Positions 1 to 64,000 of a stretch of 64,000 nt of DNA are shown one piece after another. A program made the translations under genes and the position numbers. The notes under the pieces were generated by a model. That model saw only the letters and a list, made by a program, of their open reading frames with translations, did no database searches and was not told where the DNA came from. The stretch is from Lachnospiraceae bacterium. Its GTDB lineage: Bacteria; Bacillota; Clostridia; Lachnospirales; Lachnospiraceae. Where the stretch lies: assembly GCA_963643215.1 (NCBI GenBank), contig CAVIJY010000002.1, positions 1,073 through 65,072 of the forward strand, read 5' to 3'. How positions within the stretch are numbered: position 1 is the stretch's first letter; each line of letters starts with the position of its first letter.

Positions 1-63
1 TCCGCATGCCGTAAGACTCACGAGCATGCCTGCGGCAAGCATCATTGCCAGTATCTTTTTCAT
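1..63 (-). CDS. 5' end of a lipoprotein gene truncated by the window edge (MKKILAMMLAAGMLVSLTACG...)
   Basis: ATG at 63-61 follows a GGAGGAG Shine-Dalgarno at 73-79. The hydrophobic signal ends in lipobox L-T-A-C. It is absent from the ORF track only because it is truncated. Confidence 0.45.
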   Translation of the reverse strand, partial: MKKILAMMLAAGMLVSLTACG

Positions 64-108
64 AATAAATATCTCCTCCTGTTCTCGTCTGTCAACGATC
101 ATCTGTGA

Positions 109-1734
109 TTATTCTACCTTATTTTTCCTGTACTTCAAGCCCTTGTGCATTGTAAATGCGGCGATGCACGCCCATACTGCGCCAAGTCCGCCCAGCAGAG
201 CCCTTGCTCCGGCGGGCAGCGGTCCCAGGTCTCTTTCTCCTGCTCCCGCATCCGTCACGGTCTGATCCAGCCTGTACAGAGATGTCATATCAGCATACAG
301 GTTCTCTATATAGGCATCGTCTACCGTCTTTTTGCGCCGCACCGACTTGACCACATCCTCTATCATCTCTCCGGCGGCCTGACGAAGCGACGCGGATCCG
401 TTGAATACCGGAGTTACAAATGTATCCTGAGTATGATCTATCAGCAGCTGTGTCGCCTTTATCTTGACATCATAGTGCTGCGAGTCGTCCTCTCCGCTGC
501 GGCTCAGATAGTCCTGATATTCATCCGACTCCCGTGCGCATACAGTCACGGGCACATAGCCCTCCGTCTGCGCATATGCAGTCTGCACGCCGTCAGAGAG
601 CAGATATTGTACGAACAGCCATGCGGCGAGCACCTCCTGCGGATCCCTTTTATTGAATATACATATCGACGGTCCCTGAGATATCATCTTCGGATCAGAC
701 GGGTCAAGCTGCGGCACTGTCATTACTTCCGTTCTGAATTCTACCTTTTTTTCCTCCGCAATATCCGAAAGCGGCGCATTGCTGCCCATCCATGTCGAGC
801 CTGCGGATGAGTCAACGGCAAATATGCATTGTCCGGCATTCAGAAAATTCGCCGGATAGCCTGATATGGCAAATGTTGAAAATGCTCTGGATGCCGCATG
901 CTCCCTGACCTCCCGGAGCACCTGCGTTGTCTCATCCGAAAAGATCAGCACATTTCCCTCATCATCGGAATACGGCGCACCCATCTGTCTGAGTATGGTT
1001 ATCATCATATTGTCAGTTGACTTATAGATGAACGGTATGAGAACCTTCTGGCCGTTCAGGACAAATGTTCCGTCGTCGGCTTTTGCCATGGCGGCCTCAG
1101 ATACCTCCCATACATAATCCCATGTCAGCACATCCGGAAGCGTATATCCGAGCCTTTCAACCAGATCACGGTTTACATAGCATATCTCGGTGGAGCGCAC
1201 AAAAGGAACCGCATAGTAATGCCCGGAGAAGTAGCACTCGCTCATATACTCCTCTATCATATCCTCCCGCTCCGGCCCCTTATAGGCGAGCTCACTTCCG
1301 CCGAAGCCGTATCGTTCATCCGACATTAGCTCATCCAACTGGGCGACCGTGCCCTCGCCTGTCAGATATGTGGCTATATGGTCAGGATATGTGATGCAGA
1401 CATTGGGCGTGGTATCCGTTGATATATTCGTGATCACATCATTGTATATCCTCGAATAGTCAGTATACATCTTGGTATTGATCCTGATATTCGGATAGAG
1501 TGCCTCAAAGTCCCGGACCGCCTTCTCATATGCCAGCGTCTGATTCTTATTTGTCTCGTTTTTCGCCCAGAATGTGATCTCATAGCTTCGTGAAGTATCA
1601 AAGCTGTCCGGCATCACAAACTCCTTAGCCGCCTGCTCTCCGTGACAGCCTGTCATGAGCAGCACGCAGATGCAGAGCCATGCCGGACTCAAAAGGCGCA
1701 GCCATGCGCCCCGTGAAGCCGCAGCTGCCTTCAT
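109..1734 (-). CDS. ABC transporter extracellular solute-binding lipoprotein (carbohydrate type) with an extra C-terminal hydrophobic tail
   Basis: 541-aa ORF with lipoprotein signal LLMTGC. It is the last gene of an ATPase-permease-permease-SBP operon. The C-terminus is LPAGARALLGGLGAVWACIAAFTMHKGLKYRKNKVE. Confidence 0.8.
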   Translation of the reverse strand: MKAAAASRGAWLRLLSPAWLCICVLLMTGCHGEQAAKEFVMPDSFDTSRSYEITFWAKNETNKNQTLAYEKAVRDFEALYPNIRINTKMYTDYSRIYNDVITNISTDTTPNVCITYPDHIATYLTGEGTVAQLDELMSDERYGFGGSELAYKGPEREDMIEEYMSECYFSGHYYAVPFVRSTEICYVNRDLVERLGYTLPDVLTWDYVWEVSEAAMAKADDGTFVLNGQKVLIPFIYKSTDNMMITILRQMGAPYSDDEGNVLIFSDETTQVLREVREHAASRAFSTFAISGYPANFLNAGQCIFAVDSSAGSTWMGSNAPLSDIAEEKKVEFRTEVMTVPQLDPSDPKMISQGPSICIFNKRDPQEVLAAWLFVQYLLSDGVQTAYAQTEGYVPVTVCARESDEYQDYLSRSGEDDSQHYDVKIKATQLLIDHTQDTFVTPVFNGSASLRQAAGEMIEDVVKSVRRKKTVDDAYIENLYADMTSLYRLDQTVTDAGAGERDLGPLPAGARALLGGLGAVWACIAAFTMHKGLKYRKNKVE

Positions 1735-2594
1735 CCCTTTGTTCCTCCTCTCGATACACCCTCCATGATACGCTTTCTGAATATCAGAAACAGCACTATG
1801 ATCGGCACGGATATCATCACGACGGCCGCCATCATGGCAGGGACATTTTCCCGGCCGAAGCCGTTTTCGCGGATCTGCTGTATACCGTTTGAAACAAGAA
1901 AACGGCTTTGATCATCCGTGATAAGTCTCGGCCATGCATACGAGTTCCAGCACTCGATCACCTTAAGGATCGTGACGGTGACTATGGTCGGTCTTGATAT
2001 GGGGATCATGATTCTCAGAAGATATCTCAGATCCGAGGCCCCGTCTATCTTTGCAGCCTTGTACAGATTCTCCGGAATCATCTCGAAGTTTTCCTTCAGC
2101 AGATAGATATAAAATACCGATGTCACCGACGGAAGTATCAGACCCGAGAATGTGTTGCGCATACCGAGATTTGTTATGGTTACAAAGTTTGTGATGATGA
2201 CAAGCTCCGACGGAACCATCATCAGGGAAAGCAGTAGCGTAAACAGAACACCCTTTCCTTTAAAATCAAGCCTCGCAAATGCATATGCCGCCAGGACAGA
2301 TACCACCAGCATAAGCCCGGTTGTCACAGCCGCGTATATGACAGTATTGATCAGATACCGCATGAGCGGAACCTCTGTATATGCCTGTATATAGTTTTCA
2401 AGTGTAGGAGACGCCGTAAAAAGCTGAGGTATATATTCTGAATTGTATGCGCCGTAGCTTTTCAGAGATGTAAGTATCATCCAGTAAAAGGGAAACAGCA
2501 CGATGAACGCCCAGACCGTAAGCAGCGCATATATGACCGCTCGGCGGGCAGCTATGCCCCGGCGTATATTGCGATTTTTCATATCTCCGCTCAT
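1731..2594 (-). CDS. ABC transporter permease (MalG/UgpE-like)
   Basis: Multi-TM protein with a typical binding-protein-dependent transport motif region. The start was trimmed to the ATG at 2594, which overlaps the upstream stop (ATGA). Confidence 0.85.
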   Translation of the reverse strand: MSGDMKNRNIRRGIAARRAVIYALLTVWAFIVLFPFYWMILTSLKSYGAYNSEYIPQLFTASPTLENYIQAYTEVPLMRYLINTVIYAAVTTGLMLVVSVLAAYAFARLDFKGKGVLFTLLLSLMMVPSELVIITNFVTITNLGMRNTFSGLILPSVTSVFYIYLLKENFEMIPENLYKAAKIDGASDLRYLLRIMIPISRPTIVTVTILKVIECWNSYAWPRLITDDQSRFLVSNGIQQIRENGFGRENVPAMMAAVVMISVPIIVLFLIFRKRIMEGVSRGGTKG

Positions 2595-3502
2595 ACGGAC
2601 TCCCTTCTGATCATGAGATTTATGCATGTGACCGTCAGCACTATCACAAACAGAATCAGCGCTGCGGCGGATGCATACGACGGATAACCGCCGCTGTTGC
2701 CGTAGAGCATGTCATATATATAGCCGACTATAGTATTCATGCCTGCTGCATTAAGATCCGTTCCGAAGAGAGCCACGGCATCGCTGTATGCCTTGAAGGC
2801 TCCTATGAATCCGGTGATCACCAGATAAAAGATCATCGGAGATATCATCGGAAGAGTGATCCTGAAAAAGATGGCTGTTGAACCGGCCCCGTCAAGCTTG
2901 GCAGCGGCATAGTAGTTTCTGTCCACGGATGCCAGAGCACTGGTAAGTATCAGTATCTTAAATGGCAGCACTACCCATACAGTATAGATGCACAGCATCG
3001 TCATCTTCGCCCAGTACGGCCCTGTCACAAAATCAACGGACTGTCCCCCCGCCATATGTATGAGTGCATTGATCATCCCCTCCGAATAGGGTGTGGTTTT
3101 GAACAGTATCATGAAGACGAGCCCTACGGCCAGCGTGTTGGTCACATAGGGCAGAAAATATATCGTCTGATAGAGCTCTCTGAGCTTTGAGATCGAGCAA
3201 AGCCCGAGCGATATCATAAGCGCAAGACATGTTGATACAGGCACCGTGATGCCTACCAGTATAAACGTGTTTTTCAGAGCCTGAAGAAAGTAAATATCAT
3301 GCAGGACATAGGAGAAGTTATACCATCCCACTCCGAAATATCTTCCCGACGCAAAGTTATATCCCTCCTCAAGGGAGTATATGATGACATCTATGAGCGG
3401 ATAAACCATAAAGACCGCAAGAAATATTCCTGCAGGAAGCAGGTATATCAGCGGCCTGATATGCTTGTATACTCCCCGGCGTTGCAAACCGTCTTCTTTC
3501 AT
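2591..3502 (-). CDS. ABC transporter permease (MalF/UgpA-like)
   Basis: 303-aa multi-TM ORF. Its start overlaps the stop of the ATPase gene. Confidence 0.85.
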   Translation of the reverse strand: MKEDGLQRRGVYKHIRPLIYLLPAGIFLAVFMVYPLIDVIIYSLEEGYNFASGRYFGVGWYNFSYVLHDIYFLQALKNTFILVGITVPVSTCLALMISLGLCSISKLRELYQTIYFLPYVTNTLAVGLVFMILFKTTPYSEGMINALIHMAGGQSVDFVTGPYWAKMTMLCIYTVWVVLPFKILILTSALASVDRNYYAAAKLDGAGSTAIFFRITLPMISPMIFYLVITGFIGAFKAYSDAVALFGTDLNAAGMNTIVGYIYDMLYGNSGGYPSYASAAALILFVIVLTVTCINLMIRRESV

Positions 3503-4590
3503 CTGATGCGCCCCTGTGTCTGTCTGTCAAAAACCAGCAGCTTCTCCGGTCTTACGGTAAACCGGATCCGATCGCCCTGCTTTGCACCCGCAGAAGCTGC
3601 CGGTACTATGCTGCGCATGACCGGAGCCTCGCATTCCGCATGACTGCACAGCAGGCTTGTATCTCTCCCCATGACCTCAACCCGCTGCAAAGTACACGAA
3701 AGCGGGCCGTCCTTATCAGGGATGAAGCCCTCAGGACGGATACATACATATACATCCTTTTCCTCTGTGCCTGACACGATGCTGCCCACAGCATTATCTC
3801 CGATGTATACTCCTGTGCCGCGTATTCTGCCTTTGAATACATTGATCTGCGGTGTTCCAAGAAATCTGGCCACAAAGAGATTAACCGGATCATCATATAC
3901 ATCCTGCGGTCTGCCTATCTGCTGAAGCTTCCCTGCGTTCATCACTATAATGAGATCTGATATGCTCATGGCCTCATCCTGATCATGAGTGACAAACACG
4001 GTTGTTATCCCGGTTTCCTTCTGTATCCGGCGTATCTCCTCACGCGTTTGCAGACGGAGTCTTGCATCAAGATTGGACAGCGGCTCGTCCAGCAGCAGCA
4101 CAGACGGCATCCTTACAAGCGCTCTCGCTATCGCCACCCTCTGCTGCTGACCTCCGGAGAGCTGCGAAGGCTTTCTGTCAAGCTGCTCCTCTATCTGCAC
4201 CAGCCTGGCGGCCTCCAGCACCTTTTCCTTCATGGCCTCCCTTGAGAGTCTCCTGTCCTTTTTTACATTTTCAAGCGGAAAACGGATATTCTGCTCCACG
4301 GTCATATGCGGATAGAGAGCGTAATTCTGGAATACCATGCCCACGCCCCGATGCTCCGGCGGCACATCTGTCATATCGGCATCATCAAACCATATATGTC
4401 CGCTTGTCGGGCTTTCCAGTCCGCATATAAGATTCAGGGTTGTGCTTTTGCCGCATCCCGACGGTCCCAGCAGTGCCACCAGCTTCCCGTCCGGAATCTC
4501 AAAGTTAAAATCATCCACGGCAGTCACAGGTCTTTGCCCTCTCTGCCTGTCAAATATCTTGGTCAGATTTTCAAGAACAACCTTCATCAT
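3499..4590 (-). CDS. ABC transporter ATP-binding protein (MalK/MsmX/UgpC-like)
   Basis: Walker [10 protein letters not shown], signature [15 protein letters not shown] and Walker B LLLDEPLSNLD. A C-terminal MalK-like regulatory domain is present. Confidence 0.9.
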   Translation of the reverse strand: MMKVVLENLTKIFDRQRGQRPVTAVDDFNFEIPDGKLVALLGPSGCGKSTTLNLICGLESPTSGHIWFDDADMTDVPPEHRGVGMVFQNYALYPHMTVEQNIRFPLENVKKDRRLSREAMKEKVLEAARLVQIEEQLDRKPSQLSGGQQQRVAIARALVRMPSVLLLDEPLSNLDARLRLQTREEIRRIQKETGITTVFVTHDQDEAMSISDLIIVMNAGKLQQIGRPQDVYDDPVNLFVARFLGTPQINVFKGRIRGTGVYIGDNAVGSIVSGTEEKDVYVCIRPEGFIPDKDGPLSCTLQRVEVMGRDTSLLCSHAECEAPVMRSIVPAASAGAKQGDRIRFTVRPEKLLVFDRQTQGRIR

Positions 4591-4796
4591 TGTCCTCCAG
4601 ATTCAAGCACAAGCTGTGCTTGCTTCCAAACTTATCTCCTTGCTGCATACCGGTTTATTATATCAAACCGGTGCCGTGATTTCACAAAAATATGTAACTG
4701 CTCAGAGCCAAGCAAAATTTCGTAAATCAGACGAGAAATGCGAAGCATTTTGGAGGTTGGCTCTGAACAGTTACAAAAATATCAGCTCATGACACA

Positions 4797-4833
4797 CTTA
4801 AAAGACCCGGAGCAGTTTCATGCTGCCCGGGTC
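4797..4833 (-). terminator. Intrinsic terminator after phoR
   Basis: Minus strand reads GACCCGGGCAGC-loop-GCTCCGGGTC followed by TTTTAAG, 24 nt after the phoR stop. Confidence 0.55.
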
Positions 4834-4856
4834 GTAGTATAAATGTATGGCACATC

Positions 4857-6503
4857 TTAAAATGTAACCGAAATCGCGGTTCCCTTGTCGGGAGCACTTT
4901 CGATCTCAAGCTTTGCGTGATGATACTGCGCTGCATGCTTGACGATGGAGAGCCCCAGCCCTGTCCCGCCTGACTGCTTTGAGTGGCTCTTGTCAACTCT
5001 GAAGAATCGTTCAAATATCTTATCCTGATACTCCGGTGCTACTCCGATGCCTGTGTCCGCCACCCGAAGTCGCACATGCCCTTCATCATCCGACACAGAT
5101 ACTTTCACCTTGCCATCGATCTTATTGTATTTTATGGCATTGTCGCACAGATTGTATACTATCTCATACAGCAGCCGTCTCACACCGTTTACCATACCGT
5201 CGTCGCCCTCTATCTCAAATGTGATATTCTTCGCGGCGGCAGCATCCGACAGAGTCGCGCCCACTTCCTCTGCCACAGCCTTAAGCGATACATCCTCTCT
5301 GGGCATATCATCACCCTCGTCGAGCTGTGACAGCTTTATGATATCGTCTATCAAGGCTACAAGCCTCTCAGCCTCCTTGCGTATACGCTTTGTGAAGCGC
5401 GGCACATCCTCTTCCTTAACTATACCGTTTTCCATAAGCTCGGCAGAGCCTATGATCGACTGCAGCGGCGTTTTGAGCTCGTGGGAGACATTGGCTGTAA
5501 ACTCCTGACGGTTTTTCTCCGCATTGACCTGATCCGTTATGTCAAAGGCCATCAGCGCCATGCCGTATGTTCCCGCATCGGAATCAATGCGATTCATATC
5601 GAATTGATATATAAGCCCGTTTCTAATCTCTCTGAATGACGAATGTCCCTGCGCCTTCGTTTCTTCAAGCGCAATCCTCATGTCCTGTCTGCGGTCTATG
5701 GAAAGTATATCCGCTCCGGCCTGCACATCTCCAAGCCCGTAGAGCCTTCTGGCTGCCTGATTCAGCGTGAGCACCCGGCCGGACGCGTCTGTCAGTATAA
5801 GAGCCTCTCTCAGATTGTTTGTTATCTTGTCAAATTCCTCCCGCTTTTCCCTGAGCGTCATCATCTGGCTTTTTATCTGCTGCTGCTGTACATGAATACG
5901 ACGAAGCAGCGGCGATATCTCATCGTATGCATCATTTTCCAGCGGAGCATCCAGATTCAGCTCGTTGAGAGGCTTTACAACATCCTTTGCGACCCGTCTC
6001 GACAGCCATGCCGACAGCGCTATGGCAAGAACAGCCAGTATGCAGATAGGACGCGCCATACCCATAACCAGAAGCAGCGCAGTCGCGGTGCTCACCGAGA
6101 TACGCAGGACGCTTCCGTCCGAGAGCCGTTTTGCCTCATACATGGTCTGCTGCATCAGTGTGATCGACTTTCTGACGCTGCTTCCCTTACCGGTCTCCAG
6201 TGCCTCTCTGATCTCTTCGCGATCCGCGTGATTCTCCATAGATGCCGCATCAGCCTGATTGTCATACAGAACTCTCCCGTCCGGCGCAACAAGCGTCAAT
6301 CTGTAGTCATCAAGTTTCAGCCTTGACAGATAATCCGTGCCCAGCTCCTGCACAGCCTCTGCGGCAAATGTCAGCTCGTCCTGAAGCTGCATTTTCTGAA
6401 GCTGCGTAAAGTAAGGATACAGTATGCCGACTATGACGATGAGTCCTGCCAGCAGAACACCCAGGGCAACATTTAGCGTGGATCTGAATATCTTACCTGC
6501 CAT
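4857..6503 (-). CDS. phoR: Phosphate-regulon sensor histidine kinase (PhoR-like)
   Basis: TM region, PAS-like region, H-box SHELKTPL and HATPase motifs (DNAIKY, DTGIGV, GGTGLGLSIV). The start was trimmed to MAGKIF, which overlaps the response-regulator stop. It sits directly downstream of pst-phoU-phoP. Confidence 0.8.
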   Translation of the reverse strand: MAGKIFRSTLNVALGVLLAGLIVIVGILYPYFTQLQKMQLQDELTFAAEAVQELGTDYLSRLKLDDYRLTLVAPDGRVLYDNQADAASMENHADREEIREALETGKGSSVRKSITLMQQTMYEAKRLSDGSVLRISVSTATALLLVMGMARPICILAVLAIALSAWLSRRVAKDVVKPLNELNLDAPLENDAYDEISPLLRRIHVQQQQIKSQMMTLREKREEFDKITNNLREALILTDASGRVLTLNQAARRLYGLGDVQAGADILSIDRRQDMRIALEETKAQGHSSFREIRNGLIYQFDMNRIDSDAGTYGMALMAFDITDQVNAEKNRQEFTANVSHELKTPLQSIIGSAELMENGIVKEEDVPRFTKRIRKEAERLVALIDDIIKLSQLDEGDDMPREDVSLKAVAEEVGATLSDAAAAKNITFEIEGDDGMVNGVRRLLYEIVYNLCDNAIKYNKIDGKVKVSVSDDEGHVRLRVADTGIGVAPEYQDKIFERFFRVDKSHSKQSGGTGLGLSIVKHAAQYHHAKLEIESAPDKGTAISVTF

Positions 6504-7174
6504 CAGTCTGCCTCCCATCGATACCCGACATTTCTCACAGTCTCTATGTGAGAGCCGTAATCTCCAAGCTTCTGACGCAATGTCCTGATATGAGCATCCA
6601 GCGTTCTGGTGTCTCCCATATAGTCCATATCCCACACCTGCGAGAAAAGCTGCTCCCTTGTATATACCTTGCCCGCATGAGACAGAAACATACGCAGCAG
6701 CTCAAATTCCTTATATGTGAGCTGCACCCGCTCTCCGTCTGCCGTGACTGTTCTCTCATCAAGATTGACTATCAGGCCTCCCGCCTTCAGAAGCGTTGAT
6801 ACCTGCATCGGCTGACTTCTGCGAAGGACCGCCCTGACTCTGGACACCATCTCCATCACGCTGAAGGGCTTTACGATATAATCATCCGCCCCCAGATCGA
6901 GCCCTTTGATCCTGTCATATTCCTGTCCGCTGGCTGTGGCAAGAATCACCGGGATGGATCTGTAGGCCGCGGACTCCTTCATCCTTGTAAGCAGCTCCAT
7001 GCCGTTCATTCCCGGAAGCATCACATCAAGAACTATGAGCTCGGGCGTCTCCTTTTTCAGTGCCTCCCAGCATGACAGCCCGTCCTCATAACCCCTTGTC
7101 TCAAAGCCCGCGGATTCAAGCGCATACAGCTCTATATCTCTGATCCCGCTGTCATCCTCAACACACCAGATCAC
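6503..7174 (-). CDS. phoP: OmpR/PhoB-family response regulator
   Basis: A receiver domain (DDSGIRD...VLDVMLPGMNG) is joined to a winged-helix C-terminus (VRNVGYRW). Its position in the pho operon supports the call. Confidence 0.85.
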   Translation of the reverse strand: MIWCVEDDSGIRDIELYALESAGFETRGYEDGLSCWEALKKETPELIVLDVMLPGMNGMELLTRMKESAAYRSIPVILATASGQEYDRIKGLDLGADDYIVKPFSVMEMVSRVRAVLRRSQPMQVSTLLKAGGLIVNLDERTVTADGERVQLTYKEFELLRMFLSHAGKVYTREQLFSQVWDMDYMGDTRTLDAHIRTLRQKLGDYGSHIETVRNVGYRWEAD

Positions 7175-7830
7175 AGCTGCACCCCCTCATTTTCCTCGTG
7201 AACTCCCGTTACGGCATATATAACCCACTCGGCTATATTGGTTGCGTGATCTCCGATGCGCTCCAGATACTTCGTGATCATAAGTATATCCAGAGCAAAT
7301 TCTCCGTCCGACGGATTGTTCTTGATGAGCGTGATCAGATTGCTCTTGATTTTGTTGAAATAGTCGTCCACGATATCATCGCGGTTTATCACATCCTGTG
7401 CCAGATCCACATCCTTTTTGACAAATGCATCCACGCTTGATGTCACCATCCCCATAGTCTCGTTGACCATCTCGCGCAGAAGCTCAAGATTGTCAGTCGT
7501 CCGGCCGTTCAGAAACTCCACTATCTCGGATATATCCTCGGCCTGATCTCCGATCCGCTCCATATCAGTTATCATCTTCAGCGCCGCCGATATCTGACGT
7601 AGATCCCTCGCCACAGGCTGCTGATGAAGCAGCAGCTTCATACAGCTGCTTTCTATATCTCTCTCCATCTGATCTATGGCAGGCCCGTTGACGCGCACCT
7701 TTCTGGCAAGCTGCGTATCTCCGTCACCGAGTGCCTTGAAGGCCGAGCCTATAGCTTCCTCACACATGGCTCCCATCTCTATGATTTTTCGGTTGAGCTC
7801 AAACAGCTCCTCATCAAAACGGTTTCTCAT
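7171..7830 (-). CDS. phoU: Phosphate signalling complex protein PhoU
   Basis: 219 aa with two PhoU repeats (ERIGDQAEDI and ERIGDHATNIAEW), immediately after pstB. Confidence 0.9.
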   Translation of the reverse strand: MRNRFDEELFELNRKIIEMGAMCEEAIGSAFKALGDGDTQLARKVRVNGPAIDQMERDIESSCMKLLLHQQPVARDLRQISAALKMITDMERIGDQAEDISEIVEFLNGRTTDNLELLREMVNETMGMVTSSVDAFVKKDVDLAQDVINRDDIVDDYFNKIKSNLITLIKNNPSDGEFALDILMITKYLERIGDHATNIAEWVIYAVTGVHEENEGVQL

Positions 7831-8585
7831 CAGCCAAACCTCCCCGTTATATAATCCTCTGTACGCTTGTCCTTCGGCTGGGAGAATATATCATCGGTCT
7901 TTCCGAACTCGACAAGCTCTCCCAGCAGGAAAAATGCTGTATAGTCAGATACACGCACCGCCTGCTGCATATTGTGTGTGACCATAACTATCGTATACCT
8001 TTCCTTCAGCTCCATCACCAGCTCCTCGATATGCGATGTCGATATGGGATCCAGCGCCGATGTGGGCTCGTCCATCAGCAGCACCTTCGGCTGCACGGCC
8101 AGCGCTCTTGCTATGCACAGACGCTGCTGCTGCCCGCCCGACATCCCCAGAGCATTTTTCTTCAGTCTGTCCTTGACCTCATCCCATATCGCCGCTCCGC
8201 GAAGCGCCTGCTCGACTATCTCATCGAGCTGGGTCTTGTTCGTGATGCCGTGTGTGCGCGGTCCGTATGCAATATTATCATATATGCTCATAGGAAACGG
8301 GTTCGGCTTCTGAAATACCATTCCGATCTCCTTGCGCAGATTGTTCACATCCACATCCCCGGCAAATATATCATGACCGTCGTAGCATACCTTTCCTGTG
8401 ATCCTCACTGAGGGTATCAGATCATTCATCCGGTTGAGTGACTTCAGAAATGTCGACTTCCCGCACCCGGACGGGCCGATAAGCGCGGTGATGCACTTCT
8501 CGGGTATATCTATATTTATATTCTTAAGCGCCTGATGGTCTCCGTACCACAGGCACATATCCTTTACCGTTATAATTGAATTCAT
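7830..8585 (-). CDS. pstB: Phosphate ABC transporter ATP-binding protein PstB
   Basis: Walker [10 protein letters not shown], signature [15 protein letters not shown] and the PstB-typical C-terminus YITGRFG. Confidence 0.95.
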
Positions 8586-9439
8586 TGGCTTCTCCTTCTC
8601 GCAAAATACTCCTGAACCAGCGTCGCCGCAAGGTTGATGATCACCGTAAGTATCATCAGTATCGAAGCTATCGCAAACGCGGCCTCAAACTCACCCTGCT
8701 CCTTGGCATATACATAAAGCGCAACCGTCAGCGTGGCTCCCGGTGATGTCAGTCCCTCCGCAAAGCCGTGCACTGTATGCGCAAATCCCGCCGTAAACAG
8801 CAATGCGGCCGACTCCCCGAGTATGCGCCCCGCAGCCAGTATGCAGCCCGTGATCACACCGTCCACGCAGTTCGGAAGCACCACGGTGCGTACCACACGC
8901 CATTTGCCGGCTCCCAGTCCGAAGGCGCCCTCACGATAGGACTGCGGCACCGTCTTCAGACTTTCCTGAGTGTTTCGCATGATGGTCGGCAGATTCATTA
9001 TAACCAAAGTCAGCGCTCCTGACAGCAGGCTCGTCCCCATAGTGTTCGAAAAAAGCAGCATTCCTGCAAGACCGTATATGACAGAGGGGATGCCGGACAG
9101 CGTTTCTGCCGCATATTCTATAAGTGCTACGATCCTTTGATTGGTCGCATATTCAGTCAGATATATGGCTGCCCCGACTCCAAGGGGAAGCACCATCAAA
9201 AGCGTTGCTATCACAATATATACCGTGTTGAGCACATCCGGAAGGATACCGATGCGGTCCGAAAGATAGCTCGGGCTTGTTGACAGCAGCTCCCATGTGA
9301 CATTGGGAAGTCCTCTTTTCATCACATATATAAGCAGAAACGCCACAAGCGCCGCCGTCAGGCCTACGGATATCAGCATGAAAGCTCTCATCCGCAGCTC
9401 ATAGCCCTTTCTCTTGCCTGATAATGATTGATTCATCAT
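8582..9439 (-). CDS. pstA: Phosphate ABC transporter permease PstA
   Basis: 285-aa multi-TM permease lying between pstC and pstB. Confidence 0.9.
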
Positions 9440-9442
9440 GTT

Positions 9443-10372
9443 TTATTCCTTTTCATGCTTTAGAAAGAAGTTCAAAGCAGCATTGATCAGCATATTGAAG
9501 ATAAACAGGGTCAATGCTATCGAAAACAGCGCCTGTCTGTGCAATCCGCTCGAATATGACATCTCGCTGGATACTGCCGTAGTCAGAAAGCGCACGCTCT
9601 GAAACAATGAGTCCGGCATGTTCGAGGCGTTGCCGGCAACCATCATGACCGCCATGGCCTCTCCGACCGCTCTTCCTATGCCGAGCACTACAGCTGCCGC
9701 TATACCGCTTTTCGCTGCCGGGACCGATACTCTGAAATATGTCTCGATCGGCGTCGCGCCGAGCGCCAGAGATGCGTCCTCGTATTCCTTCGGTACAGCG
9801 TCAAGCGCAGTGACCGACATCTTGATGATGGAGGGCAATATCATGATGGCCAGCACAATGATCGCCGCCAGCAGACCCGCTCCGTCGGGAACTCCAAAGA
9901 TCTCCCGGATGCCGGGTACCAGAACCATCATGCCGACCAGTCCGTATACCACCGACGGGATACCCGCAAGAACACTGACTGCGGAGAGTATCGCAAATTT
10001 TGTCTTCGCCGATGCTATCTTGGAGAGGTATACCGCAGCCATAAAGCCCACCGGAACACCGAGCAGTATGGCTCCGGCTGTTCCGCACACGGTTGTCAGG
10101 ATAAACGGCAGGATACCGTACTTCGGATCGCCCGATGTAGGTGCCCACTTCCTTCCCAGCAGAAAATCCGCTATTCCTATCTCCTTTATGGCCGGTATAC
10201 CGGATATCACCAGATATGCCGTGATCAGAACAACACAGCCTACAGTGATCAGTCCGAGTATGAGAAATATCCCATGTATCAATTCTTCAATGAATGTCTT
10301 TGTCTTCATATTCAACCCGTATACAGCCAGAGCGGCCTTGTCTGTACCGCCCTGGCTGCGATTCGTCGTCAT
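9443..10372 (-). CDS. pstC: Phosphate ABC transporter permease PstC
   Basis: Multi-TM permease. The ORF-track N-terminal extension was trimmed to the ATG at 10372, which overlaps the pstS stop. Confidence 0.9.
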   Translation of the reverse strand: MTTNRSQGGTDKAALAVYGLNMKTKTFIEELIHGIFLILGLITVGCVVLITAYLVISGIPAIKEIGIADFLLGRKWAPTSGDPKYGILPFILTTVCGTAGAILLGVPVGFMAAVYLSKIASAKTKFAILSAVSVLAGIPSVVYGLVGMMVLVPGIREIFGVPDGAGLLAAIIVLAIMILPSIIKMSVTALDAVPKEYEDASLALGATPIETYFRVSVPAAKSGIAAAVVLGIGRAVGEAMAVMMVAGNASNMPDSLFQSVRFLTTAVSSEMSYSSGLHRQALFSIALTLFIFNMLINAALNFFLKHEKE

Positions 10373-11238
10373 TATTTTACAGGAACTGCACCGGCTGCCG
10401 AGATGATCTCGCCTGCAGCCTCGGATGTCGCATAGTCGAAGAACAGCTGGGCTGCATCCGAGAGCTTTGCATCTGTCTTTGTGACAAGCACGAAGGGACG
10501 CTGTACCACATAGCTTCCGTCCTTGATGGTCTCCTCTGAGGGTGTCACTCCGCCCACATTCAGAGCCTTGACCGTATTCTTTACCGATGCAAGCGATGCA
10601 TATCCTATGGCTGCCGGATTCTGGGATACCGTCGTGATCACATCGCCTGTGGATGTGAGCTCCTGACGATACTTGCACGCATCCTTTGTTCCGGTGATTG
10701 TCTCAAAGCCGTCCCTTGTGCCCGAGCCTGCCTCGCGGCCTATAACCACAATTTCTGCATCCTCGCCTCCGAGATCCTTCCAGTTTGTGATCTCCCCTGT
10801 ATAGATCTTAGCGATGGTATCGACATCGATATCCGAGAGAGCATTATCCGGGTTGACTATGATTGCGATGCCGTCATATGCCAGAACCGTCTCCGTGAGT
10901 CCTGCCGACTTCTCATCATCCTTGAGTGCTCTTGACGAGAGACCTATATCGCAGCGTCCCTCCTGTACCGCCTGAATGCCTGAGCCCGATCCGGTCGGAT
11001 TGTAGCTGAAGCTGATCTTTGTGTCATTCTGGAACGCCTCGCCCAGAGCTCCTATAACCTTTTCCATAGATGTAGAGCCGTCTGTTGATACGCTTCCCGT
11101 AACCTGTGCCGCCGCTGCTGCCGCTGTTGTTGCGGTATCCGCTGCAGCTGATGTCTGATCTGCTGTCGATGCGGAGCATCCGGCCAGCATCGAAGAAGCC
11201 ATAAGTCCTGCCAACAAAACACTGATTGTCTTTTTCAT
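10372..11238 (-). CDS. pstS: Phosphate-binding lipoprotein PstS
   Basis: Lipobox LAGCSA and a PBP-like domain (YNPTGSGSGI, GREAGSGTRD). It is the first gene of the pst operon. Confidence 0.9.
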   Translation of the reverse strand: MKKTISVLLAGLMASSMLAGCSASTADQTSAAADTATTAAAAAAQVTGSVSTDGSTSMEKVIGALGEAFQNDTKISFSYNPTGSGSGIQAVQEGRCDIGLSSRALKDDEKSAGLTETVLAYDGIAIIVNPDNALSDIDVDTIAKIYTGEITNWKDLGGEDAEIVVIGREAGSGTRDGFETITGTKDACKYRQELTSTGDVITTVSQNPAAIGYASLASVKNTVKALNVGGVTPSEETIKDGSYVVQRPFVLVTKTDAKLSDAAQLFFDYATSEAAGEIISAAGAVPVK

Positions 11239-11320
11239 TTTTGTCCTCCAGATTTTTGATAACTCTGTTATCGTTTTTTCTTTTTATCTCCTCGTTACGG
11301 TTATCATTCTAGGAGTCGAA

Positions 11321-11360
11321 TGTAAAATCCAAAATGCAGGTTATGTAAAATCCATGTAAA
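11321..11360 (-). promoter_or_regulatory. Pho-box-like direct repeats upstream of pstS
   Basis: Minus strand has TTTACA at 11360, 11349 and 11326. The first two are exactly 11 bp apart (TTTACA-N5-TTTACA), as in the Bacillus PhoP box consensus TT(A/T/C)ACA. Confidence 0.5.
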
Positions 11361-11392
11361 AAAGGCGACCAGCCTTTCCGCTTGATCGCCTT
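11358..11392 (-). terminator. Intrinsic terminator after the hydrolase gene
   Basis: AAGGCGA...TCGCCTT stem directly after the stop, followed by a T run on the minus strand. Confidence 0.55.
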
Positions 11393-12148
11393 TTATTTGA
11401 AAAAATTTATAACCTCATGTATTGCCAGATCCATGGATTTCGGGTCGGAGAATCTGTGATCGGCATTCTCTGCCCGGATCAGCTCTATCACATTGTTTTC
11501 CGCGAATGCTTCCGAGACCTCTATAGGTACCATCTCATCCTTCGTCCCGTGTATTATCAGGATATCGTCGGCATAGTCCATATAGTCGTTTTTTGATATG
11601 TCGCAGCTTTTAAGCTCCTCTATGAACTCGCGGTCGAGCTTTATGATCCGGTCATGTCCCCGCTTTACGTCTCTTCCTCTTGCCAGCTGATCCCACTCCT
11701 CCTGGGTGAAGTCTCTGGTCAGAGACTCGTATATGTTTATGGCCGGGCACCTTAGCGCAATTCTTTTAAATGGATTGCCCCGATCAGCCAGATACTTTAA
11801 TGTCAGGTAAGCACCCAGGCTTGATGAATAATTATAAAGCGCTCCGGCATGCAATGTGCCTCTCGCGTACTCACAGACAAGCTCTATATATGACATGCAG
11901 TCCTCAAGCCTCAGCTTGTTTCTGGCATCAGTTCCGTGGCACGGCCAGTCCGGTGTGATCACAGCATAGCCCTTGTACTGGGAAAGAAGGCGCTCTGCAA
12001 ACTTTGATACGGCCTTGTTGTCCTTGTTTCCGCCAAAGCCGTAGGTAGCGATGACCGCCGACTGTATGTCCCGAGGATCCTTTGCATAATACAGCTTGCA
12101 TCGTACGCTGTATCCTCTTTCATTAATATCAGTATATTTTTCATTCAT
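11393..12148 (-). CDS. Alpha/beta hydrolase (dienelactone hydrolase / S9-like)
   Basis: Nucleophile elbow YSSSLGAY, then HGTKDEMV and ADHRF as a candidate catalytic triad. The start (MNEKY, 12148) is uncertain. Confidence 0.65.
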   Translation of the reverse strand: MNEKYTDINERGYSVRCKLYYAKDPRDIQSAVIATYGFGGNKDNKAVSKFAERLLSQYKGYAVITPDWPCHGTDARNKLRLEDCMSYIELVCEYARGTLHAGALYNYSSSLGAYLTLKYLADRGNPFKRIALRCPAINIYESLTRDFTQEEWDQLARGRDVKRGHDRIIKLDREFIEELKSCDISKNDYMDYADDILIIHGTKDEMVPIEVSEAFAENNVIELIRAENADHRFSDPKSMDLAIHEVINFFK

Positions 12149-12229
12149 GGCTCTTATACCCGAAAAAATCCGCACAGACAACCGGTACTCCGATGTATGT
12201 GCGGATCTTAATGATGTTGCAGTCAGTCT

Positions 12230-13132
12230 TTATTCGGCATCTGCGAACTTAGCTGAAAGCTCGTCTATGGTTCCTGCCTCCTTAAGCTTGGCGATAGATG
12301 CATTGATCTTCTCAAGAAGCTCTGTGTTGCCCTTCTGAACGGCGATAGCATACTCCTCTGAAGCAAATGCCTCATCATCCTCGACGATCTTCAGACCCTC
12401 GTTGTTCTTGATATACTGGTTAGCTGTTGCGGAGTCGATGACAACTACATCGCACTTTCCGTTTACCAGCTCGAGAACGGCCTCTGTGCCCTTCTTGAAG
12501 GCCTCATACTCATAGCCCATCTCCTGAACAGCTGTCTCACCCGTATAGCCCTGGATGACAGTGATCTTCTTGCCTTCCATATCGGAAGCCTTGGCGATAT
12601 CGGAATCCTCCTTAACGATCATAACCTGCTTAGCTACATAGTACGGATCTGAGAAATCAACAGCCTCCTTGCGCTCCTCGGTTACAGTCATTCCTGCTAC
12701 TACAGCATCGATCTGTCCGCCTGTAAGAGCTACAAGCAGGGAATCAAACTCCATGTTGTTGACCTTTACTGTTGCGCCGTTGTCATCTGCGATCAGCTTG
12801 AACATCTGCATATCAATGCCTGTGTATCCGTCTACTGACTCAGGATCATCAGCCTCTGCAGGCATCTCGAAGGGAGGGAACTCGGCATTTGTTCCGATGG
12901 TCCACACAACAGCTTCAGCAGCCTCTGCTGCGGTTGTCTCTGCTCCTGCAGCTGTTGTTTCTGCCTCGGCTGCAGTTGTCTCTGCCTCGGCAGCTGTTGT
13001 CTCTGCTGCTGCGGTTGTCTCCTCTGCCTTTGTCTCCGTTGTTGAAGACGATGAGCTGCAGGCTGTAAGAGCAGATACTGCCATCATTCCTGCAAGCGCC
13101 ATTGCTGCAAATTTCTTGATACTCTTTTTCAT
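12230..13132 (-). CDS. Amino-acid ABC transporter substrate-binding lipoprotein
   Basis: MKKSIKKF...LTACSS lipobox, an ETTAAE low-complexity linker, then a PBP type-3 domain. A good RBS (GGAGGAAGAATT) precedes the ATG at 13132. Confidence 0.85.
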   Translation of the reverse strand: MKKSIKKFAAMALAGMMAVSALTACSSSSSTTETKAEETTAAAETTAAEAETTAAEAETTAAGAETTAAEAAEAVVWTIGTNAEFPPFEMPAEADDPESVDGYTGIDMQMFKLIADDNGATVKVNNMEFDSLLVALTGGQIDAVVAGMTVTEERKEAVDFSDPYYVAKQVMIVKEDSDIAKASDMEGKKITVIQGYTGETAVQEMGYEYEAFKKGTEAVLELVNGKCDVVVIDSATANQYIKNNEGLKIVEDDEAFASEEYAIAVQKGNTELLEKINASIAKLKEAGTIDELSAKFADAE

Positions 13133-13287
13133 AATTCTTCCTCCATAAAAAAACAAATCTTATATTGCCTCCGGGCTTCTTTGAGACTCGAAGCATCCGG
13201 GAATGCACAACCTTCATCGTCCATCGGACTCAATGCATTGTTTTAGCACATTTATCATTTTTGTCAACATGATGCCGCAAAATGTGC

Positions 13288-14016
13288 CTACAGCACCTTG
13301 CTCAGGAACTGCTTTGTGCGGTCGTTCTGCGGATTTGCAAATACAGCCTTGGGATCTCCGCTTTCCGCGACAACTCCGTCGTCTATGAACAGAAGCCTGG
13401 TTCCCACCTCTCTGGCAAATCCCATCTCATGAGTCACAACTACCATCGTCATGCCCTGCTCGGCCAGATTTCTCATTACATCAAGAACCTCACCGACCAT
13501 CTCCGGATCAAGTGCCGATGTCGGCTCATCAAAAAGCATGATCTCCGGATCCATCTCCAGAGCTCTGGCTATAGCCACACGCTGCTTCTGACCTCCCGAC
13601 AGCGCTGCCGGATAATCGTCAGCCCGATCCCCGAGCCCGACACGCTTTAAAAGCTCCAGACCCTTCTCTCTTGCCTGCTCCGGCGTCATCTTCTTGAGCT
13701 TAACCGGTGCAAGCGTGATATTCTCCATGACTGTCAGATGCGGGAACAGATTGAACTGCTGAAACACCATACCCATCTTCTGCCTGATCTGGTTGACATC
13801 TACCTTGCTGTCATTTATCTTCACACCGTCAATGATGATATCACCCTCGCTCGGCTCCTCAAGAAGATTCAGGCATCGAAGAAATGTGCTCTTTCCAGAG
13901 CCTGACGGGCCGATCACTACGACAACCTCGCCCTTGTCTATGTGCTCGTCGACACCGCACAGAACCTCTTTGTCTCCGAATTTTTTATGAAGATTTTTTA
14001 CCTGTATCATCGCCAT
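13288..14016 (-). CDS. Amino-acid ABC transporter ATP-binding protein (GlnQ-like)
   Basis: Walker [10 protein letters not shown], signature [15 protein letters not shown] and Walker [12 protein letters not shown]. The start was set at the ATG at 14016, 6 nt after GAGGTGA. Confidence 0.9.
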
Positions 14017-14024
14017 GTCGCCGA

Positions 14025-14714
14025 TCACCTCATCTCCGACTTTCTCAGTTTCTCCTCACACCTTCCCAGAACCAGTGTAAGCAGCTTCACAAGCACAAAG
14101 TATATAACCGCGGTTCCGATCAGCGGCATGAACGGCTTGTATGTTGCTGATTTTATGAAGTCGCCTGCCTTCTGGATATCTACAAGCCCTACATATCCTA
14201 CTATGGCCGTTTCCTTGATCAATGTGATAAACTCATTGCCCATAGCCGGGAATATATTCTTGACCGCCTGCGGAACTACTATATATGTCATGGTCTGGCT
14301 CGCGGACAGTCCGAGAGACCTTCCCGCCTCCGTCTGCCCCTTGTCTATGGACATGATGCCCGCACGGATGATCTCCGATACATATGCTCCGGAATTGATG
14401 CCGAAGGCGATTGATACGATGATCCATTTCGGCCAGTCGATGGTGGCAAATACTACAAAGTATATGATCATCAGCTGTGTGACCGAGGGTGTGCCTCTTA
14501 TGACATCCGTATATATCTTGCCAAGTCTGTTGAGAAGCTTGTTCTTCGACAGATTGCAAAGAGCCACCAGAAATCCGATGATCATGCCCAGCACTGCCGC
14601 AAATATCGAAACCTTGATAGTGACAGCAAGGCCGTCCACAAACATCAGATATCTATCTTTTTTTATAAAGCATTGATAGAAATCGGCTACTATTTTACTC
14701 CACCACTCGCTCAC
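14025..14714 (-). CDS. Amino-acid ABC transporter permease (HisM/GlnP-like)
   Basis: 229-aa multi-TM protein with a GTP..TQL motif region and a GTG start. Confidence 0.85.
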
Positions 14715-14771
14715 CGTATTACCTCACCGCATTTTTATAAATATGCATTTCTCGCAACTTTCGCCGAATTA

Positions 14772-14841
14772 TGGTTCGGGTGCACCCGAACCTCCGATTA
14801 CTCGGATTGTTTCGTGCTTCGCACTCCCACAATCCGGTCTC
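14772..14841 (-). repeat. Structured intergenic repeat, family 1, copy A
   Basis: Near-identical to 23634-23702 and 47244-47313. Contains the perfect 20-bp palindrome GGTTCGGGTGCACCCGAACC plus a nested hairpin GGATTGT..GTGC-GAA-GCAC..ACAATCC. Confidence 0.85.
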
Positions 14842-14985
14842 CATTCGGATTCTCGTGGGGCTTTTGCCCCACTTCATCCTCATTGAGAGGCGTGTCATAA
14901 ACTCTATCTCCCACCGACATGTCCCTAAAGGGACTAGCTGCGCGTCGCAGCATGTCGTGGGAGATGAGTTTTGACACTGTAATCA

Positions 14986-14994
14986 ATTATATCA
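14986..14994 (-). promoter_or_regulatory. Extended -10 promoter element (TGATATAAT) for the amino-acid ABC operon leader
   Basis: Minus strand reads TGATATAAT about 270 nt upstream of the permease start. The -35 is weak. Confidence 0.45.
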
Positions 14995-15028
14995 CAACCT
15001 GCATAAAAATGCACTATTTTTATTGTAT

Positions 15029-15562
15029 TTATTCAAGTGCGGTATTTTTAGCCTTGTTTATGGCGCTTCTCACTGCCGGAACGCTCAATATTGCAAATGT
15101 GATCACTGCCTCGGCTCCTATGTAGATGATGTTGTATACTGCCGAGTACGGCGCTGCTCCCCAGCCCTCCCATGCATATTCACCGAAGAATATCCAGCCT
15201 GAAAGAAAAGAGCACAGCCATCTTCCTGCACAGCCTGCAAGATATCCGACCTTCAATCCGTTCCTTGCGTTTGAGAAAAGACCCGCGCACAGCCCCAGCA
15301 CCGCAAATGCGCCGTAGTCAAGCACAACCTGTACAGGCGTCAGAAAATACGGCTCCATGACGAACTGAAGCAGTCCGTAAGCCGCTCCTGCGCAAAAGCC
15401 GGTCACCGGTCCGAAGAAATATCCGGGAAGCGCGCCGAACAGCATGGAGCACAGCGTAAGCGACCCTCCGGTCGGAAAGCTGAACAGCTTGATCATGCTT
15501 GTGACCGTGGCCAGCGCAACACACATGGCGCTGTAGACAAGAACCTTAACATTTTTAGACAT
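15029..15562 (-). CDS. thiT: ECF-type S component, thiamine transporter ThiT-like
   Basis: 177-aa six-TM protein directly downstream of a TPP riboswitch. The ATG at 15562 is preceded by an AAGGAGG Shine-Dalgarno. Confidence 0.65.
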   Translation of the reverse strand: MSKNVKVLVYSAMCVALATVTSMIKLFSFPTGGSLTLCSMLFGALPGYFFGPVTGFCAGAAYGLLQFVMEPYFLTPVQVVLDYGAFAVLGLCAGLFSNARNGLKVGYLAGCAGRWLCSFLSGWIFFGEYAWEGWGAAPYSAVYNIIYIGAEAVITFAILSVPAVRSAINKAKNTALE

Positions 15563-15638
15563 AAAAAAACCTCCTTCTGATATAGGAGGGGGATACAGGC
15601 GCAGAAAGCACGCCTTTCGCGCGCTCTGCAGTATCAAT

Positions 15639-15747
15639 GCTTCCTTCCGCCGGCATTATCCGGTTCAAGTTATAAGGGTCAGCCGCGACACGCACCCGGT
15701 ATCAAACCTCCGTGCATACGCCGGCCTTCTCAGCATCTGCTCCCCCA
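15639..15747 (-). promoter_or_regulatory. TPP (THI-box) riboswitch
   Basis: Minus strand reads GGGGGAGC..GCTGAGA..ACCCTTATAACTTGAACCGGATAATGCCGGCGGAAGGAAGC, which matches the THI-box core. Downstream, CCCTCCT could sequester the AGGAGG Shine-Dalgarno. Confidence 0.88.
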
Positions 15748-15825
15748 GCAATTTGGACACTTACAGTATATACAAAAAGCCTGTTAAAGCAACAGTGATT
15801 TCTTTCTTCTGCATCAACAGGTCTT

Positions 15826-17415
15826 CTACATCAGTGGAGCGAAGAGTCTGAAGAAGACCTGCATCAGCAATTTTCCTCTTCCCAGACGCGTCCCGTAGTC
15901 CTGCGTCACCTCGCGGGCCTGAGACATCATATGCTCAAGATCCTTTTTCGTATCCTCCACGGCCCTGCAGTTCATATATACGCAACCGTTTTCAAACTGA
16001 TGATAAAAGCTGCGATAGTCAAGATTGACGGTGCCGCAGGTGGCTACCAGATCATCTGCCACACACAGCTTGCAATGGGAAAATCCCGGCGACCATTCAA
16101 ATATCCGCACCCCGTTTCTGACCAGCATGGAATAATACGATCTGGTCGCATTGTATACCAGCTTTTTGTCCGGTATGCCGGGAGTGATTATCCGAACATC
16201 CACGCCGCGCTTGGCCGCTATGCTTAGCTCGTGCGCCATCTCATCCGTGATGATAAGATACGGCGTTGCAAACCAGCAGTATTCCGTGGCCTTGTCTATG
16301 ACCGTTATATAAACCTCCTCTCCCACATGCTCATGTCCGAGAGGGCTGTCCGCATACGGCTGCACAAATGCATCCTCTTGTGCCTGATGCTCTGTCTGCG
16401 GCATGAATCTGTCAAAATCCGCCTCATGATCCACCTGATCCTTCTGATAGCGGCTCTTTACTGCATTCCAGTTTTCCAGAAATGTGGCCGTCATGCTGCG
16501 AACCGCCTGCCCGGTTATCCTTATACCGGCATCCTTCCATTCTCCGTACGGCTGAGTGATATTAAAATACTCGTTGGCCAGATTATAGCCTCCGGTAAAT
16601 CCTGTCACGCCGTCTATGACGCATATCTTGCGGTGATCGCGATTGTTAAGAAATATATTCAGGCCGGGAAGAAAAGGATTGAAAAACCTGCATTTTATCC
16701 CCTTTGATGTCAGCCGACGCCTGAATTCTCTGTTGTTCACAAAAAATATGGAGCCGATGTCGTCATAGAATACGCGCACCTCCACTCCCGCGGCTGCACG
16801 CTCGGCGAGCAGCTCCTCTATCTCATGCCAGGTCTCCTTGTCCTCTATTGCATAATATTCCATGAATATAAATGACTCTGCCCTGCTGATAGCCTCCTTT
16901 TGCGCCTTCAGACACTCGGATGCCGATGAGAAGTATTTGATATCTGTATTCTGATAAACCGGATATCCGGCAGTGTTTTCGATATAGTGTGCAATGTTGT
17001 GCAAATGCCGGCTGAGGCCTCTGAGTCTGACCGACGCGGCATCGGTATCCTCTCCGGCCTGCCCCTCTTTAAGCTTGGGCAAGACTATGGCGTCTATATC
17101 CTCGTACCGTCTGCGCATCCTCTTTGTCGAAAGATTCAGACCGACCATCAGATACAGACCTATGCCCACCACAGGAAGCGTCATGATCAATATAATCCAC
17201 GGAAGCTTTGTGCTTGCTGCGCTGTCGCTGCTGTAGATGGCCAGCGCCAGTATCAGCGCGATGACCGTTAGAGACCGTGTCAGCCATTCCACAGCCGATG
17301 TGAGCTGGCCGATCTGTCTTGTCAGCAGCAATATCTCAAGCAATATGATAAGCGTCGTGAGCAGCAATCTTCCCACGCCGCTTCGCACCGCCGCCTTCTT
17401 TTCAACTGTATTCAT
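15826..17415 (-). CDS. cls: Cardiolipin synthase
   Basis: N-terminal TM helices plus two PLD HKD motifs (NRDHRKICVIDG and FSHCKLCVADD). The start codon is uncertain (ATG at 17415 or GTG at 17448). Confidence 0.85.
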   Translation of the reverse strand: MNTVEKKAAVRSGVGRLLLTTLIILLEILLLTRQIGQLTSAVEWLTRSLTVIALILALAIYSSDSAASTKLPWIILIMTLPVVGIGLYLMVGLNLSTKRMRRRYEDIDAIVLPKLKEGQAGEDTDAASVRLRGLSRHLHNIAHYIENTAGYPVYQNTDIKYFSSASECLKAQKEAISRAESFIFMEYYAIEDKETWHEIEELLAERAAAGVEVRVFYDDIGSIFFVNNREFRRRLTSKGIKCRFFNPFLPGLNIFLNNRDHRKICVIDGVTGFTGGYNLANEYFNITQPYGEWKDAGIRITGQAVRSMTATFLENWNAVKSRYQKDQVDHEADFDRFMPQTEHQAQEDAFVQPYADSPLGHEHVGEEVYITVIDKATEYCWFATPYLIITDEMAHELSIAAKRGVDVRIITPGIPDKKLVYNATRSYYSMLVRNGVRIFEWSPGFSHCKLCVADDLVATCGTVNLDYRSFYHQFENGCVYMNCRAVEDTKKDLEHMMSQAREVTQDYGTRLGRGKLLMQVFFRLFAPLM

Positions 17416-17523
17416 CCGATTAAATCCGTGACTCAACCTGTAGCTCACACTCCCTTGTAAAGTCAGACACTTGCTACACTATAACACAGCGGACACACCG
17501 TGTCAGTGTGTCCGCGTATTTTT

Positions 17524-17609
17524 ACGCGAAGCAATGAGTCAAAGTCTGAGCTTGCTCAAGACCTTGATGAATGCCGCGATAGCGAGGGAACACGCGAAGC
17601 GTGTTCCCG
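17524..17609 (+). repeat. Intergenic repeat, family 2, copy a (opposite orientation to the other two)
   Basis: ACGCGAAGCAATGAGTCAAAGTCTGAGCTTGCTCAAGACCTTGATGAATGCCGCGATAGCGAGG plus hairpin GGGAACACGCGAAGCGTGTTCCC. It is preceded by a hairpin (17491-17513) and a T run. Confidence 0.75.
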
Positions 17610-17612
17610 AGA

Positions 17613-18182
17613 TCACACAAACTTCACTATATCATCAAAGGCCAGCTTTGGTACATAGTAGTTGCGCTCGTCATCGACCCAGTACTTCAGCTCTCCGTCC
17701 TTCGCATCTGTCAGTGTGCTGGTGCAGCCAGGCTTTCCTATGGCTATCACAAGTCTTACAGACAGCTCGTCGGGGATGGATAAAAGCTCCTTTATCCCGC
17801 TTCTGACCACATTGCCCATGATGCAGCTTCCGTACCCTTTTTCGTACAGTGAAGCAACTATGGCATGTGTCGCTATGCCTGCGTCCACATCTGCCGCGCC
17901 CGGCGCTCCTGTCTCACACACAACTATAAATGCCGTAGGCTGCTCGTCCTTATGCGGCGTTCCTACTGACGGGTCGAGAGCCGCGGCAAATCTGACCAGA
18001 GGCTGCATCCGCTCCAGCGTCTCTGATCCGTTTACTGCATAGTAGCGAAGCGGCTGTTTGTTGCTTGCGCTGTTTGCTATTCTGGCATTTTCAAGCGCAT
18101 ATCTGAGTACATCCTCAGGCACCGGATCCTGCAGAAATCTCCTGTAGGTCCTGCACCCGAGCTGTATTTCATGCATATTCAT
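17613..18182 (-). CDS. Nitroreductase-family oxidoreductase
   Basis: Nitroreductase-like sequence (CRTYRRF, NKQPLRYYAV, GSCIMGN). The start was chosen 8 nt after GGAGG. Confidence 0.75.
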   Translation of the reverse strand: MNMHEIQLGCRTYRRFLQDPVPEDVLRYALENARIANSASNKQPLRYYAVNGSETLERMQPLVRFAAALDPSVGTPHKDEQPTAFIVVCETGAPGAADVDAGIATHAIVASLYEKGYGSCIMGNVVRSGIKELLSIPDELSVRLVIAIGKPGCTSTLTDAKDGELKYWVDDERNYYVPKLAFDDIVKFV

Positions 18183-18244
18183 TGACATATCCTCCTTTGT
18201 TCTGGCTCCTTCAGTATTTTCTGTGCTGCCCATCGGCATTTAGC

Positions 18245-18976
18245 TTACATCATAAAATATTGACATTCCTGACGATATGCTTCAGCTTCTTTTTGCATCA
18301 ATTCCAGTAATTTATCGACCTTTTGATGTTCTCTGAATTCTTTCAGACCTTCCAGATACCTGCTTCTGTCATCATCTAAAATGATAAACGGTTCCAGCTC
18401 ATCATATTTTAAGCTTTCCCGAAACAATATCATTCTTCCTGTTCTTCCGTTTCCATCCTGAAACGGATGAATTGACTCATATTTTGCATGAAATTCAGCA
18501 AGTGCTTTCATGCTTTTCTCTTGGCTGTGATACCGATCCAAAAGCTGCTTCATCTCTGTTTCCACATCTTTTGGCAAAGGGGTTTTATACATTCCTATCA
18601 TATTCGGGCGCTTCTTATAATCTCCGATAGCATATCCATTTGCCCGGTCTTCAAAAACTCCTGATTTTAATTCGTAATGCATCTGTTTAATCAAATCTTC
18701 TGTCAATTCCTCTTCCAGTGTATCCAGCATATAATTAAACATCAGGAAATGCCCGTTCATCTCTTCTACATCTTTCGCACGATAATAGTCGTCACTGGCC
18801 GGTAATGTTCCATTATCAAACAATGATGCCGTCTGTTCGGGCGTCAGCGTGCTTCCTTCGATTTTATTTGAATTATATGCCATCGCTCTTTGTGTATAGG
18901 CATAAACTCCTGATCTGTCAAATCGCTTTCGTTCTATTTTAAATCGTTCAACTAACCATTGTTTAAATTCCGGCAT
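18245..18976 (-). CDS. Fic-family protein (class II, with autoinhibitory SxxxEG helix)
   Basis: Fic motif HPFQDGNGRTGR, plus N-terminal SNKIEG matching the inhibitory [ST]xxxE[GN] motif. Confidence 0.85.
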   Translation of the reverse strand: MPEFKQWLVERFKIERKRFDRSGVYAYTQRAMAYNSNKIEGSTLTPEQTASLFDNGTLPASDDYYRAKDVEEMNGHFLMFNYMLDTLEEELTEDLIKQMHYELKSGVFEDRANGYAIGDYKKRPNMIGMYKTPLPKDVETEMKQLLDRYHSQEKSMKALAEFHAKYESIHPFQDGNGRTGRMILFRESLKYDELEPFIILDDDRSRYLEGLKEFREHQKVDKLLELMQKEAEAYRQECQYFMM

Positions 18977-19034
18977 CCTGATATCACCTCTTTTCTGTCC
19001 GAAATATTTTTTGAAGCATTCAAATCATCCGGAC

Positions 19035-20171
19035 TCAATAGTTCTCGTCTCCGCGGTCAATATTGATCCTGCATACATACTTATCATCGATCTCGAGCAT
19101 CAGCTTCGAAATCTGCTCCTTAAGTCTCTCCTCCTGCTGCGATGTATACCTGTACGGCACGGACAGATCAAAGCTTATGGGATGCTTTGCCCCGAACCTG
19201 ACCTGCAGATCGTGAAAGCCGGCATCAGGATCTAGTATTCCCAGCACCTGTGTCAGCTTGTCCCTGATCTTCAGTACACGGGCATCGTCCATCTCCGTGG
19301 GATCCACATGTACCACAAGATCTATCCCGTACTGCTCCTTGACGCCCTTCTCTATATGATCGGCCAGATGATGCGAGTCTATAAGCGAAAGGCTCTGGGG
19401 AACCTCGACATGGAGCGAGCCCATGTACCTTCCCGGGCCGTAGCCGTGAAGAATGATATCGTGAACGTCAACCACTCCCTCATATCCTATCACCGTGCTC
19501 CTGATCTTTTCTATAAGCGCCGGATCCGCTCTGTCTCCCAGCAGCATACCGACAGAATCCTTCATGATGCCGATTCCGCTCCACAGCACGATGCAGGATA
19601 TCAGAAGTCCTGCGTATCCGTCGATATTTATCCCCTTTGTATGATAGATTCCGACCGATATCAGTGTCGCGCCCGATGCGAAGGCATCCATGAGTGAATC
19701 CATGGCTGTCGCGTCGATGGTTCTGTTGTCAGTCTTTGCTGCCAGCGCCTTATTGAATACAAAAAGCCCGAGCTTTATGAATATGGATATTATCAGCAGA
19801 ATCAGCGATATGCTGTGCACGGTCAGCGGCTGCGGATTGCGGATATTCTCGACGGAGCTTTTCAGAAAATCTATTCCCACATTGAAGATCAGTACGGCTA
19901 TCACAAGAGTCGCTATATACTCCATCCTTCCGTATCCGAAGGGATGCTCTCTGTCTGTCGGCCTTCCGGATATCCTTGCCGCGGCAAGCGCTATCACGGA
20001 CGAGGCCGCGTCCGACATATTGTTGAACGCATCCGCGGTCACAGCGGTGGAATGACTCACCAGTCCTACACCCAGCTTCACGGCCGATAAAAGAACATTG
20101 CAGACAATGCCTGCAATCCCCGACAGTATGCCGTATTCAGTTCTTGTCTTGCCGGAGTTTTCTGCTCCCAT
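19035..20171 (-). CDS. Cation diffusion facilitator family transporter
   Basis: Six TM helices with a CDF signature region and a C-terminal cytoplasmic domain. Confidence 0.85.
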   Translation of the reverse strand: MGAENSGKTRTEYGILSGIAGIVCNVLLSAVKLGVGLVSHSTAVTADAFNNMSDAASSVIALAAARISGRPTDREHPFGYGRMEYIATLVIAVLIFNVGIDFLKSSVENIRNPQPLTVHSISLILLIISIFIKLGLFVFNKALAAKTDNRTIDATAMDSLMDAFASGATLISVGIYHTKGINIDGYAGLLISCIVLWSGIGIMKDSVGMLLGDRADPALIEKIRSTVIGYEGVVDVHDIILHGYGPGRYMGSLHVEVPQSLSLIDSHHLADHIEKGVKEQYGIDLVVHVDPTEMDDARVLKIRDKLTQVLGILDPDAGFHDLQVRFGAKHPISFDLSVPYRYTSQQEERLKEQISKLMLEIDDKYVCRINIDRGDENY

Positions 20172-20348
20172 CGTCTATGCACGCTCCGTTTTATATATTG
20201 TGCCGAAGCACATTCCTCATGATAATATCTGCATACTTTGTTAGTCAATTACAACAGCTTCGAAAGCAGAACCCGTGTCCATACTCTCGAAGCTGTCTGT
20301 TTTACATATTCTGCTTTTATATTCCGATGCCGGCTGATCCGTGTAAGC

Positions 20349-20858
20349 TCAGCCCTCCATGCTCTCCAGTGTCAGATATATCCTCTCACGAACCGAATCA
20401 AAGGCCTCGTCAAGCGAGTATGCAAGCTCCGTAAAGAGAAGCCTCTCAGCTGTATTCAGATATCTCTGCGTCATGCTGGTCACTGCCTTGCCTGATCTGA
20501 TCCGTGATGCTCTGGCCTTATACAGCGCCTTTATCAGCGCCATCATCTCTCTGGCATCATTTTTGTTGATCACAGCCGATATATATGGCTCTCCCCGCTT
20601 CCCCTCGGGCAGCTGCGGGCTTTCAAGAGCTTCTATATGCTCCATCAGGCCTCTTGCCTCGGCGCCGCTCAAGACCCTGTGGAACTTGTCCTCGGAGCCT
20701 TCAACCGCCACATAGAGCATACCGTTTTTATTCTCCGATGATACCAGCATATAGTACAGCTTCTCACTTCCCTTGGCGGCAAATGGCGGCACCAGTATGT
20801 CCCTGATTTCGCAAAGTCCCCGGCTCCCGTAAACAACAACATCGCCTATACTCAGCAT
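20349..20858 (-). CDS. CarD/CdnL-family transcriptional regulator
   Basis: The N-terminus MLSIGDVVVYGSRGLCEIRDI is typical of the CarD_CdnL_TRCF domain. Confidence 0.75.
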   Translation of the reverse strand: MLSIGDVVVYGSRGLCEIRDILVPPFAAKGSEKLYYMLVSSENKNGMLYVAVEGSEDKFHRVLSGAEARGLMEHIEALESPQLPEGKRGEPYISAVINKNDAREMMALIKALYKARASRIRSGKAVTSMTQRYLNTAERLLFTELAYSLDEAFDSVRERIYLTLESMEG

Positions 20859-21027
20859 CTCTCCTCCTTTGCCATGCTTTGCGTTCTTTTCCCGTCATCA
20901 TGATTGTACTTATATATATACTTTATCACATTTCCGGCAAAAACGCCTGCATCAATAACAACAAGGATTCAGACACCATTTATGGGTGATTTTGCACAAT
21001 CAGCTCCGCCTCTTTGTCAGGCAGCAC

Positions 21028-23427
21028 TTATTTCACGACAAAATTGATGATCTTGCCCGGCACATATATCTCCTTCACCAGGGTTTTGCCCTCGATAAAG
21101 GAAGCTACATTCCTGTTTGCCTTTGCTGCATCAAGAGCCTGATCCTTAGTGGCATCCGCTGCTACTGTCACCGTACCGCGCAGCTTTCCGTTGACCTGAA
21201 CGCCTACCTCTATGGTCTCGTCCACTGTCTTTGCCTCGTCATGCTCGGGCCACTGCGATACAGTTAAAAAGTCCGTATATCCGAGCTCGTGATATATCTC
21301 CTCCGTGATATGCGGCGCAAAGGGAGACAGCAGCTTGATAAATGTAACCAGCTGATCCCTGCCTATCTTTCCGACCTTGTAGATGTCATTGACCAGTCCC
21401 ATCATGGCAGCTATAGCCGTGTTGAACTTCATGTCGTCTATGTCAGACGATACTTTCTTTATGGTCTTGTGAAGCCCGGACTCCAGCTCATGAACAGGCT
21501 CCGGTGTGACGATATCCGTCATTGCGGCAACTCTGTCGAGGAATCTCTTGCAGCCCTTCACAGAAGCGTCATTCCACGGCGCCGCACTTCCGTAGTCTCC
21601 CATGAAAAGCACATAAACCCTGAGTGTGTCCGCGCCGTAGGCATCCACGATGTCCAGCGGGTCAACCACATTGCCCTTGGACTTGCTCATCTTCTCGCCG
21701 TCGGCGCCCAGTATCATTCCCTGTGCGCTTCTCTTCTTATAGGGCTCCGGACACGGCACCTCATTGATATCGTAAAGGAACTGATGCCAGAATCTCGAAT
21801 ACAGCAGATGCCTGGTCACATGCTCCATGCCTCCGTTGTACCAGTCTACCGGCATCCAGTATTTAAGCTTTTCCGGATCTGCAAATGCCTTGTCATTGTG
21901 CGGATCGCAGTATCTCAGGAAGTACCAGGATGAACCCGCCCACTGAGGCATGGTATCCGTCTCACGCTTTGCCGGTCCGCCGCACTTGGGACATGTGCAG
22001 TTTACAAAGCTGTCGATCTTCGCCAGAGGAGACTTTCCGTCCGTTCCCGGTTCAAAGTCCTGCACCTGAGGCAGTCTGAGCGGCAGCTGATCATACGGCA
22101 CGCCTACCACACCGCATTTCTCACAATGTATCAGCGGGATCGGCTCGCCCCAGTATCTCTGCCTGTTGAACGCCCAGTCCTTCATCTTGAACTGAACCCC
22201 GGCATGGCCTATACCCTGCTCCTGAAGATGCTCTATCATCCTGGCGATGGAGTCCTTCTTATTTGTCAGACCGTTGAGGAATCCGGAGTTGATCATCTCC
22301 CCGTCTCCTGTATAGGCCTCCTTTTCGATATCTCCGCCTCTGATGACCTCTACAATATCAATGCCGAACGCATGGGCGAAGTCCCAGTCTCTCTGATCAT
22401 GAGCAGGCACGGCCATGATCGCTCCGGTTCCGTATCCCATCATGACATAATCCGCCACGAATATCGGAACCTCTCTGCCTGTGATGGGATTGACCGCTGT
22501 GAGTCCCTCAAGCTTCAGGCCTGTCTTGTCCTTCACCAGCTGTGTGCGCTCAAACTCCGTCTTCTTTGCGCATTCCTCGCGATATGCAGTGACAGCTTCC
22601 ATGTTGGATATTCTGGAGGCATATCTGTCAATGATCGGATGCTCCGGAGCCATAACCATGAATGTCACTCCGAACAGCGTATCCGGGCGCGTCGTATATA
22701 TCTCTATCCTGTCGTCCTCGCCTGCGATCGGGAAGTTTACAAATGCTCCTGTGGACTTGCCGATCCAGTTGACCTCCTGCTGCTTTATAGCCTCGGGATA
22801 GTCCACATCATCCAGCCCTTTAAGAAGACGGTCCGCATACTTCGTTATCTTCAGATACCACACATCCTTGGGCAGCTGCACCACATCGCTGTGGCAGATA
22901 TCGCATTTTCCTCCCTGCGAGTCCTCATTGGAGAGCACCACCTTGCAGTGCGGACAGTAATTGACAAGAGCCTTGTTTCTGAATACAAGGCCGTGATCAA
23001 AGAGTTTGAGGAAGATCCACTGCGTCCATTTATAGTAGTCCTCATCCGTCGTATCTATGACGCGGGTCCAGTCAAATGAAAAGCCGACGCTTTTGAGCTG
23101 GTTTGAGAATCTCTTGATATTTGTATCCGTTATGATACGCGGATGTGTATTGGTCTTTACTGCATAGTTCTCGGTCGGAAGACCGAATGCGTCAAATCCG
23201 ATAGGCAATAGGACATTGTATCCCTGCATACGACGCTTTCTTCCGATAACCTCTATGCTGGAATACGCTTTGATATGACCGACATGCATTCCCGCCCCGC
23301 TCGGGTACGGAAACTCCACCAGTCCGTAGAATTTCGGCTTCTCGGAGAAATCCTCCGCGTGGAACAGACCTGCGTCCTCCCACTCCTTCTGCCATTTCGG
23401 CTCGATCTTCTTGAAATTGTAGTTCAT
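21028..23427 (-). CDS. leuS: Leucine--tRNA ligase
   Basis: 799 aa with HIGH-type motif (HVGH) and KMSKS, and overall LeuS architecture. Confidence 0.97.
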   Translation of the reverse strand: MNYNFKKIEPKWQKEWEDAGLFHAEDFSEKPKFYGLVEFPYPSGAGMHVGHIKAYSSIEVIGRKRRMQGYNVLLPIGFDAFGLPTENYAVKTNTHPRIITDTNIKRFSNQLKSVGFSFDWTRVIDTTDEDYYKWTQWIFLKLFDHGLVFRNKALVNYCPHCKVVLSNEDSQGGKCDICHSDVVQLPKDVWYLKITKYADRLLKGLDDVDYPEAIKQQEVNWIGKSTGAFVNFPIAGEDDRIEIYTTRPDTLFGVTFMVMAPEHPIIDRYASRISNMEAVTAYREECAKKTEFERTQLVKDKTGLKLEGLTAVNPITGREVPIFVADYVMMGYGTGAIMAVPAHDQRDWDFAHAFGIDIVEVIRGGDIEKEAYTGDGEMINSGFLNGLTNKKDSIARMIEHLQEQGIGHAGVQFKMKDWAFNRQRYWGEPIPLIHCEKCGVVGVPYDQLPLRLPQVQDFEPGTDGKSPLAKIDSFVNCTCPKCGGPAKRETDTMPQWAGSSWYFLRYCDPHNDKAFADPEKLKYWMPVDWYNGGMEHVTRHLLYSRFWHQFLYDINEVPCPEPYKKRSAQGMILGADGEKMSKSKGNVVDPLDIVDAYGADTLRVYVLFMGDYGSAAPWNDASVKGCKRFLDRVAAMTDIVTPEPVHELESGLHKTIKKVSSDIDDMKFNTAIAAMMGLVNDIYKVGKIGRDQLVTFIKLLSPFAPHITEEIYHELGYTDFLTVSQWPEHDEAKTVDETIEVGVQVNGKLRGTVTVAADATKDQALDAAKANRNVASFIEGKTLVKEIYVPGKIINFVVK

Positions 23428-23633
23428 CTTGTCCTATCTCCTTTTTAACGCATTAAAAGCGCGACACCTCGTCACCTTGCGAAATGTCCGCACCTGTTAA
23501 TCACTATAAAAGTGACTACAATCCCTGTCAAGGCGAAAGTCAACTGATGCTGCAATGTGGCGCTGAAGCCATGGCTGTGAGGATACACGGCCGAGTCTGA
23601 TCTCCGGACAGCTGCGGTTCGTGCTCTCAATTA

Positions 23634-23702
23634 TGGTTCGGGGTGCACCCGAACTTCCGGTTACACGGATTGTTTCGTGCTTCGCACTCCCACACTGTAA
23701 CC
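23634..23702 (-). repeat. Structured intergenic repeat, family 1, copy B
   Basis: Same core as copies A and C. The outer stem is changed in a compensatory way (GGTTACA...TGTAACC instead of CGGATTGT...ACAATCCG). Confidence 0.85.
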
Positions 23703-23802
23703 AATTATCTTGTCATTCTCAACATGCAACTCTTGCTTGCTTTCGGCATCTGTCATGGTATAAGTAAGAACGACAACGGCTTCATACATTTGTTGCAAAG
23801 GT

Positions 23803-24675
23803 ATGGTGAATGAGATGAGCTTTACACAAAGGGATCTGACAAGACTGACCGGCATGGTCGCCGCCGGAGTCATCAGTGCATTGAACATGGTTCTGTTCGT
23901 TCAGGCCGGAGAGCTGTTTCCGGGCGGGATGGCAGGACTCACTCTGCTGCTTCAGCGGAGCGCGCTGAAGTATCTCGGTCTCGCACTACCATACTCCACT
24001 GTCAATATAGCGCTGAACGCATTTCCCGTATATATTGGCTTCAGATATGTCGGGAAAAAATTCACTCTGTTCTCGCTGTTTATGATAGTTTTAAGCAGCT
24101 TTCTGGTTGACTTCTTTGGAATATTTCAGCCATTCACAGATGACATACTTCTGATCAGCGTCTTCGGAGGCATCATCAACGGCCTTGCCAACAGCATCGC
24201 CCTGCGTCAAAACGCCAGCTTCGGCGGAACAGACTTTCTGGCCATGTACATGAATGCCAGACATGGCATGGATTCCTGGAATATGATACTCGGAATCAAT
24301 ACTGTGATACTTTGTGTTGCCGGGATACTTTTCGGATGGGACAAGGCACTATACTCCATCATATATCAGTTTGCATCTACTCAGACAGTCAAGATGCTGT
24401 ACAAGAAGTACCAGCAGATTACTCTTCTGATAGTAACCAACAGCCCGGATGAGATATGCCGTGAAATCCGGCGAACAACCGGACACGGCTCAACCATACT
24501 GCGCGCAGAGGGAGCCTATAAGCACGAAGAACGCGATATCGTCTACTCTGTGGTCAGCGCCCCCGACAAAAGGCAGGTTTTAAGCCTTGTCCACAGAATA
24601 GATCCCACCGCATTCATCAATACCATGCGCACCGAGCAGGTTCAGGGCAAATTTGTGATCGAAAAGCAGGAATAA
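23803..24675 (+). CDS. YitT-family membrane protein (DUF2179 C-terminus)
   Basis: Five or six TM helices plus a C-terminal DUF2179-like domain. It is one of only two plus-strand genes. Confidence 0.8.
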   Translation: MVNEMSFTQRDLTRLTGMVAAGVISALNMVLFVQAGELFPGGMAGLTLLLQRSALKYLGLALPYSTVNIALNAFPVYIGFRYVGKKFTLFSLFMIVLSSFLVDFFGIFQPFTDDILLISVFGGIINGLANSIALRQNASFGGTDFLAMYMNARHGMDSWNMILGINTVILCVAGILFGWDKALYSIIYQFASTQTVKMLYKKYQQITLLIVTNSPDEICREIRRTTGHGSTILRAEGAYKHEERDIVYSVVSAPDKRQVLSLVHRIDPTAFINTMRTEQVQGKFVIEKQE

Positions 24676-24689
24676 ATCTGCAAGCAGAT

Positions 24690-25286
24690 CTACTTCCGTT
24701 CATCCTTTTCTTTTTCGATCGACTTCATCTCTTCCTGCTCTATCTGCTTTGCCAGCCGCAGCGTCTGAATGATGTTCGAGGCCAGCACTGCCAGCAGCGG
24801 CAGCAATATGATCGGGAAAAATATCAGAGGATTGGAAGCCAGCCTCACAAGCTTTCCCAGCAGCAGAGACGACCATACCACCTTTCCGATGATTTCACTC
24901 TCGAATACCGGCTCATCGTCGATGCTGTGATTTGCATCACCCTTTGTCCGGAATATAAGTTCTTCGCCTGACTGCTCGATACCCACTATCCTGTGAGTAT
25001 TGACCATGCCCATGATCTGCTCATCCTTGGAATAAAAGGATATCACATCGCCCGTCCTCAGCGCACCCGGATCCTCCTCCCTGACAACTATAAACGAGTC
25101 AACCGGAAGCTCCGGCTCCATGCTGCCCGACATGACACGAAATGCCGAATATCCGAATACCTTCGGTGTATCGCCGCTCTTTGTGTTGATGGCTACAAAC
25201 AGAACATATATCGCCGCAAGAATAATTGCAATTGATATGAAATTGATGATTCCTGTTATCACTTTCCTTATCATGCTGCTTCCCAT
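24690..25286 (-). CDS. sipW: Signal peptidase I, SipW/archaeal type (copy 2)
   Basis: N-terminal TM, catalytic box VMSGSMEP, a second conserved box HRIVG, and a C-terminal TM. It is the last gene of the riboswitch R1 unit. Confidence 0.85.
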   Translation of the reverse strand: MGSSMIRKVITGIINFISIAIILAAIYVLFVAINTKSGDTPKVFGYSAFRVMSGSMEPELPVDSFIVVREEDPGALRTGDVISFYSKDEQIMGMVNTHRIVGIEQSGEELIFRTKGDANHSIDDEPVFESEIIGKVVWSSLLLGKLVRLASNPLIFFPIILLPLLAVLASNIIQTLRLAKQIEQEEMKSIEKEKDERK

Positions 25287-25352
25287 ATCACGCTCGAAGA
25301 GCTCTCCGGGGGTTCAGATCTTTGCCGCTTATACCGCGGCATACGATTCTTG

Positions 25353-27713
25353 TCATTTTCTTCGTCCGAGCACACGGCCTATGTATCCGGACAGACTTGT
25401 ATCGTTCATCTCCCTGCTCAGCTCTCTGCCAAGCTCCCGGCGATTCTCCTCTGATTCGTCAAGCTCTCTTGTCTTTTTCTCAAGCTTTGAAGTAAGCTCC
25501 TCTATGCTCGCCTCCAGCTGTGACAGTTTCAGATCATTGCATGCCCTATCCTCCGCCCGAGCCGCATTTGCTTCGTCAAGCTCTCTTTGGAGCTCTCTTA
25601 AAGGCCTTTGAGCATCGATAGTCTCCTTCAGGCTTGCATTCTCCTGTTCCTGAGCCGATATCCTCTCAAGCAGCTCCTGCTGCGCCGCCTTGAGTCCGTC
25701 AGCCGTATCTCTGAGCTTCTGAAGATTCTCCAGAGCTTTTGAAAGCTCCTCCTGCACGCTGTCGCGAGCCTTCGTCATACGATCAAGCTCTTTTGATGTA
25801 GCTATGCGAAGCTTGTCCGCCACCTTCGCTTTTTCGCTCTCGGAGGCCGCCAGATCCTTATATCTTGCTATGTCCGCGTCGCTCGCCTGTCTGATGCCTG
25901 TAATCTTTGCATTGAACTCGGATACACTCGCCGCATACTTCTCGTTGAGCTTCGCTACACTGTCCTCATGCTCCTCTTTGAGCTTCGCTACACCGGACGC
26001 ATGCTCCGCATTGAGCTTCGCTAAACTTGCCTCATGCTCCGCATTCAGCCTTGCCGTGCCGGCTGTATGCTCCTTCTCGAGCCTTGTAATGTCGGCATCC
26101 TTTTCTTCTCTCAGCTGAGTCATGCTCTCTTCATGCTCCGCGTTGAGCACAGCTATGCTCTCGTCCCGCTCCTTGACAAGTCTGGCCATATCAGCCTCAT
26201 GCTTCGCATTCTGCCTTGCTATCTTTTCATTCTTTTCCTTCACGGCAGCGGCCACCTCAGCCTGTGAAGCTGCGGTTATATCGGCCACGGTTCTGTCCCG
26301 CTCTTCCTCGGCCTTCCTTATACCCTCTGTCTTCTCGGCTTCGGCCTTCTCGATGGCTGCCTGCTTCTCCTCCTCGGCCTTCTTTATACCCTCGGTCTTC
26401 TCAGCCTCGGCCTTCTCGATAGCCGCCTGCTTCTCCTCCTCAGCCTTCCTTATGCCCTCAGTTTTCTCAGCCTCAGCCTTCTCGATAGCCGCCTGCTTCT
26501 CCAGCTGAGCGCTTACGGCAGCGGCCTCCGCGTCAAGTGCCCGATTCTCCGCCTGTGCAGCACGCGCGTCCGCATCAGCTTTTGCATTCTCAGCCTCGAT
26601 GCGAGCCTGCTTTTCCTCCTCGTACTTGGCCTCGGCCTCCAGCTGAGCCTGAGTCACCTCCTCGATGAATACCCGGCGGATCTCCACATCCGGCAGATCC
26701 GGATCATCCACCTTCATCTCCTCTATCTTCTTGATGAACTTCGGGATTCTCTGACGGTGATGCTTCCAAAGCTCCTTCGTCAGCTCTCGATGATCAGGCT
26801 CGAGTATCGACTTGAACACCGCATAGTTCATGATAAAGTTCGAATACAGCTGGAACAGATACTCCTCATCGAACTGCAGCGTCGACTCCTCCACATTTAT
26901 GGAATAGCCGACCTCCTCATATGTCTCCAGAAACTGCCACAGCTTATAGCATATCCTGTAGTCGCGATCCTTCATCAGAAGGTTCGTCCTCTGTATAGGA
27001 CTGCGCACCTGCTGACATCCGTGCATCAGCTCGCAGAATGCGCTGTTTTTCAGAGCCATGGTCATACGCCTCACGCGATCGATACGCATGAAGACATTCA
27101 TATTGTCGCTGTCATTTTCGGCGAAGCTCTGCAGATTTTTTATAGTCATCTCGATCTTATAATCTATCTGCTCGTATGCATCGTCCACATGACTTGAAAA
27201 TGTCAGCTTGTTCCTTTTTTCATCTCCCGTAGACCAGAATATAACATCCGTTCTCTTATCGATGAATCTTACAAGGCGCTGGATGAGGTGGTATATGAAT
27301 CGGTTCTCATAAAGATCATATGTCTCCTCCACAGTTACATTCAGTATCTTTATGGGATTGACCTCACCGTCTTCCGCGCTTGCTATCAGCTGCGTGTTCT
27401 GACTCAGATGACGCACGCTCTCCGAGGAAATTCGCTTGGCAAGGGATACCGGCACGACCTCCTCGTTGGTTTTCAGCATACGGCGCGGATTCTCTATGAT
27501 CTTGTTTATGGAATCCAGCGCCTCCTCGATAGTGGACAGCCACCTCTCGTCCACCACCTTGCGCAGGATCTGATTCGTTTGATTGATCTCATTCTCACCT
27601 GCGCGGATCATGGTGAAAAGATATCTGAAGTACTTGTCGCCCTCCAGCGCTCCGCCTATGTTCTCAGCGTATTTCAGATACAGATCATTAAGTGTTGCGT
27701 TGTTTTCTTCCAT
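25353..27713 (-). CDS. McrC-N-terminal/DUF2357-like protein fused to a ~440-aa coiled coil; no nuclease motif recognised
   Basis: YDLYENRFIYHLIQRL is the McrC/DUF2357 hallmark (my recollection of the family). The C-terminal half is E/K/A-rich heptad sequence with internal repeats. The start was set at MEENNATL, 8 nt after GGGAG. Confidence 0.6.
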   Translation of the reverse strand: MEENNATLNDLYLKYAENIGGALEGDKYFRYLFTMIRAGENEINQTNQILRKVVDERWLSTIEEALDSINKIIENPRRMLKTNEEVVPVSLAKRISSESVRHLSQNTQLIASAEDGEVNPIKILNVTVEETYDLYENRFIYHLIQRLVRFIDKRTDVIFWSTGDEKRNKLTFSSHVDDAYEQIDYKIEMTIKNLQSFAENDSDNMNVFMRIDRVRRMTMALKNSAFCELMHGCQQVRSPIQRTNLLMKDRDYRICYKLWQFLETYEEVGYSINVEESTLQFDEEYLFQLYSNFIMNYAVFKSILEPDHRELTKELWKHHRQRIPKFIKKIEEMKVDDPDLPDVEIRRVFIEEVTQAQLEAEAKYEEEKQARIEAENAKADADARAAQAENRALDAEAAAVSAQLEKQAAIEKAEAEKTEGIRKAEEEKQAAIEKAEAEKTEGIKKAEEEKQAAIEKAEAEKTEGIRKAEEERDRTVADITAASQAEVAAAVKEKNEKIARQNAKHEADMARLVKERDESIAVLNAEHEESMTQLREEKDADITRLEKEHTAGTARLNAEHEASLAKLNAEHASGVAKLKEEHEDSVAKLNEKYAASVSEFNAKITGIRQASDADIARYKDLAASESEKAKVADKLRIATSKELDRMTKARDSVQEELSKALENLQKLRDTADGLKAAQQELLERISAQEQENASLKETIDAQRPLRELQRELDEANAARAEDRACNDLKLSQLEASIEELTSKLEKKTRELDESEENRRELGRELSREMNDTSLSGYIGRVLGRRK
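26306..26503 (-). repeat. In-frame tandem repeat, 3 x 66 nt (22 aa: QAAIEKAEAEKTEGI[RK]KAEEEK)
   Basis: Units start at 26306, 26372 and 26438 and are nearly identical at the DNA level. Confidence 0.9.
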
Positions 27714-27793
27714 CAGATATCTCCCGGCTGCAGACAATCAATCTCCCGCGGGCTCTTCAAAAGCCGGCGGGAGGCATATCCGATCCGCAGCAG

Positions 27794-27856
27794 CGCCTCA
27801 CGCGATCTCTGCGCATGAAGGCATTCATATTGTCATTGTCGGCGAAGCTTTGCATC
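27794..27856 (-). repeat. Intergenic relic copy of an internal segment (27067-27134) of the downstream gene
   Basis: CGCCTCACGCGATC..GCATGAAG.CATTCATATTGTC...GGCGAAGCT.TGCA is shared by both sites, at roughly 85% identity by eye. Confidence 0.7.
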
Positions 27857-27866
27857 ACGCTGTATT

Positions 27867-29600
27867 TCAATACAGATTCTGGATTCTTGTCAGATAATCC
27901 TGACTGTCCCTCATCTCGTTCTTGCCGAACACCTTCTCCATGTATACCATCAGATTCTTGATCTCATCACGGATGAACATCACATTCTGACTCTCGAACT
28001 TCTTGAGAATCTTTCTTGCAAATATGTAATCAAGACCGCCCAGCTCTGTTCCGCCGCATGCTACATACACGGGGATAAAATCATACATCTGCTTTGTGAT
28101 ACGGTTTCCGAATGCAAGCCTGAAGCGGCTCTGCAGATAGTTGTCAAGCTTTACCATCTTGGCAAGTGTGGCATCGCTTATCGGATGCTCATCCTTGGCC
28201 TTCGCGAAAAGCTCACGAAGATGCGCCGATGTCATCAGAAGCCTCGGCTCCATAGGACATTCAAACGGAGCAGCCTTTTCATTCAGCTCTATGGGCATCG
28301 CACGGTCATAAACCTTGTCGGTGATGGTAAATGTGGAATCGTCGTTGTTCGCCGTTCCGATATACCATGTGTTGTCGCTAACCTTAATCTTGCCGTTCTG
28401 AAGAAGCTCCGGATCCCCCGGCCACGGAGTGGGAACCAGCTCCACGAGCCATTCCTTCTTGTCAGGCATCTCCAGTACAGAAAGCATATCCGCAAAATAG
28501 TACTCTATACGCGCGAGGTTCATCTCATCCAGCACTATCATGGTGACATCCTCTCTGAAGCCCGCCTCATATACGGCCCTCAGAAATTCTGTCTCGTTGA
28601 AGCGCTTTGAGAATTCATTGAAATATCCCAGCAGATCCGTTCTCTCCCTGAATGACGGCTGCACAGATATCATCGTGGCCGGATTGTCAAGATACCGGCT
28701 GAATGAATACGGCAGTGATGTCTTACCTGTACCGGAGATACCCTCCAGAATCAGTATCTGACTCGAGGCCATACCCGCTACAAATCTTCGGACTATCTCA
28801 GGCGTATAGTACAGATGAAGCTGACTTGCGGCAAACCTTCTGTATCCCTCGACGATCTCCTCAAGCGTGACATTCTCATTGTATGCCGGCCACTCGTAGT
28901 CCCTGTACTTCTGATCCACCGCCTCCAGCTTCGGAAAGCGTGATGTGTTCGCACGTTCCTGCTCCTCTGCCGAGCTTTTGGCCTGAGCCACTGCCGTAGC
29001 AGCGGCGGCAGCAGCATTTGCTATGGTATCCGAGCTTATCTCTGCTCCCTCGATATTGCCGCCTATTCCCATGACAGTCCCGGCTGCAGCTCCGCCCTCG
29101 CCGGATACGGCTGTATCCGAGAGAGGATCCACAAGCCCGCCGACCAGTGCGCCTGCAGAACCGGCCGCACCGGGTACGCCGTCCCCATTCAGTCCGGCAG
29201 CTCCGTATCTGGCAAGCTCCTGTGTGGGAACCTTCATGGCGAGTATCTGCTCCTTCTCATCCATCAGCTCGAGCACCTGACGGTTGAGCCTTCCTATCTC
29301 CTTGTACAGCACCATGCTGTCCTGCCCGTCCATCCTCAGAGACGCCACCAGATAGATATGCCGTATGATAAGAATGATGATCAGGATCGGTATGGCTATC
29401 AATATGATCGCAAGGATGATAGACAGAAATCTTGCAACTATATTCATTGATACAAAATACGATCTGAATATGAGAGCGTATTCTCCCCAGCCCGTGATAA
29501 ATACCTTCACAAAGCCATTGATAAAATTCACAACCCATGAAGCTATGTTGTAGATGATTCTTGCTATCAGCTCATATGCGAGCTTGAGAAATTCACTCAT
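27867..29600 (-). CDS. Membrane-anchored McrB-like AAA+ (AAA_5) NTPase
   Basis: N-terminal TM helices (ILAIILIAIPILIIILII), a coiled coil and a G/A-rich linker. Then Walker A GISGTGKTS, Walker B MIVLDEMNLARIEYYF and GTANNDDS (compare McrB GTMNTADRS). The ATG overlaps the sipW stop. Confidence 0.7.
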   Translation of the reverse strand: MSEFLKLAYELIARIIYNIASWVVNFINGFVKVFITGWGEYALIFRSYFVSMNIVARFLSIILAIILIAIPILIIILIIRHIYLVASLRMDGQDSMVLYKEIGRLNRQVLELMDEKEQILAMKVPTQELARYGAAGLNGDGVPGAAGSAGALVGGLVDPLSDTAVSGEGGAAAGTVMGIGGNIEGAEISSDTIANAAAAAATAVAQAKSSAEEQERANTSRFPKLEAVDQKYRDYEWPAYNENVTLEEIVEGYRRFAASQLHLYYTPEIVRRFVAGMASSQILILEGISGTGKTSLPYSFSRYLDNPATMISVQPSFRERTDLLGYFNEFSKRFNETEFLRAVYEAGFREDVTMIVLDEMNLARIEYYFADMLSVLEMPDKKEWLVELVPTPWPGDPELLQNGKIKVSDNTWYIGTANNDDSTFTITDKVYDRAMPIELNEKAAPFECPMEPRLLMTSAHLRELFAKAKDEHPISDATLAKMVKLDNYLQSRFRLAFGNRITKQMYDFIPVYVACGGTELGGLDYIFARKILKKFESQNVMFIRDEIKNLMVYMEKVFGKNEMRDSQDYLTRIQNLY

Positions 29601-30400
29601 ATCCTGTCATCCTTGGATTCAGTCTGTTTTTTTGCGGACTCGTCCGCCTCAAGAGCCGCCAGCCGGGCCTGAGCCTGGGCAAGCTGTCTCTTCAGCCTCT
29701 CGGCCTCTGCCGCAGCATCCTCGCGGTTCTGCGCTCCTTCAGCAGACGCTCCCGCGTTAATCTGCGCCGCTGTACCTTTATCACTGTCCGGCTGCTCTGT
29801 TCGTACATTCTGTGCCGCCTGCGCCGCGGCCTGCGCTGTTTCTATGGCCACAGCCTTCTTCAGCTGGATGCTGACCATGATCAGGTGATATACCTGATAT
29901 ATGAAGAAGATCAGCATCGGCAGAACTATCACCACCAGAAATCCCGTCGAGCTTGACAGAAAGTCGAGCACCTTGCCGAGTCCCTTGACTCTTCCCGTGT
30001 ATTTTCCGACGATATCTCCGTCCGAGATGATATGAGTATCGCTTATCTGGTTGTTATCACCCTTTGTCACATAGGATCTGTATCCGCCGCTCTCGCTTAT
30101 CTCTACGATACGGTGAGTGTTCAGCGCGTACTGATTCAGAATGATGGTATGGAAGGTTATGATATCGCCCTCCTTCAATGTCGCGGGATCAACCTTTTTT
30201 ATGATGATCAGATCTCCCGCATCAAAGGTCGGGGACATTGATTCAGTCTGAACGGACAGCGGAGTATATCCGAACAGGTTGCTTACATTGTTCACGTCTC
30301 TGGTTGCAAGTGTGGTGAAGGTAAAAAGTGCCGCGAGCAGGATGACAGCCCATAACACAACGCTTGCAAGCACCGTCGCAACCTTCTTCAAGACTTCCAT
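29597..30400 (-). CDS. sipW: Signal peptidase I, SipW/archaeal type (copy 1) with C-terminal TM and ~90-aa charged tail
   Basis: Catalytic box VQTESMSP and second box HRIVE. A C-terminal TM is followed by the coiled tail AERLKRQLAQAQARLAALE. Confidence 0.85.
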   Translation of the reverse strand: MEVLKKVATVLASVVLWAVILLAALFTFTTLATRDVNNVSNLFGYTPLSVQTESMSPTFDAGDLIIIKKVDPATLKEGDIITFHTIILNQYALNTHRIVEISESGGYRSYVTKGDNNQISDTHIISDGDIVGKYTGRVKGLGKVLDFLSSSTGFLVVIVLPMLIFFIYQVYHLIMVSIQLKKAVAIETAQAAAQAAQNVRTEQPDSDKGTAAQINAGASAEGAQNREDAAAEAERLKRQLAQAQARLAALEADESAKKQTESKDDRI

Positions 30401-30425
30401 AATGATATTGTCCTTTCATGTTCAC

Positions 30426-31226
30426 TTATTCAAAGGGGATGTTGTTCTCATCAGTGCCTGTGAACTTCATGCGGATCGAAAACTGCTCCGTTTTAAGCTC
30501 ATTTGTGCATTCCTCGTCGCTTCCCTCAAGCCATATGCAGACATCTACGGGTTTGTCCTCCCCGGCGACGGCGGAAAACAAGGCATTTCTGTCATTATAA
30601 ACCATTTCGGTATCATTTGAAATGCCGAAAAATCGCACATTATCAAGGTTTTTGCTTTCATCCCCCATATCCGGATCATATACAAGGAATTTATCATCCA
30701 CTAAAAAGCCTATCCGCATGGCTTTGACCAGCGGCGCGCTGTCCGAGACTATAAGCGTAGCCTCCTCATCCCCGTCCTGCGCCGTAAGATGGACTATCAT
30801 ATCCCTGGATGCCATAAAATGAAGTCTGTATCGGATAAAGTCTCCGCTTTCCTCAGATGCGCTCTGTCCGAACTGATATGTGAATGTGATTCCGTCGTCC
30901 GTTGTGACGGGCTCAAGAGTCTTTGTCGTGATATCAACGCCTGTGTCCTGCAGTATCCTCTCGGCTATCTGATTGAAGCTCAGCGTCTGCACATATTCGT
31001 CGATCGTCTCGTGCGCATCAAGATCAAAACGCAGCGACTGCCCTGTCGTGATGTCAAGCCCTATGCCTCGCAGGCGCGTATTGTCGGCTATCGTAAACCA
31101 CGCCGCCGTGGCTGCCGTGATACTGACAAGAGCAATCAGGGCGATCAGAATCGTAGTTCTGACCGTCGATCTTCTGCTCATATTCAGTCTGTCAGTTCCC
31201 CGCTGCATATTCCTCGTCCCCTGCAT
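30426..31226 (-). CDS. TasA/camelysin-like secreted protein with SipW-type signal (putative fibre subunit)
   Basis: Signal ...ITAATAAWFTIAD. The C-terminus is IWLEGSDEECTNE...FSIRMKFTG. Confidence 0.65.
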   Translation of the reverse strand: MQGTRNMQRGTDRLNMSRRSTVRTTILIALIALVSITAATAAWFTIADNTRLRGIGLDITTGQSLRFDLDAHETIDEYVQTLSFNQIAERILQDTGVDITTKTLEPVTTDDGITFTYQFGQSASEESGDFIRYRLHFMASRDMIVHLTAQDGDEEATLIVSDSAPLVKAMRIGFLVDDKFLVYDPDMGDESKNLDNVRFFGISNDTEMVYNDRNALFSAVAGEDKPVDVCIWLEGSDEECTNELKTEQFSIRMKFTGTDENNIPFE

Positions 31227-31262
31227 CGCCCTTCTGTATCAAAAGCTCACATCCATGCGCTG

Positions 31263-31366
31263 TGTCGGCGGCTCTCGCGCTTGCGCTATGTCGTCGGCTC
31301 TCACCCTTGCTCCATGTCGTCGGCTCTCACCCTTGCGCTGTGTCGTCGGCTCTCGCCCGACTCCCG
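31263..31366 (-). repeat. Intergenic tandem repeat, 4 x 26 nt
   Basis: Units start at 31263, 31289, 31315 and 31341 (TGTCGTCGGCTCTCACCCTTGCGCTG on the plus strand). They lie between two TasA-like genes. Confidence 0.9.
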
Positions 31367-31382
31367 CATCAGCCGCTCCGCC

Positions 31383-32273
31383 TCATTCCTGTGTCAGCGC
31401 CGCATAGAATCCGAGCTTCATGGTGACCTCACTTGCTATGATTGATTCTACACAGTCCGGATCACAGCCCTCCAGATAAAAATATATATCCACAAGAACC
31501 GGCGTATTCAGCTCGATGACAGCCAGTGAGCTTTCGGGATATTCAGTCGAATCCGCCGTCATGGTCACTGTGGATATCGCAACAGCCGGATCGTCTACAG
31601 CATTTACGCTGCTTCCGTTCACCTCCAGAACCTGTCCCTCGCTCGCCAGTGTGCTCCCTATGTATGTATTGCTGCGTCTGTCCGAGGTCTCCTGCGCATC
31701 ATCAAAATATAGAATCACCGCGCTTGAGGAATCCTCCGAGAAGACAAATCCCAGCCTTGACGCCGCCAGTATGCCGCTTGAGTTTTCGTCTGTTCCTATG
31801 CTGTCCGTACCTGAGCCCTCATCAAGATATATGGCTGCTTTCATTCCCTCAAACCGATCAGTTCTGTCTGTGCGCACCTCCATATATATCTGGCCGTGAT
31901 AGCAATATGTGCCGTTCTCGTCGATATCTACCTCTTCGTATACGCCGTATCCGTCATTACTGTCCTCGGATATGGATACCGCGTGAGCCCAGCTTTGCAG
32001 ATCGGAGGTGGATACCGGAAGCAGCATATCATCCTCAGAGGAATTGACCCGGCTTATCTCCGCTTCGTCATTCCGGCTCAGATCACCTTCACTTGTTCCG
32101 AGAAGCAGCTCCAGACCGTCCTCCCCGGTGCGACCCGAGGCGTAGCTCGTATAGACCCTCTGGTTTCCCGTAAACCACGCATATGTGGCGCTTCCCAGAG
32201 AAAAGGCAAGGATCATGATCCACGCAAACGATATAAGCAGCGTCTTCTGCATAGAGCCCATATCCATCCTCAT
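31383..32273 (-). CDS. TasA/camelysin-like secreted protein with SipW-type signal
   Basis: Signal ...LGSATYAWFTGN. The C-terminus is YFYLEGCDPDCVES...VTMKLGFYA. Confidence 0.65.
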   Translation of the reverse strand: MRMDMGSMQKTLLISFAWIMILAFSLGSATYAWFTGNQRVYTSYASGRTGEDGLELLLGTSEGDLSRNDEAEISRVNSSEDDMLLPVSTSDLQSWAHAVSISEDSNDGYGVYEEVDIDENGTYCYHGQIYMEVRTDRTDRFEGMKAAIYLDEGSGTDSIGTDENSSGILAASRLGFVFSEDSSSAVILYFDDAQETSDRRSNTYIGSTLASEGQVLEVNGSSVNAVDDPAVAISTVTMTADSTEYPESSLAVIELNTPVLVDIYFYLEGCDPDCVESIIASEVTMKLGFYAALTQE

Positions 32274-32286
32274 GCCTCATCCTCCG

Positions 32287-33153
32287 TCAATCCGAATCAA
32301 CGCCTATACCGGCAAATCCCATATTGAATCTCACATCCCCGCCCTGAACATCATTGACACAGCCGTCATCGCAGCCCTCAAGATAAAGATAATATTCCAC
32401 GGTTATGACCGTATTGGCCGGAATCAGTGCCAGCGCGCGGCTTCCCGCGGTAAAGTCGTTCTGGCCTGCCGAATATGCCATATATCCGGCGATATCCTCT
32501 GCGGGATCGGCGACAAATGCAGGATATCCGCCCGCATCGACTCCGTCAATAACGACATTTTCCTTTTCTACGGTGAGTGATGCCTCCGGAGTGGAGCCTG
32601 TCCTGTCCATGTCCAGCTGATCGAGCGCGAGTATCACACGTGCCAGCTCGTCTCCTGTGGACTCATTGCGCAATACCAGTCCGAGACGCGCCGCCTGCTC
32701 GGCGCCGTTGCCCATGGTAAAGAGCATGTCGGCTCTGTTCAGATATACATTGCAATCCTGATTTTCCGCCAGCAGATAGACATTTCCGTGAAATATCATG
32801 GCATCAAGCGTCGACTGAACGGTGATCTCCCGAAATCCGGTGGATATGCCGTTCCTGTCCTGAGCGATTGACTCATACCAGCGCTCGAGTGTGGATGTCG
32901 ATACCGGGTACAGGCTCTCGGACTCATTGTTCTGATATGAGAGCGCACACTCTGTGCCGAAGGAGCCGCTGTAGGAATCCGAAATCTTCAGATCCACGCC
33001 GCCCCGCCCTACGGAGCCCGCCATAGGCGTGATATTGGTATCAACGCCGAATGTAAACCACGCAAAAGCAGCTCCTCCCAGCGCCAGAAGCGCCAAAAGA
33101 AGCCATACCAGAGATGCAAGCAGTGTGGTTTTCCTCAGCGAATTTTTATCCAT
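32287..33153 (-). CDS. TasA/camelysin-like secreted protein with SipW-type signal
   Basis: Signal ...LGGAAFAWFTFG. The C-terminus YLYLEGCDDGCVNDVQGGDVRFNMGFAG resembles camelysin FLDNGKDQNKFQGDSIKLDFTFDAT. Confidence 0.7.
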   Translation of the reverse strand: MDKNSLRKTTLLASLVWLLLALLALGGAAFAWFTFGVDTNITPMAGSVGRGGVDLKISDSYSGSFGTECALSYQNNESESLYPVSTSTLERWYESIAQDRNGISTGFREITVQSTLDAMIFHGNVYLLAENQDCNVYLNRADMLFTMGNGAEQAARLGLVLRNESTGDELARVILALDQLDMDRTGSTPEASLTVEKENVVIDGVDAGGYPAFVADPAEDIAGYMAYSAGQNDFTAGSRALALIPANTVITVEYYLYLEGCDDGCVNDVQGGDVRFNMGFAGIGVDSD

Positions 33154-33159
33154 TTACTG

Positions 33160-34074
33160 TCACGAGCCCTGATATCCCGCAAATGATATCGAAAGATTAT
33201 CAAAGATCTCGCCCTCTATATCCGAATAGCAGTCAGGATCGCATCCCTCCAGCCATACATAGACATCTATCTTCACCGGATCTCCGTATGATGCACCGGT
33301 GTCGCCTGATGCTCCTTTGCCGCTTACAGTACAGATCTGAACGGAATCGCTCTTCAGCGTCACCTTACCGGTTTCTGTGTCATAGCTGCACATGTTGTCG
33401 CTGTCATAGGTCTCTACAGGAACCACTGACCCGTCTGTCTTTTCATGATCCAGCACCAGATTCAGGTACGAGCCGTCTGCACTGTATCCTTCTTTTGTAT
33501 TGTATTGTCCGGACGCTCCCGGCGTCGAATCAAGTTCAAAGAAGAACTGCTTTCCGTTCTCGACAACCAGCCCGATGCGAAGAGCCTTGGCCAGCTTCTC
33601 TCCGGTGCCTGACTCGCCTATCTGAGATACATATATCGGCAGATCTCCGTCGTATGATGTACGAAGGAAAAGCTGCGTATGATAGAAATCAGCGGTATCA
33701 GCGCGTCCGAATACCGATGCCAGCATGTAGTTTCTTTCTGCATCTCCTGCCGTAAATTTCTGAGCTGACTGGAATCCTCCGTCCTGCGCCGATGTGTCGA
33801 TATAGTCGGTCGACACAGGCGTCAGTATCACCGTTTTATCATCATTGCCGACCTTCAGACTTGTCGATGTGCCGTAATCACCGTCCTTCGCATTGGAGAT
33901 CTGCAGCGAGACCGAGGATCCGGCCGTCATCTTCACATCTATAGTATTGCCGCTTGTATGATATATATACCAGGCAAATGTAGTCACGGTAGCGGTCATC
34001 AGCGCAAGAAGCATGAATACGGCGGCCCCCAGCAGCTGCCTTCTCAGCACTGTGCTGTGTTCATTTCGTTCCAT
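33160..34074 (-). CDS. TasA/camelysin-like secreted protein with SipW-type signal
   Basis: The start was trimmed to MERNEHS at 34074. Signal ...ATVTTFAWYIYH. The C-terminus is YVWLEGCDPDCYSDIEGEIFDNLSISFAG. Confidence 0.65.
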   Translation of the reverse strand: MERNEHSTVLRRQLLGAAVFMLLALMTATVTTFAWYIYHTSGNTIDVKMTAGSSVSLQISNAKDGDYGTSTSLKVGNDDKTVILTPVSTDYIDTSAQDGGFQSAQKFTAGDAERNYMLASVFGRADTADFYHTQLFLRTSYDGDLPIYVSQIGESGTGEKLAKALRIGLVVENGKQFFFELDSTPGASGQYNTKEGYSADGSYLNLVLDHEKTDGSVVPVETYDSDNMCSYDTETGKVTLKSDSVQICTVSGKGASGDTGASYGDPVKIDVYVWLEGCDPDCYSDIEGEIFDNLSISFAGYQGS

Positions 34075-34078
34075 GATA

Positions 34079-36118
34079 TCATTCCTCTGATTTACGGTTT
34101 GACGGACTGGCAAGCTGAGGCCTTGAATCCGTCTCTGACGATGTATCCGAGTTCTTATCACTGTCTTTTTTATCTGTTCCGTCCGTGGTTTTATCCGCGG
34201 GCTTAGTGCTGACATCGGCCTTCGGATCCGTGATTCCGTCTATCGTGAGATCGTTTATAAAATCCGTCTCGACATCTATGATACGGTTTACAATCATATC
34301 AGCCTGTGCATCATCGGCGAGTATCAGCGATGCATACTCCTGCCCCTCCTCGCCTGCGACTATATCGCTGTATATGATGTCTATTCTTTCTATCCTCGTA
34401 TCCTCATCAGCAGACATAAGCAGGATATAAGCGGCTATATCATCCTCTGTATATCCGTCTGCCAGCTTGCTGAGTCTGCCTCTCTCATCATATACCGCGC
34501 ATACCGTCATATCCTCGGCAACTGCGCAATACGAGGCCTTCCTCAGGAATCTCTGCGACAGCACTATGCCGACGGACACCGGTTCGTCAGAGGCTGCCGT
34601 CTCAGCCGCTGTTGTTTTCTCAGCTGCGGTTGTCTCCTCAGCTGCACTTGTCTCCGCAGACGCGGTTGTCTCTGCAGCTGCGGTTGTCTCTTCGGCTGCG
34701 GATGTTTCCTCAGCTACGGTTGTTTCCGCAGATACAGTTGTTTCTGCAGCTGTGGTTGTCTTCTCGGCTGCGCTTGTCTCCGCAGGCTTTGTCTCGGGTG
34801 TCTTTGTTATGATTCCGTCTGCGACATCATCGGCCTCAAACTCAAGACCGCTGCCGTCGCCCTTTGCAAATCTTATTCCGGCATCCTCCGGCAGCTCAAG
34901 CACCAGCTCTCCGGCTATCATATCGTCATCAAGCTTTGCCACCTTGAGACCCACAGTACCGTCCGCCATGGCACTCTCGAACACATTTCCGAGATACTCC
35001 TCCGCTGCTCCGAGCGTATCAGGCATGCCGGATATATATTTTGCCGATCCGTATATGTTTATCTGTGCATCATAGTATACGGGAGCGGCGCTCTGTCTGT
35101 ATTCCCTGATCTCCTCCGGGTCTATAAAAAGATAGCTGTCAAGATAGAGCATGGAGGCTCCTTCTGTGATATCTATGGCAGCATCCTCTCCGTCTGCACC
35201 ATCCTCGGCCATCTCGCAGGCTCTCTTAAAATCGGCCGTCCACACCGCCGCTGTCTCTGCATCTATTCCGTCTGTAATCTCGAGATCATAGCCGTCATTA
35301 CAGTATATAATCTCAGTATCGGAGGCTCCGGCCAGCTTCACCACCGCCGCGCCGTCATCGCATTCGTATTCTGCCAGCCATACATCATCTTCCGGCTCAT
35401 CATAAAAAGCAGCAGCAGGCTCCGTATATTCCAGCTCTGTCTCCATGCCGCGAACCGCAGCATAGCAGCCGTCATTGACGCTTACCATCACACTGTTTAT
35501 GCTCATATCTGTCTGGTCAAACCTGAGTATATAGTTTCTGCCGACCTCATCGATATAATAGCTGCAGGCCTCCAGTTTCTCTTCATCCAGATCTATGATA
35601 TATATGAGTTCTCCGTCATTTGCCACGACGGCTCTTTTCAGCTGATCAAGGCTTATCTCCCCGTCAGCTGCCGTCAGTGCAAGCGTATGCCCCTGCTCCT
35701 CGTATTCAGAGTCAAACGATATCCTGAGCTCTATATCCGGCTCTGACTTGCAGAAATATGTATTGATCGCTATGATCGTCTCCCGCTGCGCAGGGTTGAG
35801 CGTAAAGTCATGAAGATAGCTTTCTGTCCTGATTTTCTCGTCTTGAGCCTCGTATATCAGTCTGGCCGCATTCGACTTAAAGACATAGTTAAGAAGCAGC
35901 CTGTCGGCATCACCGTATTCTTCCTCTATCTGCCGTCCGAAGGCATCGAGAATCTCCTCGTTTACCGAGAAAAATGCCTTTCTCTCATCGCTTTCCTCTG
36001 ATGCCCATGTTCCCGGCGCAGCAGCACATATCATAAAAGCAGCAGCAAGAAGCATCGCAAGGCATCTCCTTGCGATGCGTCCGCATCTTATATATCTGTC
36101 TATGACAGATCGAAGCAT
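34079..36118 (-). CDS. Secreted acidic protein of unknown function with a conventional Sec signal; first gene of the R1 unit
   Basis: Signal ...AAAPGTWA/SEES. It is very D/E-rich, has an ETTAAE low-complexity segment and a K/D/S-rich tail. I recognise no family. Confidence 0.5.
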   Translation of the reverse strand: MLRSVIDRYIRCGRIARRCLAMLLAAAFMICAAAPGTWASEESDERKAFFSVNEEILDAFGRQIEEEYGDADRLLLNYVFKSNAARLIYEAQDEKIRTESYLHDFTLNPAQRETIIAINTYFCKSEPDIELRISFDSEYEEQGHTLALTAADGEISLDQLKRAVVANDGELIYIIDLDEEKLEACSYYIDEVGRNYILRFDQTDMSINSVMVSVNDGCYAAVRGMETELEYTEPAAAFYDEPEDDVWLAEYECDDGAAVVKLAGASDTEIIYCNDGYDLEITDGIDAETAAVWTADFKRACEMAEDGADGEDAAIDITEGASMLYLDSYLFIDPEEIREYRQSAAPVYYDAQINIYGSAKYISGMPDTLGAAEEYLGNVFESAMADGTVGLKVAKLDDDMIAGELVLELPEDAGIRFAKGDGSGLEFEADDVADGIITKTPETKPAETSAAEKTTTAAETTVSAETTVAEETSAAEETTAAAETTASAETSAAEETTAAEKTTAAETAASDEPVSVGIVLSQRFLRKASYCAVAEDMTVCAVYDERGRLSKLADGYTEDDIAAYILLMSADEDTRIERIDIIYSDIVAGEEGQEYASLILADDAQADMIVNRIIDVETDFINDLTIDGITDPKADVSTKPADKTTDGTDKKDSDKNSDTSSETDSRPQLASPSNRKSEE

Positions 36119-36160
36119 CTCCTATTTCCTTCCTGTCTGTATATCAGTATAACTCGCTCT

Positions 36161-36364
36161 GACTTTGGCTCATTGCTTCGCGTAACTGCGGAAAACTCGC
36201 CTTGCGGTTTTCCTCGTTATCGCGGCATTCACCAAGGTCCCGTGCAAGCACGTGACCGTCAAGAATCTCTCCCTTTGCCGTGGATATGCTTCGCGCATCC
36301 ACGGCTGCGTGAGCGCTTCTTGACTTCCCCGTATACGGGGACTTTGGCTCATTGCTTCGCGTAA
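36161..36364 (-). repeat. Intergenic repeat, family 2, copy b (two 25-nt direct repeats flanking a 154-nt core)
   Basis: GACTTTGGCTCATTGCTTCGCGTAA occurs at 36161-36185 and 36340-36364. The core shares CCGCGATAACGAGGAAAAC..GTTTTCC with copies a and c and has extra hairpins. Confidence 0.8.
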
Positions 36365-36475
36365 AAAAACCAGCTCACATGTAAATCTCTGTGACCTGGC
36401 AACTGGCTGGCTGCAATGCCGCAGCCCCTATAGCTTTGCGTCATCGGATCGCTCCGATTTTGCCTTCTTTTCAAT
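36363..36475 (-). promoter_or_regulatory. c-di-GMP-I (GEMM-I) riboswitch R1 with terminator
   Basis: Minus strand reads AGAAGGCAAAATCGGA-GCGA-TCCGATGACGCAAAGCTATAGGGGCTGC..GCAGCCAGCCAGTTGCC. A CCAGGTCACA..TGTGAGCTGG hairpin and T7 follow. Confidence 0.85.
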
Positions 36476-36482
36476 CGATACC

Positions 36483-36511
36483 ATGATACCATCCATTTCA
36501 GCGTAAATCAA
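36483..36511 (-). promoter_or_regulatory. Sigma-A-type promoter for R1 (TTGATT-17-TATCAT)
   Basis: -35 at 36511-36506 and -10 at 36488-36483, about 8 nt upstream of the aptamer. Confidence 0.6.
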
Positions 36512-36521
36512 GACTTCAATC

Positions 36522-38828
36522 TCATCTCTCGCATACTCTGGCAAAGAGATATCCCAGGCTTCCCATCTCTTCCTTTGTGAGTATCCGATGATTTTTCTCC
36601 ATCTCCCGCCTGATGGCTACCATGATCTCCAAGAGTCCGATGGGCACACCCTGAGCAGCTGCCAGATAAGCAGCCGTGAGCGCCACATTTTTGATGATGG
36701 CTCCGGTGAATTTAAATATCCTTGCCAGCTCACGATAGTCAACCTCCGAGGCAACCGGCGCCTGCTTCGGGAACACACTGCTCCATATCTCATAGCGGAT
36801 CTGCTCATCAGGCTCCTTGAACAGGAGATAATATCTGAATCTTCTCAGGAACGCATTATCTATGGATGTCATGTTGTTTGTCGCAAGTATCGATATCCCG
36901 TCGAATTCCTCTATGCATTGCAGCAGCAAAGAGGACTCTATATTGGCAAAACGCTCATTGGCATCCTTTGCATCCATACGCTTGTTGAATATGGAATCGG
37001 CCTCGTCAAAGAAAAGCACGCTGTTGCTCTTTTTTGCCTGATCAAATATCCTTCTGATATTCTTCTCCGTCTCTCCGACATATTTGTCTATAAGCTGAGA
37101 AAGATCTATCTTGTAAAGCTCCATCCCGAGCTCATTGGCCACGACCTGCGCAGCCATGGTCTTTCCGGTTCCGGGAGGACCTGCAAAAAGCACGGTTACC
37201 CCTGAGCCGTACGGAACCTTGCTCTCGAAATTCCACTCCTGCATGACGATATGACGGTTTCTTACAGTATCGCACACATCCCTCAGCAGCGTCTTATCTC
37301 TGGGATCCATCTTGATATCATCCCATTTAAACGGCGACTCAACCTTCTGTGTATGATCCTTGAGCGGATGCCCCATGACCGCATAGCAGCTTTTATAAAG
37401 CATCCCTCGTGATACATCCTCATGCAGAAATGCCTGTCTTGCCGCCCGGTTTATCTGTCCCGGCGTCAGTGTGAAGCTGTTGGCCAGCTGCTGTATCTCT
37501 CCCTCGGAAAGAGCAAGGCTCCTGTCGCCGCTATAGCCTCGAAGATAGTATGTCCATATCCTCGCTCTTGTGACGGCATCCGGCATCTTCACTGCAAAAA
37601 GATATACACCCTCGATGTAGTCCGGCACTGTCTCCGCCTCAATCAGCATACATACCGGAACATTCACAGATCCGGCTTTTCCTGTCAGCCAGCTTATATA
37701 CAGCTTCTGCCGATCCGCAGAGTAGCCTCCCAGCCCGGATATGACCAGCATCCTGTCTGTCACTATACACTCGCGCACCGCATACAGTGTATGATCCATC
37801 AGCACAGAGATGTCTCCGGCTGCATTTGCCTCATTCAGACACTCTCCCGCATCGTACTCTATCGCACGCATACCGGTGTCTGCCAATGCTCCTGCCGCTA
37901 TAGTGTGCTTTCCCGCTCCGCGCGCTCCCCAGAGGACAATCGGAGCTGAGTATGACCTGAGACGGCGGGCGAGACTCTCCCTGTCATCCCTCATATAAGC
38001 ATACGGAGAATCCTGCGCGGAATCGTCCTCGGACGCCGCGCCGCTCAACATATGCATACCGTACAGCAGATTCAGAGAAGCCTGAGCCGCATCCGGTATA
38101 CGTCCATATGTAAGTCCTGTCGGAAATCCTGCCGCAGAAGCACTTGCCGCAAAGCCGTTGGCCTCATCCGTCATCAGCTCGTACAGCCGCATGTCAAGCT
38201 GCGGTGTCAAGTGGAATATATCCTCTGCTCCGTCGCACTCCGGGAAGAGATATCCGAGAGAATCAGCGACCTCACTCAGCATTCTGCTCACGCGGGCTCC
38301 GCCGTAAAGCCCGTCTCCGAACAGGAGATTTACCACATCATACAGACTTTTCGCCCCCACCATCGATGCATAGTCTCTGTCCAGATATACATGATAGTAG
38401 TAAATCAATGTCTCCGTCATCCAGTCCGGAAGCAACAGCCTTTCAAGCAGTATATTCAGCGCCGGGATCTTTCCTGCCGTCACGCTGACATCCCGGCGCG
38501 CGATGATCTGGTCGGCCCACAGCTGCGCGGTCTGACCCTCTGACAGCCCCCGCATGATCAGTCTTGTGCGCAGGTATTCAATTGCTCTCACACATCGTGA
38601 CAGCTCTGTTGATTCCGGTCCCGACAGCACAGTCTCTCCCACTGCAGCATCACTCGCTGTAGCATCGCGCGGCTCAAGCATCTGCAAACCACTCTTTTCC
38701 AGAAGGCTCTGCCGCTCCTGCATGATTTCAAGTATTCTCAGGTCAACGAAAACAGACAGCTCCTCGACATATTCAAAGCTGTCTGTATATGGTCTGTCTC
38801 CTGCAAATCGTACCAACGGATCATTCAT
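36522..38828 (-). CDS. Two-domain AAA+ ATPase (degenerate D1, canonical classic-clade D2)
   Basis: D1 is LWGARGAGKHT. D2 has GPPGTGKTMAAQVVANELG, Walker B VLFFDEADSIF and ILATNN..DNAFLRRF. Confidence 0.8.
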   Translation of the reverse strand: MNDPLVRFAGDRPYTDSFEYVEELSVFVDLRILEIMQERQSLLEKSGLQMLEPRDATASDAAVGETVLSGPESTELSRCVRAIEYLRTRLIMRGLSEGQTAQLWADQIIARRDVSVTAGKIPALNILLERLLLPDWMTETLIYYYHVYLDRDYASMVGAKSLYDVVNLLFGDGLYGGARVSRMLSEVADSLGYLFPECDGAEDIFHLTPQLDMRLYELMTDEANGFAASASAAGFPTGLTYGRIPDAAQASLNLLYGMHMLSGAASEDDSAQDSPYAYMRDDRESLARRLRSYSAPIVLWGARGAGKHTIAAGALADTGMRAIEYDAGECLNEANAAGDISVLMDHTLYAVRECIVTDRMLVISGLGGYSADRQKLYISWLTGKAGSVNVPVCMLIEAETVPDYIEGVYLFAVKMPDAVTRARIWTYYLRGYSGDRSLALSEGEIQQLANSFTLTPGQINRAARQAFLHEDVSRGMLYKSCYAVMGHPLKDHTQKVESPFKWDDIKMDPRDKTLLRDVCDTVRNRHIVMQEWNFESKVPYGSGVTVLFAGPPGTGKTMAAQVVANELGMELYKIDLSQLIDKYVGETEKNIRRIFDQAKKSNSVLFFDEADSIFNKRMDAKDANERFANIESSLLLQCIEEFDGISILATNNMTSIDNAFLRRFRYYLLFKEPDEQIRYEIWSSVFPKQAPVASEVDYRELARIFKFTGAIIKNVALTAAYLAAAQGVPIGLLEIMVAIRREMEKNHRILTKEEMGSLGYLFARVCER

Positions 38829-38997
38829 CTATGTTTCTCCTATGTTCCGACCTTAAAAACCTGAGGCATATTCAAAGCCTCCTTCTTTTGCAAATTCTAA
38901 TATCAGATGCGCCGTCTGTCCTGATATTCGCAGCTTCGCCAAACCCTGTTTCACAGATATTCTGACATGTCTCCGGCAAAATGTCCATGCATCATCC

Positions 38998-41900
38998 TCA
39001 GCTCGTCCCCGCGGGAATCTCTATCTTGGAATCGGATGCGATCTTCGTATCGTTGACCTTTACCTCGACATTCACATCGCTGCTCAGCTTAAAGCCGTCA
39101 AGTATGATTGCTTCGCTAGAGGATGTAACCGTGATCTCATCTCTGGATGCCACAGACTTCGGATCGGTATCTGATGCTTTCTCGTAGTTGTATGCGAACA
39201 GCGGCACTATGTCAACCGTCGTGTCTGTAGTCGTCTGATAACTGTAGGACACCACAAACTCATCCTCCAGCTTCGCTGTATATGCCGTACCCTCCGGAAT
39301 ATCTGAAAAGGCTTCGCCGGTATTCAGCGCTTGGATATTCCTGATAACCGTAGCCTGCGTCCAGTCATCATCTATGCCCCATACTCCGTCAGCAGGCTTC
39401 TCTACCTCATCGGTCTGAGTAATCGTGGTATCCGCTGTTTTGTTGTATTCCGTGATCGTACGGAAGAACCTTTCGGAGCTGTCCGTCGAAGCAGTCATCT
39501 GCGTGTCCGCGTTCATGACAGTTACATCCGCCGCCTTATATACACAGGCGGCACCGGCTACAGCGGCTCCGGATCCTGCTGCTTCAGACTCAAATGTGAC
39601 CGTGATTTTATCTGATGATGTCACCGCGGAAGCTGCCGCGCTGTTCTTAAATTCTAGCGCTACGGCAGCGTCCTTTACCGCCGCGAAGCCTACACCGTCG
39701 GGGCATCTGCCTGTGTCTGATGTCACTGTCTCCATAGTCTCTGTTCGTGTGATCTCCTGCATGCCGGTGTTCGGATTGGAGCAGATATCAAGATAGAACA
39801 GATAGGCCCCGATACCTGATGCCGAGCCAAGTGCGTACTCTCCCCTGTTGACAGGGATCTGAAAGTAATACACCGCAGACTGAATGAGATTCTCCGTAGC
39901 AGTGATCCATGCTGTATCAAATACAAGATTTGCATCAGTTACACATGCCGGAGCATCTGATGCAGGTGTATCATACTCGCCGCCGCTGTATGAAGAATAT
40001 GTCCCATCCGCATATTCATATACATAGCTGCCCGAATCCTTGTATATTCGACTTATCTCCTTGATATCTGTGATTTTGTTCTCATCATCCCTGTAAATAT
40101 GATGCAGCGAGAAGAAGCTTGTGTTATTGCCATAATATGTTCCTGCATAGAACGAGATATATCCCGCCTGATTGAGCATAAAGTCTATGCTGTTGCGCGG
40201 CATCTGATAATTGTCATAACTGATGCCGTTTATCCACGCTGTCGGCATCTCTGCCACATTGGCCTTACTGATAGTCGCCGGCATAAAGTGAAGCCCGTAG
40301 ATGGTTCCCGCATCGGCTTCAAACATATCTGCCAGCTCCTCCCGGGCCGCATCATATACCGTTTTGTTCAGCCCAAGCTCAGTCAGAGTCTTTTTGGTTA
40401 TGCCCGATACATCTGAACTTATATTTGTATTGTTCGCATTCGCACTGTCCGAGATGCGAAACTGTCCATCAGTAGTCTGTGTCAGAATCTCGAGCTGTCC
40501 GTCAGCATATGCGGATAATCCGTTAAGCGATGCCGTAAGCCTCCCGGCCAGGGAATATCCGGCAACACGTATATTTCCCAGAGGATTTGAACCGGCTTCC
40601 GATTTCTGCTCTGCTCCTCCGACAAAATATCCAGTATTTGCATATCCGTCCTCCGTGCTTTCAGTTCGCGTGCTGTATCCGCCGGAGGGATAAGAGCCTG
40701 TGACTGTCTCATTTACAGCAATCGGAAATATGGAATCGTAGGTGGCATAGACTGCGCTTGCGGATTCCGTGATTGTATATTGATAGGTTATCTTTTCATT
40801 CTTTGATGTCTGCGTGCATTCGTAGGCGCTTGTGTCTCCGTCGGCGACCTTGATTATCTGCACCTTTGGAGTGTTTCCCTTGGCATTACTTGTCGTGGAT
40901 TCACTTGTGTCTGTACTGACCTTCCAGATTCTGTACGATACAAAAGAGTTCAAATACCATGTGAAATTCAGATAATATGTTGTTCCGCCTGAGCTGTCCG
41001 GCTTTGTAGCCAGATAGTATATTGAAGGATCTGCAGCGTCGGCAGCCTGCATTTCCCATTGCGTTACCCCGCTGTTTTCAATTTTAAGAGTGCCTGCAGA
41101 GGTATCCACATTCAGATACTTTCTTTCATCATCCGCTGCAATTGACAAGTATCCATCATTGTCGAAATGCCACTGCGCTTTATAGTCAGTGTTTTTCGCG
41201 CCTTTTACAGAGCCGACATACGGAAGTGAGGCTTCGTTGCTTTGTAAATAGCTTTCGATTTTCCATGTATTATCGCAGGAATAGTCACTGTACAGATAGT
41301 GATAATTATTACGAAGATAATATGATTCCTGTATATTTACTACCTGCTCTGCCTGCTCTACCTTCCATTTGCCGTCTGAGGTGTCATAAAACAGATAATA
41401 TGTTCCGCTGTTGTAAACATAGCCTCCGGCTACTGAGGTGCGCGTCCATGCGCTGGCACTTGCATATGCCGTTTCAATCTTAAGCGACAGATCGCTGTCT
41501 ATAGTTAGAAAATATGTAGTGCTGCCCGACTTAGTGATCAGATAGCTGCTTCCCCCGGTGACATGATCATGACTCACATATGACCACAGCGTTGCATCGT
41601 CTTCGCTGTCTGCGGCTACTATACTTGTACCGCTGAGTGTGAGGTATTTACCGTTTTGCTGTATGGTAAATGTCTCGCAATTCTTTGTGGTGTATGTCGT
41701 CGTCCTGGTCATGGTTTCTGAACCTGTCGGCTGGGTGATATTGTCAGCTCCATGAAGAGCTGCATATGTGCCTGAAGAGTTGGATGAAAAGCTATAGGAA
41801 GCCCAATCATCGCTGAAATTTTTGAACGCAGCGTTCGAAACGGACACCTTTCCCGAATACTCAATCTCTCCGTCCAGAGAAAACGCTGCATTCGGGTTTG

Positions 41901-43005
41901 ATCTTGTATAGTTCGCGGTCACACCGGTATACACCGGAGCGTCTGATGTCTTGCCGCTGCCGTAGACATTCTTCAGTCTCTGAAACAGAGACTTCATGTC
42001 GATGGTTCCGCCGAATTCGCTGTCTGCCTCTCTTACCTCAAAATCCGCCGATTTGACGCACACGCTGTGCGCCACACCAACGATCTTGGAGGTGTCGCAA
42101 TATCCTACTGTGGTATAGTACGACAGCTTCTCTGTGGGTATCATATCATCAGCCGATGTGCCCACATCGACTCCCGCGGATGCTGCCGAGCCGTCTATGC
42201 TGCCGTTCACCAGTACATCTGCCATGCCTGCGCTGCCACCGACATAGCCCGCGGCCAGTCCGGCAAGACAGCGCTGTGTTTTGCCTACTACCGATATATT
42301 GTCTATCTTCACATTTTCTATCGATGCGATCACGCTGCTGCTTACAGCGCTCCCGCTGTACTCGCCGACCACTCCGAACAGTCCTATGATCTCGGCCTCT
42401 TCTCCCAGATCCGTCGCGCCGTCCTTGGCCAGCTCCTCCTTGACCTGCAGCGGCATCTCCGAATCCTTGCCCGATCCGGCCTCCATATCTGTTCCGTCAG
42501 CTCTGTTGCTTATCGTCAGATTGCTGATTGTATAGCCGTTGCCGTCAAAGCTGCCCACAAAGGGATACTCCTTTGTTCCTATGGGCGGGAGCACCCAGCC
42601 CGTCATATCAAGATCCGCCGAAAGATAGAAATAAAACGGCGGCTCATCGGAATCGTTAAAGTAACCCAGATACTGCAGCCATGCCAGATTGTAGAGCTGT
42701 TCAGGCGTCTTGATCTCGTATGCCGCCGGAGTATCAACAGCCTTGTGCTCCTCATCAGTATATGATGTGCCGTCAGCCTTTTTGCCGAATACAGGGGATC
42801 CGTCAGCATCATAACCTGTGACGATCTCATCCGGCTGTGATCCGTCTCCTGATTCGAAATATCTGGCCACATATGTTACCGATCCGGCCAGCTCTATATC
42901 CGCCTTGTGAATCTCGCCGTACCACGCAAAAGAGGCGCCGGTTATAGCAACCAGCGCCAGTATGATGCATATCTGTGAGCATATACGCCGCATCATGTAC
43001 TTCAT
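38998..43005 (-). CDS. Giant secreted protein (1335 aa) with SipW-type signal and GLUG/beta-helix-like N-terminal module; putative adhesin
   Basis: Signal ...ITGASFAWYGEI. FDGNGYTISNLTISN and IGLFGVVG/LAGLAAGYV motifs are present. The centre is rich in Y/S/T/G repeats. Confidence 0.7.
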   Translation of the reverse strand: MKYMMRRICSQICIILALVAITGASFAWYGEIHKADIELAGSVTYVARYFESGDGSQPDEIVTGYDADGSPVFGKKADGTSYTDEEHKAVDTPAAYEIKTPEQLYNLAWLQYLGYFNDSDEPPFYFYLSADLDMTGWVLPPIGTKEYPFVGSFDGNGYTISNLTISNRADGTDMEAGSGKDSEMPLQVKEELAKDGATDLGEEAEIIGLFGVVGEYSGSAVSSSVIASIENVKIDNISVVGKTQRCLAGLAAGYVGGSAGMADVLVNGSIDGSAASAGVDVGTSADDMIPTEKLSYYTTVGYCDTSKIVGVAHSVCVKSADFEVREADSEFGGTIDMKSLFQRLKNVYGSGKTSDAPVYTGVTANYTRSNPNAAFSLDGEIEYSGKVSVSNAAFKNFSDDWASYSFSSNSSGTYAALHGADNITQPTGSETMTRTTTYTTKNCETFTIQQNGKYLTLSGTSIVAADSEDDATLWSYVSHDHVTGGSSYLITKSGSTTYFLTIDSDLSLKIETAYASASAWTRTSVAGGYVYNSGTYYLFYDTSDGKWKVEQAEQVVNIQESYYLRNNYHYLYSDYSCDNTWKIESYLQSNEASLPYVGSVKGAKNTDYKAQWHFDNDGYLSIAADDERKYLNVDTSAGTLKIENSGVTQWEMQAADAADPSIYYLATKPDSSGGTTYYLNFTWYLNSFVSYRIWKVSTDTSESTTSNAKGNTPKVQIIKVADGDTSAYECTQTSKNEKITYQYTITESASAVYATYDSIFPIAVNETVTGSYPSGGYSTRTESTEDGYANTGYFVGGAEQKSEAGSNPLGNIRVAGYSLAGRLTASLNGLSAYADGQLEILTQTTDGQFRISDSANANNTNISSDVSGITKKTLTELGLNKTVYDAAREELADMFEADAGTIYGLHFMPATISKANVAEMPTAWINGISYDNYQMPRNSIDFMLNQAGYISFYAGTYYGNNTSFFSLHHIYRDDENKITDIKEISRIYKDSGSYVYEYADGTYSSYSGGEYDTPASDAPACVTDANLVFDTAWITATENLIQSAVYYFQIPVNRGEYALGSASGIGAYLFYLDICSNPNTGMQEITRTETMETVTSDTGRCPDGVGFAAVKDAAVALEFKNSAAASAVTSSDKITVTFESEAAGSGAAVAGAACVYKAADVTVMNADTQMTASTDSSERFFRTITEYNKTADTTITQTDEVEKPADGVWGIDDDWTQATVIRNIQALNTGEAFSDIPEGTAYTAKLEDEFVVSYSYQTTTDTTVDIVPLFAYNYEKASDTDPKSVASRDEITVTSSSEAIILDGFKLSSDVNVEVKVNDTKIASDSKIEIPAGTS

Positions 43006-43080
43006 GTTCCCGTATTCCCCTTTGCAGGCTCAGGCACTCCGCCCAGCACTGCATCGCTGTATACACAAACCTGTCCTGTA

Positions 43081-46000
43081 TCATGCGGCCGGAACCTCGA
43101 TGGAGGCTCCTTTGCTCAGCTCAGTATCGTTGATCGTCGCACTGTACGGACTTACTATCTCATCACCTCTGATAGTGATAGCCTTATCCGAGGCAGCTCT
43201 GATAGTATATTCCGACAGTTCGCTGCTCTTGTCAATAGGTTCAGCACCCATAGCCGGGTAATCCTCATCCTGTATCGATGATATTCCTCCATTGGTCAGA
43301 AGCGTCGGGTGAGATACTATGCTCACATTTGCGCCGTTTTCATCATAATAATGGTACCTGATGATCGTATCAGCGGCCGCAATATCGTGCCCGTCATCCT
43401 CGAAGTTCGTATCCTGCGTTCCTTCGTCGGCCTCCCAGTCGCTGTAGATATAGCGCTCTGCCGTCCTGGTCACAGCACCGGCATTATCCGTCGACTCCTT
43501 CGTAGTCGTCACAGTAAATGTCGTCTCCTTTGTGGTGCAGTTGTAGGTATAGACCGTAATCTTCTCCGTTTCATCCTTCGATGTTGCAGTCGCTGTCATA
43601 GTCAGCTCGTTGCCGTTTGAATCCTCCAGCACGATGCCGTCCCCGACAAATGCTCCTGTCCCTATACCCGTGCTGCTGACCGTAAGCACAGCCCTGTCGC
43701 CGCTCCTGCTGATAGAGGCGCTCGCTACCGAGCCTGCGGCCATGACCGCGCATGCCGAGTCTGAATCCGATGTATATCCGCTGCCCGCTGCCACAAGCTG
43801 TACTCCCTTTGGATACTCATATGTATCCCTTGTGACAGTCGTGATCTCTGTCAGCTCCTGCTTTCGCAGCTCCTGAGCATTGGTCGAAAGGTCAAGATAC
43901 ATCAGATACCCTCCGCTGCTGCCGCTCACGCTGCCCAGTGCGTACTCGCCCGCATTTGCCGGTATCTCGAAGTAAAAGACACGATTACTGCCGTAGGAGA
44001 TAGCGTCATTATATCCGATCCATTCCATATCAAATACCTTGTCCACTCTCCCGGCAGAGGACGAGTAGGTGCCGTCGCTGTACAGATACACATATACGCC
44101 TGCCTCAGCTGTCGAGTATACCTGGGCTATCTCCTTGATATCCGTGATCTCCTGTGTCGCCTCATCTCTGATTATCTGATGAAGCGTAAAAAAGCTCTTA
44201 TTTCCGGAATAATATTCTCCGGCAAAGAAGTTTATATACCCGGCCTCCCGAAGATTGAAGTCTATGCAATGGCGCGGAACCTTATAGTTTGCATACTCAT
44301 TGCGATCTATGACCGCCTTCGGTATCACAGCCGCATCATCCTTGGCGATGCTCGCGTCCATGAAATGAAGTCCGTATACATACGACTGTCCGCTCAGTGT
44401 CTTTAAAAACGCTGTCTTTGAGTCATCATACTTGACAAAAGTATGGCTTGTCGGAATCGTCTGTATCCCGCTGTCATTTATCGTATAAACGGAGGTAAAG
44501 GCTCCGCTGTTCTTATTGTATGAGGCGGATATATTGCTTATTGTGTAACCGGATACACGGATGTCTCCTGAGCTTCTCGGCCAATAACCGCTGCTCCTGT
44601 AGCTGGATCCCGATACGATATATCCGGTATTGATATCCTTGACAGCATATCCGTTCGCCTGATTTTCAGCCGTCAGCGGCAGGTAGGTGTCCGGTACGGT
44701 TGCAGTGGCGCTCGCTGTGGTTGTGCTCTGCGTAGTGGTCGGCTTTTGAGCAGCTGTTGATATCAGTGACAGTGTCTCCGCCGGCATGTTTGCCGCCTTG
44801 AATGTAAGCACAGCCGCTTCCTCCGCAGGAGCATATGTCGGCTCGATCTCAAAGCTTGCGTCACCTGCAGCAGAGTTCAGACGTCGATTGCTGCTGTATG
44901 ACAGCCCGCTGCTGCCTACGCTCAGAACATAGTAGTAGGTTCTCCCCCAGCCCCCTCCTGAACTTGCAGAGATGTAGTAGTAGGTGGCTCCTGAGTATGT
45001 ATATGCGCTCCATATGCTGTTGGATGTGCTCTGAGAGCCGGTGAGGCTCACATAATAATTTCCCCCGTATGCGTTACTTGCCAGATAAAGATAATACTCC
45101 GTTCCGTTCACATCCGTGCTGATATAGTATCCGCCTGACGCCGCTGTGACACTCCACCATGCGGCGCTGTCAATATCTGTCGTGGTGGAAAAACTGCGAT
45201 TCGATGATACCGTCACATATGTTCCGTATCCGTTTGATATCACATATCCGCTTTTCCCTGCTGCCAGCACCCAGCTCCCGGACGCGTCGTCATATGCTAT
45301 ATAGTACCTTGTTGTAACTCCTCCGGTTGTATAGTCACTGTACAGCCTTCCGTCATCATCTCTCGTCCATGCCGTAGCCGTGGCTGAGGTATAGTCACCT
45401 GATGCGATAAGCGTCCCGCCGTCATTGTACAGATAATAGTCTGCTCCGCCTGCAGATGTGCTGATCACATACTTTCCGTCAGTATTTTCATATACATACC
45501 ACTTCGAGGCGGTTTCGGAATCCGCTGATGCTGTCACCGAGTCTCCCGTCCCGGAGTAGACCATATAGTGCTCTCCGTCCGTGATATAGGAGCGCTTTGC
45601 TGCGGATATCAGCGTCCAGCATTGTGCAGTTTCATCATACTTCAGATAGTAGTCGGTCTCTCCGTCCGTAGTATATATACGATTGCTTTCCCGAATCCAT
45701 GTCACTGCCGAGGTGCTGTCCGCAGTTATAGTCAGCTCTGTGCCGGACCGGCTCAGATAATACACTTCATCGTCTATATATGTCTCCAGCGTGCCGGAAT
45801 CCGCGCCGGAAAAAACCCACTTTGTCGCCGTATCCTCACTGTCCCCGGTTTCAATCCCCGTCACAGTGGCGTTCAGATAGTGTGTCCCGTCAGAGGCGAT
45901 CACTGCGCCCACCTCCTCATGCGAATAGGTGGTATTGATGTATGTTTTGCTGACGGTAAAGTCCGCTGCACCGATCAGATAATTATACATCGTGCTCCAG

Positions 46001-47214
46001 CCGCTTGAGTAATGTGCGGCAAGCGTCGCCGAGCCGGCCTTTTCATCCGTATAATTTCGTATGTACTGCGATATGATCTGAGGATTGCTGTATGCAGTCA
46101 CGCTGGTTCCGTCCGCCTGCGTGACCGTGGTCTCCGTCGCATAGTATGTGGGATTCGTGCCGTTGCTCTCCATATATTCTATACGGTTGTACAGGCTGAG
46201 CATATCAATGGAGCCGCCCCATGCGTCCCCGCTTGCCTGCGCATCCGCTCTGGAGATCATAAGACCCGGCTTCGACATCTCAATCGTCGCTACATCAAGT
46301 GTGTCCTTGTACTCGTCCTCGCAGTAGCCCACCAGCATATAGTCGGACAGCTTGTCTGTCATGCTTTCCGAATCAAGCGCCTCTGCTCCGGTCTCGTTGC
46401 TGATGGTTCCGTCGCTTACCGCAATCTCCGCAAGAGTCCCGTTTACATAGCCTGCGGCCAGACCCGCAAGAGACCTTTGCGTTCTGGTTTCTATGACTAT
46501 CCCGTCGATACGCAGGTTCTTTATCTCTGATATGGCGCCCGAATATGTGGCACCTCCGCTATACTCGCCGACCACTCCGAACAGTCCTATGATCTCGGCC
46601 TCTTCTCCGAGATCTGTCGCGCCGTCCTTGGCCAGCTCCTCCTTGACCTGCAGCGGCATCTCCGAATCCTTGCCCGATCCGGCCTCCATATCTGTTCCGT
46701 CAGCTCTGTTGCTTATCGTCAGATTGCTGATTGTATAGCCGTTGCCGTCAAAGCTGCCAAGAAAGGGATATTCCTTTGTTCCTATGGGCGGAAGCACCCA
46801 GCCCGTCATATTAAGATCGGCCGAAAGATAAAAATAGAACGGCTGCTCATTAAAATACCCCAGATACTGCAGCCATGCCAGATTGTAGAGCTGCTCGGGC
46901 GTCTTGATCTCGTATGCCGCCGCAGTGTCGACAGCCTTGTGCTCCTCATCCGTATATGATGTGCCGTCTGGCTTTTTGCCGAATACAGGGGATCCGTCCG
47001 CATCATAGCCTGTGACGATCTCATCCGGCTGTGATCCGTCGCCCGACTCGAAGTATCTGGCCACATAGGTTACCGATCCGGCCAGATCCACACCGGCCCT
47101 GCGGATCTCTCCGTACCAGGCCAAAGAAGCGCCGGTCGTCACGGCCAGCGCCATCAGCAGGGATATCCCTGTATATATTCGCAATATCTTCTGTCGCATC
47201 CTTTTCTGCATCAT
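43081..47214 (-). CDS. Giant secreted protein (1377 aa), paralogue of 38998-43005
   Basis: The start was trimmed to MMQKRMRQK at 47214 because the upstream ORF extension runs through repeat family 1. Signal ...TTGASLAWYGEI. About 200 N-terminal aa are nearly identical to the neighbour. Confidence 0.7.
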   Translation of the reverse strand: MMQKRMRQKILRIYTGISLLMALAVTTGASLAWYGEIRRAGVDLAGSVTYVARYFESGDGSQPDEIVTGYDADGSPVFGKKPDGTSYTDEEHKAVDTAAAYEIKTPEQLYNLAWLQYLGYFNEQPFYFYLSADLNMTGWVLPPIGTKEYPFLGSFDGNGYTISNLTISNRADGTDMEAGSGKDSEMPLQVKEELAKDGATDLGEEAEIIGLFGVVGEYSGGATYSGAISEIKNLRIDGIVIETRTQRSLAGLAAGYVNGTLAEIAVSDGTISNETGAEALDSESMTDKLSDYMLVGYCEDEYKDTLDVATIEMSKPGLMISRADAQASGDAWGGSIDMLSLYNRIEYMESNGTNPTYYATETTVTQADGTSVTAYSNPQIISQYIRNYTDEKAGSATLAAHYSSGWSTMYNYLIGAADFTVSKTYINTTYSHEEVGAVIASDGTHYLNATVTGIETGDSEDTATKWVFSGADSGTLETYIDDEVYYLSRSGTELTITADSTSAVTWIRESNRIYTTDGETDYYLKYDETAQCWTLISAAKRSYITDGEHYMVYSGTGDSVTASADSETASKWYVYENTDGKYVISTSAGGADYYLYNDGGTLIASGDYTSATATAWTRDDDGRLYSDYTTGGVTTRYYIAYDDASGSWVLAAGKSGYVISNGYGTYVTVSSNRSFSTTTDIDSAAWWSVTAASGGYYISTDVNGTEYYLYLASNAYGGNYYVSLTGSQSTSNSIWSAYTYSGATYYYISASSGGGWGRTYYYVLSVGSSGLSYSSNRRLNSAAGDASFEIEPTYAPAEEAAVLTFKAANMPAETLSLISTAAQKPTTTQSTTTASATATVPDTYLPLTAENQANGYAVKDINTGYIVSGSSYRSSGYWPRSSGDIRVSGYTISNISASYNKNSGAFTSVYTINDSGIQTIPTSHTFVKYDDSKTAFLKTLSGQSYVYGLHFMDASIAKDDAAVIPKAVIDRNEYANYKVPRHCIDFNLREAGYINFFAGEYYSGNKSFFTLHQIIRDEATQEITDIKEIAQVYSTAEAGVYVYLYSDGTYSSSAGRVDKVFDMEWIGYNDAISYGSNRVFYFEIPANAGEYALGSVSGSSGGYLMYLDLSTNAQELRKQELTEITTVTRDTYEYPKGVQLVAAGSGYTSDSDSACAVMAAGSVASASISRSGDRAVLTVSSTGIGTGAFVGDGIVLEDSNGNELTMTATATSKDETEKITVYTYNCTTKETTFTVTTTKESTDNAGAVTRTAERYIYSDWEADEGTQDTNFEDDGHDIAAADTIIRYHYYDENGANVSIVSHPTLLTNGGISSIQDEDYPAMGAEPIDKSSELSEYTIRAASDKAITIRGDEIVSPYSATINDTELSKGASIEVPAA

Positions 47215-47243
47215 GCATCTCGTCCTTTGACTATGCGAAAGAT

Positions 47244-47313
47244 TGGTTCGGGTGCACCCGAACCTTCGGTTACTCGGATTGTTTCGTGCTTCGCACTCCC
47301 ACAATCCGGTCTC
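47244..47313 (-). repeat. Structured intergenic repeat, family 1, copy C
   Basis: Same 70-nt element as copies A and B. It lies intercistronically between 47368-48288 and the giant gene. Confidence 0.85.
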
Positions 47314-47367
47314 AATTCGCGAATGCTCTACGGTAGTTGCGATCGCTTGTCTCGGTGAAGTGAGATG

Positions 47368-48288
47368 TCACTCAACCGTGACAGATGTGATGTCGGCATT
47401 AAAGTTCTCGGTTACACGCTGGTTCAGTCGTCCCGACAGAGACTGATAATTGCTGTTCAGATAAACTTCAACCAGAGCCTGTGAGTAGTCAAACTTTATG
47501 AAGAATACCGCTGTAGTGATGCCGTTGTCATATGTGGTGGTATCATAGCCCGAGAAGTTAAATGTCAGGCTGTTTGACTTGGTTGCATCTCCAAGCTCTG
47601 TATATCTTCCGTGCGCCTCAGGAATGGCCGAAAAAAAGCTTTTTAGCTCCGGCGCGCCCTCGCCGCTCCATGTCAGCCCCTTGCAGCCCTTATATACCGT
47701 ATCCGCGTCTGTCTCAGTCTCCAGTGAGGGTATCTGCACAGCCTGAGCCGCAACTACATTAGATAGATTCAGAGCGATATTTCCCTGAGTCCAATGCTTG
47801 TCAGCATCTGTTTTCGTGTATCTCAGTCCCTCATCATCTGTGGCATTCTTCAGATCTCCGGTGTTTTCCCGGTTCAGCGTGACTGTGATATCACCCTTGT
47901 CGGACACCTTCTGACCGGCTATGGTCAGGCGCATGTATACGGCTGTATCCTCGTTCCTTCCGACTACGGCATCATATCCGTTCATGGAGACCTTATCTGG
48001 AGAGCTGATCACAGCTCCGGTCGCTGATATCTTTCCGTCACTGCCGGTTGTCAGCTCACCGTAGTAAAGATTGCACTCGGTGACAGCCAGCTGTGTATCA
48101 TCCGATACTATGGCCGTCTCTCCTCTCTGAGCGATGCGGCCGAAGACCTGCCATGCTCCCGTCAGCGCGGCTGCCATGATCACCACCGACAGCAGCGCCA
48201 GAACAGCCAGTATTGCAGTAACGCCGCCCTTTCCTCCGGGCAGAGAAAAGGGCGGACGCTTTTTATCATTATCCTGTGAACTCTTCAT
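47368..48288 (-). CDS. Secreted/membrane protein with weaker SipW-like signal (LTGAWQVFG)
   Basis: ATG at 48288, 6 nt after GAGGAG. It has a TM/signal but no W-x-EG-x-D C-terminal motif. Confidence 0.5.
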   Translation of the reverse strand: MKSSQDNDKKRPPFSLPGGKGGVTAILAVLALLSVVIMAAALTGAWQVFGRIAQRGETAIVSDDTQLAVTECNLYYGELTTGSDGKISATGAVISSPDKVSMNGYDAVVGRNEDTAVYMRLTIAGQKVSDKGDITVTLNRENTGDLKNATDDEGLRYTKTDADKHWTQGNIALNLSNVVAAQAVQIPSLETETDADTVYKGCKGLTWSGEGAPELKSFFSAIPEAHGRYTELGDATKSNSLTFNFSGYDTTTYDNGITTAVFFIKFDYSQALVEVYLNSNYQSLSGRLNQRVTENFNADITSVTVE

Positions 48289-48299
48289 AATGGCTCCTC

Positions 48300-49406
48300 T
48301 CAATCACCGCCGGTTGTCGTCGGAACCACTCCAACATAGCTGACCTTCACGCTCAAGCCGATGTCATCACTGTCAGACATGCCGACCATAGCCGCGCTGT
48401 CGGTACCCTCCAGCCATACATACACCTCGACATCCACTCCTGCTGTAGTCGCGGTGCAGAGCTTTGTGGTGCCTGCCTCATATATATGCTCTGATCCCGA
48501 TGACTTTTTCCCCTCATAGTCGGCCAATCCCGCGTCTCCGACTGTTATCGCAGGACTCTCAAGCTTCCATGTCGCCGAAGAGCCTGCTGTGGTTTCCTCT
48601 ACTATCGCCTTGTAGTTTGTATCTGCATCTCCGTCCGTATTACCGCTTTCGGTCTCCGCTACCGGAGCATATATGAGAAGCACATCCCCGCTTTTAATTC
48701 CTACACGAACCGCCTTTTTAAAGCTGTCCTTGCCGCTTGAGGTGCCGCTGGTATTTAAGGTTACCGTGATCGGAGCGTCCGGATTCAGATATATATCAAG
48801 ATCGCCGCTTTCGGTATACAGATTGTCGCATGTATAGTAGTACGCGGTTCTTTGCTGATTCTCAAAGGCATTCGTATAAACGCCTGATACCCCGGTTGAA
48901 TCAAGCTCGATCCCGCCGCCTGTAGTTATCTTCGTGAAGTCATCCGCCAGCGGCGCGGATATGTCCACCGTGGTGGTTGTGGTTGATCCCGAAGCGTCAA
49001 TAGTATACCCGCCCAGTCTGAAGCTGCTCGCATAGAACCAGTTCGTAAGATCATTGGTCGATATGGGATACAAGGCCGCTTCGATATTTCGTGTCACGCT
49101 TTCTGCATACTTCTTATCCTCATCCGCCTGAGCCTTCTCGCTTGACGGTCTGATATACAGGGACGGCGACGGAGTATCCGAGGTGATAGAGGAGTTGGCG
49201 CTTTCCACCTTTTTGTTGCTGGCAAACCACGCACGCGAAAGAAACGCACCCGTGGACATCCCTGCCACAAGCACGCTCACCATGATGAGCATTATCTGCT
49301 GGTGCATGCGTCTGCGCAACTGCGCGACAGACGGCACGGACTGCCCGTCCCGGACTGCCTCCTGTTCATTATCATATATGCGGTTTTTATCCCTGTTAAA
49401 CAGCAT
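48300..49406 (-). CDS. TasA/camelysin-like secreted protein with SipW-type signal; first gene of the R2 unit
   Basis: Start MLFNRDKN at 49406, after GAGGAA. Signal ...GAFLSRAWFASN. The C-terminus is VYVWLEGTDSAAMVG...LSVKVSYVG. In-frame upstream ATGs inside repeat family 2 cannot be excluded. Confidence 0.6.
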   Translation of the reverse strand: MLFNRDKNRIYDNEQEAVRDGQSVPSVAQLRRRMHQQIMLIMVSVLVAGMSTGAFLSRAWFASNKKVESANSSITSDTPSPSLYIRPSSEKAQADEDKKYAESVTRNIEAALYPISTNDLTNWFYASSFRLGGYTIDASGSTTTTTVDISAPLADDFTKITTGGGIELDSTGVSGVYTNAFENQQRTAYYYTCDNLYTESGDLDIYLNPDAPITVTLNTSGTSSGKDSFKKAVRVGIKSGDVLLIYAPVAETESGNTDGDADTNYKAIVEETTAGSSATWKLESPAITVGDAGLADYEGKKSSGSEHIYEAGTTKLCTATTAGVDVEVYVWLEGTDSAAMVGMSDSDDIGLSVKVSYVGVVPTTTGGD

Positions 49407-49426
49407 AAAATGATTCCTCAAGCTCT

Positions 49427-49544
49427 GACCTTGGCTCATTGCTTCGCGTAACTGCGGAAAACACGCTTTGCGAGTTTTCCTCGTTATCGCGGCGTTCATC
49501 AATGTCCTGAGCAAGCTCGGACCTTGATTCATTGCTTCGCGTAA
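49427..49544 (-). repeat. Intergenic repeat, family 2, copy c (two 25-nt direct repeats flanking a 68-nt core)
   Basis: GACCTTGGCTCATTGCTTCGCGTAA at 49427-49451 and GACCTTGATTCATTGCTTCGCGTAA at 49520-49544. The core contains the hairpin GGAAAACTCGCAAAGCGTGTTTTCC. Confidence 0.8.
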
Positions 49545-49650
49545 AAAAAATCAGCCGCTGCAAATATATATTATCTGCAACTGGCTGACTTATTCAAGTC
49601 CCTTTAGCTTTGCGTCACCGCTTCACAACGGCTTTGCCCCTCTATTTGTG
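49543..49650 (-). promoter_or_regulatory. c-di-GMP-I (GEMM-I) riboswitch R2 with terminator
   Basis: Minus strand reads GAGGGGCAAAGCCGTT-GTGA-AGCGGTGACGCAAAGCTAAAGGGACTT..AAGTCAGCCAGTTGC. The terminator is TCAGCCAGTTGCAGAT..ATTTGCAGCGGCTGA plus T8, and its 5' arm overlaps the aptamer 3' strand. Confidence 0.88.
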
Positions 49651-49657
49651 TATACAC

Positions 49658-49686
49658 AGTTTAACGTCACAACCGACTCTTGTCAA
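49658..49686 (-). promoter_or_regulatory. Sigma-A-type promoter for R2 (TTGACA-17-TAAACT)
   Basis: -35 at 49686-49681 and -10 at 49663-49658. Confidence 0.55.
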
Positions 49687-49699
49687 TTATGTTTTGTTT

Positions 49700-50002
49700 T
49701 TACATCACAGCAGCTCTGTACGGTTCTATTTCCGCAATATCTTTTGCAATACTCGTTTTCAGTGCTCTTATATCAATATCATTTTGCATATCCAGAAAAT
49801 ATCGATCCGATACACCGAAGAATTTAGCCAGTCTCAAGGATGTGTCGGGGGTAATTCTCCTACCGCTGTTCAGGATAGCCTGTATTCTGGATACGGGAAC
49901 ATGAATGCCCTGAGCCAACTTATAGGCCGAAATATTCATCGGCTCCATGAACTCTTCTTTGAGGATTTCACCCATCGCGGGCGCTTTAATATACTCAGTC
50001 AT
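49700..50002 (-). CDS. higA: HigA-family antitoxin (XRE HTH)
   Basis: 100 aa. ISAYKLAQGIHVPVSRIQAILNGRRITPDTSLRLAKFFG is typical of HigA. It lies downstream of higB. Confidence 0.85.
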   Translation of the reverse strand: MTEYIKAPAMGEILKEEFMEPMNISAYKLAQGIHVPVSRIQAILNSGRRITPDTSLRLAKFFGVSDRYFLDMQNDIDIRALKTSIAKDIAEIEPYRAAVM

Positions 50003-50044
50003 GCTTCTCCTCCCCTCCGTTTATCGCAGCATGCCTATGCTCCG

Positions 50045-50329
50045 CTAATGATAATCAACGATTTCGACATGATAGAACTCGTTTCGTCCTTCTATCGAAA
50101 AGCAAATACGATACTGGTCATTGATTCGAATGCTGTATTGTCCTTCCCTGTCGCCATGGAGAGCCTCCAGGCGATTTGCGGGAGGAACTTTCAGATCCTC
50201 CAAGCATCCTGCATTGTCTATCATGATCAACTTTCGCAGCGCCACCCGCTGAATATCATGTGGGAGCTTCTTTGAAAAAATCTGCTGATAGATTTTCTGC
50301 GTCTCCTTGTCATTGAAGCTCTTTATCAT
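50045..50329 (-). CDS. higB: HigB-family (RelE/ParE superfamily) toxin
   Basis: 94 aa. MIKSF.DKETQKIY...LEALHGDREGQYSIRINDQYRICF matches plasmid-maintenance killer HigB. Confidence 0.85.
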   Translation of the reverse strand: MIKSFNDKETQKIYQQIFSKKLPHDIQRVALRKLIMIDNAGCLEDLKVPPANRLEALHGDREGQYSIRINDQYRICFSIEGRNEFYHVEIVDYH

Positions 50330-50511
50330 GCAGCTATATTATACCCGTTTCGCGTGTATTTTCAATGGTGTGTCGCGCAGAATTTTGCATGGAATAAATG
50401 TGTTTCTATCTCATTATTCGTTGTAAAAAATGTGGTTATGCAGCGAAATTTCGTCGCAATTTTTGTGATTATATATTATACTGTGCCTATATCATAAACG
50501 GAGGTGCCCAT

Positions 50512-51810
50512 ATGTACCGTATTGCAATTGAAAAGCTATCAAAATGGAAGGAAAGCAAGCATCGCAAACCTTTGATTATCGAAGGTGCCCGGCAGGTTGG
50601 CAAGACCTGGCTGATGAAAGAATTCGGCAGACAGGCTTATGCCGATACCGTATATATCAATTTTGACTCCAATTCCAGAATGACAGAGCTGTTTGCTTCC
50701 GATCTGGATACGGAGCGGCTGATAATGGGATTAGAGTTATATATCGGACGCAAAATTGATCCTGACAATTCATTGCTGATATTTGATGAAGTGCAGGAAG
50801 TCCCGAGAGCGCTAAGTTCACTCAAATATTTCTACGAGAACGCCCCTCAATATCACATCATGTGTGCAGGATCCCTGCTCGGCATCGCTATGCATCAGGG
50901 CACATCTTTCCCCGTAGGCAAGGTGGATTTTCTAAAGCTGTATCCTCTTTCTTTCAGGGAATTTCTGATGGCCACCGGCAAAGAGCATTACGCAGAATTA
51001 CTTGTTAAACAGGATTTTAAAATGATTACAGGCTTCAAGCAGACATACATCGATGCCTTGAAGCACTATTACTTTGTCGGCGGGATGCCCGAAGCGGTAC
51101 AAATTTTTGTTGAAAGTTGGGATTTTAGTGAGGTTCGCAGAATTCAAAGCGGAATCCTGGCAGCATACGAGCAGGATTTTTCCAAACATGCTCCCAATGA
51201 AATTGTTCCGAGGCTGCGCATGCTGTGGAACAGCATACCCTCGCAGCTGGCAAAAGAAAATAAGAAGTTTATCTATGGTCTTGTTCGTGAGGGTGCCAGA
51301 GCCAAAGATTATGAAACAGCAATCATGTGGCTCAGCGACTGCGGTCTCGTCCACAAGGTAAGCCGCATCAGCGCAGCGGATATCCCTTTGCGGGCACATG
51401 AGGATCTTAAAGCCTTTAAACTGTTTGTGTTGGATGTCGGACTTCTTGGCTGCATGACCGGACTGCGCCAGAGCACTTTGCTTGACGGCAATAGTCTTTT
51501 TGTAGAGTTCAAAGGCGCACTGACAGAACAGTATGTTTATCAGCAGCTCAAAACTGTCGATGGTCTAGAGGTTTATTACTACACCAACGACAGAGGATCC
51601 TGTGAGGTGGACTTTGTCGTTGATACCGGTGAAATGATTATTCCCGTAGAGGTGAAGGCAGAAGTAAACCTGAAAGCCAAGAGTCTGAAAACCTATCGGG
51701 AGAGATTTTCTCCCGAAATTTCCGTTCGCACATCCATGGCGGACTATAAAAAAGAGGACTGGCTCATCAATCTGCCGCTGTATGCTATAGATCAGATTGC
51801 GAATATATAG
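50512..51810 (+). CDS. AAA-domain ATPase with DUF4143 C-terminus
   Basis: Start MYRIAIEKL follows GGAGGTG. Walker A GARQVGKTW and Walker B LLIFDEVQ. The architecture is typical of the widespread AAA_14/DUF4143 family. Confidence 0.8.
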   Translation: MYRIAIEKLSKWKESKHRKPLIIEGARQVGKTWLMKEFGRQAYADTVYINFDSNSRMTELFASDLDTERLIMGLELYIGRKIDPDNSLLIFDEVQEVPRALSSLKYFYENAPQYHIMCAGSLLGIAMHQGTSFPVGKVDFLKLYPLSFREFLMATGKEHYAELLVKQDFKMITGFKQTYIDALKHYYFVGGMPEAVQIFVESWDFSEVRRIQSGILAAYEQDFSKHAPNEIVPRLRMLWNSIPSQLAKENKKFIYGLVREGARAKDYETAIMWLSDCGLVHKVSRISAADIPLRAHEDLKAFKLFVLDVGLLGCMTGLRQSTLLDGNSLFVEFKGALTEQYVYQQLKTVDGLEVYYYTNDRGSCEVDFVVDTGEMIIPVEVKAEVNLKAKSLKTYRERFSPEISVRTSMADYKKEDWLINLPLYAIDQIANI

Positions 51811-51875
51811 CATGAGAATGTTTTCAAAAGATGCACTTTGATTCTGTGAGATCGCAAAAACTGTGAGATCACAAA

Positions 51876-51901
51876 CAGGGGAGACCGCATGGCCTCCCCT
51901 G
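51876..51901 (-). terminator. Hairpin terminator between convergent genes (ends the R3 unit)
   Basis: CAGGGGAG-N10-CTCCCCTG, with TTTG following on the minus strand, 30 nt after the 385-aa gene stop. Confidence 0.5.
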
Positions 51902-51930
51902 TCATATCATTCTATCCTGTCAGATCCTGC

Positions 51931-53088
51931 TTATGTCGTAGGCATCTTGCACTGATTCGTTACATCAACCGGATACAGTCCGTCCACCAGCTTGTATACA
52001 AAACTGGATGTACCAAATGTTGTGCTAGTCGTGTACAGCTTTGTTCCGTCTGTCATAGCTACGCTAAGCTCGTAGTACTTTGTGCCGTCGATCGCGACTG
52101 TCTTGTCATCAGTTGTCTGTGCTGTCGCTGTCGACAGATCTGTCTTTGCTGCTGTGCTTGTTGCATTCAGCTTGGTTACAGCATCTGTTGTATCATCCTG
52201 AAGTGTTATCGCAACATCCAGATTCCATGCATCCGTCAGATTTGCAAATGTCGAGTTGGTGCACTTCTTATCCATACCTTCGATCCACATACGTATGGCA
52301 ACCTTATAGTACCTTGTCTCACCTGCAGCGATGTTGTCATCAATCACAGCATTTTCATTATTGGGTGTAAAGTCACAGGTCGCCACACTTGTCTCGCCCT
52401 CTACAGCTTCTGTACCATTTTGGTATTCATAACCGGTAGGTGCATATACCCACTTAAGGCTTGCCTTATCGATGGGGGCAACAGAAGTACTTTGTGTTGT
52501 TGTACCGGCATCTGTGACAAATACTGCTGTACGGAATGCCTTGATGGCCTCTGCATCTACACCGCCGTATACAAGATTAAGTCCTGTCATCACAACCTTC
52601 TGAGCAGAGGAGCCTGTGTTTACAGCCTTAAGACGGAAAACATAGTCTATATAACCCTTAGCACCATCAGTAGTCTTTATCTCATAGTTCTCAGAGAACT
52701 TGTTCTTGTATCCTGCAGATCCTGCCTCCTGGCCTGTAGTTGCATATTCAATAAATACATTATCGATTTGTGAACCGTCAGCTCTTGCATTTTTTGTGCT
52801 TGTATAGTAGAAATCATCGCCGTCAATCGTCGAAACAGGCTCCAGCAATGCGCTCTGCGACTGAACCAGCGCAGTCGCGAAATCTGTTTCAGGCACAGGA
52901 GTAGTCTGATTCTCTATTGTATCTTTCGCGATGAACAGGTTGTTGCTTACCTTTGTCGTCACGCTCATGCCTGTAGCCGTAACCTTGTTGTTTATCGCAA
53001 ACCATGCATATGTCGAGCTGCCGAGTGCTATAGCTGCGACCAGCACCATTGCGATTGCAGCCATCAGCTGCCTTCTTAATGCCTTCAT
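51931..53088 (-). CDS. TasA/camelysin-like secreted protein with SipW-type signal (candidate major subunit; monocistronic)
   Basis: Signal MKALRRQLMAAIAMVLVAAIALGSSTYAWFAINN, a strong RBS (GGAGG) and the C-terminus IRMWIEGMDKKCTNS. Confidence 0.7.
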   Translation of the reverse strand: MKALRRQLMAAIAMVLVAAIALGSSTYAWFAINNKVTATGMSVTTKVSNNLFIAKDTIENQTTPVPETDFATALVQSQSALLEPVSTIDGDDFYYTSTKNARADGSQIDNVFIEYATTGQEAGSAGYKNKFSENYEIKTTDGAKGYIDYVFRLKAVNTGSSAQKVVMTGLNLVYGGVDAEAIKAFRTAVFVTDAGTTTQSTSVAPIDKASLKWVYAPTGYEYQNGTEAVEGETSVATCDFTPNNENAVIDDNIAAGETRYYKVAIRMWIEGMDKKCTNSTFANLTDAWNLDVAITLQDDTTDAVTKLNATSTAAKTDLSTATAQTTDDKTVAIDGTKYYELSVAMTDGTKLYTTSTTFGTSSFVYKLVDGLYPVDVTNQCKMPTT

Positions 53089-53218
53089 AATCTTACCTCC
53101 GAGTAAATTCTTTGCCGGCCTGCACAGGCCTCAAAGGCATGCTCTGCATGTCCCTGACTTGTCCGGACTGTATTTGTCCGAACTATTTCATCCGAACTGT
53201 CTCGTCCAAGCTGCATAT

Positions 53219-53330
53219 AAAAAAACACATCTGCACCCTTTCGAAGCACAAATGTGGCAACTGGCTGACTGAGATCCCAGTCCCTCTAGTTTTGCGTCAC
53301 AACCTCACGATTGCTTTGCCCTTATCACTT
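53219..53330 (-). promoter_or_regulatory. c-di-GMP-I (GEMM-I) riboswitch R3 with terminator
   Basis: Minus strand reads AAGGGCAAAGCAATC-GTGA-GGTTGTGACGCAAAACTAGAGGGACTGGG..TCAGTCAGCCAGTTGCC. A CACATTTGTGC..GTGCAGATGTG hairpin and T7 follow. Confidence 0.85.
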
Positions 53331-53336
53331 GGTTCG

Positions 53337-53365
53337 AGTATAACTGCTGCAATAGCTAAAATCAA
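53337..53365 (-). promoter_or_regulatory. Sigma-A-type promoter for R3 (TTGATT-17-TATACT)
   Basis: -35 at 53365-53360 and -10 at 53342-53337, with the aptamer starting about 8 nt downstream. Confidence 0.6.
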
Positions 53366-53480
53366 GCTTAAATAGAGAAACAATACTGTCAATTTTGCAT
53401 CGTTTTGAATACAGTAGTTTCATTCTCCCTTATTCTTTGTTTCTTATTCCTTATTCCTTATTCCCTATCACCGTTTCGCG

Positions 53481-54752
53481 TCACTGTGTGCCGGAAGCAT
53501 CCGTGCTCTCGCTCTGCTCTCCCCCGTTGCGTCTGGTATACCAGTTCACATTCTGATACTTGAAGTAGTCGGGAGCTTCTGTTCCTGCCGCGCCGATGGG
53601 TCTGTCTCCGCTGATGCTGTCCTTGATATCCTGTATGAACTTCGCAAGGAGCGTGGTTTCATTGTTGTCCGCCGCCGCGATGTTCATAGAGAACTCGACC
53701 GAGCCGCCTATGATGTCATCGATGCACTCGGGATCGTCTCCCTCCATCCATATGACGACAGTATACTTGTTGACATATCCTACCTTGAAGTCATTCTCCT
53801 GAAATGAGCATACCACCTTGGGGCTTTCAAAGTTCACGCAGCCCTGCTCCGGCTCCCCGCCGGCAGACGGCCATGCATACACTGTTCTGACTCCGTCTCT
53901 CCATACGGCGACTCTCGCCGCCTCCTCTGCGCCCTTGGAGCTGGAGTCCAGCGTGACTCTAGCTATATAGTCCACATCCTCCTTGCCCGCATTTCTCACA
54001 TAATAGGTATATGCCATATAGTTGCGTCCGTTATGACCCCCGTCCACATCCGCTATATCAAACGGCAGATCCTCTATGGATATATTGGTCGCGTCCTCCA
54101 CATGACTTGCCACAAGCCTTGCGGTAGGCGATGTAAACTCGGGATCCGCCGACATGGCTATTCCCTTCCTGAAAAGCTCAAGTCTGTCCAGATTGATGGT
54201 GAAGTTGCCCATCCGCTCCTGCATGAACGCCAGTATGAAAAGAAGCGCTATCGCCATGAGCGACCCCATCAGAAAGAGTCGCATTTTGTCAAGCCTCAGC
54301 AGAGCCCGTCCTATCAGCTTCGCGCGTCTTACGGGGATATATGTGCTGAGTACATCGCGGGTATCCTCCTGATTGTAGTTGTAATCAGCCTTTCCGATAT
54401 CCTCGACACGAACCATGCGGAAGCTCTGCCGCTTCTTACTTCTTTTGAAGAGTCTTTTTTTTGAGTTCTCCGGTTCGCCGTCTCTGTCCGCACGAGCAAA
54501 CCGTCGAAGACCACGCGACTGCTTTTTCTGCCCCTCGGGGAGCTGAGCTTTGCCTGAGGCTTCATTCTCACCCGGAGTCTGAGTCCATCCCGGAGCCTTG
54601 ATCTCGCCCGAAGCCTCCGGCTGCCCGTCACTTCGAGTATCAGCTCTCTCGGGTTCGGTCTCCTGCATCTCCTCCTCGAGCGGATCTCCTATCTCATATT
54701 CATTTGTATCGGCATCCTGTCTGTACTTGTCATGCCAGTGCTTATCATTCAT
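53481..54752 (-). CDS. Membrane-anchored TasA-like protein (acidic cytoplasmic N-terminus, one TM, extracellular TasA-like domain)
   Basis: TM LFLMGSLMAIALLFILAFM without an A-W-F cleavage-type motif. The C-terminus VVIWMEGDDPECIDDIIGGSVEFSMNIAA is shared with the fibre-subunit family. Confidence 0.6.
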   Translation of the reverse strand: MNDKHWHDKYRQDADTNEYEIGDPLEEEMQETEPERADTRSDGQPEASGEIKAPGWTQTPGENEASGKAQLPEGQKKQSRGLRRFARADRDGEPENSKKRLFKRSKKRQSFRMVRVEDIGKADYNYNQEDTRDVLSTYIPVRRAKLIGRALLRLDKMRLFLMGSLMAIALLFILAFMQERMGNFTINLDRLELFRKGIAMSADPEFTSPTARLVASHVEDATNISIEDLPFDIADVDGGHNGRNYMAYTYYVRNAGKEDVDYIARVTLDSSSKGAEEAARVAVWRDGVRTVYAWPSAGGEPEQGCVNFESPKVVCSFQENDFKVGYVNKYTVVIWMEGDDPECIDDIIGGSVEFSMNIAAADNNETTLLAKFIQDIKDSISGDRPIGAAGTEAPDYFKYQNVNWYTRRNGGEQSESTDASGTQ

Positions 54753-54785
54753 AGCCTTACCTCTGTGCTCGCATCCGTTCCGGCA

Positions 54786-55466
54786 TCAGAGCTTGTATAC
54801 CTTTCTTGCGTGCTCTACATACAGAGCCATCCGCTCCTTCTCCTCCGGGTCTGCAAAGCGGTACTGGATACCGCACATGAACTTGTACATGCTGCCCTTC
54901 GGAGCCTCCCGCTCCCAGCATACGACTCCGGATATATCGTCAATCCCGGCGCCGTCCGGCTCCGTGCCCACACGCGGCAGACTGCAGTTTATGACCTCGC
55001 CCACCTCGAATCTGCTGCTCATAAAGAGCGCCATACCTCCTGCGGAGATATCCAGCGTGAAGCCCTCGCTCGGCTCTATCACGCCATCCGCATTGACAGG
55101 CCAGGTCTCCGACATATAGCTCATGCGAAGAGATATCCTGTATCGTGTGTCCTGACGCTGCGTGTACTGACGCTGGTTGCTGACCCTGCGTATCTTCCAG
55201 CAGCTTCTGAAGCCCTCCGTGACCGCATCATCGGCAAATCCCGCTATGATCATCTCCTCGGAGCCTGACTCATAGCGGAACAGGAGCTTTTGCATATTGT
55301 CGAACTCGGCTTTTCTGCCGTCGCTCATCGGTACGGTTATCAGAAATGCCGCATCATCCACCTGCTTCACGAAGGTGCATATCATATTGAATTGCGGATC
55401 CTGCCCTGCGGGCATCTCCCTTGCGGCCTGCATTCGCATGCCCGGTTTTATCGTAAGCTCAGCCAT
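54786..55466 (-). CDS. YcgR-like PilZ-domain c-di-GMP receptor
   Basis: RxxxR (QRQDTRYRI) and D-x-S-x-x-G (LDISAGGMAL) PilZ motifs in the C-terminal half, with an N-terminal PilZN-like half. Confidence 0.75.
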   Translation of the reverse strand: MAELTIKPGMRMQAAREMPAGQDPQFNMICTFVKQVDDAAFLITVPMSDGRKAEFDNMQKLLFRYESGSEEMIIAGFADDAVTEGFRSCWKIRRVSNQRQYTQRQDTRYRISLRMSYMSETWPVNADGVIEPSEGFTLDISAGGMALFMSSRFEVGEVINCSLPRVGTEPDGAGIDDISGVVCWEREAPKGSMYKFMCGIQYRFADPEEKERMALYVEHARKVYKL

Positions 55467-57300
55467 CTAAACTCTCTTTCCTGTATATGTCGCACATTTT
55501 ATCATAGACCGCCTTGAATGTCTCTATGAGCCGCGGTCCGAAGGAGCCGCATTCCCCGTCAAGTATCATGCGGTACACCTGTGACGGTGCATACGCGTCC
55601 TTGTATGAGCGCGGGCTGATGAGCGCGTCAAAGACATCCGCAAGCGAAACCGCCTGCACGCCTATCGATATCTCGTCTCCCTTCAGCCCCTCCGGATAGC
55701 CTCCTCCGTCATATCTTTCGTGATGATGGAGCGCCACATCTCTGCAGCATGCAAGCATCTCCTCCTGTCCTCTGGCATGGATACGGTCTATGATCTGCGC
55801 CCCGCGCAGCGTATGACTGCGCATGATTTCATGCTCCTCCTCGCTGAGCACACCCGGCTTGTTCAATATGGCATCCGGTACGGCGATCTTTCCTATATCG
55901 TGCATCACGGCGGCCATTGCATACATATCTACGGTGCTTTTGTTCAGTCCGTAATGCGGGCTGCGCTCCGAGAGATCCGTGAGCAGTATCCTGACCAGCT
56001 CGGATACATGCGCTATATGCGGGCCGCTTTCGACATTTCGAAACTCAACAAGACCTGCCATCGTGATGAGCATGATCTGGTTGTATTCATCGAGCCTGGC
56101 CTGCTCCAGACGCTCCGACTGCTGCGCCTTGTACTGCGTGATCCTGTCGATATCGTTGCGGTAAACCCTGTACCGGCTCCTGCCTATGGGCACCAGTATC
56201 TCGGAATATGTCTTTGCCTTTCTCGAGCCGGGACGGTTCAGCACCGTCTCCATGATATACTGTCCGTCTCTGACAGCCTTTTTCAGAAAGTTCTCATCCA
56301 GCAGCCGCATGTATCTGCTCTGCGTCTCCTGCGGGATGATCCCGTGCCTCGCGTAGCTGTCTATCTGCCCGGAAAAGCTGTATGACTTCTCCATACGCAC
56401 GAAGCGGCCTTTCTTCTTCTCATACGGGAACAGTCTGTCGCCGTCGATGTCTATCTCGTATATCCCGTCAAAAAGCGCCGCCAGATCCGGATCCTCGATA
56501 AATGCTTTGTTCTCCAGCGCAAGTCCGTTCTGTATCATGCCGTTGTCGTACTGGCTGGTCACGGCCTTGATATATATGATGCCGCGGTATCTCCTGACTT
56601 TTCCTGAGATCTCCGGTATCCGCTCGAATCGAAGCTGTATGTACTGCGGCTCGTTCTCTCTGCGGATACAGACTATGCTTGTAACCTCGGTTCTCCCCTC
56701 GTCAAATGCCGCCGTAAGCGACTTTCTGCTCCAGTGCTTTTGAAGTATGAGAGACGAGTCGTCATCCACCAGTTCAAGCAGATATGTCAGCAGTGCCTCG
56801 TAGCGTCCCCTCCTCGGCAGCTTTGCAGATCCGTCAGCGGCCTGACTCTGCGCATCCTCCGGGGTCTTCGAAGAATCTTCTCCCTCTCCGGTTCCGGCCT
56901 CGCTCTCATCAACTATCCTTCCCGTGCCGCTTTCGATATGATATGAGTCGCCTCCTATATCGGCAGATGCCACCAGAAGATATATCTTCTCCATGACTTT
57001 CGCGATTCTGACGCCTGCGTACCCGCCGTCACCATCCTCCGGGGAGCTCTTCGGCTGCTCCGGGCGTGAGTACCTGACTGTTTTGGATGTATTGATCCTG
57101 CGCACAGGCTCTTCCGCGCCCTCTTCGTCCTTCGGAAGGATCCCGAACATGCGAAGAGCGGCAGCTGCGCTGCGCAGCGTGCTGCCGTTCCTCGATCTTT
57201 TCTCCGTCATCCCCGTGAGAACAGCGTCTCTCGGACTTGCGGAGCCATATTCATCTGTCTCGCCGGCTTCCTGTCTCGGGCTTTCGTCTTCATCAAACAC
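55459..57300 (-). CDS. HD-GYP domain phosphodiesterase (c-di-GMP hydrolase type) with large unknown N-terminal region
   Basis: AAVMHDIGKIAVP...HHHERYDGGGYPEGL...LADVFDAL. Its stop overlaps the PilZ gene start by 8 nt. Confidence 0.8.
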   Translation of the reverse strand: MFDEDESPRQEAGETDEYGSASPRDAVLTGMTEKRSRNGSTLRSAAAALRMFGILPKDEEGAEEPVRRINTSKTVRYSRPEQPKSSPEDGDGGYAGVRIAKVMEKIYLLVASADIGGDSYHIESGTGRIVDESEAGTGEGEDSSKTPEDAQSQAADGSAKLPRRGRYEALLTYLLELVDDDSSLILQKHWSRKSLTAAFDEGRTEVTSIVCIRRENEPQYIQLRFERIPEISGKVRRYRGIIYIKAVTSQYDNGMIQNGLALENKAFIEDPDLAALFDGIYEIDIDGDRLFPYEKKKGRFVRMEKSYSFSGQIDSYARHGIIPQETQSRYMRLLDENFLKKAVRDGQYIMETVLNRPGSRKAKTYSEILVPIGRSRYRVYRNDIDRITQYKAQQSERLEQARLDEYNQIMLITMAGLVEFRNVESGPHIAHVSELVRILLTDLSERSPHYGLNKSTVDMYAMAAVMHDIGKIAVPDAILNKPGVLSEEEHEIMRSHTLRGAQIIDRIHARGQEEMLACCRDVALHHHERYDGGGYPEGLKGDEISIGVQAVSLADVFDALISPRSYKDAYAPSQVYRMILDGECGSFGPRLIETFKAVYDKMCDIYRKESLDG

Positions 57301-57345
57301 AGCGTGCCCCCTCCGGCCCGTCTCTGAAGATCCGGGCTATGCGGA

Positions 57346-59118
57346 TCAATATCTGGCTCCCTCCGGTATGCCCGCCACCGATCCGTCGTTGAGATTATAA
57401 GTCACACCTGCTGCATCTGTAAAGCTGCCCTTTACCATGGCTCCCAGCGTTCCCTGGCTTCCGTCGCTCAGATAATACTGATATCCGCCGTCTTCTATCC
57501 AGCCCGTCACCATCCTGTGATCGGCGTCAAAGTAGTACCAGTCACTCTCTATCTGCTTCCATCCCGGCCCGACAGCTGTTCCGTTCTTGTCGAAATAGTA
57601 CCACGCACCCAGCGTATACTGCCATCCCTTGACCCTGTTTCCGTCCTCATCTCTCATGGTCATCGATCCGGCTGTGTATCTGATCTCGCCGTCAGTGGTA
57701 TTTGCCAGAGCCCACTCGTCGAGATTGCTGATCTCTACGGCCTTTGAGGTGAGATAATATTTGGAGGATGCGTCCGAGCCCATGGCATAAAGCTTGACAT
57801 TTATAGGCTCAAGATCTGAGCTCGTGTCATCATATTCGAAGTATCCTCCCAGATCATAATAGTTTGTGCTGATGATCTCCGCATGGAGCTGCGTCTTTCC
57901 CTGATATATGGCTATCTTGTATCTTGAGGCGCGATCGACCTTCTTCCAGTTGAGCACAGTCGCCTCGTTGATATAGAGATTGCTTGGCGTCTCAAGCGTC
58001 AGCTTCGGTATATAGTAAAATGTCAGTCTCGCGCTTGTAGATGATCTCGATGTCACCTGCACATCACTTCCGCGGCAGCTGAAGACCGTGCTGCTCGTAA
58101 ATTCATAGTTGTTTCCTGCCTTGAGCAGCATGGAGACCTGCACGCCGCTTCCCGCGCTCCACTGCTCCTGAGGCTGGCTGTATGTGATATTCTCTATCGT
58201 AAAGCCTGTTCCGGCCGTAAATGTAGTCGTCGACAGCTTTCCCGGCTCAACCGACTTTTCCGATACGCTGATGGCCGCCTTCGTCAGCTTGGTCAAGACA
58301 GGCGGTGACATCCTTGTCCCTGATGCAGATACCGACTGCCCCTGTGACACATATTCTCCTGACTCATTTACCGGGTACCCGTCCGGCGTAGTGGTATTTA
58401 CATACAGATTGCCGTTCTTCTTGTCAAAGTAGTACCATTTCCCGCTGATCTGCTGCCAGCCCGTCTGCATGACGCCCTTGCTTGAGAAATGGTATCTCTG
58501 CCCTCCGTCGTCTATCCACTCGTTCTTGGCCTTGATGCCGCCGCTCTTGTAGTAGAACCAGGTTCCGTCCAGCTGGTACTCCCATCCTAGCTTGCCTGAC
58601 TCTGCCTCGGCCTCCACGGTCTTGATGCGGTTCTTGATGGTCTTGAGAGTATCGTAGTCGATTTCCAGCTCCTCGCTCTCGACCATAGTCTCCTCGCCGC
58701 CGTTCACAGAATATACAGCGAAGTAGTAGCTTCCTGTGCCGTTGTTGGCGATATATGATGTCGCATCAAAGCTGCCTCCCGAGACCTTGCCCCAGTTTCT
58801 GATGACCCGGCTGCTGTAGCCCTTGTATATGAGAAGCTTATATGCTGTGGAGCTCTCGGCCTTCTCCCATCGGCATCTCACGGTTCCTGTCGCGGAGTCC
58901 AGATCCCACCACGCATCTCCTATAGTATAGTCCTTGTCATCATCTGTGGCGGCGTGAGCCTCGATCCGCAGCGCAGATGCCGCTGCAAGGAAGGCGCCGG
59001 TGCCTGTCAGCACAGAGGCCGCCGCTATCGCAAAAGAAGCCGCGGCCATGGTCAGTCGTCCCTTCCATGCCGCAGCTGTCATATATGTCTTATCTGTACA
59101 AAACAGACTTGTCCTCAT
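57346..59118 (-). CDS. Secreted protein with cell-wall-binding (CW_binding_1 / choline-binding-like) repeats
   Basis: Repeats include GWQQISGKWYYFDKKNGNLY, GWQYTLGAWYYFDKNGTAVGPGW, KQIESDWYYFDADHRMVTGW and others. A signal peptide is present; the exact start is uncertain. Confidence 0.75.
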   Translation of the reverse strand: MRTSLFCTDKTYMTAAAWKGRLTMAAASFAIAAASVLTGTGAFLAAASALRIEAHAATDDDKDYTIGDAWWDLDSATGTVRCRWEKAESSTAYKLLIYKGYSSRVIRNWGKVSGGSFDATSYIANNGTGSYYFAVYSVNGGEETMVESEELEIDYDTLKTIKNRIKTVEAEAESGKLGWEYQLDGTWFYYKSGGIKAKNEWIDDGGQRYHFSSKGVMQTGWQQISGKWYYFDKKNGNLYVNTTTPDGYPVNESGEYVSQGQSVSASGTRMSPPVLTKLTKAAISVSEKSVEPGKLSTTTFTAGTGFTIENITYSQPQEQWSAGSGVQVSMLLKAGNNYEFTSSTVFSCRGSDVQVTSRSSTSARLTFYYIPKLTLETPSNLYINEATVLNWKKVDRASRYKIAIYQGKTQLHAEIISTNYYDLGGYFEYDDTSSDLEPINVKLYAMGSDASSKYYLTSKAVEISNLDEWALANTTDGEIRYTAGSMTMRDEDGNRVKGWQYTLGAWYYFDKNGTAVGPGWKQIESDWYYFDADHRMVTGWIEDGGYQYYLSDGSQGTLGAMVKGSFTDAAGVTYNLNDGSVAGIPEGARY

Positions 59119-59336
59119 ATGTTACTTACCCGCTTTCTGTTAGCTTGATCCCATCTCGTACTGCATCCATGGAAACTATAAAGCAGGCATTTGCAAATTT
59201 CAAGTCTGCCCGGATTACGGCAGGCTTACAAAGAGCTTAAGGAATCAGTCATCTCATACCGCGCAGTCCCTGCATCCGTGCCGGGTATCCTTATGTCTGC
59301 GCAGCTGTCTCCACGCAGTCCCGAAGCGGCCTCAGA

Positions 59337-60446
59337 TCACAACATCGGCTTCTGCGGTATATACTCATACTCCGCCGAGAGGAAGTTGTCCCAGTTGACC
59401 TCGACTCCGAGTCCTGGTCTGTCAGGCACCATCAGAAGGCCGTTTTCCAGCTTCAGGGGAGTCTTGAGAAATGCTTCATTCTCATCCCATGCGCGTCCCT
59501 GCGACTCCTGGAATACTATATTGGGCAGCGTGATATCCACATGAGCCGCCTGAAGCGTCGCCAGTATGGAATTGGAGTTGTGCGGCTGTACCTTCATGAA
59601 TTTCTTGCCTGTCATGCCGCCGATGAGCTTTGTCTCAAGTATGCCGCCGTCATGAGTGAGATCCGGCTGCACCACAGACGCGATCTCCCGCATATTCTCA
59701 AAGCGGAAGCCGAAGCGCGAGAATACCCTCTCACCATGCGCTATGGGCGTGCGCACCGTGGCTGCAAGGCGCTTATAGCCTGCTATATCCTCCGGATATA
59801 CCGGCTCCTCTATGTACATGAGTCCCAGCGGCTCGGCCTTGCGGAAATACTCTCTCATGGTGTCGATGTCCGTGCAGTGCACATCAACCATCAGATCTAC
59901 ATCCCAGCCCACGGCCTCTCTCACCGCCTTGAGCATGTCTATGCCGTGCTTAACCCGGTGAGGATCGCTGGCGGGAGTGCAGAACGGACCGCCCTTGAGC
60001 GCCGTAAAGCCCTTGGCTACTGTAGCAGCGGCGGTCTCGGCAGCCTTCTCGGGTGATCCGCCCATGCCCCATCCGCCGTATACGCGGACGCCGTCTCTCT
60101 TTTTTCCGCCGAGCAGATTGTAGATCGGCTCGCCCAGCGCCTTGCCTATGATATCCCAGAGTGCGCACTCAACGCCTGCAAACGCCGTGATATTTACAAC
60201 GCCGCCGCTTGAGCGCCACGCGTCCAGCGCATAGTAGTTGTGGAACATATCATTGATGCAGAATACATCCTTGCCTATCATCAGATATGCCAGATCGCTC
60301 TGGATAGCCTCGTACACTGCCTTTTCCTTCTGTCTGAGCGTGCATTCGCCCACACCGGAGATGCCCTCGTCCGTATCGACCTTGACCCAGATGACATTGC
60401 GTCCGACAGACTTGCGCATATATGTATTTATAGCTGTAATCTTCAT
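59337..60446 (-). CDS. Enolase-superfamily enzyme (mandelate racemase / D-galactonate or mannonate dehydratase-like)
   Basis: MKITAINTY...VKVDTDEGISGVGE capping domain plus a barrel with MYIEEP and HGER-type motifs. Confidence 0.75.
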   Translation of the reverse strand: MKITAINTYMRKSVGRNVIWVKVDTDEGISGVGECTLRQKEKAVYEAIQSDLAYLMIGKDVFCINDMFHNYYALDAWRSSGGVVNITAFAGVECALWDIIGKALGEPIYNLLGGKKRDGVRVYGGWGMGGSPEKAAETAAATVAKGFTALKGGPFCTPASDPHRVKHGIDMLKAVREAVGWDVDLMVDVHCTDIDTMREYFRKAEPLGLMYIEEPVYPEDIAGYKRLAATVRTPIAHGERVFSRFGFRFENMREIASVVQPDLTHDGGILETKLIGGMTGKKFMKVQPHNSNSILATLQAAHVDITLPNIVFQESQGRAWDENEAFLKTPLKLENGLLMVPDRPGLGVEVNWDNFLSAEYEYIPQKPML

Positions 60447-61507
60447 GCCTGCACCTCCTCATATCCTTCCAGATCAGGCTCCGCACCCAGACCCGCCGCG
60501 CCGTCATTCAGGATCAGCTTTCCGTCCTTTATCTCATGAGCCAGCCTCCATGTGCCTGAAGCCCGTTCCAGATCGGCAAGCGAGATGTCAAGCTGCGACA
60601 GATTGGCCGCTACTGCCGCGCTGTGGATATTGGCCAGGAATCCTCCGAAGCTCTCATATGTATACGAAACCTTCAGATAATGCGCCTCCGTCAGAGTCGT
60701 CACTATGCGGGTCTCGCATATGCCGCCGATGGTATCAGTGTCAAATGTGACGGTAGCCACATCTCCCTTTTCTATAAACTGCTCCAGCTCCAGCACTGAA
60801 GCGGCATATTCTCCGTCCTCCATGGGCTGATCAAATGTCTGAGCCAGCTTGTATATGCCTCCGAAGTCTCCGTACAGGCAGGGATTTGAGACACACGCTA
60901 TCTCCATATCCTCGATATCCTTAAAGAGCGACATGGTCTGATCATGGTCAAGTATATGATCCAGATCCAGTGTTATCTTTATATCCGGTCCTACGGCCTT
61001 CCTGACGGCTCTTATCACATCCGCGGCCGGAGTCATCACCAGCCTGCGGAAATCCAGCGTGGCAAAGGGCAGTCCGTGAAGCGGATTGAACTTAATGGAT
61101 GTGTATCCCTTTGCAACAACCTTTACCGCCGCCTCTGCATACTCCTGCGGCGTGACACAGTCGGTATCCCATCCGCATGCTCTCAGCACTATGGGACGCA
61201 GCATCTTTCCTCCCAGCAGGTTGTATACCGGCTGTCTTGTCTTCTTTCCGAAGATGTCCCACATGCAGGCCTCTACAGCTCCCAGAGCTGATGAAAGCGG
61301 TCCGTTGTCATGGCATCTGAACATCTCTCCCATGCTCTCCGTGTTGTAGACGGATCTTCCTATGAGTCTGTTCTTCACCAGTCCCAGAGTAAACTGTGCG
61401 ATAGGACATGCAAGCTCGCTGTAGCCCTTCAGGCCGTTCTCCGCCTCTACCTCCACGATAGCCGGAGCGCCTGTCTTTTTGTACAGGCGTATCGCCTTGA
61501 TCTTCAT
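60443..61507 (-). CDS. Enolase-superfamily enzyme (MR/MLE family), second paralogue
   Basis: The start was trimmed to MKIKAIRLY at 61507. Its stop overlaps the downstream paralogue's start. Confidence 0.7.
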   Translation of the reverse strand: MKIKAIRLYKKTGAPAIVEVEAENGLKGYSELACPIAQFTLGLVKNRLIGRSVYNTESMGEMFRCHDNGPLSSALGAVEACMWDIFGKKTRQPVYNLLGGKMLRPIVLRACGWDTDCVTPQEYAEAAVKVVAKGYTSIKFNPLHGLPFATLDFRRLVMTPAADVIRAVRKAVGPDIKITLDLDHILDHDQTMSLFKDIEDMEIACVSNPCLYGDFGGIYKLAQTFDQPMEDGEYAASVLELEQFIEKGDVATVTFDTDTIGGICETRIVTTLTEAHYLKVSYTYESFGGFLANIHSAAVAANLSQLDISLADLERASGTWRLAHEIKDGKLILNDGAAGLGAEPDLEGYEEVQA

Positions 61508-61564
61508 AAATAACCCCCTTTGCGGTGTTTGAATCCTGCGTACCAGGTCAGTGTAGCACGCAAA

Positions 61565-61589
61565 CACCCCGTACACAATGTACGGGGTG
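61565..61589 (-). terminator. Perfect 11-bp hairpin, possible prfC terminator
   Basis: CACCCCGTACA-CAA-TGTACGGGGTG is followed on the minus strand only by TTTG, a weak U tract. Confidence 0.35.
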
Positions 61590-61753
61590 TTATACATTCC
61601 ATACCTCTTCGTTTCCTCGCGATGCTCAGCGGTTCGCTGTCTCCACTCCGCCGTCGCGCTTCGCGCTCGAGCGATCGTGGACAGCTATCGCATGGCACTT
61701 CGTAAACGCGTGCTGCTTGCGCGGCACGCGAACTCAGTGCTCAAACTCAGTGC

Positions 61754-63337
61754 TCATCGGCTGAATTCGCTCAGCACCAGACCGGGGTTGCGGTCCAGAG
61801 TCATCCGTATGCTCCATTCATTTGCCCAGATCAGCAGCGGATTGCCCTTCAGATCCTCCACGCGCTTCATATCGCTGGTGCCCTGCAGCCTGTCCACGGG
61901 AACAGGAGTCTCGACAACCCAGCGGATATGCTCATAGGGGAGTATATCCATCGCAACCTCGACATTATACTCATTCTTCAGTCTGTATGTCAGCACCTCA
62001 AACTGCAGCACGCCGACCACTCCGACTATGATCTCCTCCATTCCGGTATTCATCTCTCGGAATATCTGGATGGCTCCCTCCTGCGCTATCTGATAGATGC
62101 CCTTCGTGAACTGCTTGCGCTTCATCGTATCCACCTGACGAACCCTCGCAAAATGCTCCGGGGCAAATGTCGGTATGCCCTCGAACTGCACTTTCTTCTT
62201 CGCCGTGGATATGGTGTCTCCTATGGAGAATATGCCCGGATCAAATATGCCGATGATATCTCCGGCGTATGCCCTCTCTACGATCTTGCGCTCGTCCGCC
62301 ATCATCTGCGTCGACTGATTCAGGCGCAGCTTCCGGCCGGTCTGTACATGATCGACCTCCATTCCGGCCTCGTACTCACCCGAGCAGATGCGCATGAAGG
62401 CGATGCGGTCACGATGCGCCTTGTTCATATTGGCCTGTATTTTGAATACAAATGCCGAGAAGAACTCATCCTGCATGGGATCAACTATCCCGTCCAGCGT
62501 CTCTCTGGGCAGCGGTGATGTGGTCATCTTAAGGAAATGCTCCAGAAATGTCTGCACACCGAAATTGGTCAGCGCCGATCCGAAAAATACCGGCGAGAGC
62601 TCGCCCCTGTCAACCCTTGCCTGATCGAGCTCGTCGCTGGCTCCGTCCAGCATCTCTATATCATCCAGAAGCTGTCTGTGAAAGCCCGGCGTGATGAGCG
62701 AATCCAGCTCCGGATCCTGCGCGTCTATGTATCTTGTCTCAACCTCCTCCATACCCGCATGCGCGGCTGTGAAGAGATTCACCTTTCCTGATGTGCGGTC
62801 ATAGACCCCCTTGAAGCTCTTGCCGCTTCCTATCGGCCAGTTCACCGGGCATGTTCTTATGCCCAGCACCGATTCTATCTCGTCCAGCAGCTCGTAGGGA
62901 TCTCTCGAATCACGATCCAGCTTGTTTATAAATGTAAATATGGGAATATGGCGCAGTGTACATACCTTGAAGAGCTTGATGGTCTGCGCCTCCACGCCTT
63001 TTCCCGCGTCGATGACCATGACCGCTGAATCTGCAGCCATGAGCGTACGGTATGTATCCTCGGAGAAGTCCTGATGTCCCGGTGTATCCAGTATGTTGAT
63101 GCAGAAGCCGTCATAGTTGAACTGCATCACGGATGATGTGACGGAGATTCCTCTCTCCTTTTCTATATCCATCCAGTCTGAAACTGCGTATTTCTGTGTC
63201 TTCTTGCCCTTTACGGAGCCTGCCAGATTGATAGCTCCGCCGTAGAGCAGGAACTTCTCCGTGAGTGTTGTCTTCCCGGCATCCGGGTGGGATATGATTG
63301 CAAATGTGCGTCTCTTCTTTACCTCATCAAAAAGCAT
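61754..63337 (-). CDS. prfC: Peptide chain release factor 3
   Basis: GTPase motifs AIISHPDAGKTT, DTPGHQDF and NKLD, with RF3-like length and C-terminal domains. Confidence 0.93.
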   Translation of the reverse strand: MLFDEVKKRRTFAIISHPDAGKTTLTEKFLLYGGAINLAGSVKGKKTQKYAVSDWMDIEKERGISVTSSVMQFNYDGFCINILDTPGHQDFSEDTYRTLMAADSAVMVIDAGKGVEAQTIKLFKVCTLRHIPIFTFINKLDRDSRDPYELLDEIESVLGIRTCPVNWPIGSGKSFKGVYDRTSGKVNLFTAAHAGMEEVETRYIDAQDPELDSLITPGFHRQLLDDIEMLDGASDELDQARVDRGELSPVFFGSALTNFGVQTFLEHFLKMTTSPLPRETLDGIVDPMQDEFFSAFVFKIQANMNKAHRDRIAFMRICSGEYEAGMEVDHVQTGRKLRLNQSTQMMADERKIVERAYAGDIIGIFDPGIFSIGDTISTAKKKVQFEGIPTFAPEHFARVRQVDTMKRKQFTKGIYQIAQEGAIQIFREMNTGMEEIIVGVVGVLQFEVLTYRLKNEYNVEVAMDILPYEHIRWVVETPVPVDRLQGTSDMKRVEDLKGNPLLIWANEWSIRMTLDRNPGLVLSEFSR

Positions 63338-63342
63338 GTTTT

Positions 63343-64000
63343 TTAATACCCCACTATGATACCGTTTCTCTCTGCATAGAAGCAGTCGAGACCTCTGGTC
63401 TTATATATACTGATCATCTCGGCGTTGATGCCGAGCTCCCTGACTATGCTGTCCTTGAGCTGCTGAGCCAGCTGAGGATTGTTTACATGAGATATCACTA
63501 TCTCGTTGTCCGGACGGTTGCGGCGCTCACGGATGTCCCCGATGATGGAGGCTATAACCTTGGCATTGCCCCGTGCGCTGTTCTTCAGCTTTATGCGGCC
63601 CTCTCCGTCGTCCGTGCCGATGCCCCACAGCTTCAGAGCCTTTGCAAAGAAGCCGACTATGGGCGTCACACGGCCGTTCTTTATCAGATTGTTGTATGAG
63701 CAAAGCGCAAAAACAGTATGGGTATGCTTTGCCTGATCCTTGGCCATCTCCACGACCCTGTCAAAATCATATCCCGCCTTGATGCACTCTATAACCTTGT
63801 TGATGATGATGATATTGGTCGGGCCTGTGCCGCCGGAATCTATGACATCCACCTTCTTGTCCGCGTGCTTTTCCTGTATCATGTGGCGCCCGGCCATAGC
63901 GGCATTGAAGCTTCCCGATAGATTCTGAGATATGGTAAATGCTATCGCATGCCCCTGCCTCTCGAAATACTGAAGCCACTCTCCCGGCGACGGGCATGCC
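63343..64000 (-). CDS. DegV-family fatty-acid-binding protein, 5' end beyond the window
   Basis: The frame stays open upstream of the ORF-track Met. Translation ...ACPSPGEWLQYFERQGHAIAFTISQNLSGSFNAA...VDVIDSGG matches the DegV TSxPSPxxF / ISSxLSGT motifs. Confidence 0.8.
   Translation of the reverse strand, partial: ACPSPGEWLQYFERQGHAIAFTISQNLSGSFNAAMAGRHMIQEKHADKKVDVIDSGGTGPTNIIIINKVIECIKAGYDFDRVVEMAKDQAKHTHTVFALCSYNNLIKNGRVTPIVGFFAKALKLWGIGTDDGEGRIKLKNSARGNAKVIASIIGDIRERRNRPDNEIVISHVNNPQLAQQLKDSIVRELGINAEMISIYKTRGLDCFYAERNGIIVGY

Follow-up and report, generated by a model that had tools for sequence, protein, structure and literature searches.

A conserved SipW-linked gene system in gut Clostridia, probably for building a surface fibre with a restriction-derived, membrane-anchored GTPase

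Introduction

The best-known SipW-linked fibres are those of TasA/TapA/SipW in Bacillus subtilis and CalY/TasA in Bacillus cereus, which belong to Peptidase_M73 and assemble by donor-strand exchange (PMC9674648, PMC10151520). TapA acts as a chaperone (PMC10151520). The bundling pilus AbpA and the cannula CanA, archaeal fibres of the TasA superfamily, are also beta-sandwich donor-strand fibres (PMC9245690; PDB 7UEG, 7UII, 9DLO). In Clostridium perfringens, a clostridial sipW operon encodes BsaA, BsaB and BsaC, its products including TasA-like proteins that polymerise as well as a large exported protein, and isopeptide locking is a feature of BsaA (PMC7395162, PMC11580942). The reported anchor of BsaA oligomers is the membrane and not peptidoglycan (PMC7395162, PMC11580942). 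Type IV pilus genes are needed for BsaC to be secreted and for BsaA oligomers to be secreted efficiently (PMC11580942). An earlier note on the DNA studied here held that Sec and SipW suffice for such fibres, a view that is dated given the chaperone role of TapA (PMC10151520) and the type IV pilus requirement of BsaA and BsaC (PMC11580942).

Adhesion structures of Firmicutes can stand behind c-di-GMP riboswitches with terminator platforms. In Clostridioides difficile, pilA1 and CD2831 lie behind c-di-GMP-II riboswitches, and in Bacillus thuringiensis a collagen adhesin lies behind a c-di-GMP-I riboswitch. The genes controlled in these cases encode type IV pilins or sortase-anchored adhesins. 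The literature searched gave no example of a SipW-dependent system under a c-di-GMP riboswitch.

McrBC homologues that are SipW-associated and anchored by an FtsB-like region were named CoCoPALM in one paragraph, without analysis, by Bell et al. (2024; PMC11090510), who linked pilus assembly to McrBC independently of the present work. That paper defers the analysis of CoCoPALM to a later publication, and none was found in the literature searched. The earlier note knew of no described equivalent of the locus reported here, and in this the naming of CoCoPALM corrects it.

We analysed a 64,000-nucleotide stretch of a Lachnospiraceae bacterium contig (the window; CAVIJY010000002.1) and compared its locus with 80 related loci from Lachnospiraceae and Oscillospiraceae. 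Counts were taken over loci with room for the gene in question, and accessory-gene frequencies over 30 full-flank loci. Coordinates are window positions, on the minus strand unless stated otherwise.

Results

Core operon and signal peptidases

The core operon consists of four paralogues of a new beta-sandwich family, two SipW-type signal peptidases, a McrB-like GTPase and a McrC homologue that lacks a nuclease. Its gene order (s351-s288-s296-s266-SipWa-McrB-like-DUF2357-SipWb) is kept in essentially all 80 related loci, which come from different species. Co-occurrence in loci with room ranges from 63/65 to 76/77, and is 70/70 and 53/53 for the downstream genes. The suggestion that this is a coherent conserved system and not a chance neighbourhood is borne out by this synteny, and the combination of sipW, the McrB-like gene and the WxEGxDxxC family is nearly invariant across the 80 loci. 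Identity is higher among the machine genes (52-70%) than among the subunits (26-40%).

Signal peptidase A (267 aa; 29597..30400) has a cytoplasmic coiled-coil tail and scores 104.3 bits against TIGR02228 (cutoff 51.85 bits); its stop overlaps the start of the McrB-like gene, and an orthologue lies upstream of that gene in 76/77 loci. Signal peptidase B (198 aa; 24690..25286), the last gene of the core operon, scores 96.3 bits, has two transmembrane segments and follows the DUF2357 gene in 53/53 loci. Both retain the S-x-S-M-x-P serine, the NTHRI histidine and GD(N/A)N, in the form GDAN in peptidase B, and are catalytically intact as judged by these motifs. The two archaeal-type signal peptidases recognised earlier are thus both upheld.

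GTPase and McrC homologue

The membrane-anchored McrB-like AAA+ (AAA_5) GTPase (577 aa; 27867..29600) has a conserved hydrophobic N-terminus, a transmembrane segment at residues 61-79, a heptad region, a low-complexity linker and an NTPase domain. Its Walker A motif is GISGTGKT and its Walker B motif VLDEMNLAR. GTANNDDST is invariant in 22 orthologues, and the N-terminal membrane region also holds invariant residues in the orthologue alignment. Relatives occur in at least 339 species-level genomes. Starting from this protein, neither sequence nor profile searches of PDB led to McrB; its putative assignment to McrB draws on a weak AAA_5 match, the DUF2357 partner, PADLOC PDC-M26A (E 2e-36) and the literature.

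The McrC homologue (794 aa; 25353..27737) has a DUF2357 N-domain (PF09823, 47.6 bits; cutoff 23.3) followed by about 450 aa of A/E/K-rich coiled coil. It follows the McrB-like gene in 70/70 loci, and its orthologues range from 520 to 1313 aa. Searches gave no nuclease domain and no Pfam or NCBIfam match besides PF09823, and in PDB it matched only the coiled coil of ATP synthase b. The protein has lost the nuclease and gained a long coiled coil. A membrane-anchored McrB-like NTPase with a McrC-like coiled-coil partner had been proposed, and an AAA_5/McrB-like gene does stand beside a DUF2357 gene. The GTPase is cytoplasmic and the subunits lie outside the membrane, which was counted against a fibre reading.

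The core fits the one-paragraph description of CoCoPALM point for point (PMC11090510). It has a McrB-like GTPase with an N-terminal transmembrane and coiled-coil (FtsB-like) region, a DUF2357 McrC homologue with a coiled coil, and adjoining genes of the signal peptidase family; its N-N-D-D signature would fit the NxD(+D/E) clade.

Two further ATPase genes in the region were considered as members of the system and rejected. The first, an IetA-like AAA+ ATPase of 768 aa (36522..38828; PADLOC IetA E 2e-39), had been described as two-domain, but it has a single canonical AAA domain (residues 546-668) with one Walker A/B pair. None of the 80 related loci has it, its relatives belong to another cassette, of three genes, and it probably has its own promoter. 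The second, an AAA_14/DUF4143 ATPase by its Pfam matches (50398..51810, plus strand), is a PADLOC PDC-S01 candidate (E 9e-186), lies on the strand opposite to the system genes and is not conserved with them. Both look like unrelated defence-type genes. The proposed genetic coupling of NTPases to SipW therefore holds for the McrB-like/DUF2357 pair (76/77, 70/70 and 53/53) and fails for the 768-aa protein.

Subunit family

The four core paralogues are single-copy and lie in constant positions. Paralogue 1 (304 aa; 33160..34074) was listed as an ORF of 351 aa reaching 34215, but its probable start is 34074, where a Shine-Dalgarno sequence precedes M48, and the longer ORF overlaps the upstream gene; the 410-aa and 1407-aa ORFs described below likewise have probable starts downstream of the longest-ORF start. 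Orthologues occur in 63/65 loci for paralogue 1, in 66/68 for paralogue 2 (288 aa; 32287..33153), in 68/69 for paralogue 3 (296 aa; 31383..32273) and, at the same position, in 73/74 for paralogue 4 (266 aa; 30426..31226). Their signal ends include TFA↓WY (paralogue 1), TYA↓WF (paralogue 3) and TAA↓WF (paralogue 4), the arrow marking the cleavage site, and paralogues 3 and 4 carry the C-terminal blocks YLEGCDPDC and WLEGSDEEC. The family to which paralogue 2 belongs numbers 5918 representatives at E<=1e-3.

As noted earlier, eight proteins of the region have the signal end [S/T/A]-x-A↓W-[F/Y] and a ninth (p311) a weaker TGA↓WQ, all nine obeying the -3/-1 rule, and the C-terminal block occurs in seven proteins, as [WYF]xEGxDxx[C/A]. 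The signal ends mirror the GGGTWA↓AF cleavage of TasA, verified against PDB 8AUR. Within the proteins, conservation is highest at the cleavage motif (mean majority-residue fraction per column 0.91-0.92). Conservation of the 27 residues that follow is 0.62-0.70, against 0.50-0.52 for the remainder, and these residues have pLDDT <50 in the AF2 models.

The window family shares with TasA/CalY a dedicated SipW in the operon, a signal peptide ending in small-x-A and then aromatic-Phe, a conserved N-terminal strand (G-x-L-D-L in TasA, G-x-x-L-L-I-S here) and, in the AF2 models, a beta-sandwich body. Profile-profile comparison of the two alignments with hhalign matched 57 columns (E 2e-4, probability 45%), which cover the signal peptide and first strand alone; with the signal peptides trimmed, no profile similarity was found. 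The proposed alignment of the C-terminal block with camelysin is thus not supported. The window subunits gave no match to Peptidase_M73, any other Pfam family or NCBIfam at E<=0.01. Below threshold, among 42 family members, the commonest Pfam match was Peptidase_M73 (4/42) and the commonest NCBIfam match TIGR04088, the SipW-cognate signal (11/42); apart from this signal-peptide model, no SipW-exported protein family appeared.

Confident AF2 models were obtained for paralogue 2 (pLDDT 86; a signal helix and beta sandwich) and for the accessory protein p385, and both are beta sandwiches. In Foldseek neither model matched a PDB entry at E<=1e-3 (TM-scores 0.1-0.3), where a TasA/camelysin fold had been expected. 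The weak lists are headed by donor-strand fibre subunits, namely AbpA, CanA, FimA, Ena and the TasA fibre. For both models AbpA and CanA rank near the top of these weak matches (E 0.03-0.05, probability 0.3-0.5), but they are non-significant, with TM-scores of 0.14-0.33 and no sequence relationship found, and the TasA fibre 8AUR reaches only E 0.09. The fibre-subunit fold therefore stays putative. As judged from profiles and models, the subunits form a distinct Pfam-less beta-sandwich family that resembles TasA in signal peptide and first strand only, and the label "TasA-like" given to them earlier holds to that extent.

An ordinary TasA/camelysin matrix-fibre locus, for which Sec and SipW suffice and the NTPases are unrelated restriction or defence neighbours, would fit the signal peptide class and the adjoining sipW. 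The GTPase domain matches a defence candidate (PDC-M26A), and the two other ATPase genes are indeed unrelated defence-like insertions. We nevertheless regard this explanation as very improbable. At every locus the two sipW genes flank the McrB-like and McrC-like genes (70/70, 53/53), this pair is the best conserved of the module, the GTPase is membrane-anchored with invariant residues in its membrane region, the McrC homologue has no nuclease domain, and the subunits fall outside Peptidase_M73.

Accessory members and large exported proteins

The accessory set comprises a PilZ receptor with p423, the variable and often multi-copy p385, p410, and an HD-GYP phosphodiesterase. Roughly half of the loci have the PilZ protein, the membrane-anchored paralogue and the likely major subunit alongside the core. 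p385 (51931..53088) is a single gene behind its own riboswitch and matches the core family with 99.4% probability (hhalign, E 1e-21). It has more than 1229 homologues, its relatives are frequently in tandem at other loci, and its model (pLDDT 85.8) is of low confidence at residues 18-40. It is likely the major subunit. p423 (53481..54752) has a 155-aa cytoplasmic tail, a single transmembrane segment (159-177), no cleavage motif and an ectodomain bearing WMEGDDPEC, and lies directly downstream of PilZ in 27/28 cases. The earlier description of an uncleaved-looking, membrane-anchored protein fits p423. p410 (48300..49406) joins the family through a small-family HMM (E 7e-16), with signal end SRA↓WF and block WLEGTDSAA. 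Its ORF was listed to 49532, but that ATG falls within a repeat, and a Shine-Dalgarno sequence lies upstream of 49406; orthologues occur in 6/30 full-flank loci. p311 (311 aa; 47368..48303) is exported, lacks the WxEGxD block and has an orthologue in locus L005.

Two giant exported proteins, of 1335 aa (38998..43005; SFA↓WY) and of a 1407-aa ORF (43081..47214, the probable start; ORF listed to 47304; SLA↓WY), have SipW-type signal ends. They are paralogues, as had been noted, with 50% identity over 570 aa. The 1335-aa protein has no Pfam or PDB match, and relatives of the 1407-aa ORF occur in L005 and L021. The first gene of the core operon encodes p679 (679 aa; 34079..36118), an acidic exported protein with an ordinary Sec signal (PGTWA↓SEE) and no family match, whose relatives are confined to L004 and L011. 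Its slot is a variable "cargo" position, filled at other loci by a different large exported protein of up to 3547 aa.

In type II secretion, four minor pseudopilins act with one major pseudopilin. A comparable machine could exist here in place of a lasting fibre, the four paralogues and the major one forming a short GTPase-driven piston that pushes large folded exported proteins through the thick peptidoglycan. The core has exactly four conserved single-copy paralogues plus variable extras, and most loci encode a large exported protein directly upstream of them (p679 here, 3547 aa in L001 and L003, and ORFs of >1600 aa, truncated at the locus end, in many others). A precedent is the dependence of BsaC/BsaA secretion from a sipW operon on type IV pilus genes (PMC11580942). 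We consider such a piston unlikely, however. The subunits look cut by a type I-like outer-face peptidase and hence would lose the membrane helix that pseudopilins retain, p385 relatives are numerous, variable and often tandem, as expected of an exposed major subunit, and the large upstream proteins are non-homologous between loci, most with ordinary Sec signals.

Control by c-di-GMP

This genome has three separate units, each with a promoter-like site, a c-di-GMP-I aptamer and a terminator; promoters and terminators come from a promoter and terminator scan with folding. Unit (i) is p385, behind leader 3; unit (ii) is p410-p311 and the two giants, behind leader 2; unit (iii) is p679 and the core operon, behind leader 1. 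Leader 1 (36363..36511) has promoter-like hexamers (36511-36483), an aptamer (36474-36395; RF01051, 62.1 bits) and a hairpin with T7 (36399-36363). Leader 2 (49543..49686) has hexamers (49686-49658), an aptamer (49648-49573; 56.2 bits) and a terminator (49588-49543) in which the 3' strand of the aptamer's second (3') helix doubles as the 5' arm, a clear ON-type architecture. Leader 3 (53219..53365) has hexamers (53365-53337), an aptamer (53330-53253; 59 bits) and a 13-bp hairpin with T7 (53256-53219). The three GEMM-I riboswitches named earlier are confirmed as minus-strand c-di-GMP-I aptamers, all above the Rfam gathering score of 35 bits.

Two c-di-GMP proteins are also present, both as the earlier note had them. 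The PilZ-domain receptor (226 aa; 54786..55466; PF07238, 41.1 bits) has intact RQDTR and DISAGG motifs and occurs in 14/30 full-flank loci. The HD-GYP phosphodiesterase (613 aa; 55459..57300; HD_5, 88.2 bits) keeps HD467, HHE526 and GYP534, has an uncharacterised N-terminal region, and adjoins the core in L005, L009, L011, L020, L026 and L042. Other loci also have riboswitches at these three positions (L005, L009, L022, L027 and L032), at the equivalent of leader 2 in L005 and upstream of p385 orthologues in L022 and L027. They are present in about 5/83 related loci and PilZ in about half, and c-di-GMP control is therefore frequent, not defining. The second-messenger gating proposed for the system stands in this weaker form.

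These signals also bear on a defence reading, in which a CoCoNuT-related membrane-linked conflict system would use exported proteins to remodel or shield the surface (for example, phage receptors) while the GTPase senses infection. The GTPase belongs to a clade of CoCoNuT-like McrB homologues (PMC11090510) and matches PDC-M26A, and the subunits are hypervariable. Against it, the linked PilZ, HD-GYP and c-di-GMP riboswitches are marks of a sessile way of life, neither a nuclease nor another effector domain was detected, and the locus lies among housekeeping genes with constant gene order across families, not in a variable island. We give this reading very little credence.

Discussion

With moderate confidence, we read the region as a conserved pilus-like surface-fibre system of the kind named CoCoPALM, in which a McrBC-derived GTPase assists assembly. 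Compared with TasA systems, it has six to seven paralogues in place of one or two, two SipWs, a GTPase/McrC pair, and c-di-GMP control in place of SinR/Spo0A. The accessory anchor or initiator, TapA in Bacillus, may correspond to p423 and the four paralogues. As in the Bsa operon, secretion would be tied to an NTP-driven machine, which is a type IV pilus set encoded elsewhere in C. perfringens and a McrBC derivative inside the operon here. The locus studied here also has three riboswitches and two giant SipW-type proteins, features shared by few of the related loci.

We infer subunit polymerisation, SipW dependence and surface exposure, and the following mechanism. High c-di-GMP would allow riboswitch read-through. 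Sec would export the subunits, which the signal anchor would retain at the membrane until SipW cleaves after small-x-Ala and frees the highly conserved N-terminal segment, unstructured in the monomer model. This segment could serve as the donor strand for polymerisation, as in TasA, on a base of membrane-anchored p423. The four single-copy paralogues may form an initiating or tip complex and may carry the large variable exported proteins. The McrBC-derived GTPase, tethered at the inner face of the membrane, would supply energy or gating for assembly, and could drive the fibre through the wall or retract it. PilZ with c-di-GMP would act on the cytoplasmic tail of p423, and HD-GYP would reset the signal.

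The CoCoPALM description (PMC11090510) is silent on the four-paralogue family, the second SipW, the SipW/TasA-type signal, the HD-GYP protein, the PilZ-anchored paralogue and the riboswitches, and its supplements likewise yielded nothing on them. Apparently undescribed so far are the subunit family, the pairing of PilZ with an anchored paralogue, and the wiring through riboswitches. The locus is a genuine, widely conserved and uncharacterised gene system of gut Clostridia, and it probably builds a cell-surface fibre from a new SipW-processed protein family by means of a restriction-derived, membrane-anchored GTPase.

Gene Order and Transcription Units

Every gene of the region is on the minus strand except the DUF4143 ATPase gene (50398-51810, plus). 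In transcription order, the gene for the HD-GYP protein (55459-57300, minus) comes first, followed by the genes for the PilZ protein (54786-55466, minus) and p423 (53481-54752, minus), a member of the subunit family. A further member, p385 (51931-53088, minus), is preceded by leader 3, one of three c-di-GMP-I riboswitch leaders. The DUF4143 ATPase gene lies between the p385 unit and the leader 2 unit, which encodes on the minus strand, in this order, the family member p410, the exported protein p311, and two giant exported proteins of 1407 and 1335 aa. AAA768, a 768-aa AAA+ ATPase (36522-38828, minus), is encoded between the 1335-aa giant and leader 1. The leader 1 unit (minus) encodes the exported protein p679, four small paralogues (core subunits 1 to 4, of 304, 288, 296, and 266 aa), the signal peptidase SipW-A, the McrB-like protein, the DUF2357 McrC homologue, and the second signal peptidase SipW-B, with which it ends at 24690. 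Promoter-like hexamers precede each aptamer and a hairpin with a T-run follows it, which argues for three units under separate control.

Likely start codons with good Shine-Dalgarno sequences are located at 49406, 34074, and 47214, and the starts of the longest ORFs at 49532 (the 410-aa ORF), 34215, and 47304 are probably wrong. The ATG at 49532 has no Shine-Dalgarno sequence and is within a repeat element, 10 nt past the T-run. Immediately upstream of the HD-GYP gene, and in the same orientation (57346-59118, minus), is a gene for a secreted protein with choline-binding/cell-wall-binding repeats; this protein was not seen beside the system in other loci.

Conservation in Other Genomes

With aligned McrB-like sequences as the query, a scan of one genome per species identified relatives in at least 339 species-level genomes. 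Synteny was compared in the best 80 loci, which come from Lachnospiraceae, Oscillospiraceae, and relatives; the cultured carriers among them are Jingyaoa shaoxingensis, three Blautia, and a Sporofaciens. Each ORF of these loci was assigned to its best-matching window protein. The 80 loci have an eight-gene core in fixed order: paralogues 1, 2, 3, and 4, SipW-A, McrB-like, DUF2357, and SipW-B. Among loci with enough flanking sequence, paralogues 1, 2, 3, and 4 are present in 63/65, 66/68, 68/69, and 73/74, respectively, SipW-A is upstream in 76/77, DUF2357 is present in 70/70, and SipW-B is downstream in 53/53. The same order had already been seen on contigs with homologues of the 288-aa paralogue. 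The earlier note treated these genes as one system, and their co-conservation in other genomes (53/53 to 76/77 for the signal peptidase and DUF2357 genes) bears this out; the observations in the note are largely right, and the system is real and conserved. Machine genes are 52-70% identical, whereas subunits are only 26-40% identical.

About half of the full-flank loci have PilZ, p423, and p385 genes within 10 kb, and p423 directly follows PilZ in 27 of 28 cases. In one related locus (L005), almost the entire window arrangement recurs, all in one direction: riboswitch, p410, p311, giant, core, HD-GYP, PilZ, and p423. The position before paralogue 1 is usually taken by a gene for a large exported protein, and this protein differs from locus to locus. 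Downstream of p423, genes of the p385 type are often repeated in tandem as two or three diverged copies (loci L016, L027, L039, L044, and L080), which would fit an exposed, variable major subunit. Just downstream of p385/p410-type genes, two loci carry a 'drum' RNA (RF02958, 89-92 bits; L016:18524-18635 and L035:18743-18854).

Two ATPase genes of the region are best read as insertions between operons. AAA768 had been described as a two-domain AAA+ ATPase and as part of the fiber machine. It has one canonical AAA domain only, and it has no relative in the 80 loci, although its position is within their flanks. AAA768 matches the defense ATPase IetA in PADLOC. Its relatives, found in metagenomes (L084-L089), occur in a different, conserved cassette of three genes, in which the AAA+ gene is accompanied by genes for a protein of about 181 aa and for a large one of 870-1532 aa; both cassette partners are absent from the window and have no Pfam match. 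We therefore rejected AAA768 as a machine part. The DUF4143/AAA_14 ATPase, located between two riboswitch-controlled units, very strongly matches the PADLOC defense candidate PDC-S01 (E 9e-186).

Signal Peptidases and the McrBC-Like Pair

Both predicted SipW-type peptidases match TIGR02228 (96.3 and 104.3 bits, cutoff 51.85), and both keep the SM-x-P serine and the NTHRI histidine. The membrane-anchored McrB-like protein and its McrC-like coiled-coil partner, both named in the earlier note, were likewise recovered. The McrB-like protein (577 aa) has a conserved hydrophobic N-terminus with one strong transmembrane segment (residues 61-79), then a heptad-like stretch (invariant L98...V124), and then an AAA_5-type NTPase domain with McrB-like motifs. 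It has a weak AAA_5 match, matches PADLOC PDC-M26A (E 2e-36), and has no match to Pfam DivIC/FtsB; PDB searches with it did not reach McrB. Its invariant G-T-A-N-N-D-D-S-T can be read either as NxD followed by D, the form of Bell et al., or as NxxD. The McrC homologue (794 aa) matches DUF2357 (PF09823, 47.6 bits), contains about 450 (449) residues of A/E/K-rich coiled coil, and has no nuclease family match in Pfam or NCBIfam. Its orthologues (L004-L083) range from 520 to 1313 aa (median 651), with a variable coiled coil and a conserved N-domain. An apparent SipW-McrB fusion ORF in two loci (L001:12605-14482 and L002:7259-9151) is an artifact of an N run in the contigs; a real fusion would have argued strongly for physical coupling.

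Bell et al. (2024) devoted one paragraph to a clade of NxD-type McrB GTPases, which they named CoCoPALM, and deferred its study (PMC11090510). The window pair resembles this class in three ways: its GTPase is likewise fused to an FtsB-like transmembrane and coiled-coil region, its DUF2357 McrC homologue has a coiled coil, and the pair is associated with signal-peptidase-family genes (SipW). The supplements of Bell et al. contain nothing on SipW, TasA, or PilZ, and our literature search found no CoCoPALM follow-up and nothing else that combines SipW/TasA with c-di-GMP riboswitches or McrB. The statement in the earlier note that it knew of no described equivalent for the coupling of SipW to NTPases needs amending, because the class already has a name; the system is otherwise uncharacterized. 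In Clostridium perfringens, type IV pilus genes are needed for BsaC to be secreted and for BsaA oligomers to be secreted efficiently (Kivimaki et al., PMC11580942), so there is precedent for a SipW operon tied to an NTP-driven machine.

Subunit Family and Comparison With TasA/Camelysin

The small paralogues, p385, p410, and the C-terminal part of p423 form one family (E 1e-101 to 1e-5 with the small-family HMM), and p385 aligns with the core family at 99.4% hhalign probability. Near the C-terminus, seven proteins carry a [WYF]xEGxDxx[C/A] block. One of these, p423, lacks a cleavage motif, and a cytoplasmic tail of 155 residues precedes its only transmembrane segment. The giants have only the signal region in common with the family. 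No family member of the window matches Pfam or NCBIfam, and a search through all 1.84 billion cluster representatives found 5918 relatives at E<=1e-3, indicating a large family without a model. Searches of Pfam and NCBIfam at loose thresholds also gave no match for the giants, p679, p423, p311, or a 3014-aa partial ORF of locus L001, and an exact-protein look-up of the p385 homologue P0197 gave no record.

In eight proteins the hydrophobic N-terminal segment ends in [S/T/A]-x-A followed by W-[F/Y], and in a ninth it ends in T-G-A followed by W-Q. All nine predicted sites obey the -3/-1 rule for type I signal peptidases, and the five-residue cleavage motif is better conserved than any other part of the proteins. 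Conservation is also higher in the first 27 mature residues than in the rest of the protein, yet these residues are modeled with low confidence in monomers. In TasA and other donor-strand systems, the N-terminus carries a conserved extension that the monomer itself does not accommodate (PMC9674648). By analogy with TasA, the conserved mature N-terminus may act as a donor strand here.

The signal end, a small residue, x, and A followed by W-[FY], parallels TasA, which has T-W-A followed by A-F. In PDB 8AUR, against which the TasA reference sequence was checked, mature TasA begins at A28, placing cleavage after G-G-G-T-W-A. Sub-threshold matches among 42 homologues were most often to TIGR04088, the SipW-cognate signal (11 of 42), and in four of 42 to Peptidase_M73 (best E 8e-4); these sequence matches point to the same signal-peptide class as TasA. 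None of the nine window proteins matches PF12389 Peptidase_M73 at E<=0.01. Against a profile built from 42 TasA/CalY proteins, hhalign aligned only the signal peptide and first strand of the core family (57 N-terminal columns, E 2e-4, probability 45%), and with signal peptides removed nothing aligned (E 0.17). The p385 family aligned less well than the core family (E 0.026, probability 1.9%). Because only the N-terminus aligns profile-to-profile, the alignment of the C-terminal block with camelysin that the earlier note gave is unsupported. Its description of the subunits as TasA-like holds for the targeting signal and the adjacent sipW, and does not extend to Peptidase_M73 or to profile similarity of the mature domain.

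In two AF2 models (pLDDT 86), a low-confidence linker joins a signal helix to a beta sandwich. Foldseek searches of the PDB with both models gave no match at E<=1e-3. The weak matches, none significant, include AbpA (7UEG, E 0.027) and the TasA fiber (8AUR, E 0.09, TM 0.14/0.21). These lists are rich in donor-strand fiber subunits (AbpA 7UEG, CanA, FimA, Ena, and TasA 8AUR), a hint from predicted models that is suggestive only. PDB searches by sequence and by profile were uninformative for the subunit family, the McrB-like protein (also as a 22-sequence profile), the McrC homologue, and a giant; they returned an antibody fragment, midasin, and ATP synthase b.

We also considered whether p385 could be a type IV pilin or archaellin. 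Its match to Arch_flagellin is sub-threshold (20.8 versus 29.5 bits) and covers the hydrophobic N-terminus only, and neither prepilin peptidase nor PilB/PilC-type genes were found in the window region or among the 80 loci. We rejected this reading because the hit is sub-threshold and limited to the hydrophobic segment and no matching machinery was found there. In the AF2 models, the N-terminal helix is detached from the globular domain.

Predicted Regulation by c-di-GMP

The three c-di-GMP-I (GEMM-I) riboswitches seen in the earlier note match RF01051 at 62.1, 59.0, and 56.2 bits (gathering threshold 35), and all three aptamers cover positions 1-87, the full length of the Rfam covariance model. 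A terminator scan and folding identified a terminator-like hairpin and a T-run downstream of each aptamer. In leader 2, before p410, the 5' arm of the terminator is the 3' strand of the second (3') helix of the aptamer; as predicted from this pairing, the architecture is an ON-type design. The hairpin abuts the aptamer in leader 1 (before p679 and the core) and leader 3 (before p385), and folding gives no ON/OFF call for either. Five other loci also have riboswitches, found with a covariance model made from the window aptamers; their positions, ahead of paralogue 1, p385, and p410, match the three in the window. Proteins with c-di-GMP-related domains are also intact. The PilZ protein matches PF07238 (41.1 bits, threshold 22.5) and has RQDTR at 104 and DISAGG at 139 (RxxxR and DxSxxG), and the HD-GYP protein matches HD_5 (88.2 bits) with HD467, HHE526, and GYP534 present.

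A repeat element of about 95-120 nt with the end motif TTACGCGAAGCAATGAGCCAARGTC occurs five times, with no occurrence expected by chance: at 36161-36185, 36340-36364, 49427-49451, and 49520-49544 on the minus strand and at 17522-17546 on the plus strand. It starts directly after the terminator T-run in leaders 1 and 2, and the copy at 17.5 kb is likewise downstream of a hairpin and T-run. Three copies have a common predicted hairpin with three compensatory pairs. The element matches no Rfam family, and none of the 90 loci compared contains it; it may be an intergenic repeat particular to this genome or an additional leader element. Two other RNAs are encoded outside the fiber-system region, a Clostridiales-1 RNA (14795-14985, minus, 115 bits) and a TPP riboswitch (15625-15756, minus, 57 bits).

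Proposed Mechanism and Significance

The sequence and the related loci establish the parts, how they are conserved and ordered, the integrity of the catalytic and binding motifs, and the three aptamers and their platforms; a working model can be built on these. In this model, c-di-GMP would turn the operons on, in keeping with the predicted ON-type design of leader 2, and SipW would free the subunits, whose released N-terminus would polymerize them with p423 as the anchor. Starting or capping the fiber would fall to the four single-copy paralogues, which may also hold the large proteins. A GTPase ring with its McrC partner could drive or gate the process from the inner membrane face via the conserved membrane segment, and PilZ could pass the c-di-GMP signal to the p423 tail. 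The chief rival explanation assigns the same genes to a pseudopilus-like secretion device for the large exported proteins, whose genes usually fill the slot before paralogue 1. Tentatively, and with somewhat less than even confidence, we propose a new class of Gram-positive surface filament, in which a membrane-tethered GTPase ring recruited from the McrBC restriction system would power assembly, extrusion through the wall, or retraction, together with two SipW peptidases and a new family of donor-strand subunits. Control would be double, with c-di-GMP riboswitches acting at the transcript level and PilZ on the membrane-anchored base subunit.

Lachnospiraceae and Oscillospiraceae are dominant commensals of the human and animal gut, and their attachment to mucus, fiber particles, and each other is poorly understood. 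The locus gives content to the CoCoPALM class, hitherto a name only. If the proposed filament is confirmed, it would be the first fiber machine built from a restriction-enzyme motor and would show coupling of an AAA+ GTPase to a signal peptidase. It would also offer a directly testable case, in gut Firmicutes, of an adhesion organelle under c-di-GMP control.

Follow-up and report, generated by a model that had tools for sequence, protein, structure and literature searches.

Organization of the locus

The window (the whole 64,000-nt stretch of DNA that was analysed) contains, at positions 24690-30400, a locus for which all items of a preliminary description were rechecked on the minus strand. 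The genes at this locus are the following:

29597-30400, minus strand: sipW-1, 267 aa, an archaeal/ER-type signal peptidase I (TIGR02228 and Peptidase_S26)
27867-29600, minus strand: membrane-tethered McrB-like NTPase of the NxD clade, 577 aa (profile search against the PDB, hhalign, PADLOC, AlphaFold2)
25353-27713, minus strand: McrC-like protein without a nuclease, 786 aa (DUF2357, ribosome-binding site, identical NCBI protein)
24690-25286, minus strand: sipW-2, 198 aa, a second archaeal/ER-type signal peptidase I (TIGR02228)

The overlap previously reported at 29597-29600 was confirmed by the codon coordinates: the stop codon of sipW-1 (TGA, 29599-29597) and the start codon of the McrB-like gene (ATG, 29600-29598) share the sequence ATGA on the minus strand, from which translational coupling of these two genes is deduced. 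The product of sipW-1 matches TIGR02228 with 104.3 bits (cut-off 51.85) and Peptidase_S26 with 24.5 bits, and has, beyond the C-terminal TM helix, a tail of about 80 aa rich in A, Q and E. The gene following the McrC-like gene had been claimed to be a second sipW, and its match to TIGR02228 (96.3 bits against the same cut-off of 51.85) upholds this assignment. The flanks of the locus carry housekeeping genes (leuS, a CarD-like gene, and genes for cation efflux and cardiolipin synthase) and not a defence island.

The McrB-like NTPase

The 577-aa protein is composed of three parts, in agreement with the N-terminal TM helices, coiled coil, G/A-rich linker and AAA_5 core that had been read from the sequence:

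29232-29600, minus strand: aa 1-123, two long helices, i.e. a hydrophobic TM segment followed by a coiled-coil-like helix
29034-29231, minus strand: aa 124-189, disordered G/A-rich linker
27870-29033, minus strand: aa 190-577, NTPase core and helical lid

Hydropathy analysis identifies a single strongly hydrophobic segment (aa 59-80, Kyte-Doolittle value of 3.75) as well as a weaker one within aa 15-49, and the AlphaFold2 model (mean pLDDT 82.3) places helices at residues 2-49 and 54-123 (pLDDT 73-89). The pLDDT drops below 50 over aa 125-185, corresponding to the linker, which is predicted to be disordered and which in the family alignment (A1) is gapped and variable in length. The AAA+ core is modelled confidently (pLDDT above 90) and carries the motifs GISGTGKTS (from aa 287), VLDEMNLARIEYYF and GTANNDDS (aa 415-422), all of which are invariant or nearly so across the aligned family. 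These encompass Walker A (G287-T294), Walker B (D358/E359) and an N418-x-D420 signature that is invariant in the family and sits at sensor 1, and are accompanied by the conserved residues R433 and R500. The Pfam AAA_5 model scores only 18.9 bits on this protein (cut-off 22), and is matched by all 32 aligned family members at a lenient limit of E≤1 (best E-value 1.2e-8).

When the family profile was searched against the PDB, E. coli McrB (entries 6hz4/6ut6/7vsr) was the top and sole significant match (E about 1e-5), and hhalign aligned the profile to E. coli McrB with a probability of 96.9% (E 1.3e-10). PADLOC returned the candidate system PDC-M26A (123.7 bits), a match that is confined to the NTPase domain and is also obtained with all related clades. 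A Foldseek search with the model ranks MoxR-type ATPases, dynein and MCM above McrB, so that the fold alone does not identify the family. Based on the sequence comparisons and the model, the protein is a McrB-family NTPase with intact catalytic residues, in which the DNA-binding N-domain has been lost and predicted membrane helices have been gained together with a coiled coil and a flexible linker.

The McrC-like protein

The best start of the McrC-like gene is the ATG at 27713, which is preceded by a GGGAG ribosome-binding site and yields a 786-aa product identical to a protein already called at NCBI. Its features are:

26664-27713, minus strand: aa 1-350, conserved N-terminal domain including DUF2357 (aa 62-187, with a YENRF motif)
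25356-26663, minus strand: aa 351-786, A/E/K-rich alpha-helical rod of 436 aa (composition and periodicity)
26301-26502, minus strand: 66-bp tandem repeat present in 3.1 copies (TRF score 320, 90% matches), encoding 22-aa repeats

The claim of a DUF2357-type beginning is substantiated by the Pfam DUF2357 (McrC N-terminal) match to aa 62-187 (47.6 bits, E 1.6e-12), PF09823 being the only domain carried by the homologues. Conservation across 69 loci spans aa ~5-350, and W58, E63, H102, Y135-E136-N137, P239, T243-N244 and K248 are invariant in the alignment. No similarity of the DUF2357 domain to a bona fide McrC was detected: its family profile retrieved nothing from the PDB, including any solved McrC, and hhalign gave 0.1% against E. 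coli McrC. The AlphaFold2 model of the domain is poor (pLDDT 55), and PADLOC found no match for the protein. As applied here, the label ‘McrC-like’ therefore denotes solely the predicted DUF2357 domain. The absence of a nuclease motif from 25353-27713 was corroborated, as neither PD-(D/E)xK nor other nuclease families were matched even at E≤10 by aa 196-353 or by the whole protein, and no conserved D...(D/E)xK set occurs in the family alignment.

The remainder of the protein had been described as ~440 aa of E/K/A heptad sequence with 22-aa repeats. Its composition (A 18.6%, E 18.3%, K 10%, one Pro) and repeats, three exact 22-aa copies at aa 405-470 plus 11-aa repeats at aa 556-599, are as described; the heptad, in contrast, is restricted to aa 640-786 (periodicity 3.5), with aa 500-640 following a hendecad (11/3), the value observed for either stretch being reached in 0 of 1000 shuffles. 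The sole PDB similarity of the rod is to ATP synthase subunit b. Rod length differs between species, and the entire protein ranges from 363 to 1074 aa across loci.

Conservation of the gene order

Synteny was assessed at 77 usable loci from species-representative genomes of Lachnospiraceae, Oscillospiraceae/Ruminococcus, Erysipelotrichaceae, Christensenellales, Acholeplasmatales and Collinsella. The neighbourhood survey established the linkage to SipW, encoded directly upstream of the McrB-like gene at 68 of the 70 loci that could be tested. A DUF2357 gene lies directly downstream of the McrB-like gene in 64/73 loci, and sipW-2 comes next after the McrC-like gene in 45/63. A/E/K-rich helical tails are found on both peptidases beyond the last TM helix, with a median length of 68 aa for the SipW upstream of McrB (68 loci) and 61 aa for SipW-2. 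At four Ruminococcus loci (L045, L053, L055 and L066), DUF2357, rod, TM segment and SipW are fused in a single reading frame, and the catalytic motifs GSMEP, THRI and GDAN are present in the translation of the L053 fusion. Relatives of the NTPase that lack TM helices (e.g. P0154) are located beside AAA_11/AAA_12 helicases in CoCoNuT-like contexts, and those with 4-5 TM helices are without SipW. No full-length homologue was found on plasmids.

Candidate secreted proteins and c-di-GMP genes

Seven proteins with SipW-type signals are encoded within the window, where the following genes were recognized:

30426-31226, 31383-32273, 32287-33153 and 33160-~34080, minus strand: T4, T3, T2 and T1, respectively, four paralogous secreted proteins in conserved order, with SipW-type signal peptides (...T[YF]AWF...)
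38998-47304, minus strand: two giant paralogues of 1335 and 1407 aa, with GAS[FL]AWYGE SipW-type signals
51931-53088, minus strand: candidate major secreted subunit of 385 aa, with an STYAWF SipW-type signal
53481-57300, minus strand: c-di-GMP module at the cluster head, comprising an HD-GYP phosphodiesterase (55459-57300), a PilZ protein (54786-55466) and a T-family paralogue (53481-54752)

The T family is characterized by the motifs TYAWF, PVST and WLEGxDxxC, and five of its 28 members match TIGR04088 (cognate_SipW) at E≤1 (best E 2.2e-4). Most loci have orthologous sets of T1-T4 upstream of sipW-1, and phmmer detected homologues of the 385-aa protein in 58 loci. No Pfam domain was found in the giant paralogues, of which a homologue of 1003-1012 aa is present in loci L001-L004. 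None of the secreted neighbours has detectable sequence similarity to TasA or camelysin, and in nine of the 14 Ruminococcus-type loci scanned no ORF with a TYAWF-type signal occurs within 10 kb.

Pfam HD_5/HD and PilZ were found in the proteins of the c-di-GMP module, whose T-family paralogue is a membrane-anchored protein of 423 aa. In L001-L004 this trio is found downstream of sipW-2, a PilZ and 423-aa-like pair occurs in L007, L012 and L013, and Ruminococcus-type loci carry an EAL and 423-aa-like pair directly upstream of SipW; HD-GYP/PilZ or EAL genes are thus linked to the module in a position that varies by lineage. The SipW-signal protein family and the c-di-GMP genes travel together with the module across phyla.

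Discussion

Bell et al. (eLife 2024, PMC11090510) named the class CoCoPALM in a single paragraph, with its analysis deferred, and called its N-terminal part FtsB-like. Like that class, the locus encodes a McrB-like GTPase of the NxD type to which TM and coiled-coil helices are fused, and it is associated with genes of the signal-peptidase family; coiled coils occur on the McrB as well as the McrC homologue, the latter without a nuclease. As it differs in no essential respect from the description, the locus is counted as a member, which it very probably is, CoCoPALM being an already named class without experimental study.

With McrBC of E. coli K-12 the locus shares an AAA+ core alignable to EcMcrB, Walker A/B, the Nx(x)D signature, and a two-gene arrangement in which the partner has a McrC-type N-terminal domain. 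It differs in having TM and coiled-coil helices in place of the DNA-binding N-domain, NxD rather than NxxD, a partner with neither a PD-(D/E)xK nuclease nor detectable EcMcrC similarity, and a context of secretion genes instead of restriction. CoCoNuTs (CnuB/CnuC, PMC11090510) also contain NxD-clade McrB-like GTPases with coiled-coil fusions and McrC homologues often without an active nuclease; they are, however, cytoplasmic, linked to helicases, HEPN domains and other nucleases, and predicted to target RNA, whereas the present locus is membrane-anchored and SipW-linked, with no nuclease partner.

The SipW-TasA-TapA system of Bacillus and the SipW-BsaA system of Clostridium perfringens likewise encode a dedicated archaeal-type signal peptidase with its substrates, whose signal peptides end in a conserved aromatic motif (...TYAWF... 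in the locus). In TasA this motif is ...TWAAF..., and the Bacillus sipW-tasA operon is not known to include an NTPase. The locus differs in its two long-tailed SipWs, its four to seven substrate paralogues, and secreted proteins without detectable TasA/camelysin similarity. For the SipW-dependent polymer of C. perfringens, a type IV pilus apparatus driven by an NTPase was proposed to take part in export past the wall (PMC11580942). Type IV pili and type II secretion offer no more than an analogy: like the locus, they combine a leader peptidase of their own with a hexameric NTPase on the cytoplasmic side of the membrane, have larger subunits besides four ‘minor’ subunit paralogues, and show c-di-GMP/PilZ control. 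None of the proteins is related, their signals are class III as opposed to Sec/SPase-I type at the locus, and their NTPase is PilB/GspE as opposed to AAA+ McrB type.

The preliminary description proposed a McrBC-derived pair repurposed at the membrane rather than for restriction, which is supported by synteny, McrB homology, the nuclease-less DUF2357 partner and the CoCoPALM description, although the expected TasA-like neighbours were not detected. A role with SipW in the processing or assembly of surface proteins, and not in restriction, is considered likely. Donor-strand polymerisation of the TasA type needs no cytoplasmic energy, so that a motor is not obviously required. The NTPase/DUF2357 pair could instead act as a regulatory switch or checkpoint which, without mechanical work on the substrates, gates SipW or positions the apparatus in response to c-di-GMP, for example at the division site via the FtsB-like TM/coiled-coil part. 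The recurrent linkage of genes for c-di-GMP turnover and receptors fits such a role, as does the long flexible linker, a poor force transmitter, and the FtsB-like designation given by Bell et al. (PMC11090510). Every catalytic residue of a hydrolysing AAA+ ring is nevertheless invariant, the McrC-SipW fusions and rigid rods suggest a fixed mechanical linkage, and neither FtsB nor DivIC is among the 25 Pfam families listed of the 74 matched by 32 family members at E≤1; a switch is rather unlikely.

The alternative already raised, in which a McrBC/CoCoNuT-lineage system within a surface-protein operon has an atypical anti-phage or conflict function, is disfavoured and seems very unlikely. Such a system could protect a pilus that phages use as receptor, or act through SipW to damage the membrane, and the ancestry in type IV restriction, sister clades that are predicted defence systems and the PDC-M26A match would agree with it, yet that match covers the NTPase domain only and is shared with all related clades, no nuclease or other effector domain or PADLOC match for the McrC-like protein was found, SipW synteny and fusion are near-invariant across phyla, and housekeeping flanks and the lack of full-length plasmid homologues also argue against it. 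The NTPase is even less likely to be an AAA+ chaperone of the MoxR class, without McrB ancestry, acting in the maturation or remodelling of a partner protein: the Foldseek top matches are the MoxR-type CbbQ, CHU_0153 and NorQ, the homologue P0006 is named ‘MoxR-like ATPase’ by JGI and a weak GvpN match exists, but the sequence profile finds only McrB in the PDB and no MoxR entry at E≤1, hhalign and the sensor 1 N-x-D signature point to McrB, and the partner is a DUF2357 rather than a VWA protein, VWA families being absent from the window genes scanned.

McrB forms a hexameric ring into which the N-terminal region of McrC inserts, thereby stimulating GTP hydrolysis, and TasA-type matrix proteins have their signal peptides cleaved off by SipW. 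By extension, the NTPase ring would be suspended beneath the membrane by TM/coiled-coil stalks, the McrC-like N-domain would plug and activate it, and the McrC-like rod and SipW tails may assemble with one another as coiled coils on the cytoplasmic side. Through this arrangement, nucleotide hydrolysis could be coupled to SipW acting on membrane-anchored precursors, in their cleavage, release or hand-over into a growing surface polymer, with c-di-GMP as on/off input. This specific mechanical coupling is put forward tentatively and is itself doubtful, and from the above we infer, rather than observe, fibre export or assembly.

The likeliest function of the pair lies in the processing or assembly of surface proteins, as a cytoplasmic SipW partner that is driven or gated by NTP; this is probably the best explanation of the locus as a whole. 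For the CoCoPALM class, the loci add to the main text of Bell et al. (PMC11090510) the McrC-SipW fusions, the pairing of SipWs that bear helical tails, a TYAWF/WxEGxDxxC cargo family with its membrane-anchored paralogue, and the linkage to c-di-GMP.

Gene order and signal peptidases

All genes of interest in the window are carried by the minus strand, where they follow each other 5' to 3' in the order T1, T2, T3, T4, sipW-1, McrB-like, McrC-like and sipW-2, T1 to T4 being four paralogous secreted proteins with SipW-type signals.

Core genes of the cluster (window coordinates, strand, description)
33160-~34080, minus strand, T1, secreted paralogue
32287-33153, minus strand, T2, secreted paralogue
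31383-32273, minus strand, T3, secreted paralogue
30426-31226, minus strand, T4, secreted paralogue
29597-30400, minus strand, sipW-1, signal peptidase
27867-29600, minus strand, McrB-like NTPase, 577 aa
25353-27713, minus strand, McrC-like protein, 786 aa
24690-25286, minus strand, sipW-2, signal peptidase

The overlap between the sipW-1 stop and the McrB-like start (ATGA) and the presence of a second sipW behind the McrC-like gene, both pointed out in a preliminary description, were confirmed, the product of sipW-2 scoring 96.3 bits and that of sipW-1 104.3 bits against TIGR02228 (archaeal/ER-type signal peptidase I; curated cut-off 51.85). Against the Bacillus SipW equivalog the products of sipW-1 and sipW-2 score 99.9 and 112.2 bits, which is below the cut-off of 190, and both retain the motifs SM.P, THRIV and GD.N, which we take to be the catalytic signature. 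A promoter and terminator scan of 24300-31400 returned nothing above shuffled expectation, so that co-transcription is neither backed nor contradicted by it. The flanks of the window are of a housekeeping nature (leuS, a CarD-like gene, cation efflux, cardiolipin synthase); amid such genes, downstream of the cluster, 18245-18976 encodes a Fic/DOC family protein (63 bits) with a HPFQDGNGRTGR motif.

A membrane-tethered NTPase of the McrB type

The AAA_5 core that had been assigned to the McrB-like protein is sub-threshold (18.9 bits) when the window sequence is searched by itself, but stands at the level of the family, of which 32/32 members match AAA_5 at E<=1. In an alignment of these 32 diverse TM-bearing members (A1), the core motifs read earlier from the sequence turned out to be invariant or nearly so, namely G287, G290, G292, K293 and T294 of Walker A, D358 of Walker B (followed by E359, kept in >=90% of members), N418 and D420, and the arginines R433 and R500. 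N418 and D420 belong to GTANNDDS at the sensor-1 position, where residue 421 is D, E or Q. An NxD sequence, most often with E or a further D in the next position, is the variant by which one major branch of McrB GTPases is defined (PMC11090510), and by its residues the GTANNDDS signature is that NxD variant.

Considering that a PDB search with the single McrB-like sequence gave midasin AAA domains only, McrB was reached in the PDB only via the family profile. With A1 as query, E. coli McrB (6hz4, 6ut6, 7vsr) represents the sole match below E 0.01, and an hhalign comparison of A1 with E. coli K-12 McrB returned a probability of 96.9% (E 1.3e-10) over 157 columns which extend from Walker A through the signature motif, so that the proposed homology to McrB is recovered by both profile approaches. 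The AlphaFold2 model of the protein (mean pLDDT 82.3, core >90) comprises helices 2-49 and 54-123, a disordered stretch 125-185, and then the AAA+ domain with a helical lid, in agreement with the coiled coil and linker that had been placed ahead of the core. As to the N-terminal TM helices described earlier, hydropathy supports one strong TM segment (aa 59-80) while leaving their number uncertain, a weaker hydrophobic stretch being located ahead of it; the topology would be either a hairpin or a single span, and under both the NTPase would be cytoplasmic. The top 50 Foldseek matches of the model include MoxR-type ATPases (CbbQ, 2r44, NorQ), dynein, MCM, Lon and BrxL, with McrB absent, and the fold therefore says just that the protein is an AAA+ of this superclade. 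The assignment to McrB is accordingly based on profile comparisons of the sequence, on the signature motif and on the gene of the partner.

Homologues of the NTPase fall into at least 8000 clusters at 90% identity (word-indexed search), and an exhaustive search of 50%-identity representatives retrieved 7697 at E<=1e-3 and 756 at E<=1e-30, among which conservation spans query residues ~210-575. One homologue (P0071) is present on 62 contigs; on plasmids no full-length homologue of the NTPase was found.

A DUF2357 partner with a helical rod

For the McrC-like gene the most likely start codon, a point of small correction, is the ATG at 27713, located behind a GGGAG site, and a protein of the same sequence as the resulting 786-aa product is already present in NCBI. 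The DUF2357 region itself was borne out: Pfam PF09823, which Bell et al. treat as the McrC N-terminal domain (PMC11090510), matches aa 62-187, a region that includes YDLYENRFIYHLI, with 47.6 bits (cut-off 23.3), and is the precomputed domain of most of the McrC-like homologues listed. Conservation extends over the first ~350 residues in 69 loci, whereas the total length varies between 363 and 1074 aa.

The preliminary description had also reported that a nuclease motif is missing, and at the sequence level this holds in each comparison made: no PD-(D/E)xK or other nuclease family matches aa 196-353 or the whole protein even at E<=10, the precomputed domains of the homologues listed are DUF2357 (or none for a few) with no nuclease family, and no D...(D/E)xK set is conserved among the invariant columns of the alignment. 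AlphaFold2 modelling of the N-terminal domain, based on a shallow alignment of close homologues (61-91% identity), gave a pLDDT of 55 and a pTM of 0.41, and Foldseek on that model returned noise (best E 0.63); with so poor a model, it is the sequence comparisons that speak for the absence of a nuclease fold, and a degenerate remnant of such a fold in aa 200-345 is possible. Homology of the N-terminal domain to McrC, which had been anticipated, was not recovered, since the McrC-like family profile (A2) matches nothing in the PDB at E<=10, hence no solved McrC, and hhalign against E. coli McrC gave 0.1%. For this reason, 'McrC-like' denotes just a DUF2357-type partner of an NxD McrB.

Residues 351-786 form a 436-aa rod which is rich in A, E, K, L and R, contains a single proline and resembles, within the PDB, only the stalk of the ATP synthase b-subunit. 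The 22-aa tandem repeats noted earlier are present as three exact copies at aa 405-470 (a 66-bp repeat), 11-aa repeats occur at aa 556-599, and the heptad character ascribed to the rod applies to aa 640-786 but not to aa 500-640, where the hydrophobic periodicity is hendecad (0/1000 shuffles reach either value).

Conservation of the module and SipW fusions

A scan of one genome per species yielded at least 593 loci, the best 80 of which were kept and belong to Lachnospiraceae, Oscillospiraceae, Ruminococcus, Acutalibacteraceae, Christensenellales, Erysipelotrichaceae, Acholeplasmatales and many Collinsella (Actinomycetota), the nearest species representative being 61% identical. Carriers retrieved by the scan include Eubacterium ruminantium FB3002, Ruminococcus sp. 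FC2018 and a Collinsella isolate, which are regarded as tractable. Six-frame ORFs of the loci were searched with the window proteins, and counts refer to 77 usable loci including the metagenome locus L001. The proposed linkage to sipW extends across this set: SipW is located directly upstream of the NTPase in 68 of the 70 testable loci, and a DUF2357 protein directly downstream of it in 64/73, while a second SipW comes next in 45/63 loci, or in 48/63 if fused copies are included (automated count).

In four Ruminococcus-type loci, all without a separate downstream SipW, Pfam analysis revealed a DUF2357 protein of ~990 aa ending in Peptidase_S26; three of these four were scored as fused by the automated synteny count.

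DUF2357/rod proteins fused in frame to a complete SipW (locus coordinates)
L045, 7353-10307
L053, 11787-14765
L055, 9828-12824
L066, 11595-14564

The L053 protein carries in a single frame DUF2357, an E/R-rich helix, a TM helix, SipW (GSMEP/THRI/GDAN), a further TM helix and a charged tail. Such fusions speak in favour of the McrC-like protein and SipW being physically linked, and place the DUF2357 domain and the rod on the cytoplasmic side. The upstream SipW possesses, after its last TM helix, an A/E/K-rich tail with a median length of 68 aa (68 loci), the tail of the downstream SipW having a median of 61 aa.

In the nearest TM-less representatives the N-terminus measures ~400-500 aa, and one such relative sits behind two AAA_11/AAA_12 helicases, as in CoCoNuT systems. 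Relatives with 4-5 TM helices are each encoded next to a ~480-aa partner, forming a pair of genes in whose vicinity SipW is missing, and this clade is another membrane-associated McrBC derivative.

Pairs with 4-5 TM helices in the McrB-like protein (locus coordinates)
L088, 2723-6144
L089, 1797-5017, the only one of the two in which a DUF2357 match of the partner is recorded

The Collinsella loci (L014-L042, L068) contain the whole module including four ordered paralogues. Their NTPases are 56-58% identical to that of the window, which is similar to the identity of Lachnospiraceae loci and suggests transfer between phyla. The module was also seen on one Bifidobacterium catenulatum contig and on one contig of a 'Bacteroidaceae' MAG, occurrences that may represent binning errors.

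Candidate cargo, cluster neighbours and c-di-GMP genes

Seven window proteins, i.e. T1-T4, a 385-aa protein and two giant paralogues, share a hydrophobic N-terminus ending ...T[YF]AW[FY]...

Further genes of the cluster (window coordinates, strand where recorded, description)
51931-53088, minus strand, 385-aa secreted protein with SipW-type signal motif
53481-57300, minus strand, HD-GYP, PilZ and 423-aa paralogue, head of the cluster
53481-54752, minus strand, the 423-aa paralogue of the secreted family, with the same C-terminal motif
38998-43005 (1335 aa) and 43081-47304 (1407 aa), two tandem giant paralogues, no Pfam domain

TIGR04088, the SipW-dependent-type signal peptide, is matched by 5/28 members of the secreted family at E<=1 (best E 2.2e-4). 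By analogy with the TasA cleavage site, the window cargo would presumably be cut after Ala (TYA|WF). Common to the family are PVST and, near the C-terminus, W[LM]EGxDxxC (also W[LM]EGxD(P)xC), in which G, D and C are invariant. As to the TasA-like fibre context suggested in the preliminary description, the neighbouring proteins have putative SipW-type signals but no detectable similarity to TasA or camelysin: Peptidase_M73 (the TasA/camelysin fold, which polymerises by donor-strand exchange) is matched by 2/28 members only, at E 0.078, and the family profile gives no PDB match at E<=10. Kinship to TasA/camelysin was not detected in these Pfam and PDB sequence searches, and the secreted paralogues may therefore constitute an undescribed family of SipW substrates. 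The 385-aa protein is without a match on plasmids. The N-termini of the giant paralogues are nearly identical, reading GAS[FL]AWYGE...VTYVARYFESGDG, and the two proteins are candidates for tip or adhesin proteins.

Several other genes lie within or next to the cluster. A 768-aa protein (36522-38828) combines a ~500-aa N-terminus with a C-terminal classic AAA domain (PF00004, 119 bits), has IetA/IteA-like and Cdc48-like proteins as best NCBIfam and PADLOC matches, and is without a same-position counterpart in other loci, where one weak opposite-strand match was found (L055). The 679-aa product of 34079-36118, which has an ordinary signal peptide and a T/A/E-rich low-complexity repeat (AETT-like), belongs to no Pfam family and lacks homologues in other loci. 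At 49610-51810 two plus-strand genes, one of which encodes an AAA_14/DUF4143 ATPase, break the minus-strand cluster at a G+C dip to 0.447 and may represent an insertion. Immediately upstream of the HD-GYP gene, 57346-59118 encodes a 590-aa protein with choline-binding/cell-wall-binding repeats.

Genes related to c-di-GMP accompany the system at a position that varies by lineage. In L001-L004 the trio of HD-GYP, PilZ and 423-aa paralogue is located after sipW-2 (L001:14532-18348), in L007, L012 and L013 PilZ occurs with a paralogue of the 423-aa type, and in Ruminococcus-type loci a ~255-aa EAL protein and a paralogue are found upstream of SipW (e.g. L048:7777-9270), homologues of the 423-aa paralogue being directly upstream of SipW in such loci. 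From its sequence, the membrane anchor of the 423-aa paralogue looks uncleaved. A c-di-GMP-type gene is within reach in 29/80 genome-scan loci (the best 80 of at least 593) and in 20 of the 42 loci of >=18 kb.

Relation to the CoCoPALM class

The system matches point for point the CoCoPALM class of Bell, Makarova, Wolf and Koonin (PMC11090510): its NxD McrB-like GTPase carries TM and coiled-coil helices (TM aa 59-80, helix 54-123), SipW signal peptidases are located on both sides in the window, and coiled coils are present on both partners (helix 81-123 of the McrB-like protein, the rod of the McrC-like protein). The N-terminal TM/coiled-coil part of CoCoPALM was described as FtsB-like (PMC11090510); FtsB/DivIC is absent among the 25 families listed of the 74 matched by McrB-like members. 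In type IV restriction systems, by contrast, McrB recognises DNA through a dedicated domain and McrC carries a nuclease, neither of which was detected here, the N-terminus being TM/coiled coil instead. The view that a McrBC-derived motor has been repurposed at the membrane finds support in the comparative data and had been put forward in the literature before. Analysis of CoCoPALM was deferred by its authors to a later paper (PMC11090510), which was not found, the term being encountered only in that article and its preprint. Four features may be novel, namely the fusion of the McrC-like protein to SipW, the pairing of two tailed SipW proteins, a cargo family that has an anchored paralogue, and the linkage to c-di-GMP genes.

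Proposed role and alternatives

In the model favoured here, the NTPase would form a ring tethered beneath the membrane, which the DUF2357 domain would plug and activate as McrC does McrB; plugging and activation are established for McrBC (cited in PMC11090510) and are extended to the window NTPase by analogy. The rod and the SipW tails would assemble at the cytoplasmic face, and hydrolysis would be coupled, under the control of c-di-GMP, to SipW-dependent processing or hand-over of membrane-anchored precursors. Precedent for an energy-requiring step comes from the SipW-dependent BsaA polymer of C. perfringens, for which type IV pilus proteins were proposed to be needed for passage of the wall (PMC11580942).

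The main alternative is that the McrB/McrC-type pair serves purely as a switch or for localisation rather than as a motor. That the locus is a defence module is less likely: the McrB-like protein does match the PADLOC candidate PDC-M26A, on which nothing was found in the literature, but the match covers the NTPase domain only and is common to all related clades, so that it provides no evidence of defence for the SipW-linked clade; moreover, the flanking genes are housekeeping genes and plasmids lack a full-length NTPase homologue. Likewise less likely is a MoxR-type chaperone, a reading favoured by the CbbQ, 2r44 and NorQ structures returned by Foldseek and opposed by the DUF2357 nature of the partner, by the lack of a VWA family match among the window genes scanned, and by the fact that no MoxR entry is present among the PDB matches of the A1 profile at E<=1.

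Beyond the favoured membrane-motor model, it is conceivable, if rather unlikely, that CoCoPALM represents an unrecognised pilus or fibre machine of monoderm gut bacteria, in which a SipW-linked McrB-type hexamer builds a c-di-GMP-controlled polymer. Such a machine would consist of the membrane-tethered hexamer, a nuclease-less McrC plug activating it and a mechanical helical-rod link to SipW that is covalent in some species, and through nucleotide hydrolysis the cleavage of signal peptides would be coupled to the incorporation of subunits into a growing surface polymer, which the four conserved 'minor' paralogues, the membrane-anchored paralogue as its base, a major subunit and the giant proteins as its tip would make up. 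If true, parts of a restriction enzyme would here have been turned into a counterpart, in function, of the type IV pilus assembly system.

Should the proposed role be correct, a restriction-enzyme motor would have been exapted into cell-envelope biogenesis, a clear change of function for a defence module, and Gram-positive surface fibres would be assembled, in addition to the sortase-pilus, type IV pilus and TasA-type routes, by one that is energy-coupled. The system has so far only received a name, and starting points for its study are offered by the fused proteins, the linkage to c-di-GMP and the conservation of TYA|WF. Human-gut and rumen anaerobes commonly carry the family, whose role could matter for how Lachnospiraceae, Ruminococcus and Collinsella adhere, aggregate and colonise.

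Follow-up and report, generated by a model that had tools for sequence, protein, structure and literature searches.

A fixed-order quartet of strongly diverged paralogues beside SipW-type peptidases and a McrBC-like motor in a c-di-GMP-switched operon of a Lachnospiraceae bacterium

Minor (pseudo)pilin sets such as GspH-I-J-K and FimU-PilV-W-X consist of four divergent paralogues in fixed order, apart from a more variable major subunit. In TasA/CalY systems (PF12389; structures 5OF1 and 8AUR) the operon has its own SipW-type peptidase, the subunit is secreted and beta-rich, accessory paralogues such as TapA and CalY occur, and the conserved signal has a T-aromatic-A end with aromatic residues after it; all of this recalls the locus described here. 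The BsaA/BsaB matrix fibres of Clostridium perfringens resemble it in their clostridial operon with sipW and several distant TasA-like paralogues, for which heteropolymer assembly is proposed; in BsaA an isopeptide triad (N-E-K) locks the donor strands, and type IV pilus genes are connected with its export (10.1101/2024.11.04.621531; PMC7395162). Archaeal donor-strand filaments, i.e. AbpA (7UEG), threads (7PNB) and CanA cannulae (9DLO), are likewise comparable in their beta-sandwich subunits processed by signal peptidase I.

The closest described system is CoCoPALM, which has been named but not characterised. It combines a McrB-like AAA+ protein with a membrane and coiled-coil N-terminus, an adjacent DUF2357 McrC-like protein with a long coiled coil, and associated signal peptidases that were linked to pilus assembly (PMC11090510, eLife 2024). 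The paper devotes about three sentences to it and defers the analysis; the word "pilin" is absent from its main text, two of its supplements mention neither CoCoPALM, signal peptidase, pilus, SipW nor TasA, and our literature search found no follow-up paper. All three parts occur at 24690-30400 of the window (the whole 64,000-nt stretch of DNA analysed here) and in every related locus with room for them. The locus is a CoCoPALM system, with the following genes:

24690-25286, minus strand: SipW2, second SipW-type peptidase and last gene of the operon (NF046067, 2.1e-32; TIGR02228, 1.6e-27)
25353-27737, minus strand: McrC-like protein, N-terminal DUF2357 (PF09823, 1.7e-12, residues 70-195), then a long coiled coil
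27867-29600, minus strand: McrB-like AAA+ (AAA_5) NTPase with N-terminal membrane segment and coiled coil
29597-30400, minus strand: SipW1, ER/archaeal-type signal peptidase I (TIGR02228, 5.4e-30; SipW equivalog NF046067, 1.3e-28, below its cut-off)

With TIGR02228 the two peptidases score 104 and 96 bits against a cut-off of 51.85, and SipW1 is predicted to carry a C-terminal transmembrane segment with a cytoplasmic coiled-coil tail. The McrB-like protein has its hydrophobic segment at residues 47-91 and possesses the invariant motifs GISGTGKTS, IVLDEMNLAR and GTANNDDSTF, the last readable as an NxD or as an NxxD GTPase signature. Beyond DUF2357 the McrC-like protein consists of Ala/Glu/Lys-rich repeats encoded by tandem repeats, with neither nuclease domain nor transmembrane segment detected; its reading frame adjoins that of the McrB-like protein in every locus reaching that far.

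Upstream of SipW1 lie four paralogous genes, the first gene of the operon and a riboswitch:

30426-31226, minus strand: type D paralogue, 266 aa, signal end TAAWF, motif WLEGSDEEC
31245-31358, strand not assigned: 26-nt tandem repeat in 4.4 copies, filling the 156-nt gap between C and D
31383-32273, minus strand: type C paralogue, 296 aa, signal end TYAWF, motif YLEGCDPDC
32287-33153, minus strand: type B paralogue, 288 aa, signal end AFAWF, motif YLEGCDDGC
33160-34074, minus strand: type A paralogue, 304 aa, signal end TFAWY, motif WLEGCDPDC
34079-36118, minus strand: secreted Thr/Ala/Glu-rich protein of 679 aa, first gene of the operon, lineage-specific and also present in locus L007
36395-36474, minus strand: c-di-GMP-I riboswitch aptamer (62.1 bits, E = 9.7e-10) followed by a terminator hairpin, heading the quartet's operon

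The gaps between neighbours around the quartet are 4, 6, 13, 156 and 25 nt. The type A reading frame is extendable to 34215, but would then overlap the upstream gene. Common to all four proteins are the T/S-x-A-W-[FY] signal end, L-x-P-V-[ST]-T, A-x-R-[ILV]-G and a C-terminal [WY]-L-E-G-x-D-x-x-C. Pairwise BLAST among them is weak except for B-C (95.5 bits), whereas profile-profile comparison aligns the D-type with the A-type over 223 columns (probability 96.5%, E = 7.8e-10) and with the B-type over 230 columns (98.1%, E = 1.4e-13). By these profiles, the types are related over their full length and strongly diverged. The initial annotation had described four adjacent genes separated by 4-156 nt, strongly diverged but retaining signal end and C-terminal block, as a distinct paralogous family with this signature; all of this is borne out, as is the adjoining position of the SipW-type peptidases.

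The quartet is part of one large undescribed family. An exhaustive profile search recovers 9189 clusters (50% identity) at E <= 1e-3 and 4303 at E <= 1e-10, and the sole name that any source gives to these proteins is "hypothetical protein". No Pfam or NCBIfam model matches the family. Further members and associated features follow upstream in the window:

38998-47304, minus strand: two giant proteins of 1335 and 1407 aa, signal ends ASFAWYGE and ASLAWYGE
48300-49532, minus strand: type X member, signal end SRAWF, motif WLEGTDSAA, without cysteine
49573-49648: c-di-GMP-I riboswitch preceding type X
51931-53088, minus strand: type M member, 385 aa, motif WIEGMDKKC
53253-53330: c-di-GMP-I riboswitch of type M itself
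53481-54752, minus strand: type E member, 423 aa, motif WMEGDDPEC, without an A-W-F cleavage motif
54786-55466, minus strand: PilZ-domain protein
55459-57300, minus strand: HD-GYP-type HD-domain protein

The window thus contains three c-di-GMP-I riboswitches, and the quartet operon is switched by c-di-GMP in this organism. In seven other loci such riboswitches were not found, an observation counted against a fibre. The PilZ gene is syntenic with types E and M in other genomes. Type M combines a highly conserved signal and N-terminus with a hypervariable remainder, its orthologues sharing 37% identity on average and 14% at minimum, and is likely the major (bulk) subunit. Type E is predicted to have a cytoplasmic N-terminus and one transmembrane segment, and the signal motif occurs in none of 25 type E proteins, which makes it a candidate uncleaved membrane anchor. 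The giant proteins share the signal, have no Pfam match and are candidate adhesin cargo.

Gene order was surveyed in 86 loci, mostly of Lachnospiraceae and Oscillospiraceae. In 59 of the 60 loci with room, D is preceded by A-B-C, and SipW1, McrB-like, McrC-like and SipW2 follow downstream in 49 of 49; family members of only 20-25% identity likewise adjoin peptidase, McrB-like and McrC-like genes. Hundreds of gut Firmicutes carry the quartet in the same order together with two SipW-type peptidases and the McrBC-like motor. A, B, C and D form four orthologous groups, in which each paralogue scores best with the gene in the same position elsewhere; type A, for example, is 38-39% identical to its orthologues in loci L002, L004 and L005. 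Over 22 genomes, mean orthologue identity is 73% for the McrB-like protein, 67% for E, 55.5% for D, 54.6% for A, 46% for B and 45% for C. Positional orthologues in other genomes share 33-58% identity, as opposed to roughly 20-30% between neighbouring paralogues. This contradicts one half of the initial functional proposal, that the copies are antigenically varied alternatives; the fixed A-B-C-D order and the positional orthology also speak against copies that vary or replace each other. The other half, minor, tip or initiator subunits, fits three results: the fixed order, the positional orthologues and a much more variable relative that is probably the major subunit. On these comparisons, the quartet most likely represents fixed minor or structural subunits.

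The last cysteine of the C-terminal block is present in 129 of 135 family members and is often the only one in the protein. The C-x-x-x-C pair marks types A-C, where it is 95-100% conserved (99% in type A) and in type C contains the only conserved cysteines, while type D has a single conserved cysteine besides type-specific conserved His and Asp. The pair had been proposed to form a disulfide or a metal site: its conservation across homologues holds for types A-C, but an intramolecular disulfide is not the general role, since the second cysteine is family-wide and frequently the sole one.

AlphaFold2 models of type D (pLDDT 88.9) and of the mature part of type B (pLDDT 86.5, pTM 0.87) are both confident beta-sandwiches. 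Their least confident stretch is the invariant mature N-terminus (pLDDT 57 in one model and 44 in the other), which suggests a segment used between molecules and is the sole hint of donor-strand exchange. Foldseek against the PDB returns no match with E < 1e-3 for the two models and no significant match to any known pilin, a result counted against a fibre. The highest-probability matches are AbpA (7ueg, 0.47 and 0.28), the Sulfolobus acidocaldarius thread (7pnb, 0.41) and CanA, none of them significant (probability 0.23-0.47, TM-score <= 0.35, E >= 0.03).

Our preferred reading, to which we assign a probability of roughly 0.55, is that the quartet comprises four non-redundant, anciently diverged secreted beta-sandwich proteins forming the minor subunit set of a c-di-GMP-controlled surface fibre. 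Each subunit has a basic N-terminus, a hydrophobic helix and a T/S-x-A|W-[FY] site; the A|W bond would most likely be cut by the operon's SipW-type peptidases, leaving the invariant Trp at the mature N-terminus. One transcription unit of near-touching genes implies roughly equal amounts of A-D, which may come together in a set arrangement to form a tip, initiator or base complex. Type M would then provide the bulk subunit, type E the anchor and the giant proteins with the same signal the cargo or adhesins, with assembly or release coupled across the membrane to the cytoplasmic McrB-like NTPase and its McrC-like coiled-coil partner.

Alternatively, though we regard this as unlikely, the four proteins could, instead of being fibre subunits, belong as exported parts or cargo to a conflict or envelope system derived from McrBC; a heteromeric complex spanning the cell wall, a sensor, or effectors that are secreted and freed by regulated SipW cleavage would be examples. 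The characterised relatives of the motor within the McrBC radiation are defence systems (PMC11090510), and the McrB-like protein matches the PADLOC candidate defence model PDC-M26A at 2.3e-36; both points were also counted against a fibre. The missing pilin match agrees with such a system, the conserved His, Asp, Glu and Cys of type D could form a metal or catalytic site, and a complex of defined composition would suit the near-equal amounts that the operon layout implies. However, the McrC-like protein lacks a detectable nuclease domain and A-D match no PADLOC model. Furthermore, the PilZ gene and the riboswitches point to adhesion or surface structures, type M, hypervariable apart from a highly conserved signal, resembles a major surface subunit, and the giant adhesin-like proteins carry the same signal.

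It is still less probable that the quartet consists of true TasA/camelysin-family paralogues, polymerising by donor strands, with interchangeable or antigenically varied copies. The adjoining SipW-type peptidases would fit, and operons with several TasA/BsaA paralogues have been described (10.1101/2024.11.04.621531). The T-x-A-W-F signal end resembles the T-W-A-A-F of TasA (G-T-W-A-A-F) by eye and in the register of hhalign, the SipW-cognate signal model TIGR04088 is weakly matched by four of 98 family members (best E = 0.0053) and the TapA signal model by two, and the weak Foldseek matches include the TasA-like filament subunits AbpA and CanA. However, PF12389 (Peptidase_M73), present in 62 of 62 genuine TasA homologues, matches neither the four proteins nor any of the 98 family members at E <= 10. 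The family alignment reaches a probability of 4.5% in hhalign against the TasA/CalY profile, with only signal and first strand aligned, and 1.3% against TasA alone; a PDB sequence search gives no match at E <= 10, and the TasA structures 5of1 and 8aur are missing from the best 50 Foldseek matches of both models. The fixed order and positional orthology likewise disagree with interchangeable copies. N-terminal fragments of the window proteins do not match TIGR04088 at E <= 10, which was counted against a fibre as well. Among 62 TasA/CalY homologues, 57 have no cysteine at all and none has the [WYF][LIM]EGxD block or the C-x-x-x-C pair, the latter as stated in the initial annotation. TasA operons are not known to contain a McrBC-like motor, and the quartet differs from BsaA as published by its E-G-x-D-x-x-C signature and its McrBC-like partner. 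As far as sequence and profile comparison reach, the quartet has no detectable relationship to TasA, and the label "TasA-like" is valid by analogy only.

Very improbable is a mode like that of type IV pilins or archaellins, in which the N-terminal helix is retained as filament core and an NTPase extracts the subunits: although AlphaFold predicts one continuous helix (residues 13-45) through A-W-F, the N-terminus of type M weakly matches archaeal flagellin models (Pfam, E = 5.2e-4; NCBIfam PRK08541, E = 0.0071), its hydrophobic segment is >80% conserved while the remainder varies, and the operon encodes a membrane-anchored NTPase, no family member has a class III signal (G|F/M-x-x-x-E), Pfam and NCBIfam scans of the locus genes recognise no prepilin peptidase, two S26/SipW peptidases that cut after the hydrophobic segment are invariably linked, the A-W-F site is missing from type E only, and TasA-family signal peptides are strongly conserved too, so that conservation alone does not imply retention. 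The likeness to minor pilin sets is by analogy only, the locus lacking class III signal, prepilin peptidase and PilB-type ATPase. Sortase-assembled Gram-positive pilins are ruled against by the absence of an LPxTG-like sorting motif from every protein of the locus.

New with respect to CoCoPALM as published are the A-B-C-D quartet, its signature, the putatively anchored type E, the variable type M and the control by c-di-GMP. A wider proposal, tentative when taken jointly with all its parts, is that quartet, anchored type E and variable type M constitute a new class of surface fibre in Gram-positive bacteria. A ring of the membrane-anchored McrB-like GTPase with the McrC-like coiled-coil partner, a motor recruited from a restriction system, would drive or gate its assembly, acting via the coiled-coil-tailed SipW peptidases. 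The joint between subunits would consist of the invariant N-terminal Trp and the E-G-x-D-x-x-C block, and chains could end in the one-cysteine types (D, E), with the two-cysteine types (A-C) as internal links.

The region 30426-34074 consists of four consecutive minus-strand ORFs, p1 to p4, which represent types D, C, B and A, respectively:

30426-31226, minus strand: p1 (type D), ORF of 266 aa, signal end TAAWF, C-terminal block WLEGSDEEC
31383-32273, minus strand: p2 (type C), ORF of 296 aa, signal end TYAWF, C-terminal block YLEGCDPDC
32287-33153, minus strand: p3 (type B), ORF of 288 aa, signal end AFAWF, C-terminal block YLEGCDDGC
33160-34074, minus strand: p4 (type A), ORF of 304 aa, signal end TFAWY, C-terminal block WLEGCDPDC

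The intergenic gaps around p1-p4 are 4, 6, 13, 156 and 25 nt; an alternative start of p4 at 34215 is possible, but overlaps the upstream gene. All four proteins possess a basic N-terminus followed by a hydrophobic helix with an A-W-[FY] end, the C-terminal block [WY]-L-E-G-x-D-x-x-C and, furthermore, the motifs L-x-P-V-[ST]-T and A-x-R-[ILV]-G. ORFs and motifs confirm the initial annotation, which described four adjacent genes with this signal end and block and gaps of 4-156 nt. The strong divergence it reported between the paralogues is equally evident from weak pairwise BLAST scores, with the exception of p3 versus p2 (95.5 bits). Despite these scores, homology among p1-p4 is secure as judged from profiles of their orthologues, in which p1 aligns with p3 over 230 columns (probability 98.1%, E = 1.4e-13) and with p4 over 223 columns (probability 96.5%, E = 7.8e-10). 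Types C and D are separated by an unusually long gap (156 nt), which a 26-nt tandem repeat (31245-31358, 4.4 copies, 82% matches) fills. The close relative L001 has a comparable gap here (148 nt), and the two genes almost abut in distant relatives.

With the six-member window alignment as query, a word-indexed search yielded 100 proteins, all unnamed and without Pfam domains. The family HMM search suggested initially recovers, when run exhaustively, 9189 clusters (50% identity) at E <= 1e-3 and 4303 at E <= 1e-10, but no informative name or model; the sole name from any source is "hypothetical protein [Lachnospiraceae bacterium]". According to a genome scan with the type D alignment, one genome per species, at least 303 species-level genomes encode a type D (p1-type) relative, and operon layout was examined in 80 loci fetched from such genomes. 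Carriers are mainly Lachnospiraceae (Agathobacter, Blautia, Coprococcus, Acetatifactor, Dorea, Marvinbryantia), besides Oscillospiraceae and a few Coriobacteriia assemblies; Blautia sp. MSJ-19, Blautia intestinihominis CLA-AA-H95 and Blautia sp. OF03-15BH are cultivable. Both Lachnospiraceae and Oscillospiraceae belong to the dominant bacteria of the human gut and of the rumen.

When the window proteins are mapped with phmmer onto 86 loci, a near-universal string emerges, A(p4)-B(p3)-C(p2)-D(p1)-SipW1-McrB-like-McrC-like-SipW2. Types A-B-C are complete in 59 of the 60 loci with room upstream, and SipW1, McrB-like, McrC-like and SipW2 genes are all present in each of the 49 loci that extend far enough downstream. 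Signal peptidase, McrB-like and McrC-like genes also adjoin, in varied order, the distant family members P0097 and P0099 (20-25% identical). When the window proteins and the paralogues from three distant loci are compared all against all with BLAST, the best score is always obtained with the same-position gene (identity 33-58% for positional orthologues versus about 20-30% for neighbouring paralogues). Positional orthology and fixed order therefore rule out antigenically varied alternatives, one of the roles first proposed for the four copies, and fit distinct structural roles of types A-D.

The signal end of 135 diverse representatives follows T/S-x-A-W-[FY]. Of these, 129 have the Cys at D+3 and only 51 the Cys directly after E-G; conservation across homologues, a point raised at the outset, holds for the former and not for the latter. 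Types A, B and C keep C-x-x-x-C at 95-100%; in type C the pair comprises the sole conserved Cys residues, and the four type C orthologues with Thr in place of the first Cys have the second replaced (Ser) as well. Type D possesses Thr and then a single Cys (83/84), besides type-specific invariant His, Asp and Glu; type E, a membrane-anchored relative, has Asp or Glu and then Cys (21/21), and in type M, a hypervariable relative, the block is mostly absent (20/24). This pattern indicates that the pair acts as a unit in types A-C and that the second Cys has a separate role elsewhere. The whole protein contains a single Cys in 22 of the 135 representatives, likewise in most p1-type proteins. As the Cys is often the protein's only one, an intramolecular disulfide, proposed for the paired cysteines in the initial annotation, is rejected as its family-wide role. 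The Cys may instead bind metal, link molecules to one another or be a buried structural residue.

SipW1 and SipW2 are ER/archaeal SipW-type peptidases (TIGR02228, 5.4e-30 and 1.6e-27), with matches to the SipW equivalog model (1.3e-28 and 2.1e-32) that are both below its strict cut-off. SipW1 (29597-30400, 267 aa) ends in a transmembrane segment followed by a charged tail of about 85 residues; this tail is a coiled coil and might touch those of the McrB-like and McrC-like proteins. In the shorter SipW2 (198 aa), the last hydrophobic segment is followed by only a short charged C-terminal end. The McrB-like protein (27867-29600) has a single long hydrophobic stretch (residues 47-91) and a coiled coil; its AAA_5 domain carries the invariant motifs GISGTGKTS, IVLDEMNLAR and GTANNDDSTF. 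It matches a McrB-like PADLOC candidate (2.3e-36), and its PDB matches are Midasin AAA domains only. The McrC-like protein (25353-27737) comprises a DUF2357 (McrC N-terminal) domain (1.7e-12) and then a long repetitive coiled coil; neither a transmembrane segment nor a nuclease domain was detected in it. A coding 66-nt tandem repeat (26301-26502, 3.1 copies) lies in this coiled coil.

The locus is a member of a named but uncharacterised system, CoCoPALM, a coiled-coil module of McrB-like and McrC-like proteins with signal peptidases. PMC11090510 (section 7) covers it in three sentences and defers its analysis to a later paper; "pilin" is absent from the main text, and two supplements lack CoCoPALM, signal peptidase, pilus, SipW and TasA. 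A literature search found no CoCoPALM follow-up paper, and "McrB" occurs once in the BsaA paper, as an E. coli genotype. The subunit family, its four-type architecture, its anchor and major relatives and its Cys pattern appear undescribed in the literature searched. Structured RNAs recur within these operons: a Clostridiales-1 RNA is located between the McrB-like and McrC-like genes of L028 (13334-13507), and a GA-cis RNA between type D and SipW1 of L021 (10881-10967). The window contains a Clostridiales-1 RNA and a TPP riboswitch, at 14795-14985 and 15625-15756.

Mean orthologue identity over 22 genomes is 73% for McrB-like, 67% for type E, 64% for SipW1, 62% for PilZ, 55.5% for type D, 55% for McrC-like, 54.6% for type A, 51% for SipW2, 46% for type B, 45% for type C and 37% (minimum 14%) for type M. 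Because of these values, type M (51931-53088) looks like the exposed major subunit and types A-D like conserved minor ones, and the minor-subunit role first suggested for p1-p4 agrees with the fixed order and the variable type M. Signal and N-terminus of type M are more than 80% conserved across genomes; the remainder is hypervariable and Thr-, Ser- and Ala-rich. Just upstream of the type M promoter-like site and riboswitch, the coding strand carries a tandem repeat with a 7-nt unit, (AATAAGG)n (53428-53468). Type E (53481-54752) is a candidate for an uncleaved anchor. Its N-terminus is long, acidic and cytoplasmic; a single transmembrane segment (residues 156-179) is followed by a conserved F-M-Q-E-K-M-G-N-F-T-I-N-L stretch (FMQEKMGNFTINLNRLELYRKG), and the block reads W-M-E-G-D-D-P-E-C. 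The A-W-F site is found in 0 of 25 type E proteins. The type E gene always follows a PilZ gene. Two giant proteins (38998-43005, 1335 aa, and 43081-47304, 1407 aa) have the same A-W-Y signal end, look closely similar over roughly their first 200 residues and lack Pfam domains; the equivalent place in L004 holds a 3600-aa protein.

Three c-di-GMP-I aptamers are detected with Rfam (56-62 bits versus a gathering score of 35):

36395-36474, minus strand: heads P679 (a secreted 679-aa protein)-A-B-C-D-SipW1-McrB-like-McrC-like-SipW2
49573-49648, minus strand: heads the unit of 48300-49532 and the giant proteins
53253-53330, minus strand: heads type M

All three transcription units encode proteins with the A-W-[FY] signal. 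A terminator hairpin and U-run directly follow each aptamer, the 5' arm overlapping the aptamer's 3' end. The riboswitches are probably ON switches. A scan of seven related loci found no c-di-GMP riboswitch, therefore this layer is lineage-specific. Genes of a PilZ protein and an HD-GYP-type protein are located just upstream, PilZ being widely syntenic. Taken together, the locus comprises one family in four fixed orthologous types that are obligately linked to two SipW peptidases and to a McrBC-like pair, and it carries c-di-GMP elements. P679 contains coding tandem repeats of 18 to 72 nt (34600-34785) in its Thr/Ala/Glu-rich linker. The AAA+ ATPase encoded at 36522-38828 (768 aa, N-terminal region large; match to PADLOC IetA models, 2.4e-39) has no phmmer match in any of the 86 loci, hence lies outside the conserved core; no IetS-like protease partner was seen. 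Two plus-strand genes (49610-51810), one of them a DUF4143/AAA_14 ATPase, interrupt the minus-strand locus between type M and the following unit and are possibly an insertion.

In the most likely mechanism, precursors would insert in the membrane via the N-terminal helix, and SipW cleavage after T-x-A would leave the invariant Trp as residue 1. Types A-D, made in similar amounts from near-touching genes, would form an ordered heteromeric complex that starts, caps or bases the type M polymer, with type E holding the polymer on the membrane. The cytoplasmic McrB-like ring and McrC-like coiled coil would gate or power assembly through the membrane, possibly by way of the SipW1 coiled-coil tail. 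The most novel interpretation, that the locus encodes a Gram-positive pilus of a new class whose assembly uses a McrBC-type GTPase, has a probability of about 0.3. AlphaFold2 models of full-length p1 (pLDDT 88.9) and of the mature part of p3 (pLDDT 86.5, pTM 0.87) both form an all-beta sandwich after an N-terminal helix. The invariant mature N-terminus is their lowest-confidence segment (pLDDT 57 in model 1, 44 in model 2); because the invariant residue packs nowhere in the monomer model, this segment is suggestive of a swapped strand or inter-subunit plug. About ten residues after W-[FY] are conserved within each type and different between types. Chaperone-usher pili fix subunit order by such a pattern, a likeness by analogy only. 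The same proteins might instead act outside any fibre, as an exported complex or effectors belonging to a conflict system derived from McrBC, in keeping with the motor's defence ancestry and the lack of a pilin match of the p1 and p3 models; PilZ, the c-di-GMP riboswitches, the variable type M and the adhesin-like giant proteins make this unlikely.

It is more doubtful still that p1-p4 are true TasA-family members in interchangeable copies, a reading contradicted by fixed order and positional orthology and by the following searches. The TasA query was checked against PDB 8AUR and 5OF1, and 62 TasA/CalY homologues were collected, 33 of them aligned for a profile. No Cys at all occurs in 57 of the 62; C-x-x-x-C and the W-L-E-G-x-D block occur in none, in agreement with the initial annotation for the former. 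PF12389 has no match in p1-p4 or in 98 family members at E <= 10, Pfam, NCBIfam and PADLOC scans of these proteins give no consistent family, and TIGR04088 is not matched in an NCBIfam scan of N-terminal fragments. Comparison with hhalign found no mature-domain homology to TasA alone or to the TasA/CalY profile (4.5% probability, with signal peptide and first strand only aligned), and a PDB sequence search with the family profile returned nothing at E <= 10. Foldseek of the p1 and p3 models against PDB gave nothing below E = 1e-3, with TasA outside the top 50; the highest-probability matches are weak (probability 0.23-0.47, TM-score at most 0.35) and comprise AbpA (7UEG, both searches), the Sulfolobus thread (7PNB) and CanA (9DLO, 9HDI), all donor-strand filament subunits processed by signal peptidase I. 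As PF12389, profile, PDB-sequence and Foldseek support are all lacking, the family is not detectably TasA, and "TasA-like" survives only as analogy: in both systems an exported subunit rich in beta structure, with a conserved T-aromatic-A / aromatic signal end, is accompanied by a dedicated SipW-type peptidase. Sortase-type pilins are rejected, LPXTG occurring in no protein of the locus, as are type IV pilins, for which the class III signal is absent. Type IV-pilin-like retention of the N-terminal helix, compatible with weak archaellin matches of type M and a long predicted helix, is highly improbable in view of that missing signal, the SipW linkage and the fact that TasA signals are conserved as well.

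The very large family stands without a Pfam or NCBIfam model, and the CoCoPALM label is given parts with candidate roles: besides two peptidases and c-di-GMP control, these are four fixed subunits, a variable major one and an anchor. If the surface fibre is real, the gut microbiota would possess a major organelle for adhesion or aggregation that has gone unrecognised, and the fibre's motor would be the first of McrBC type to serve other than nucleic-acid restriction.
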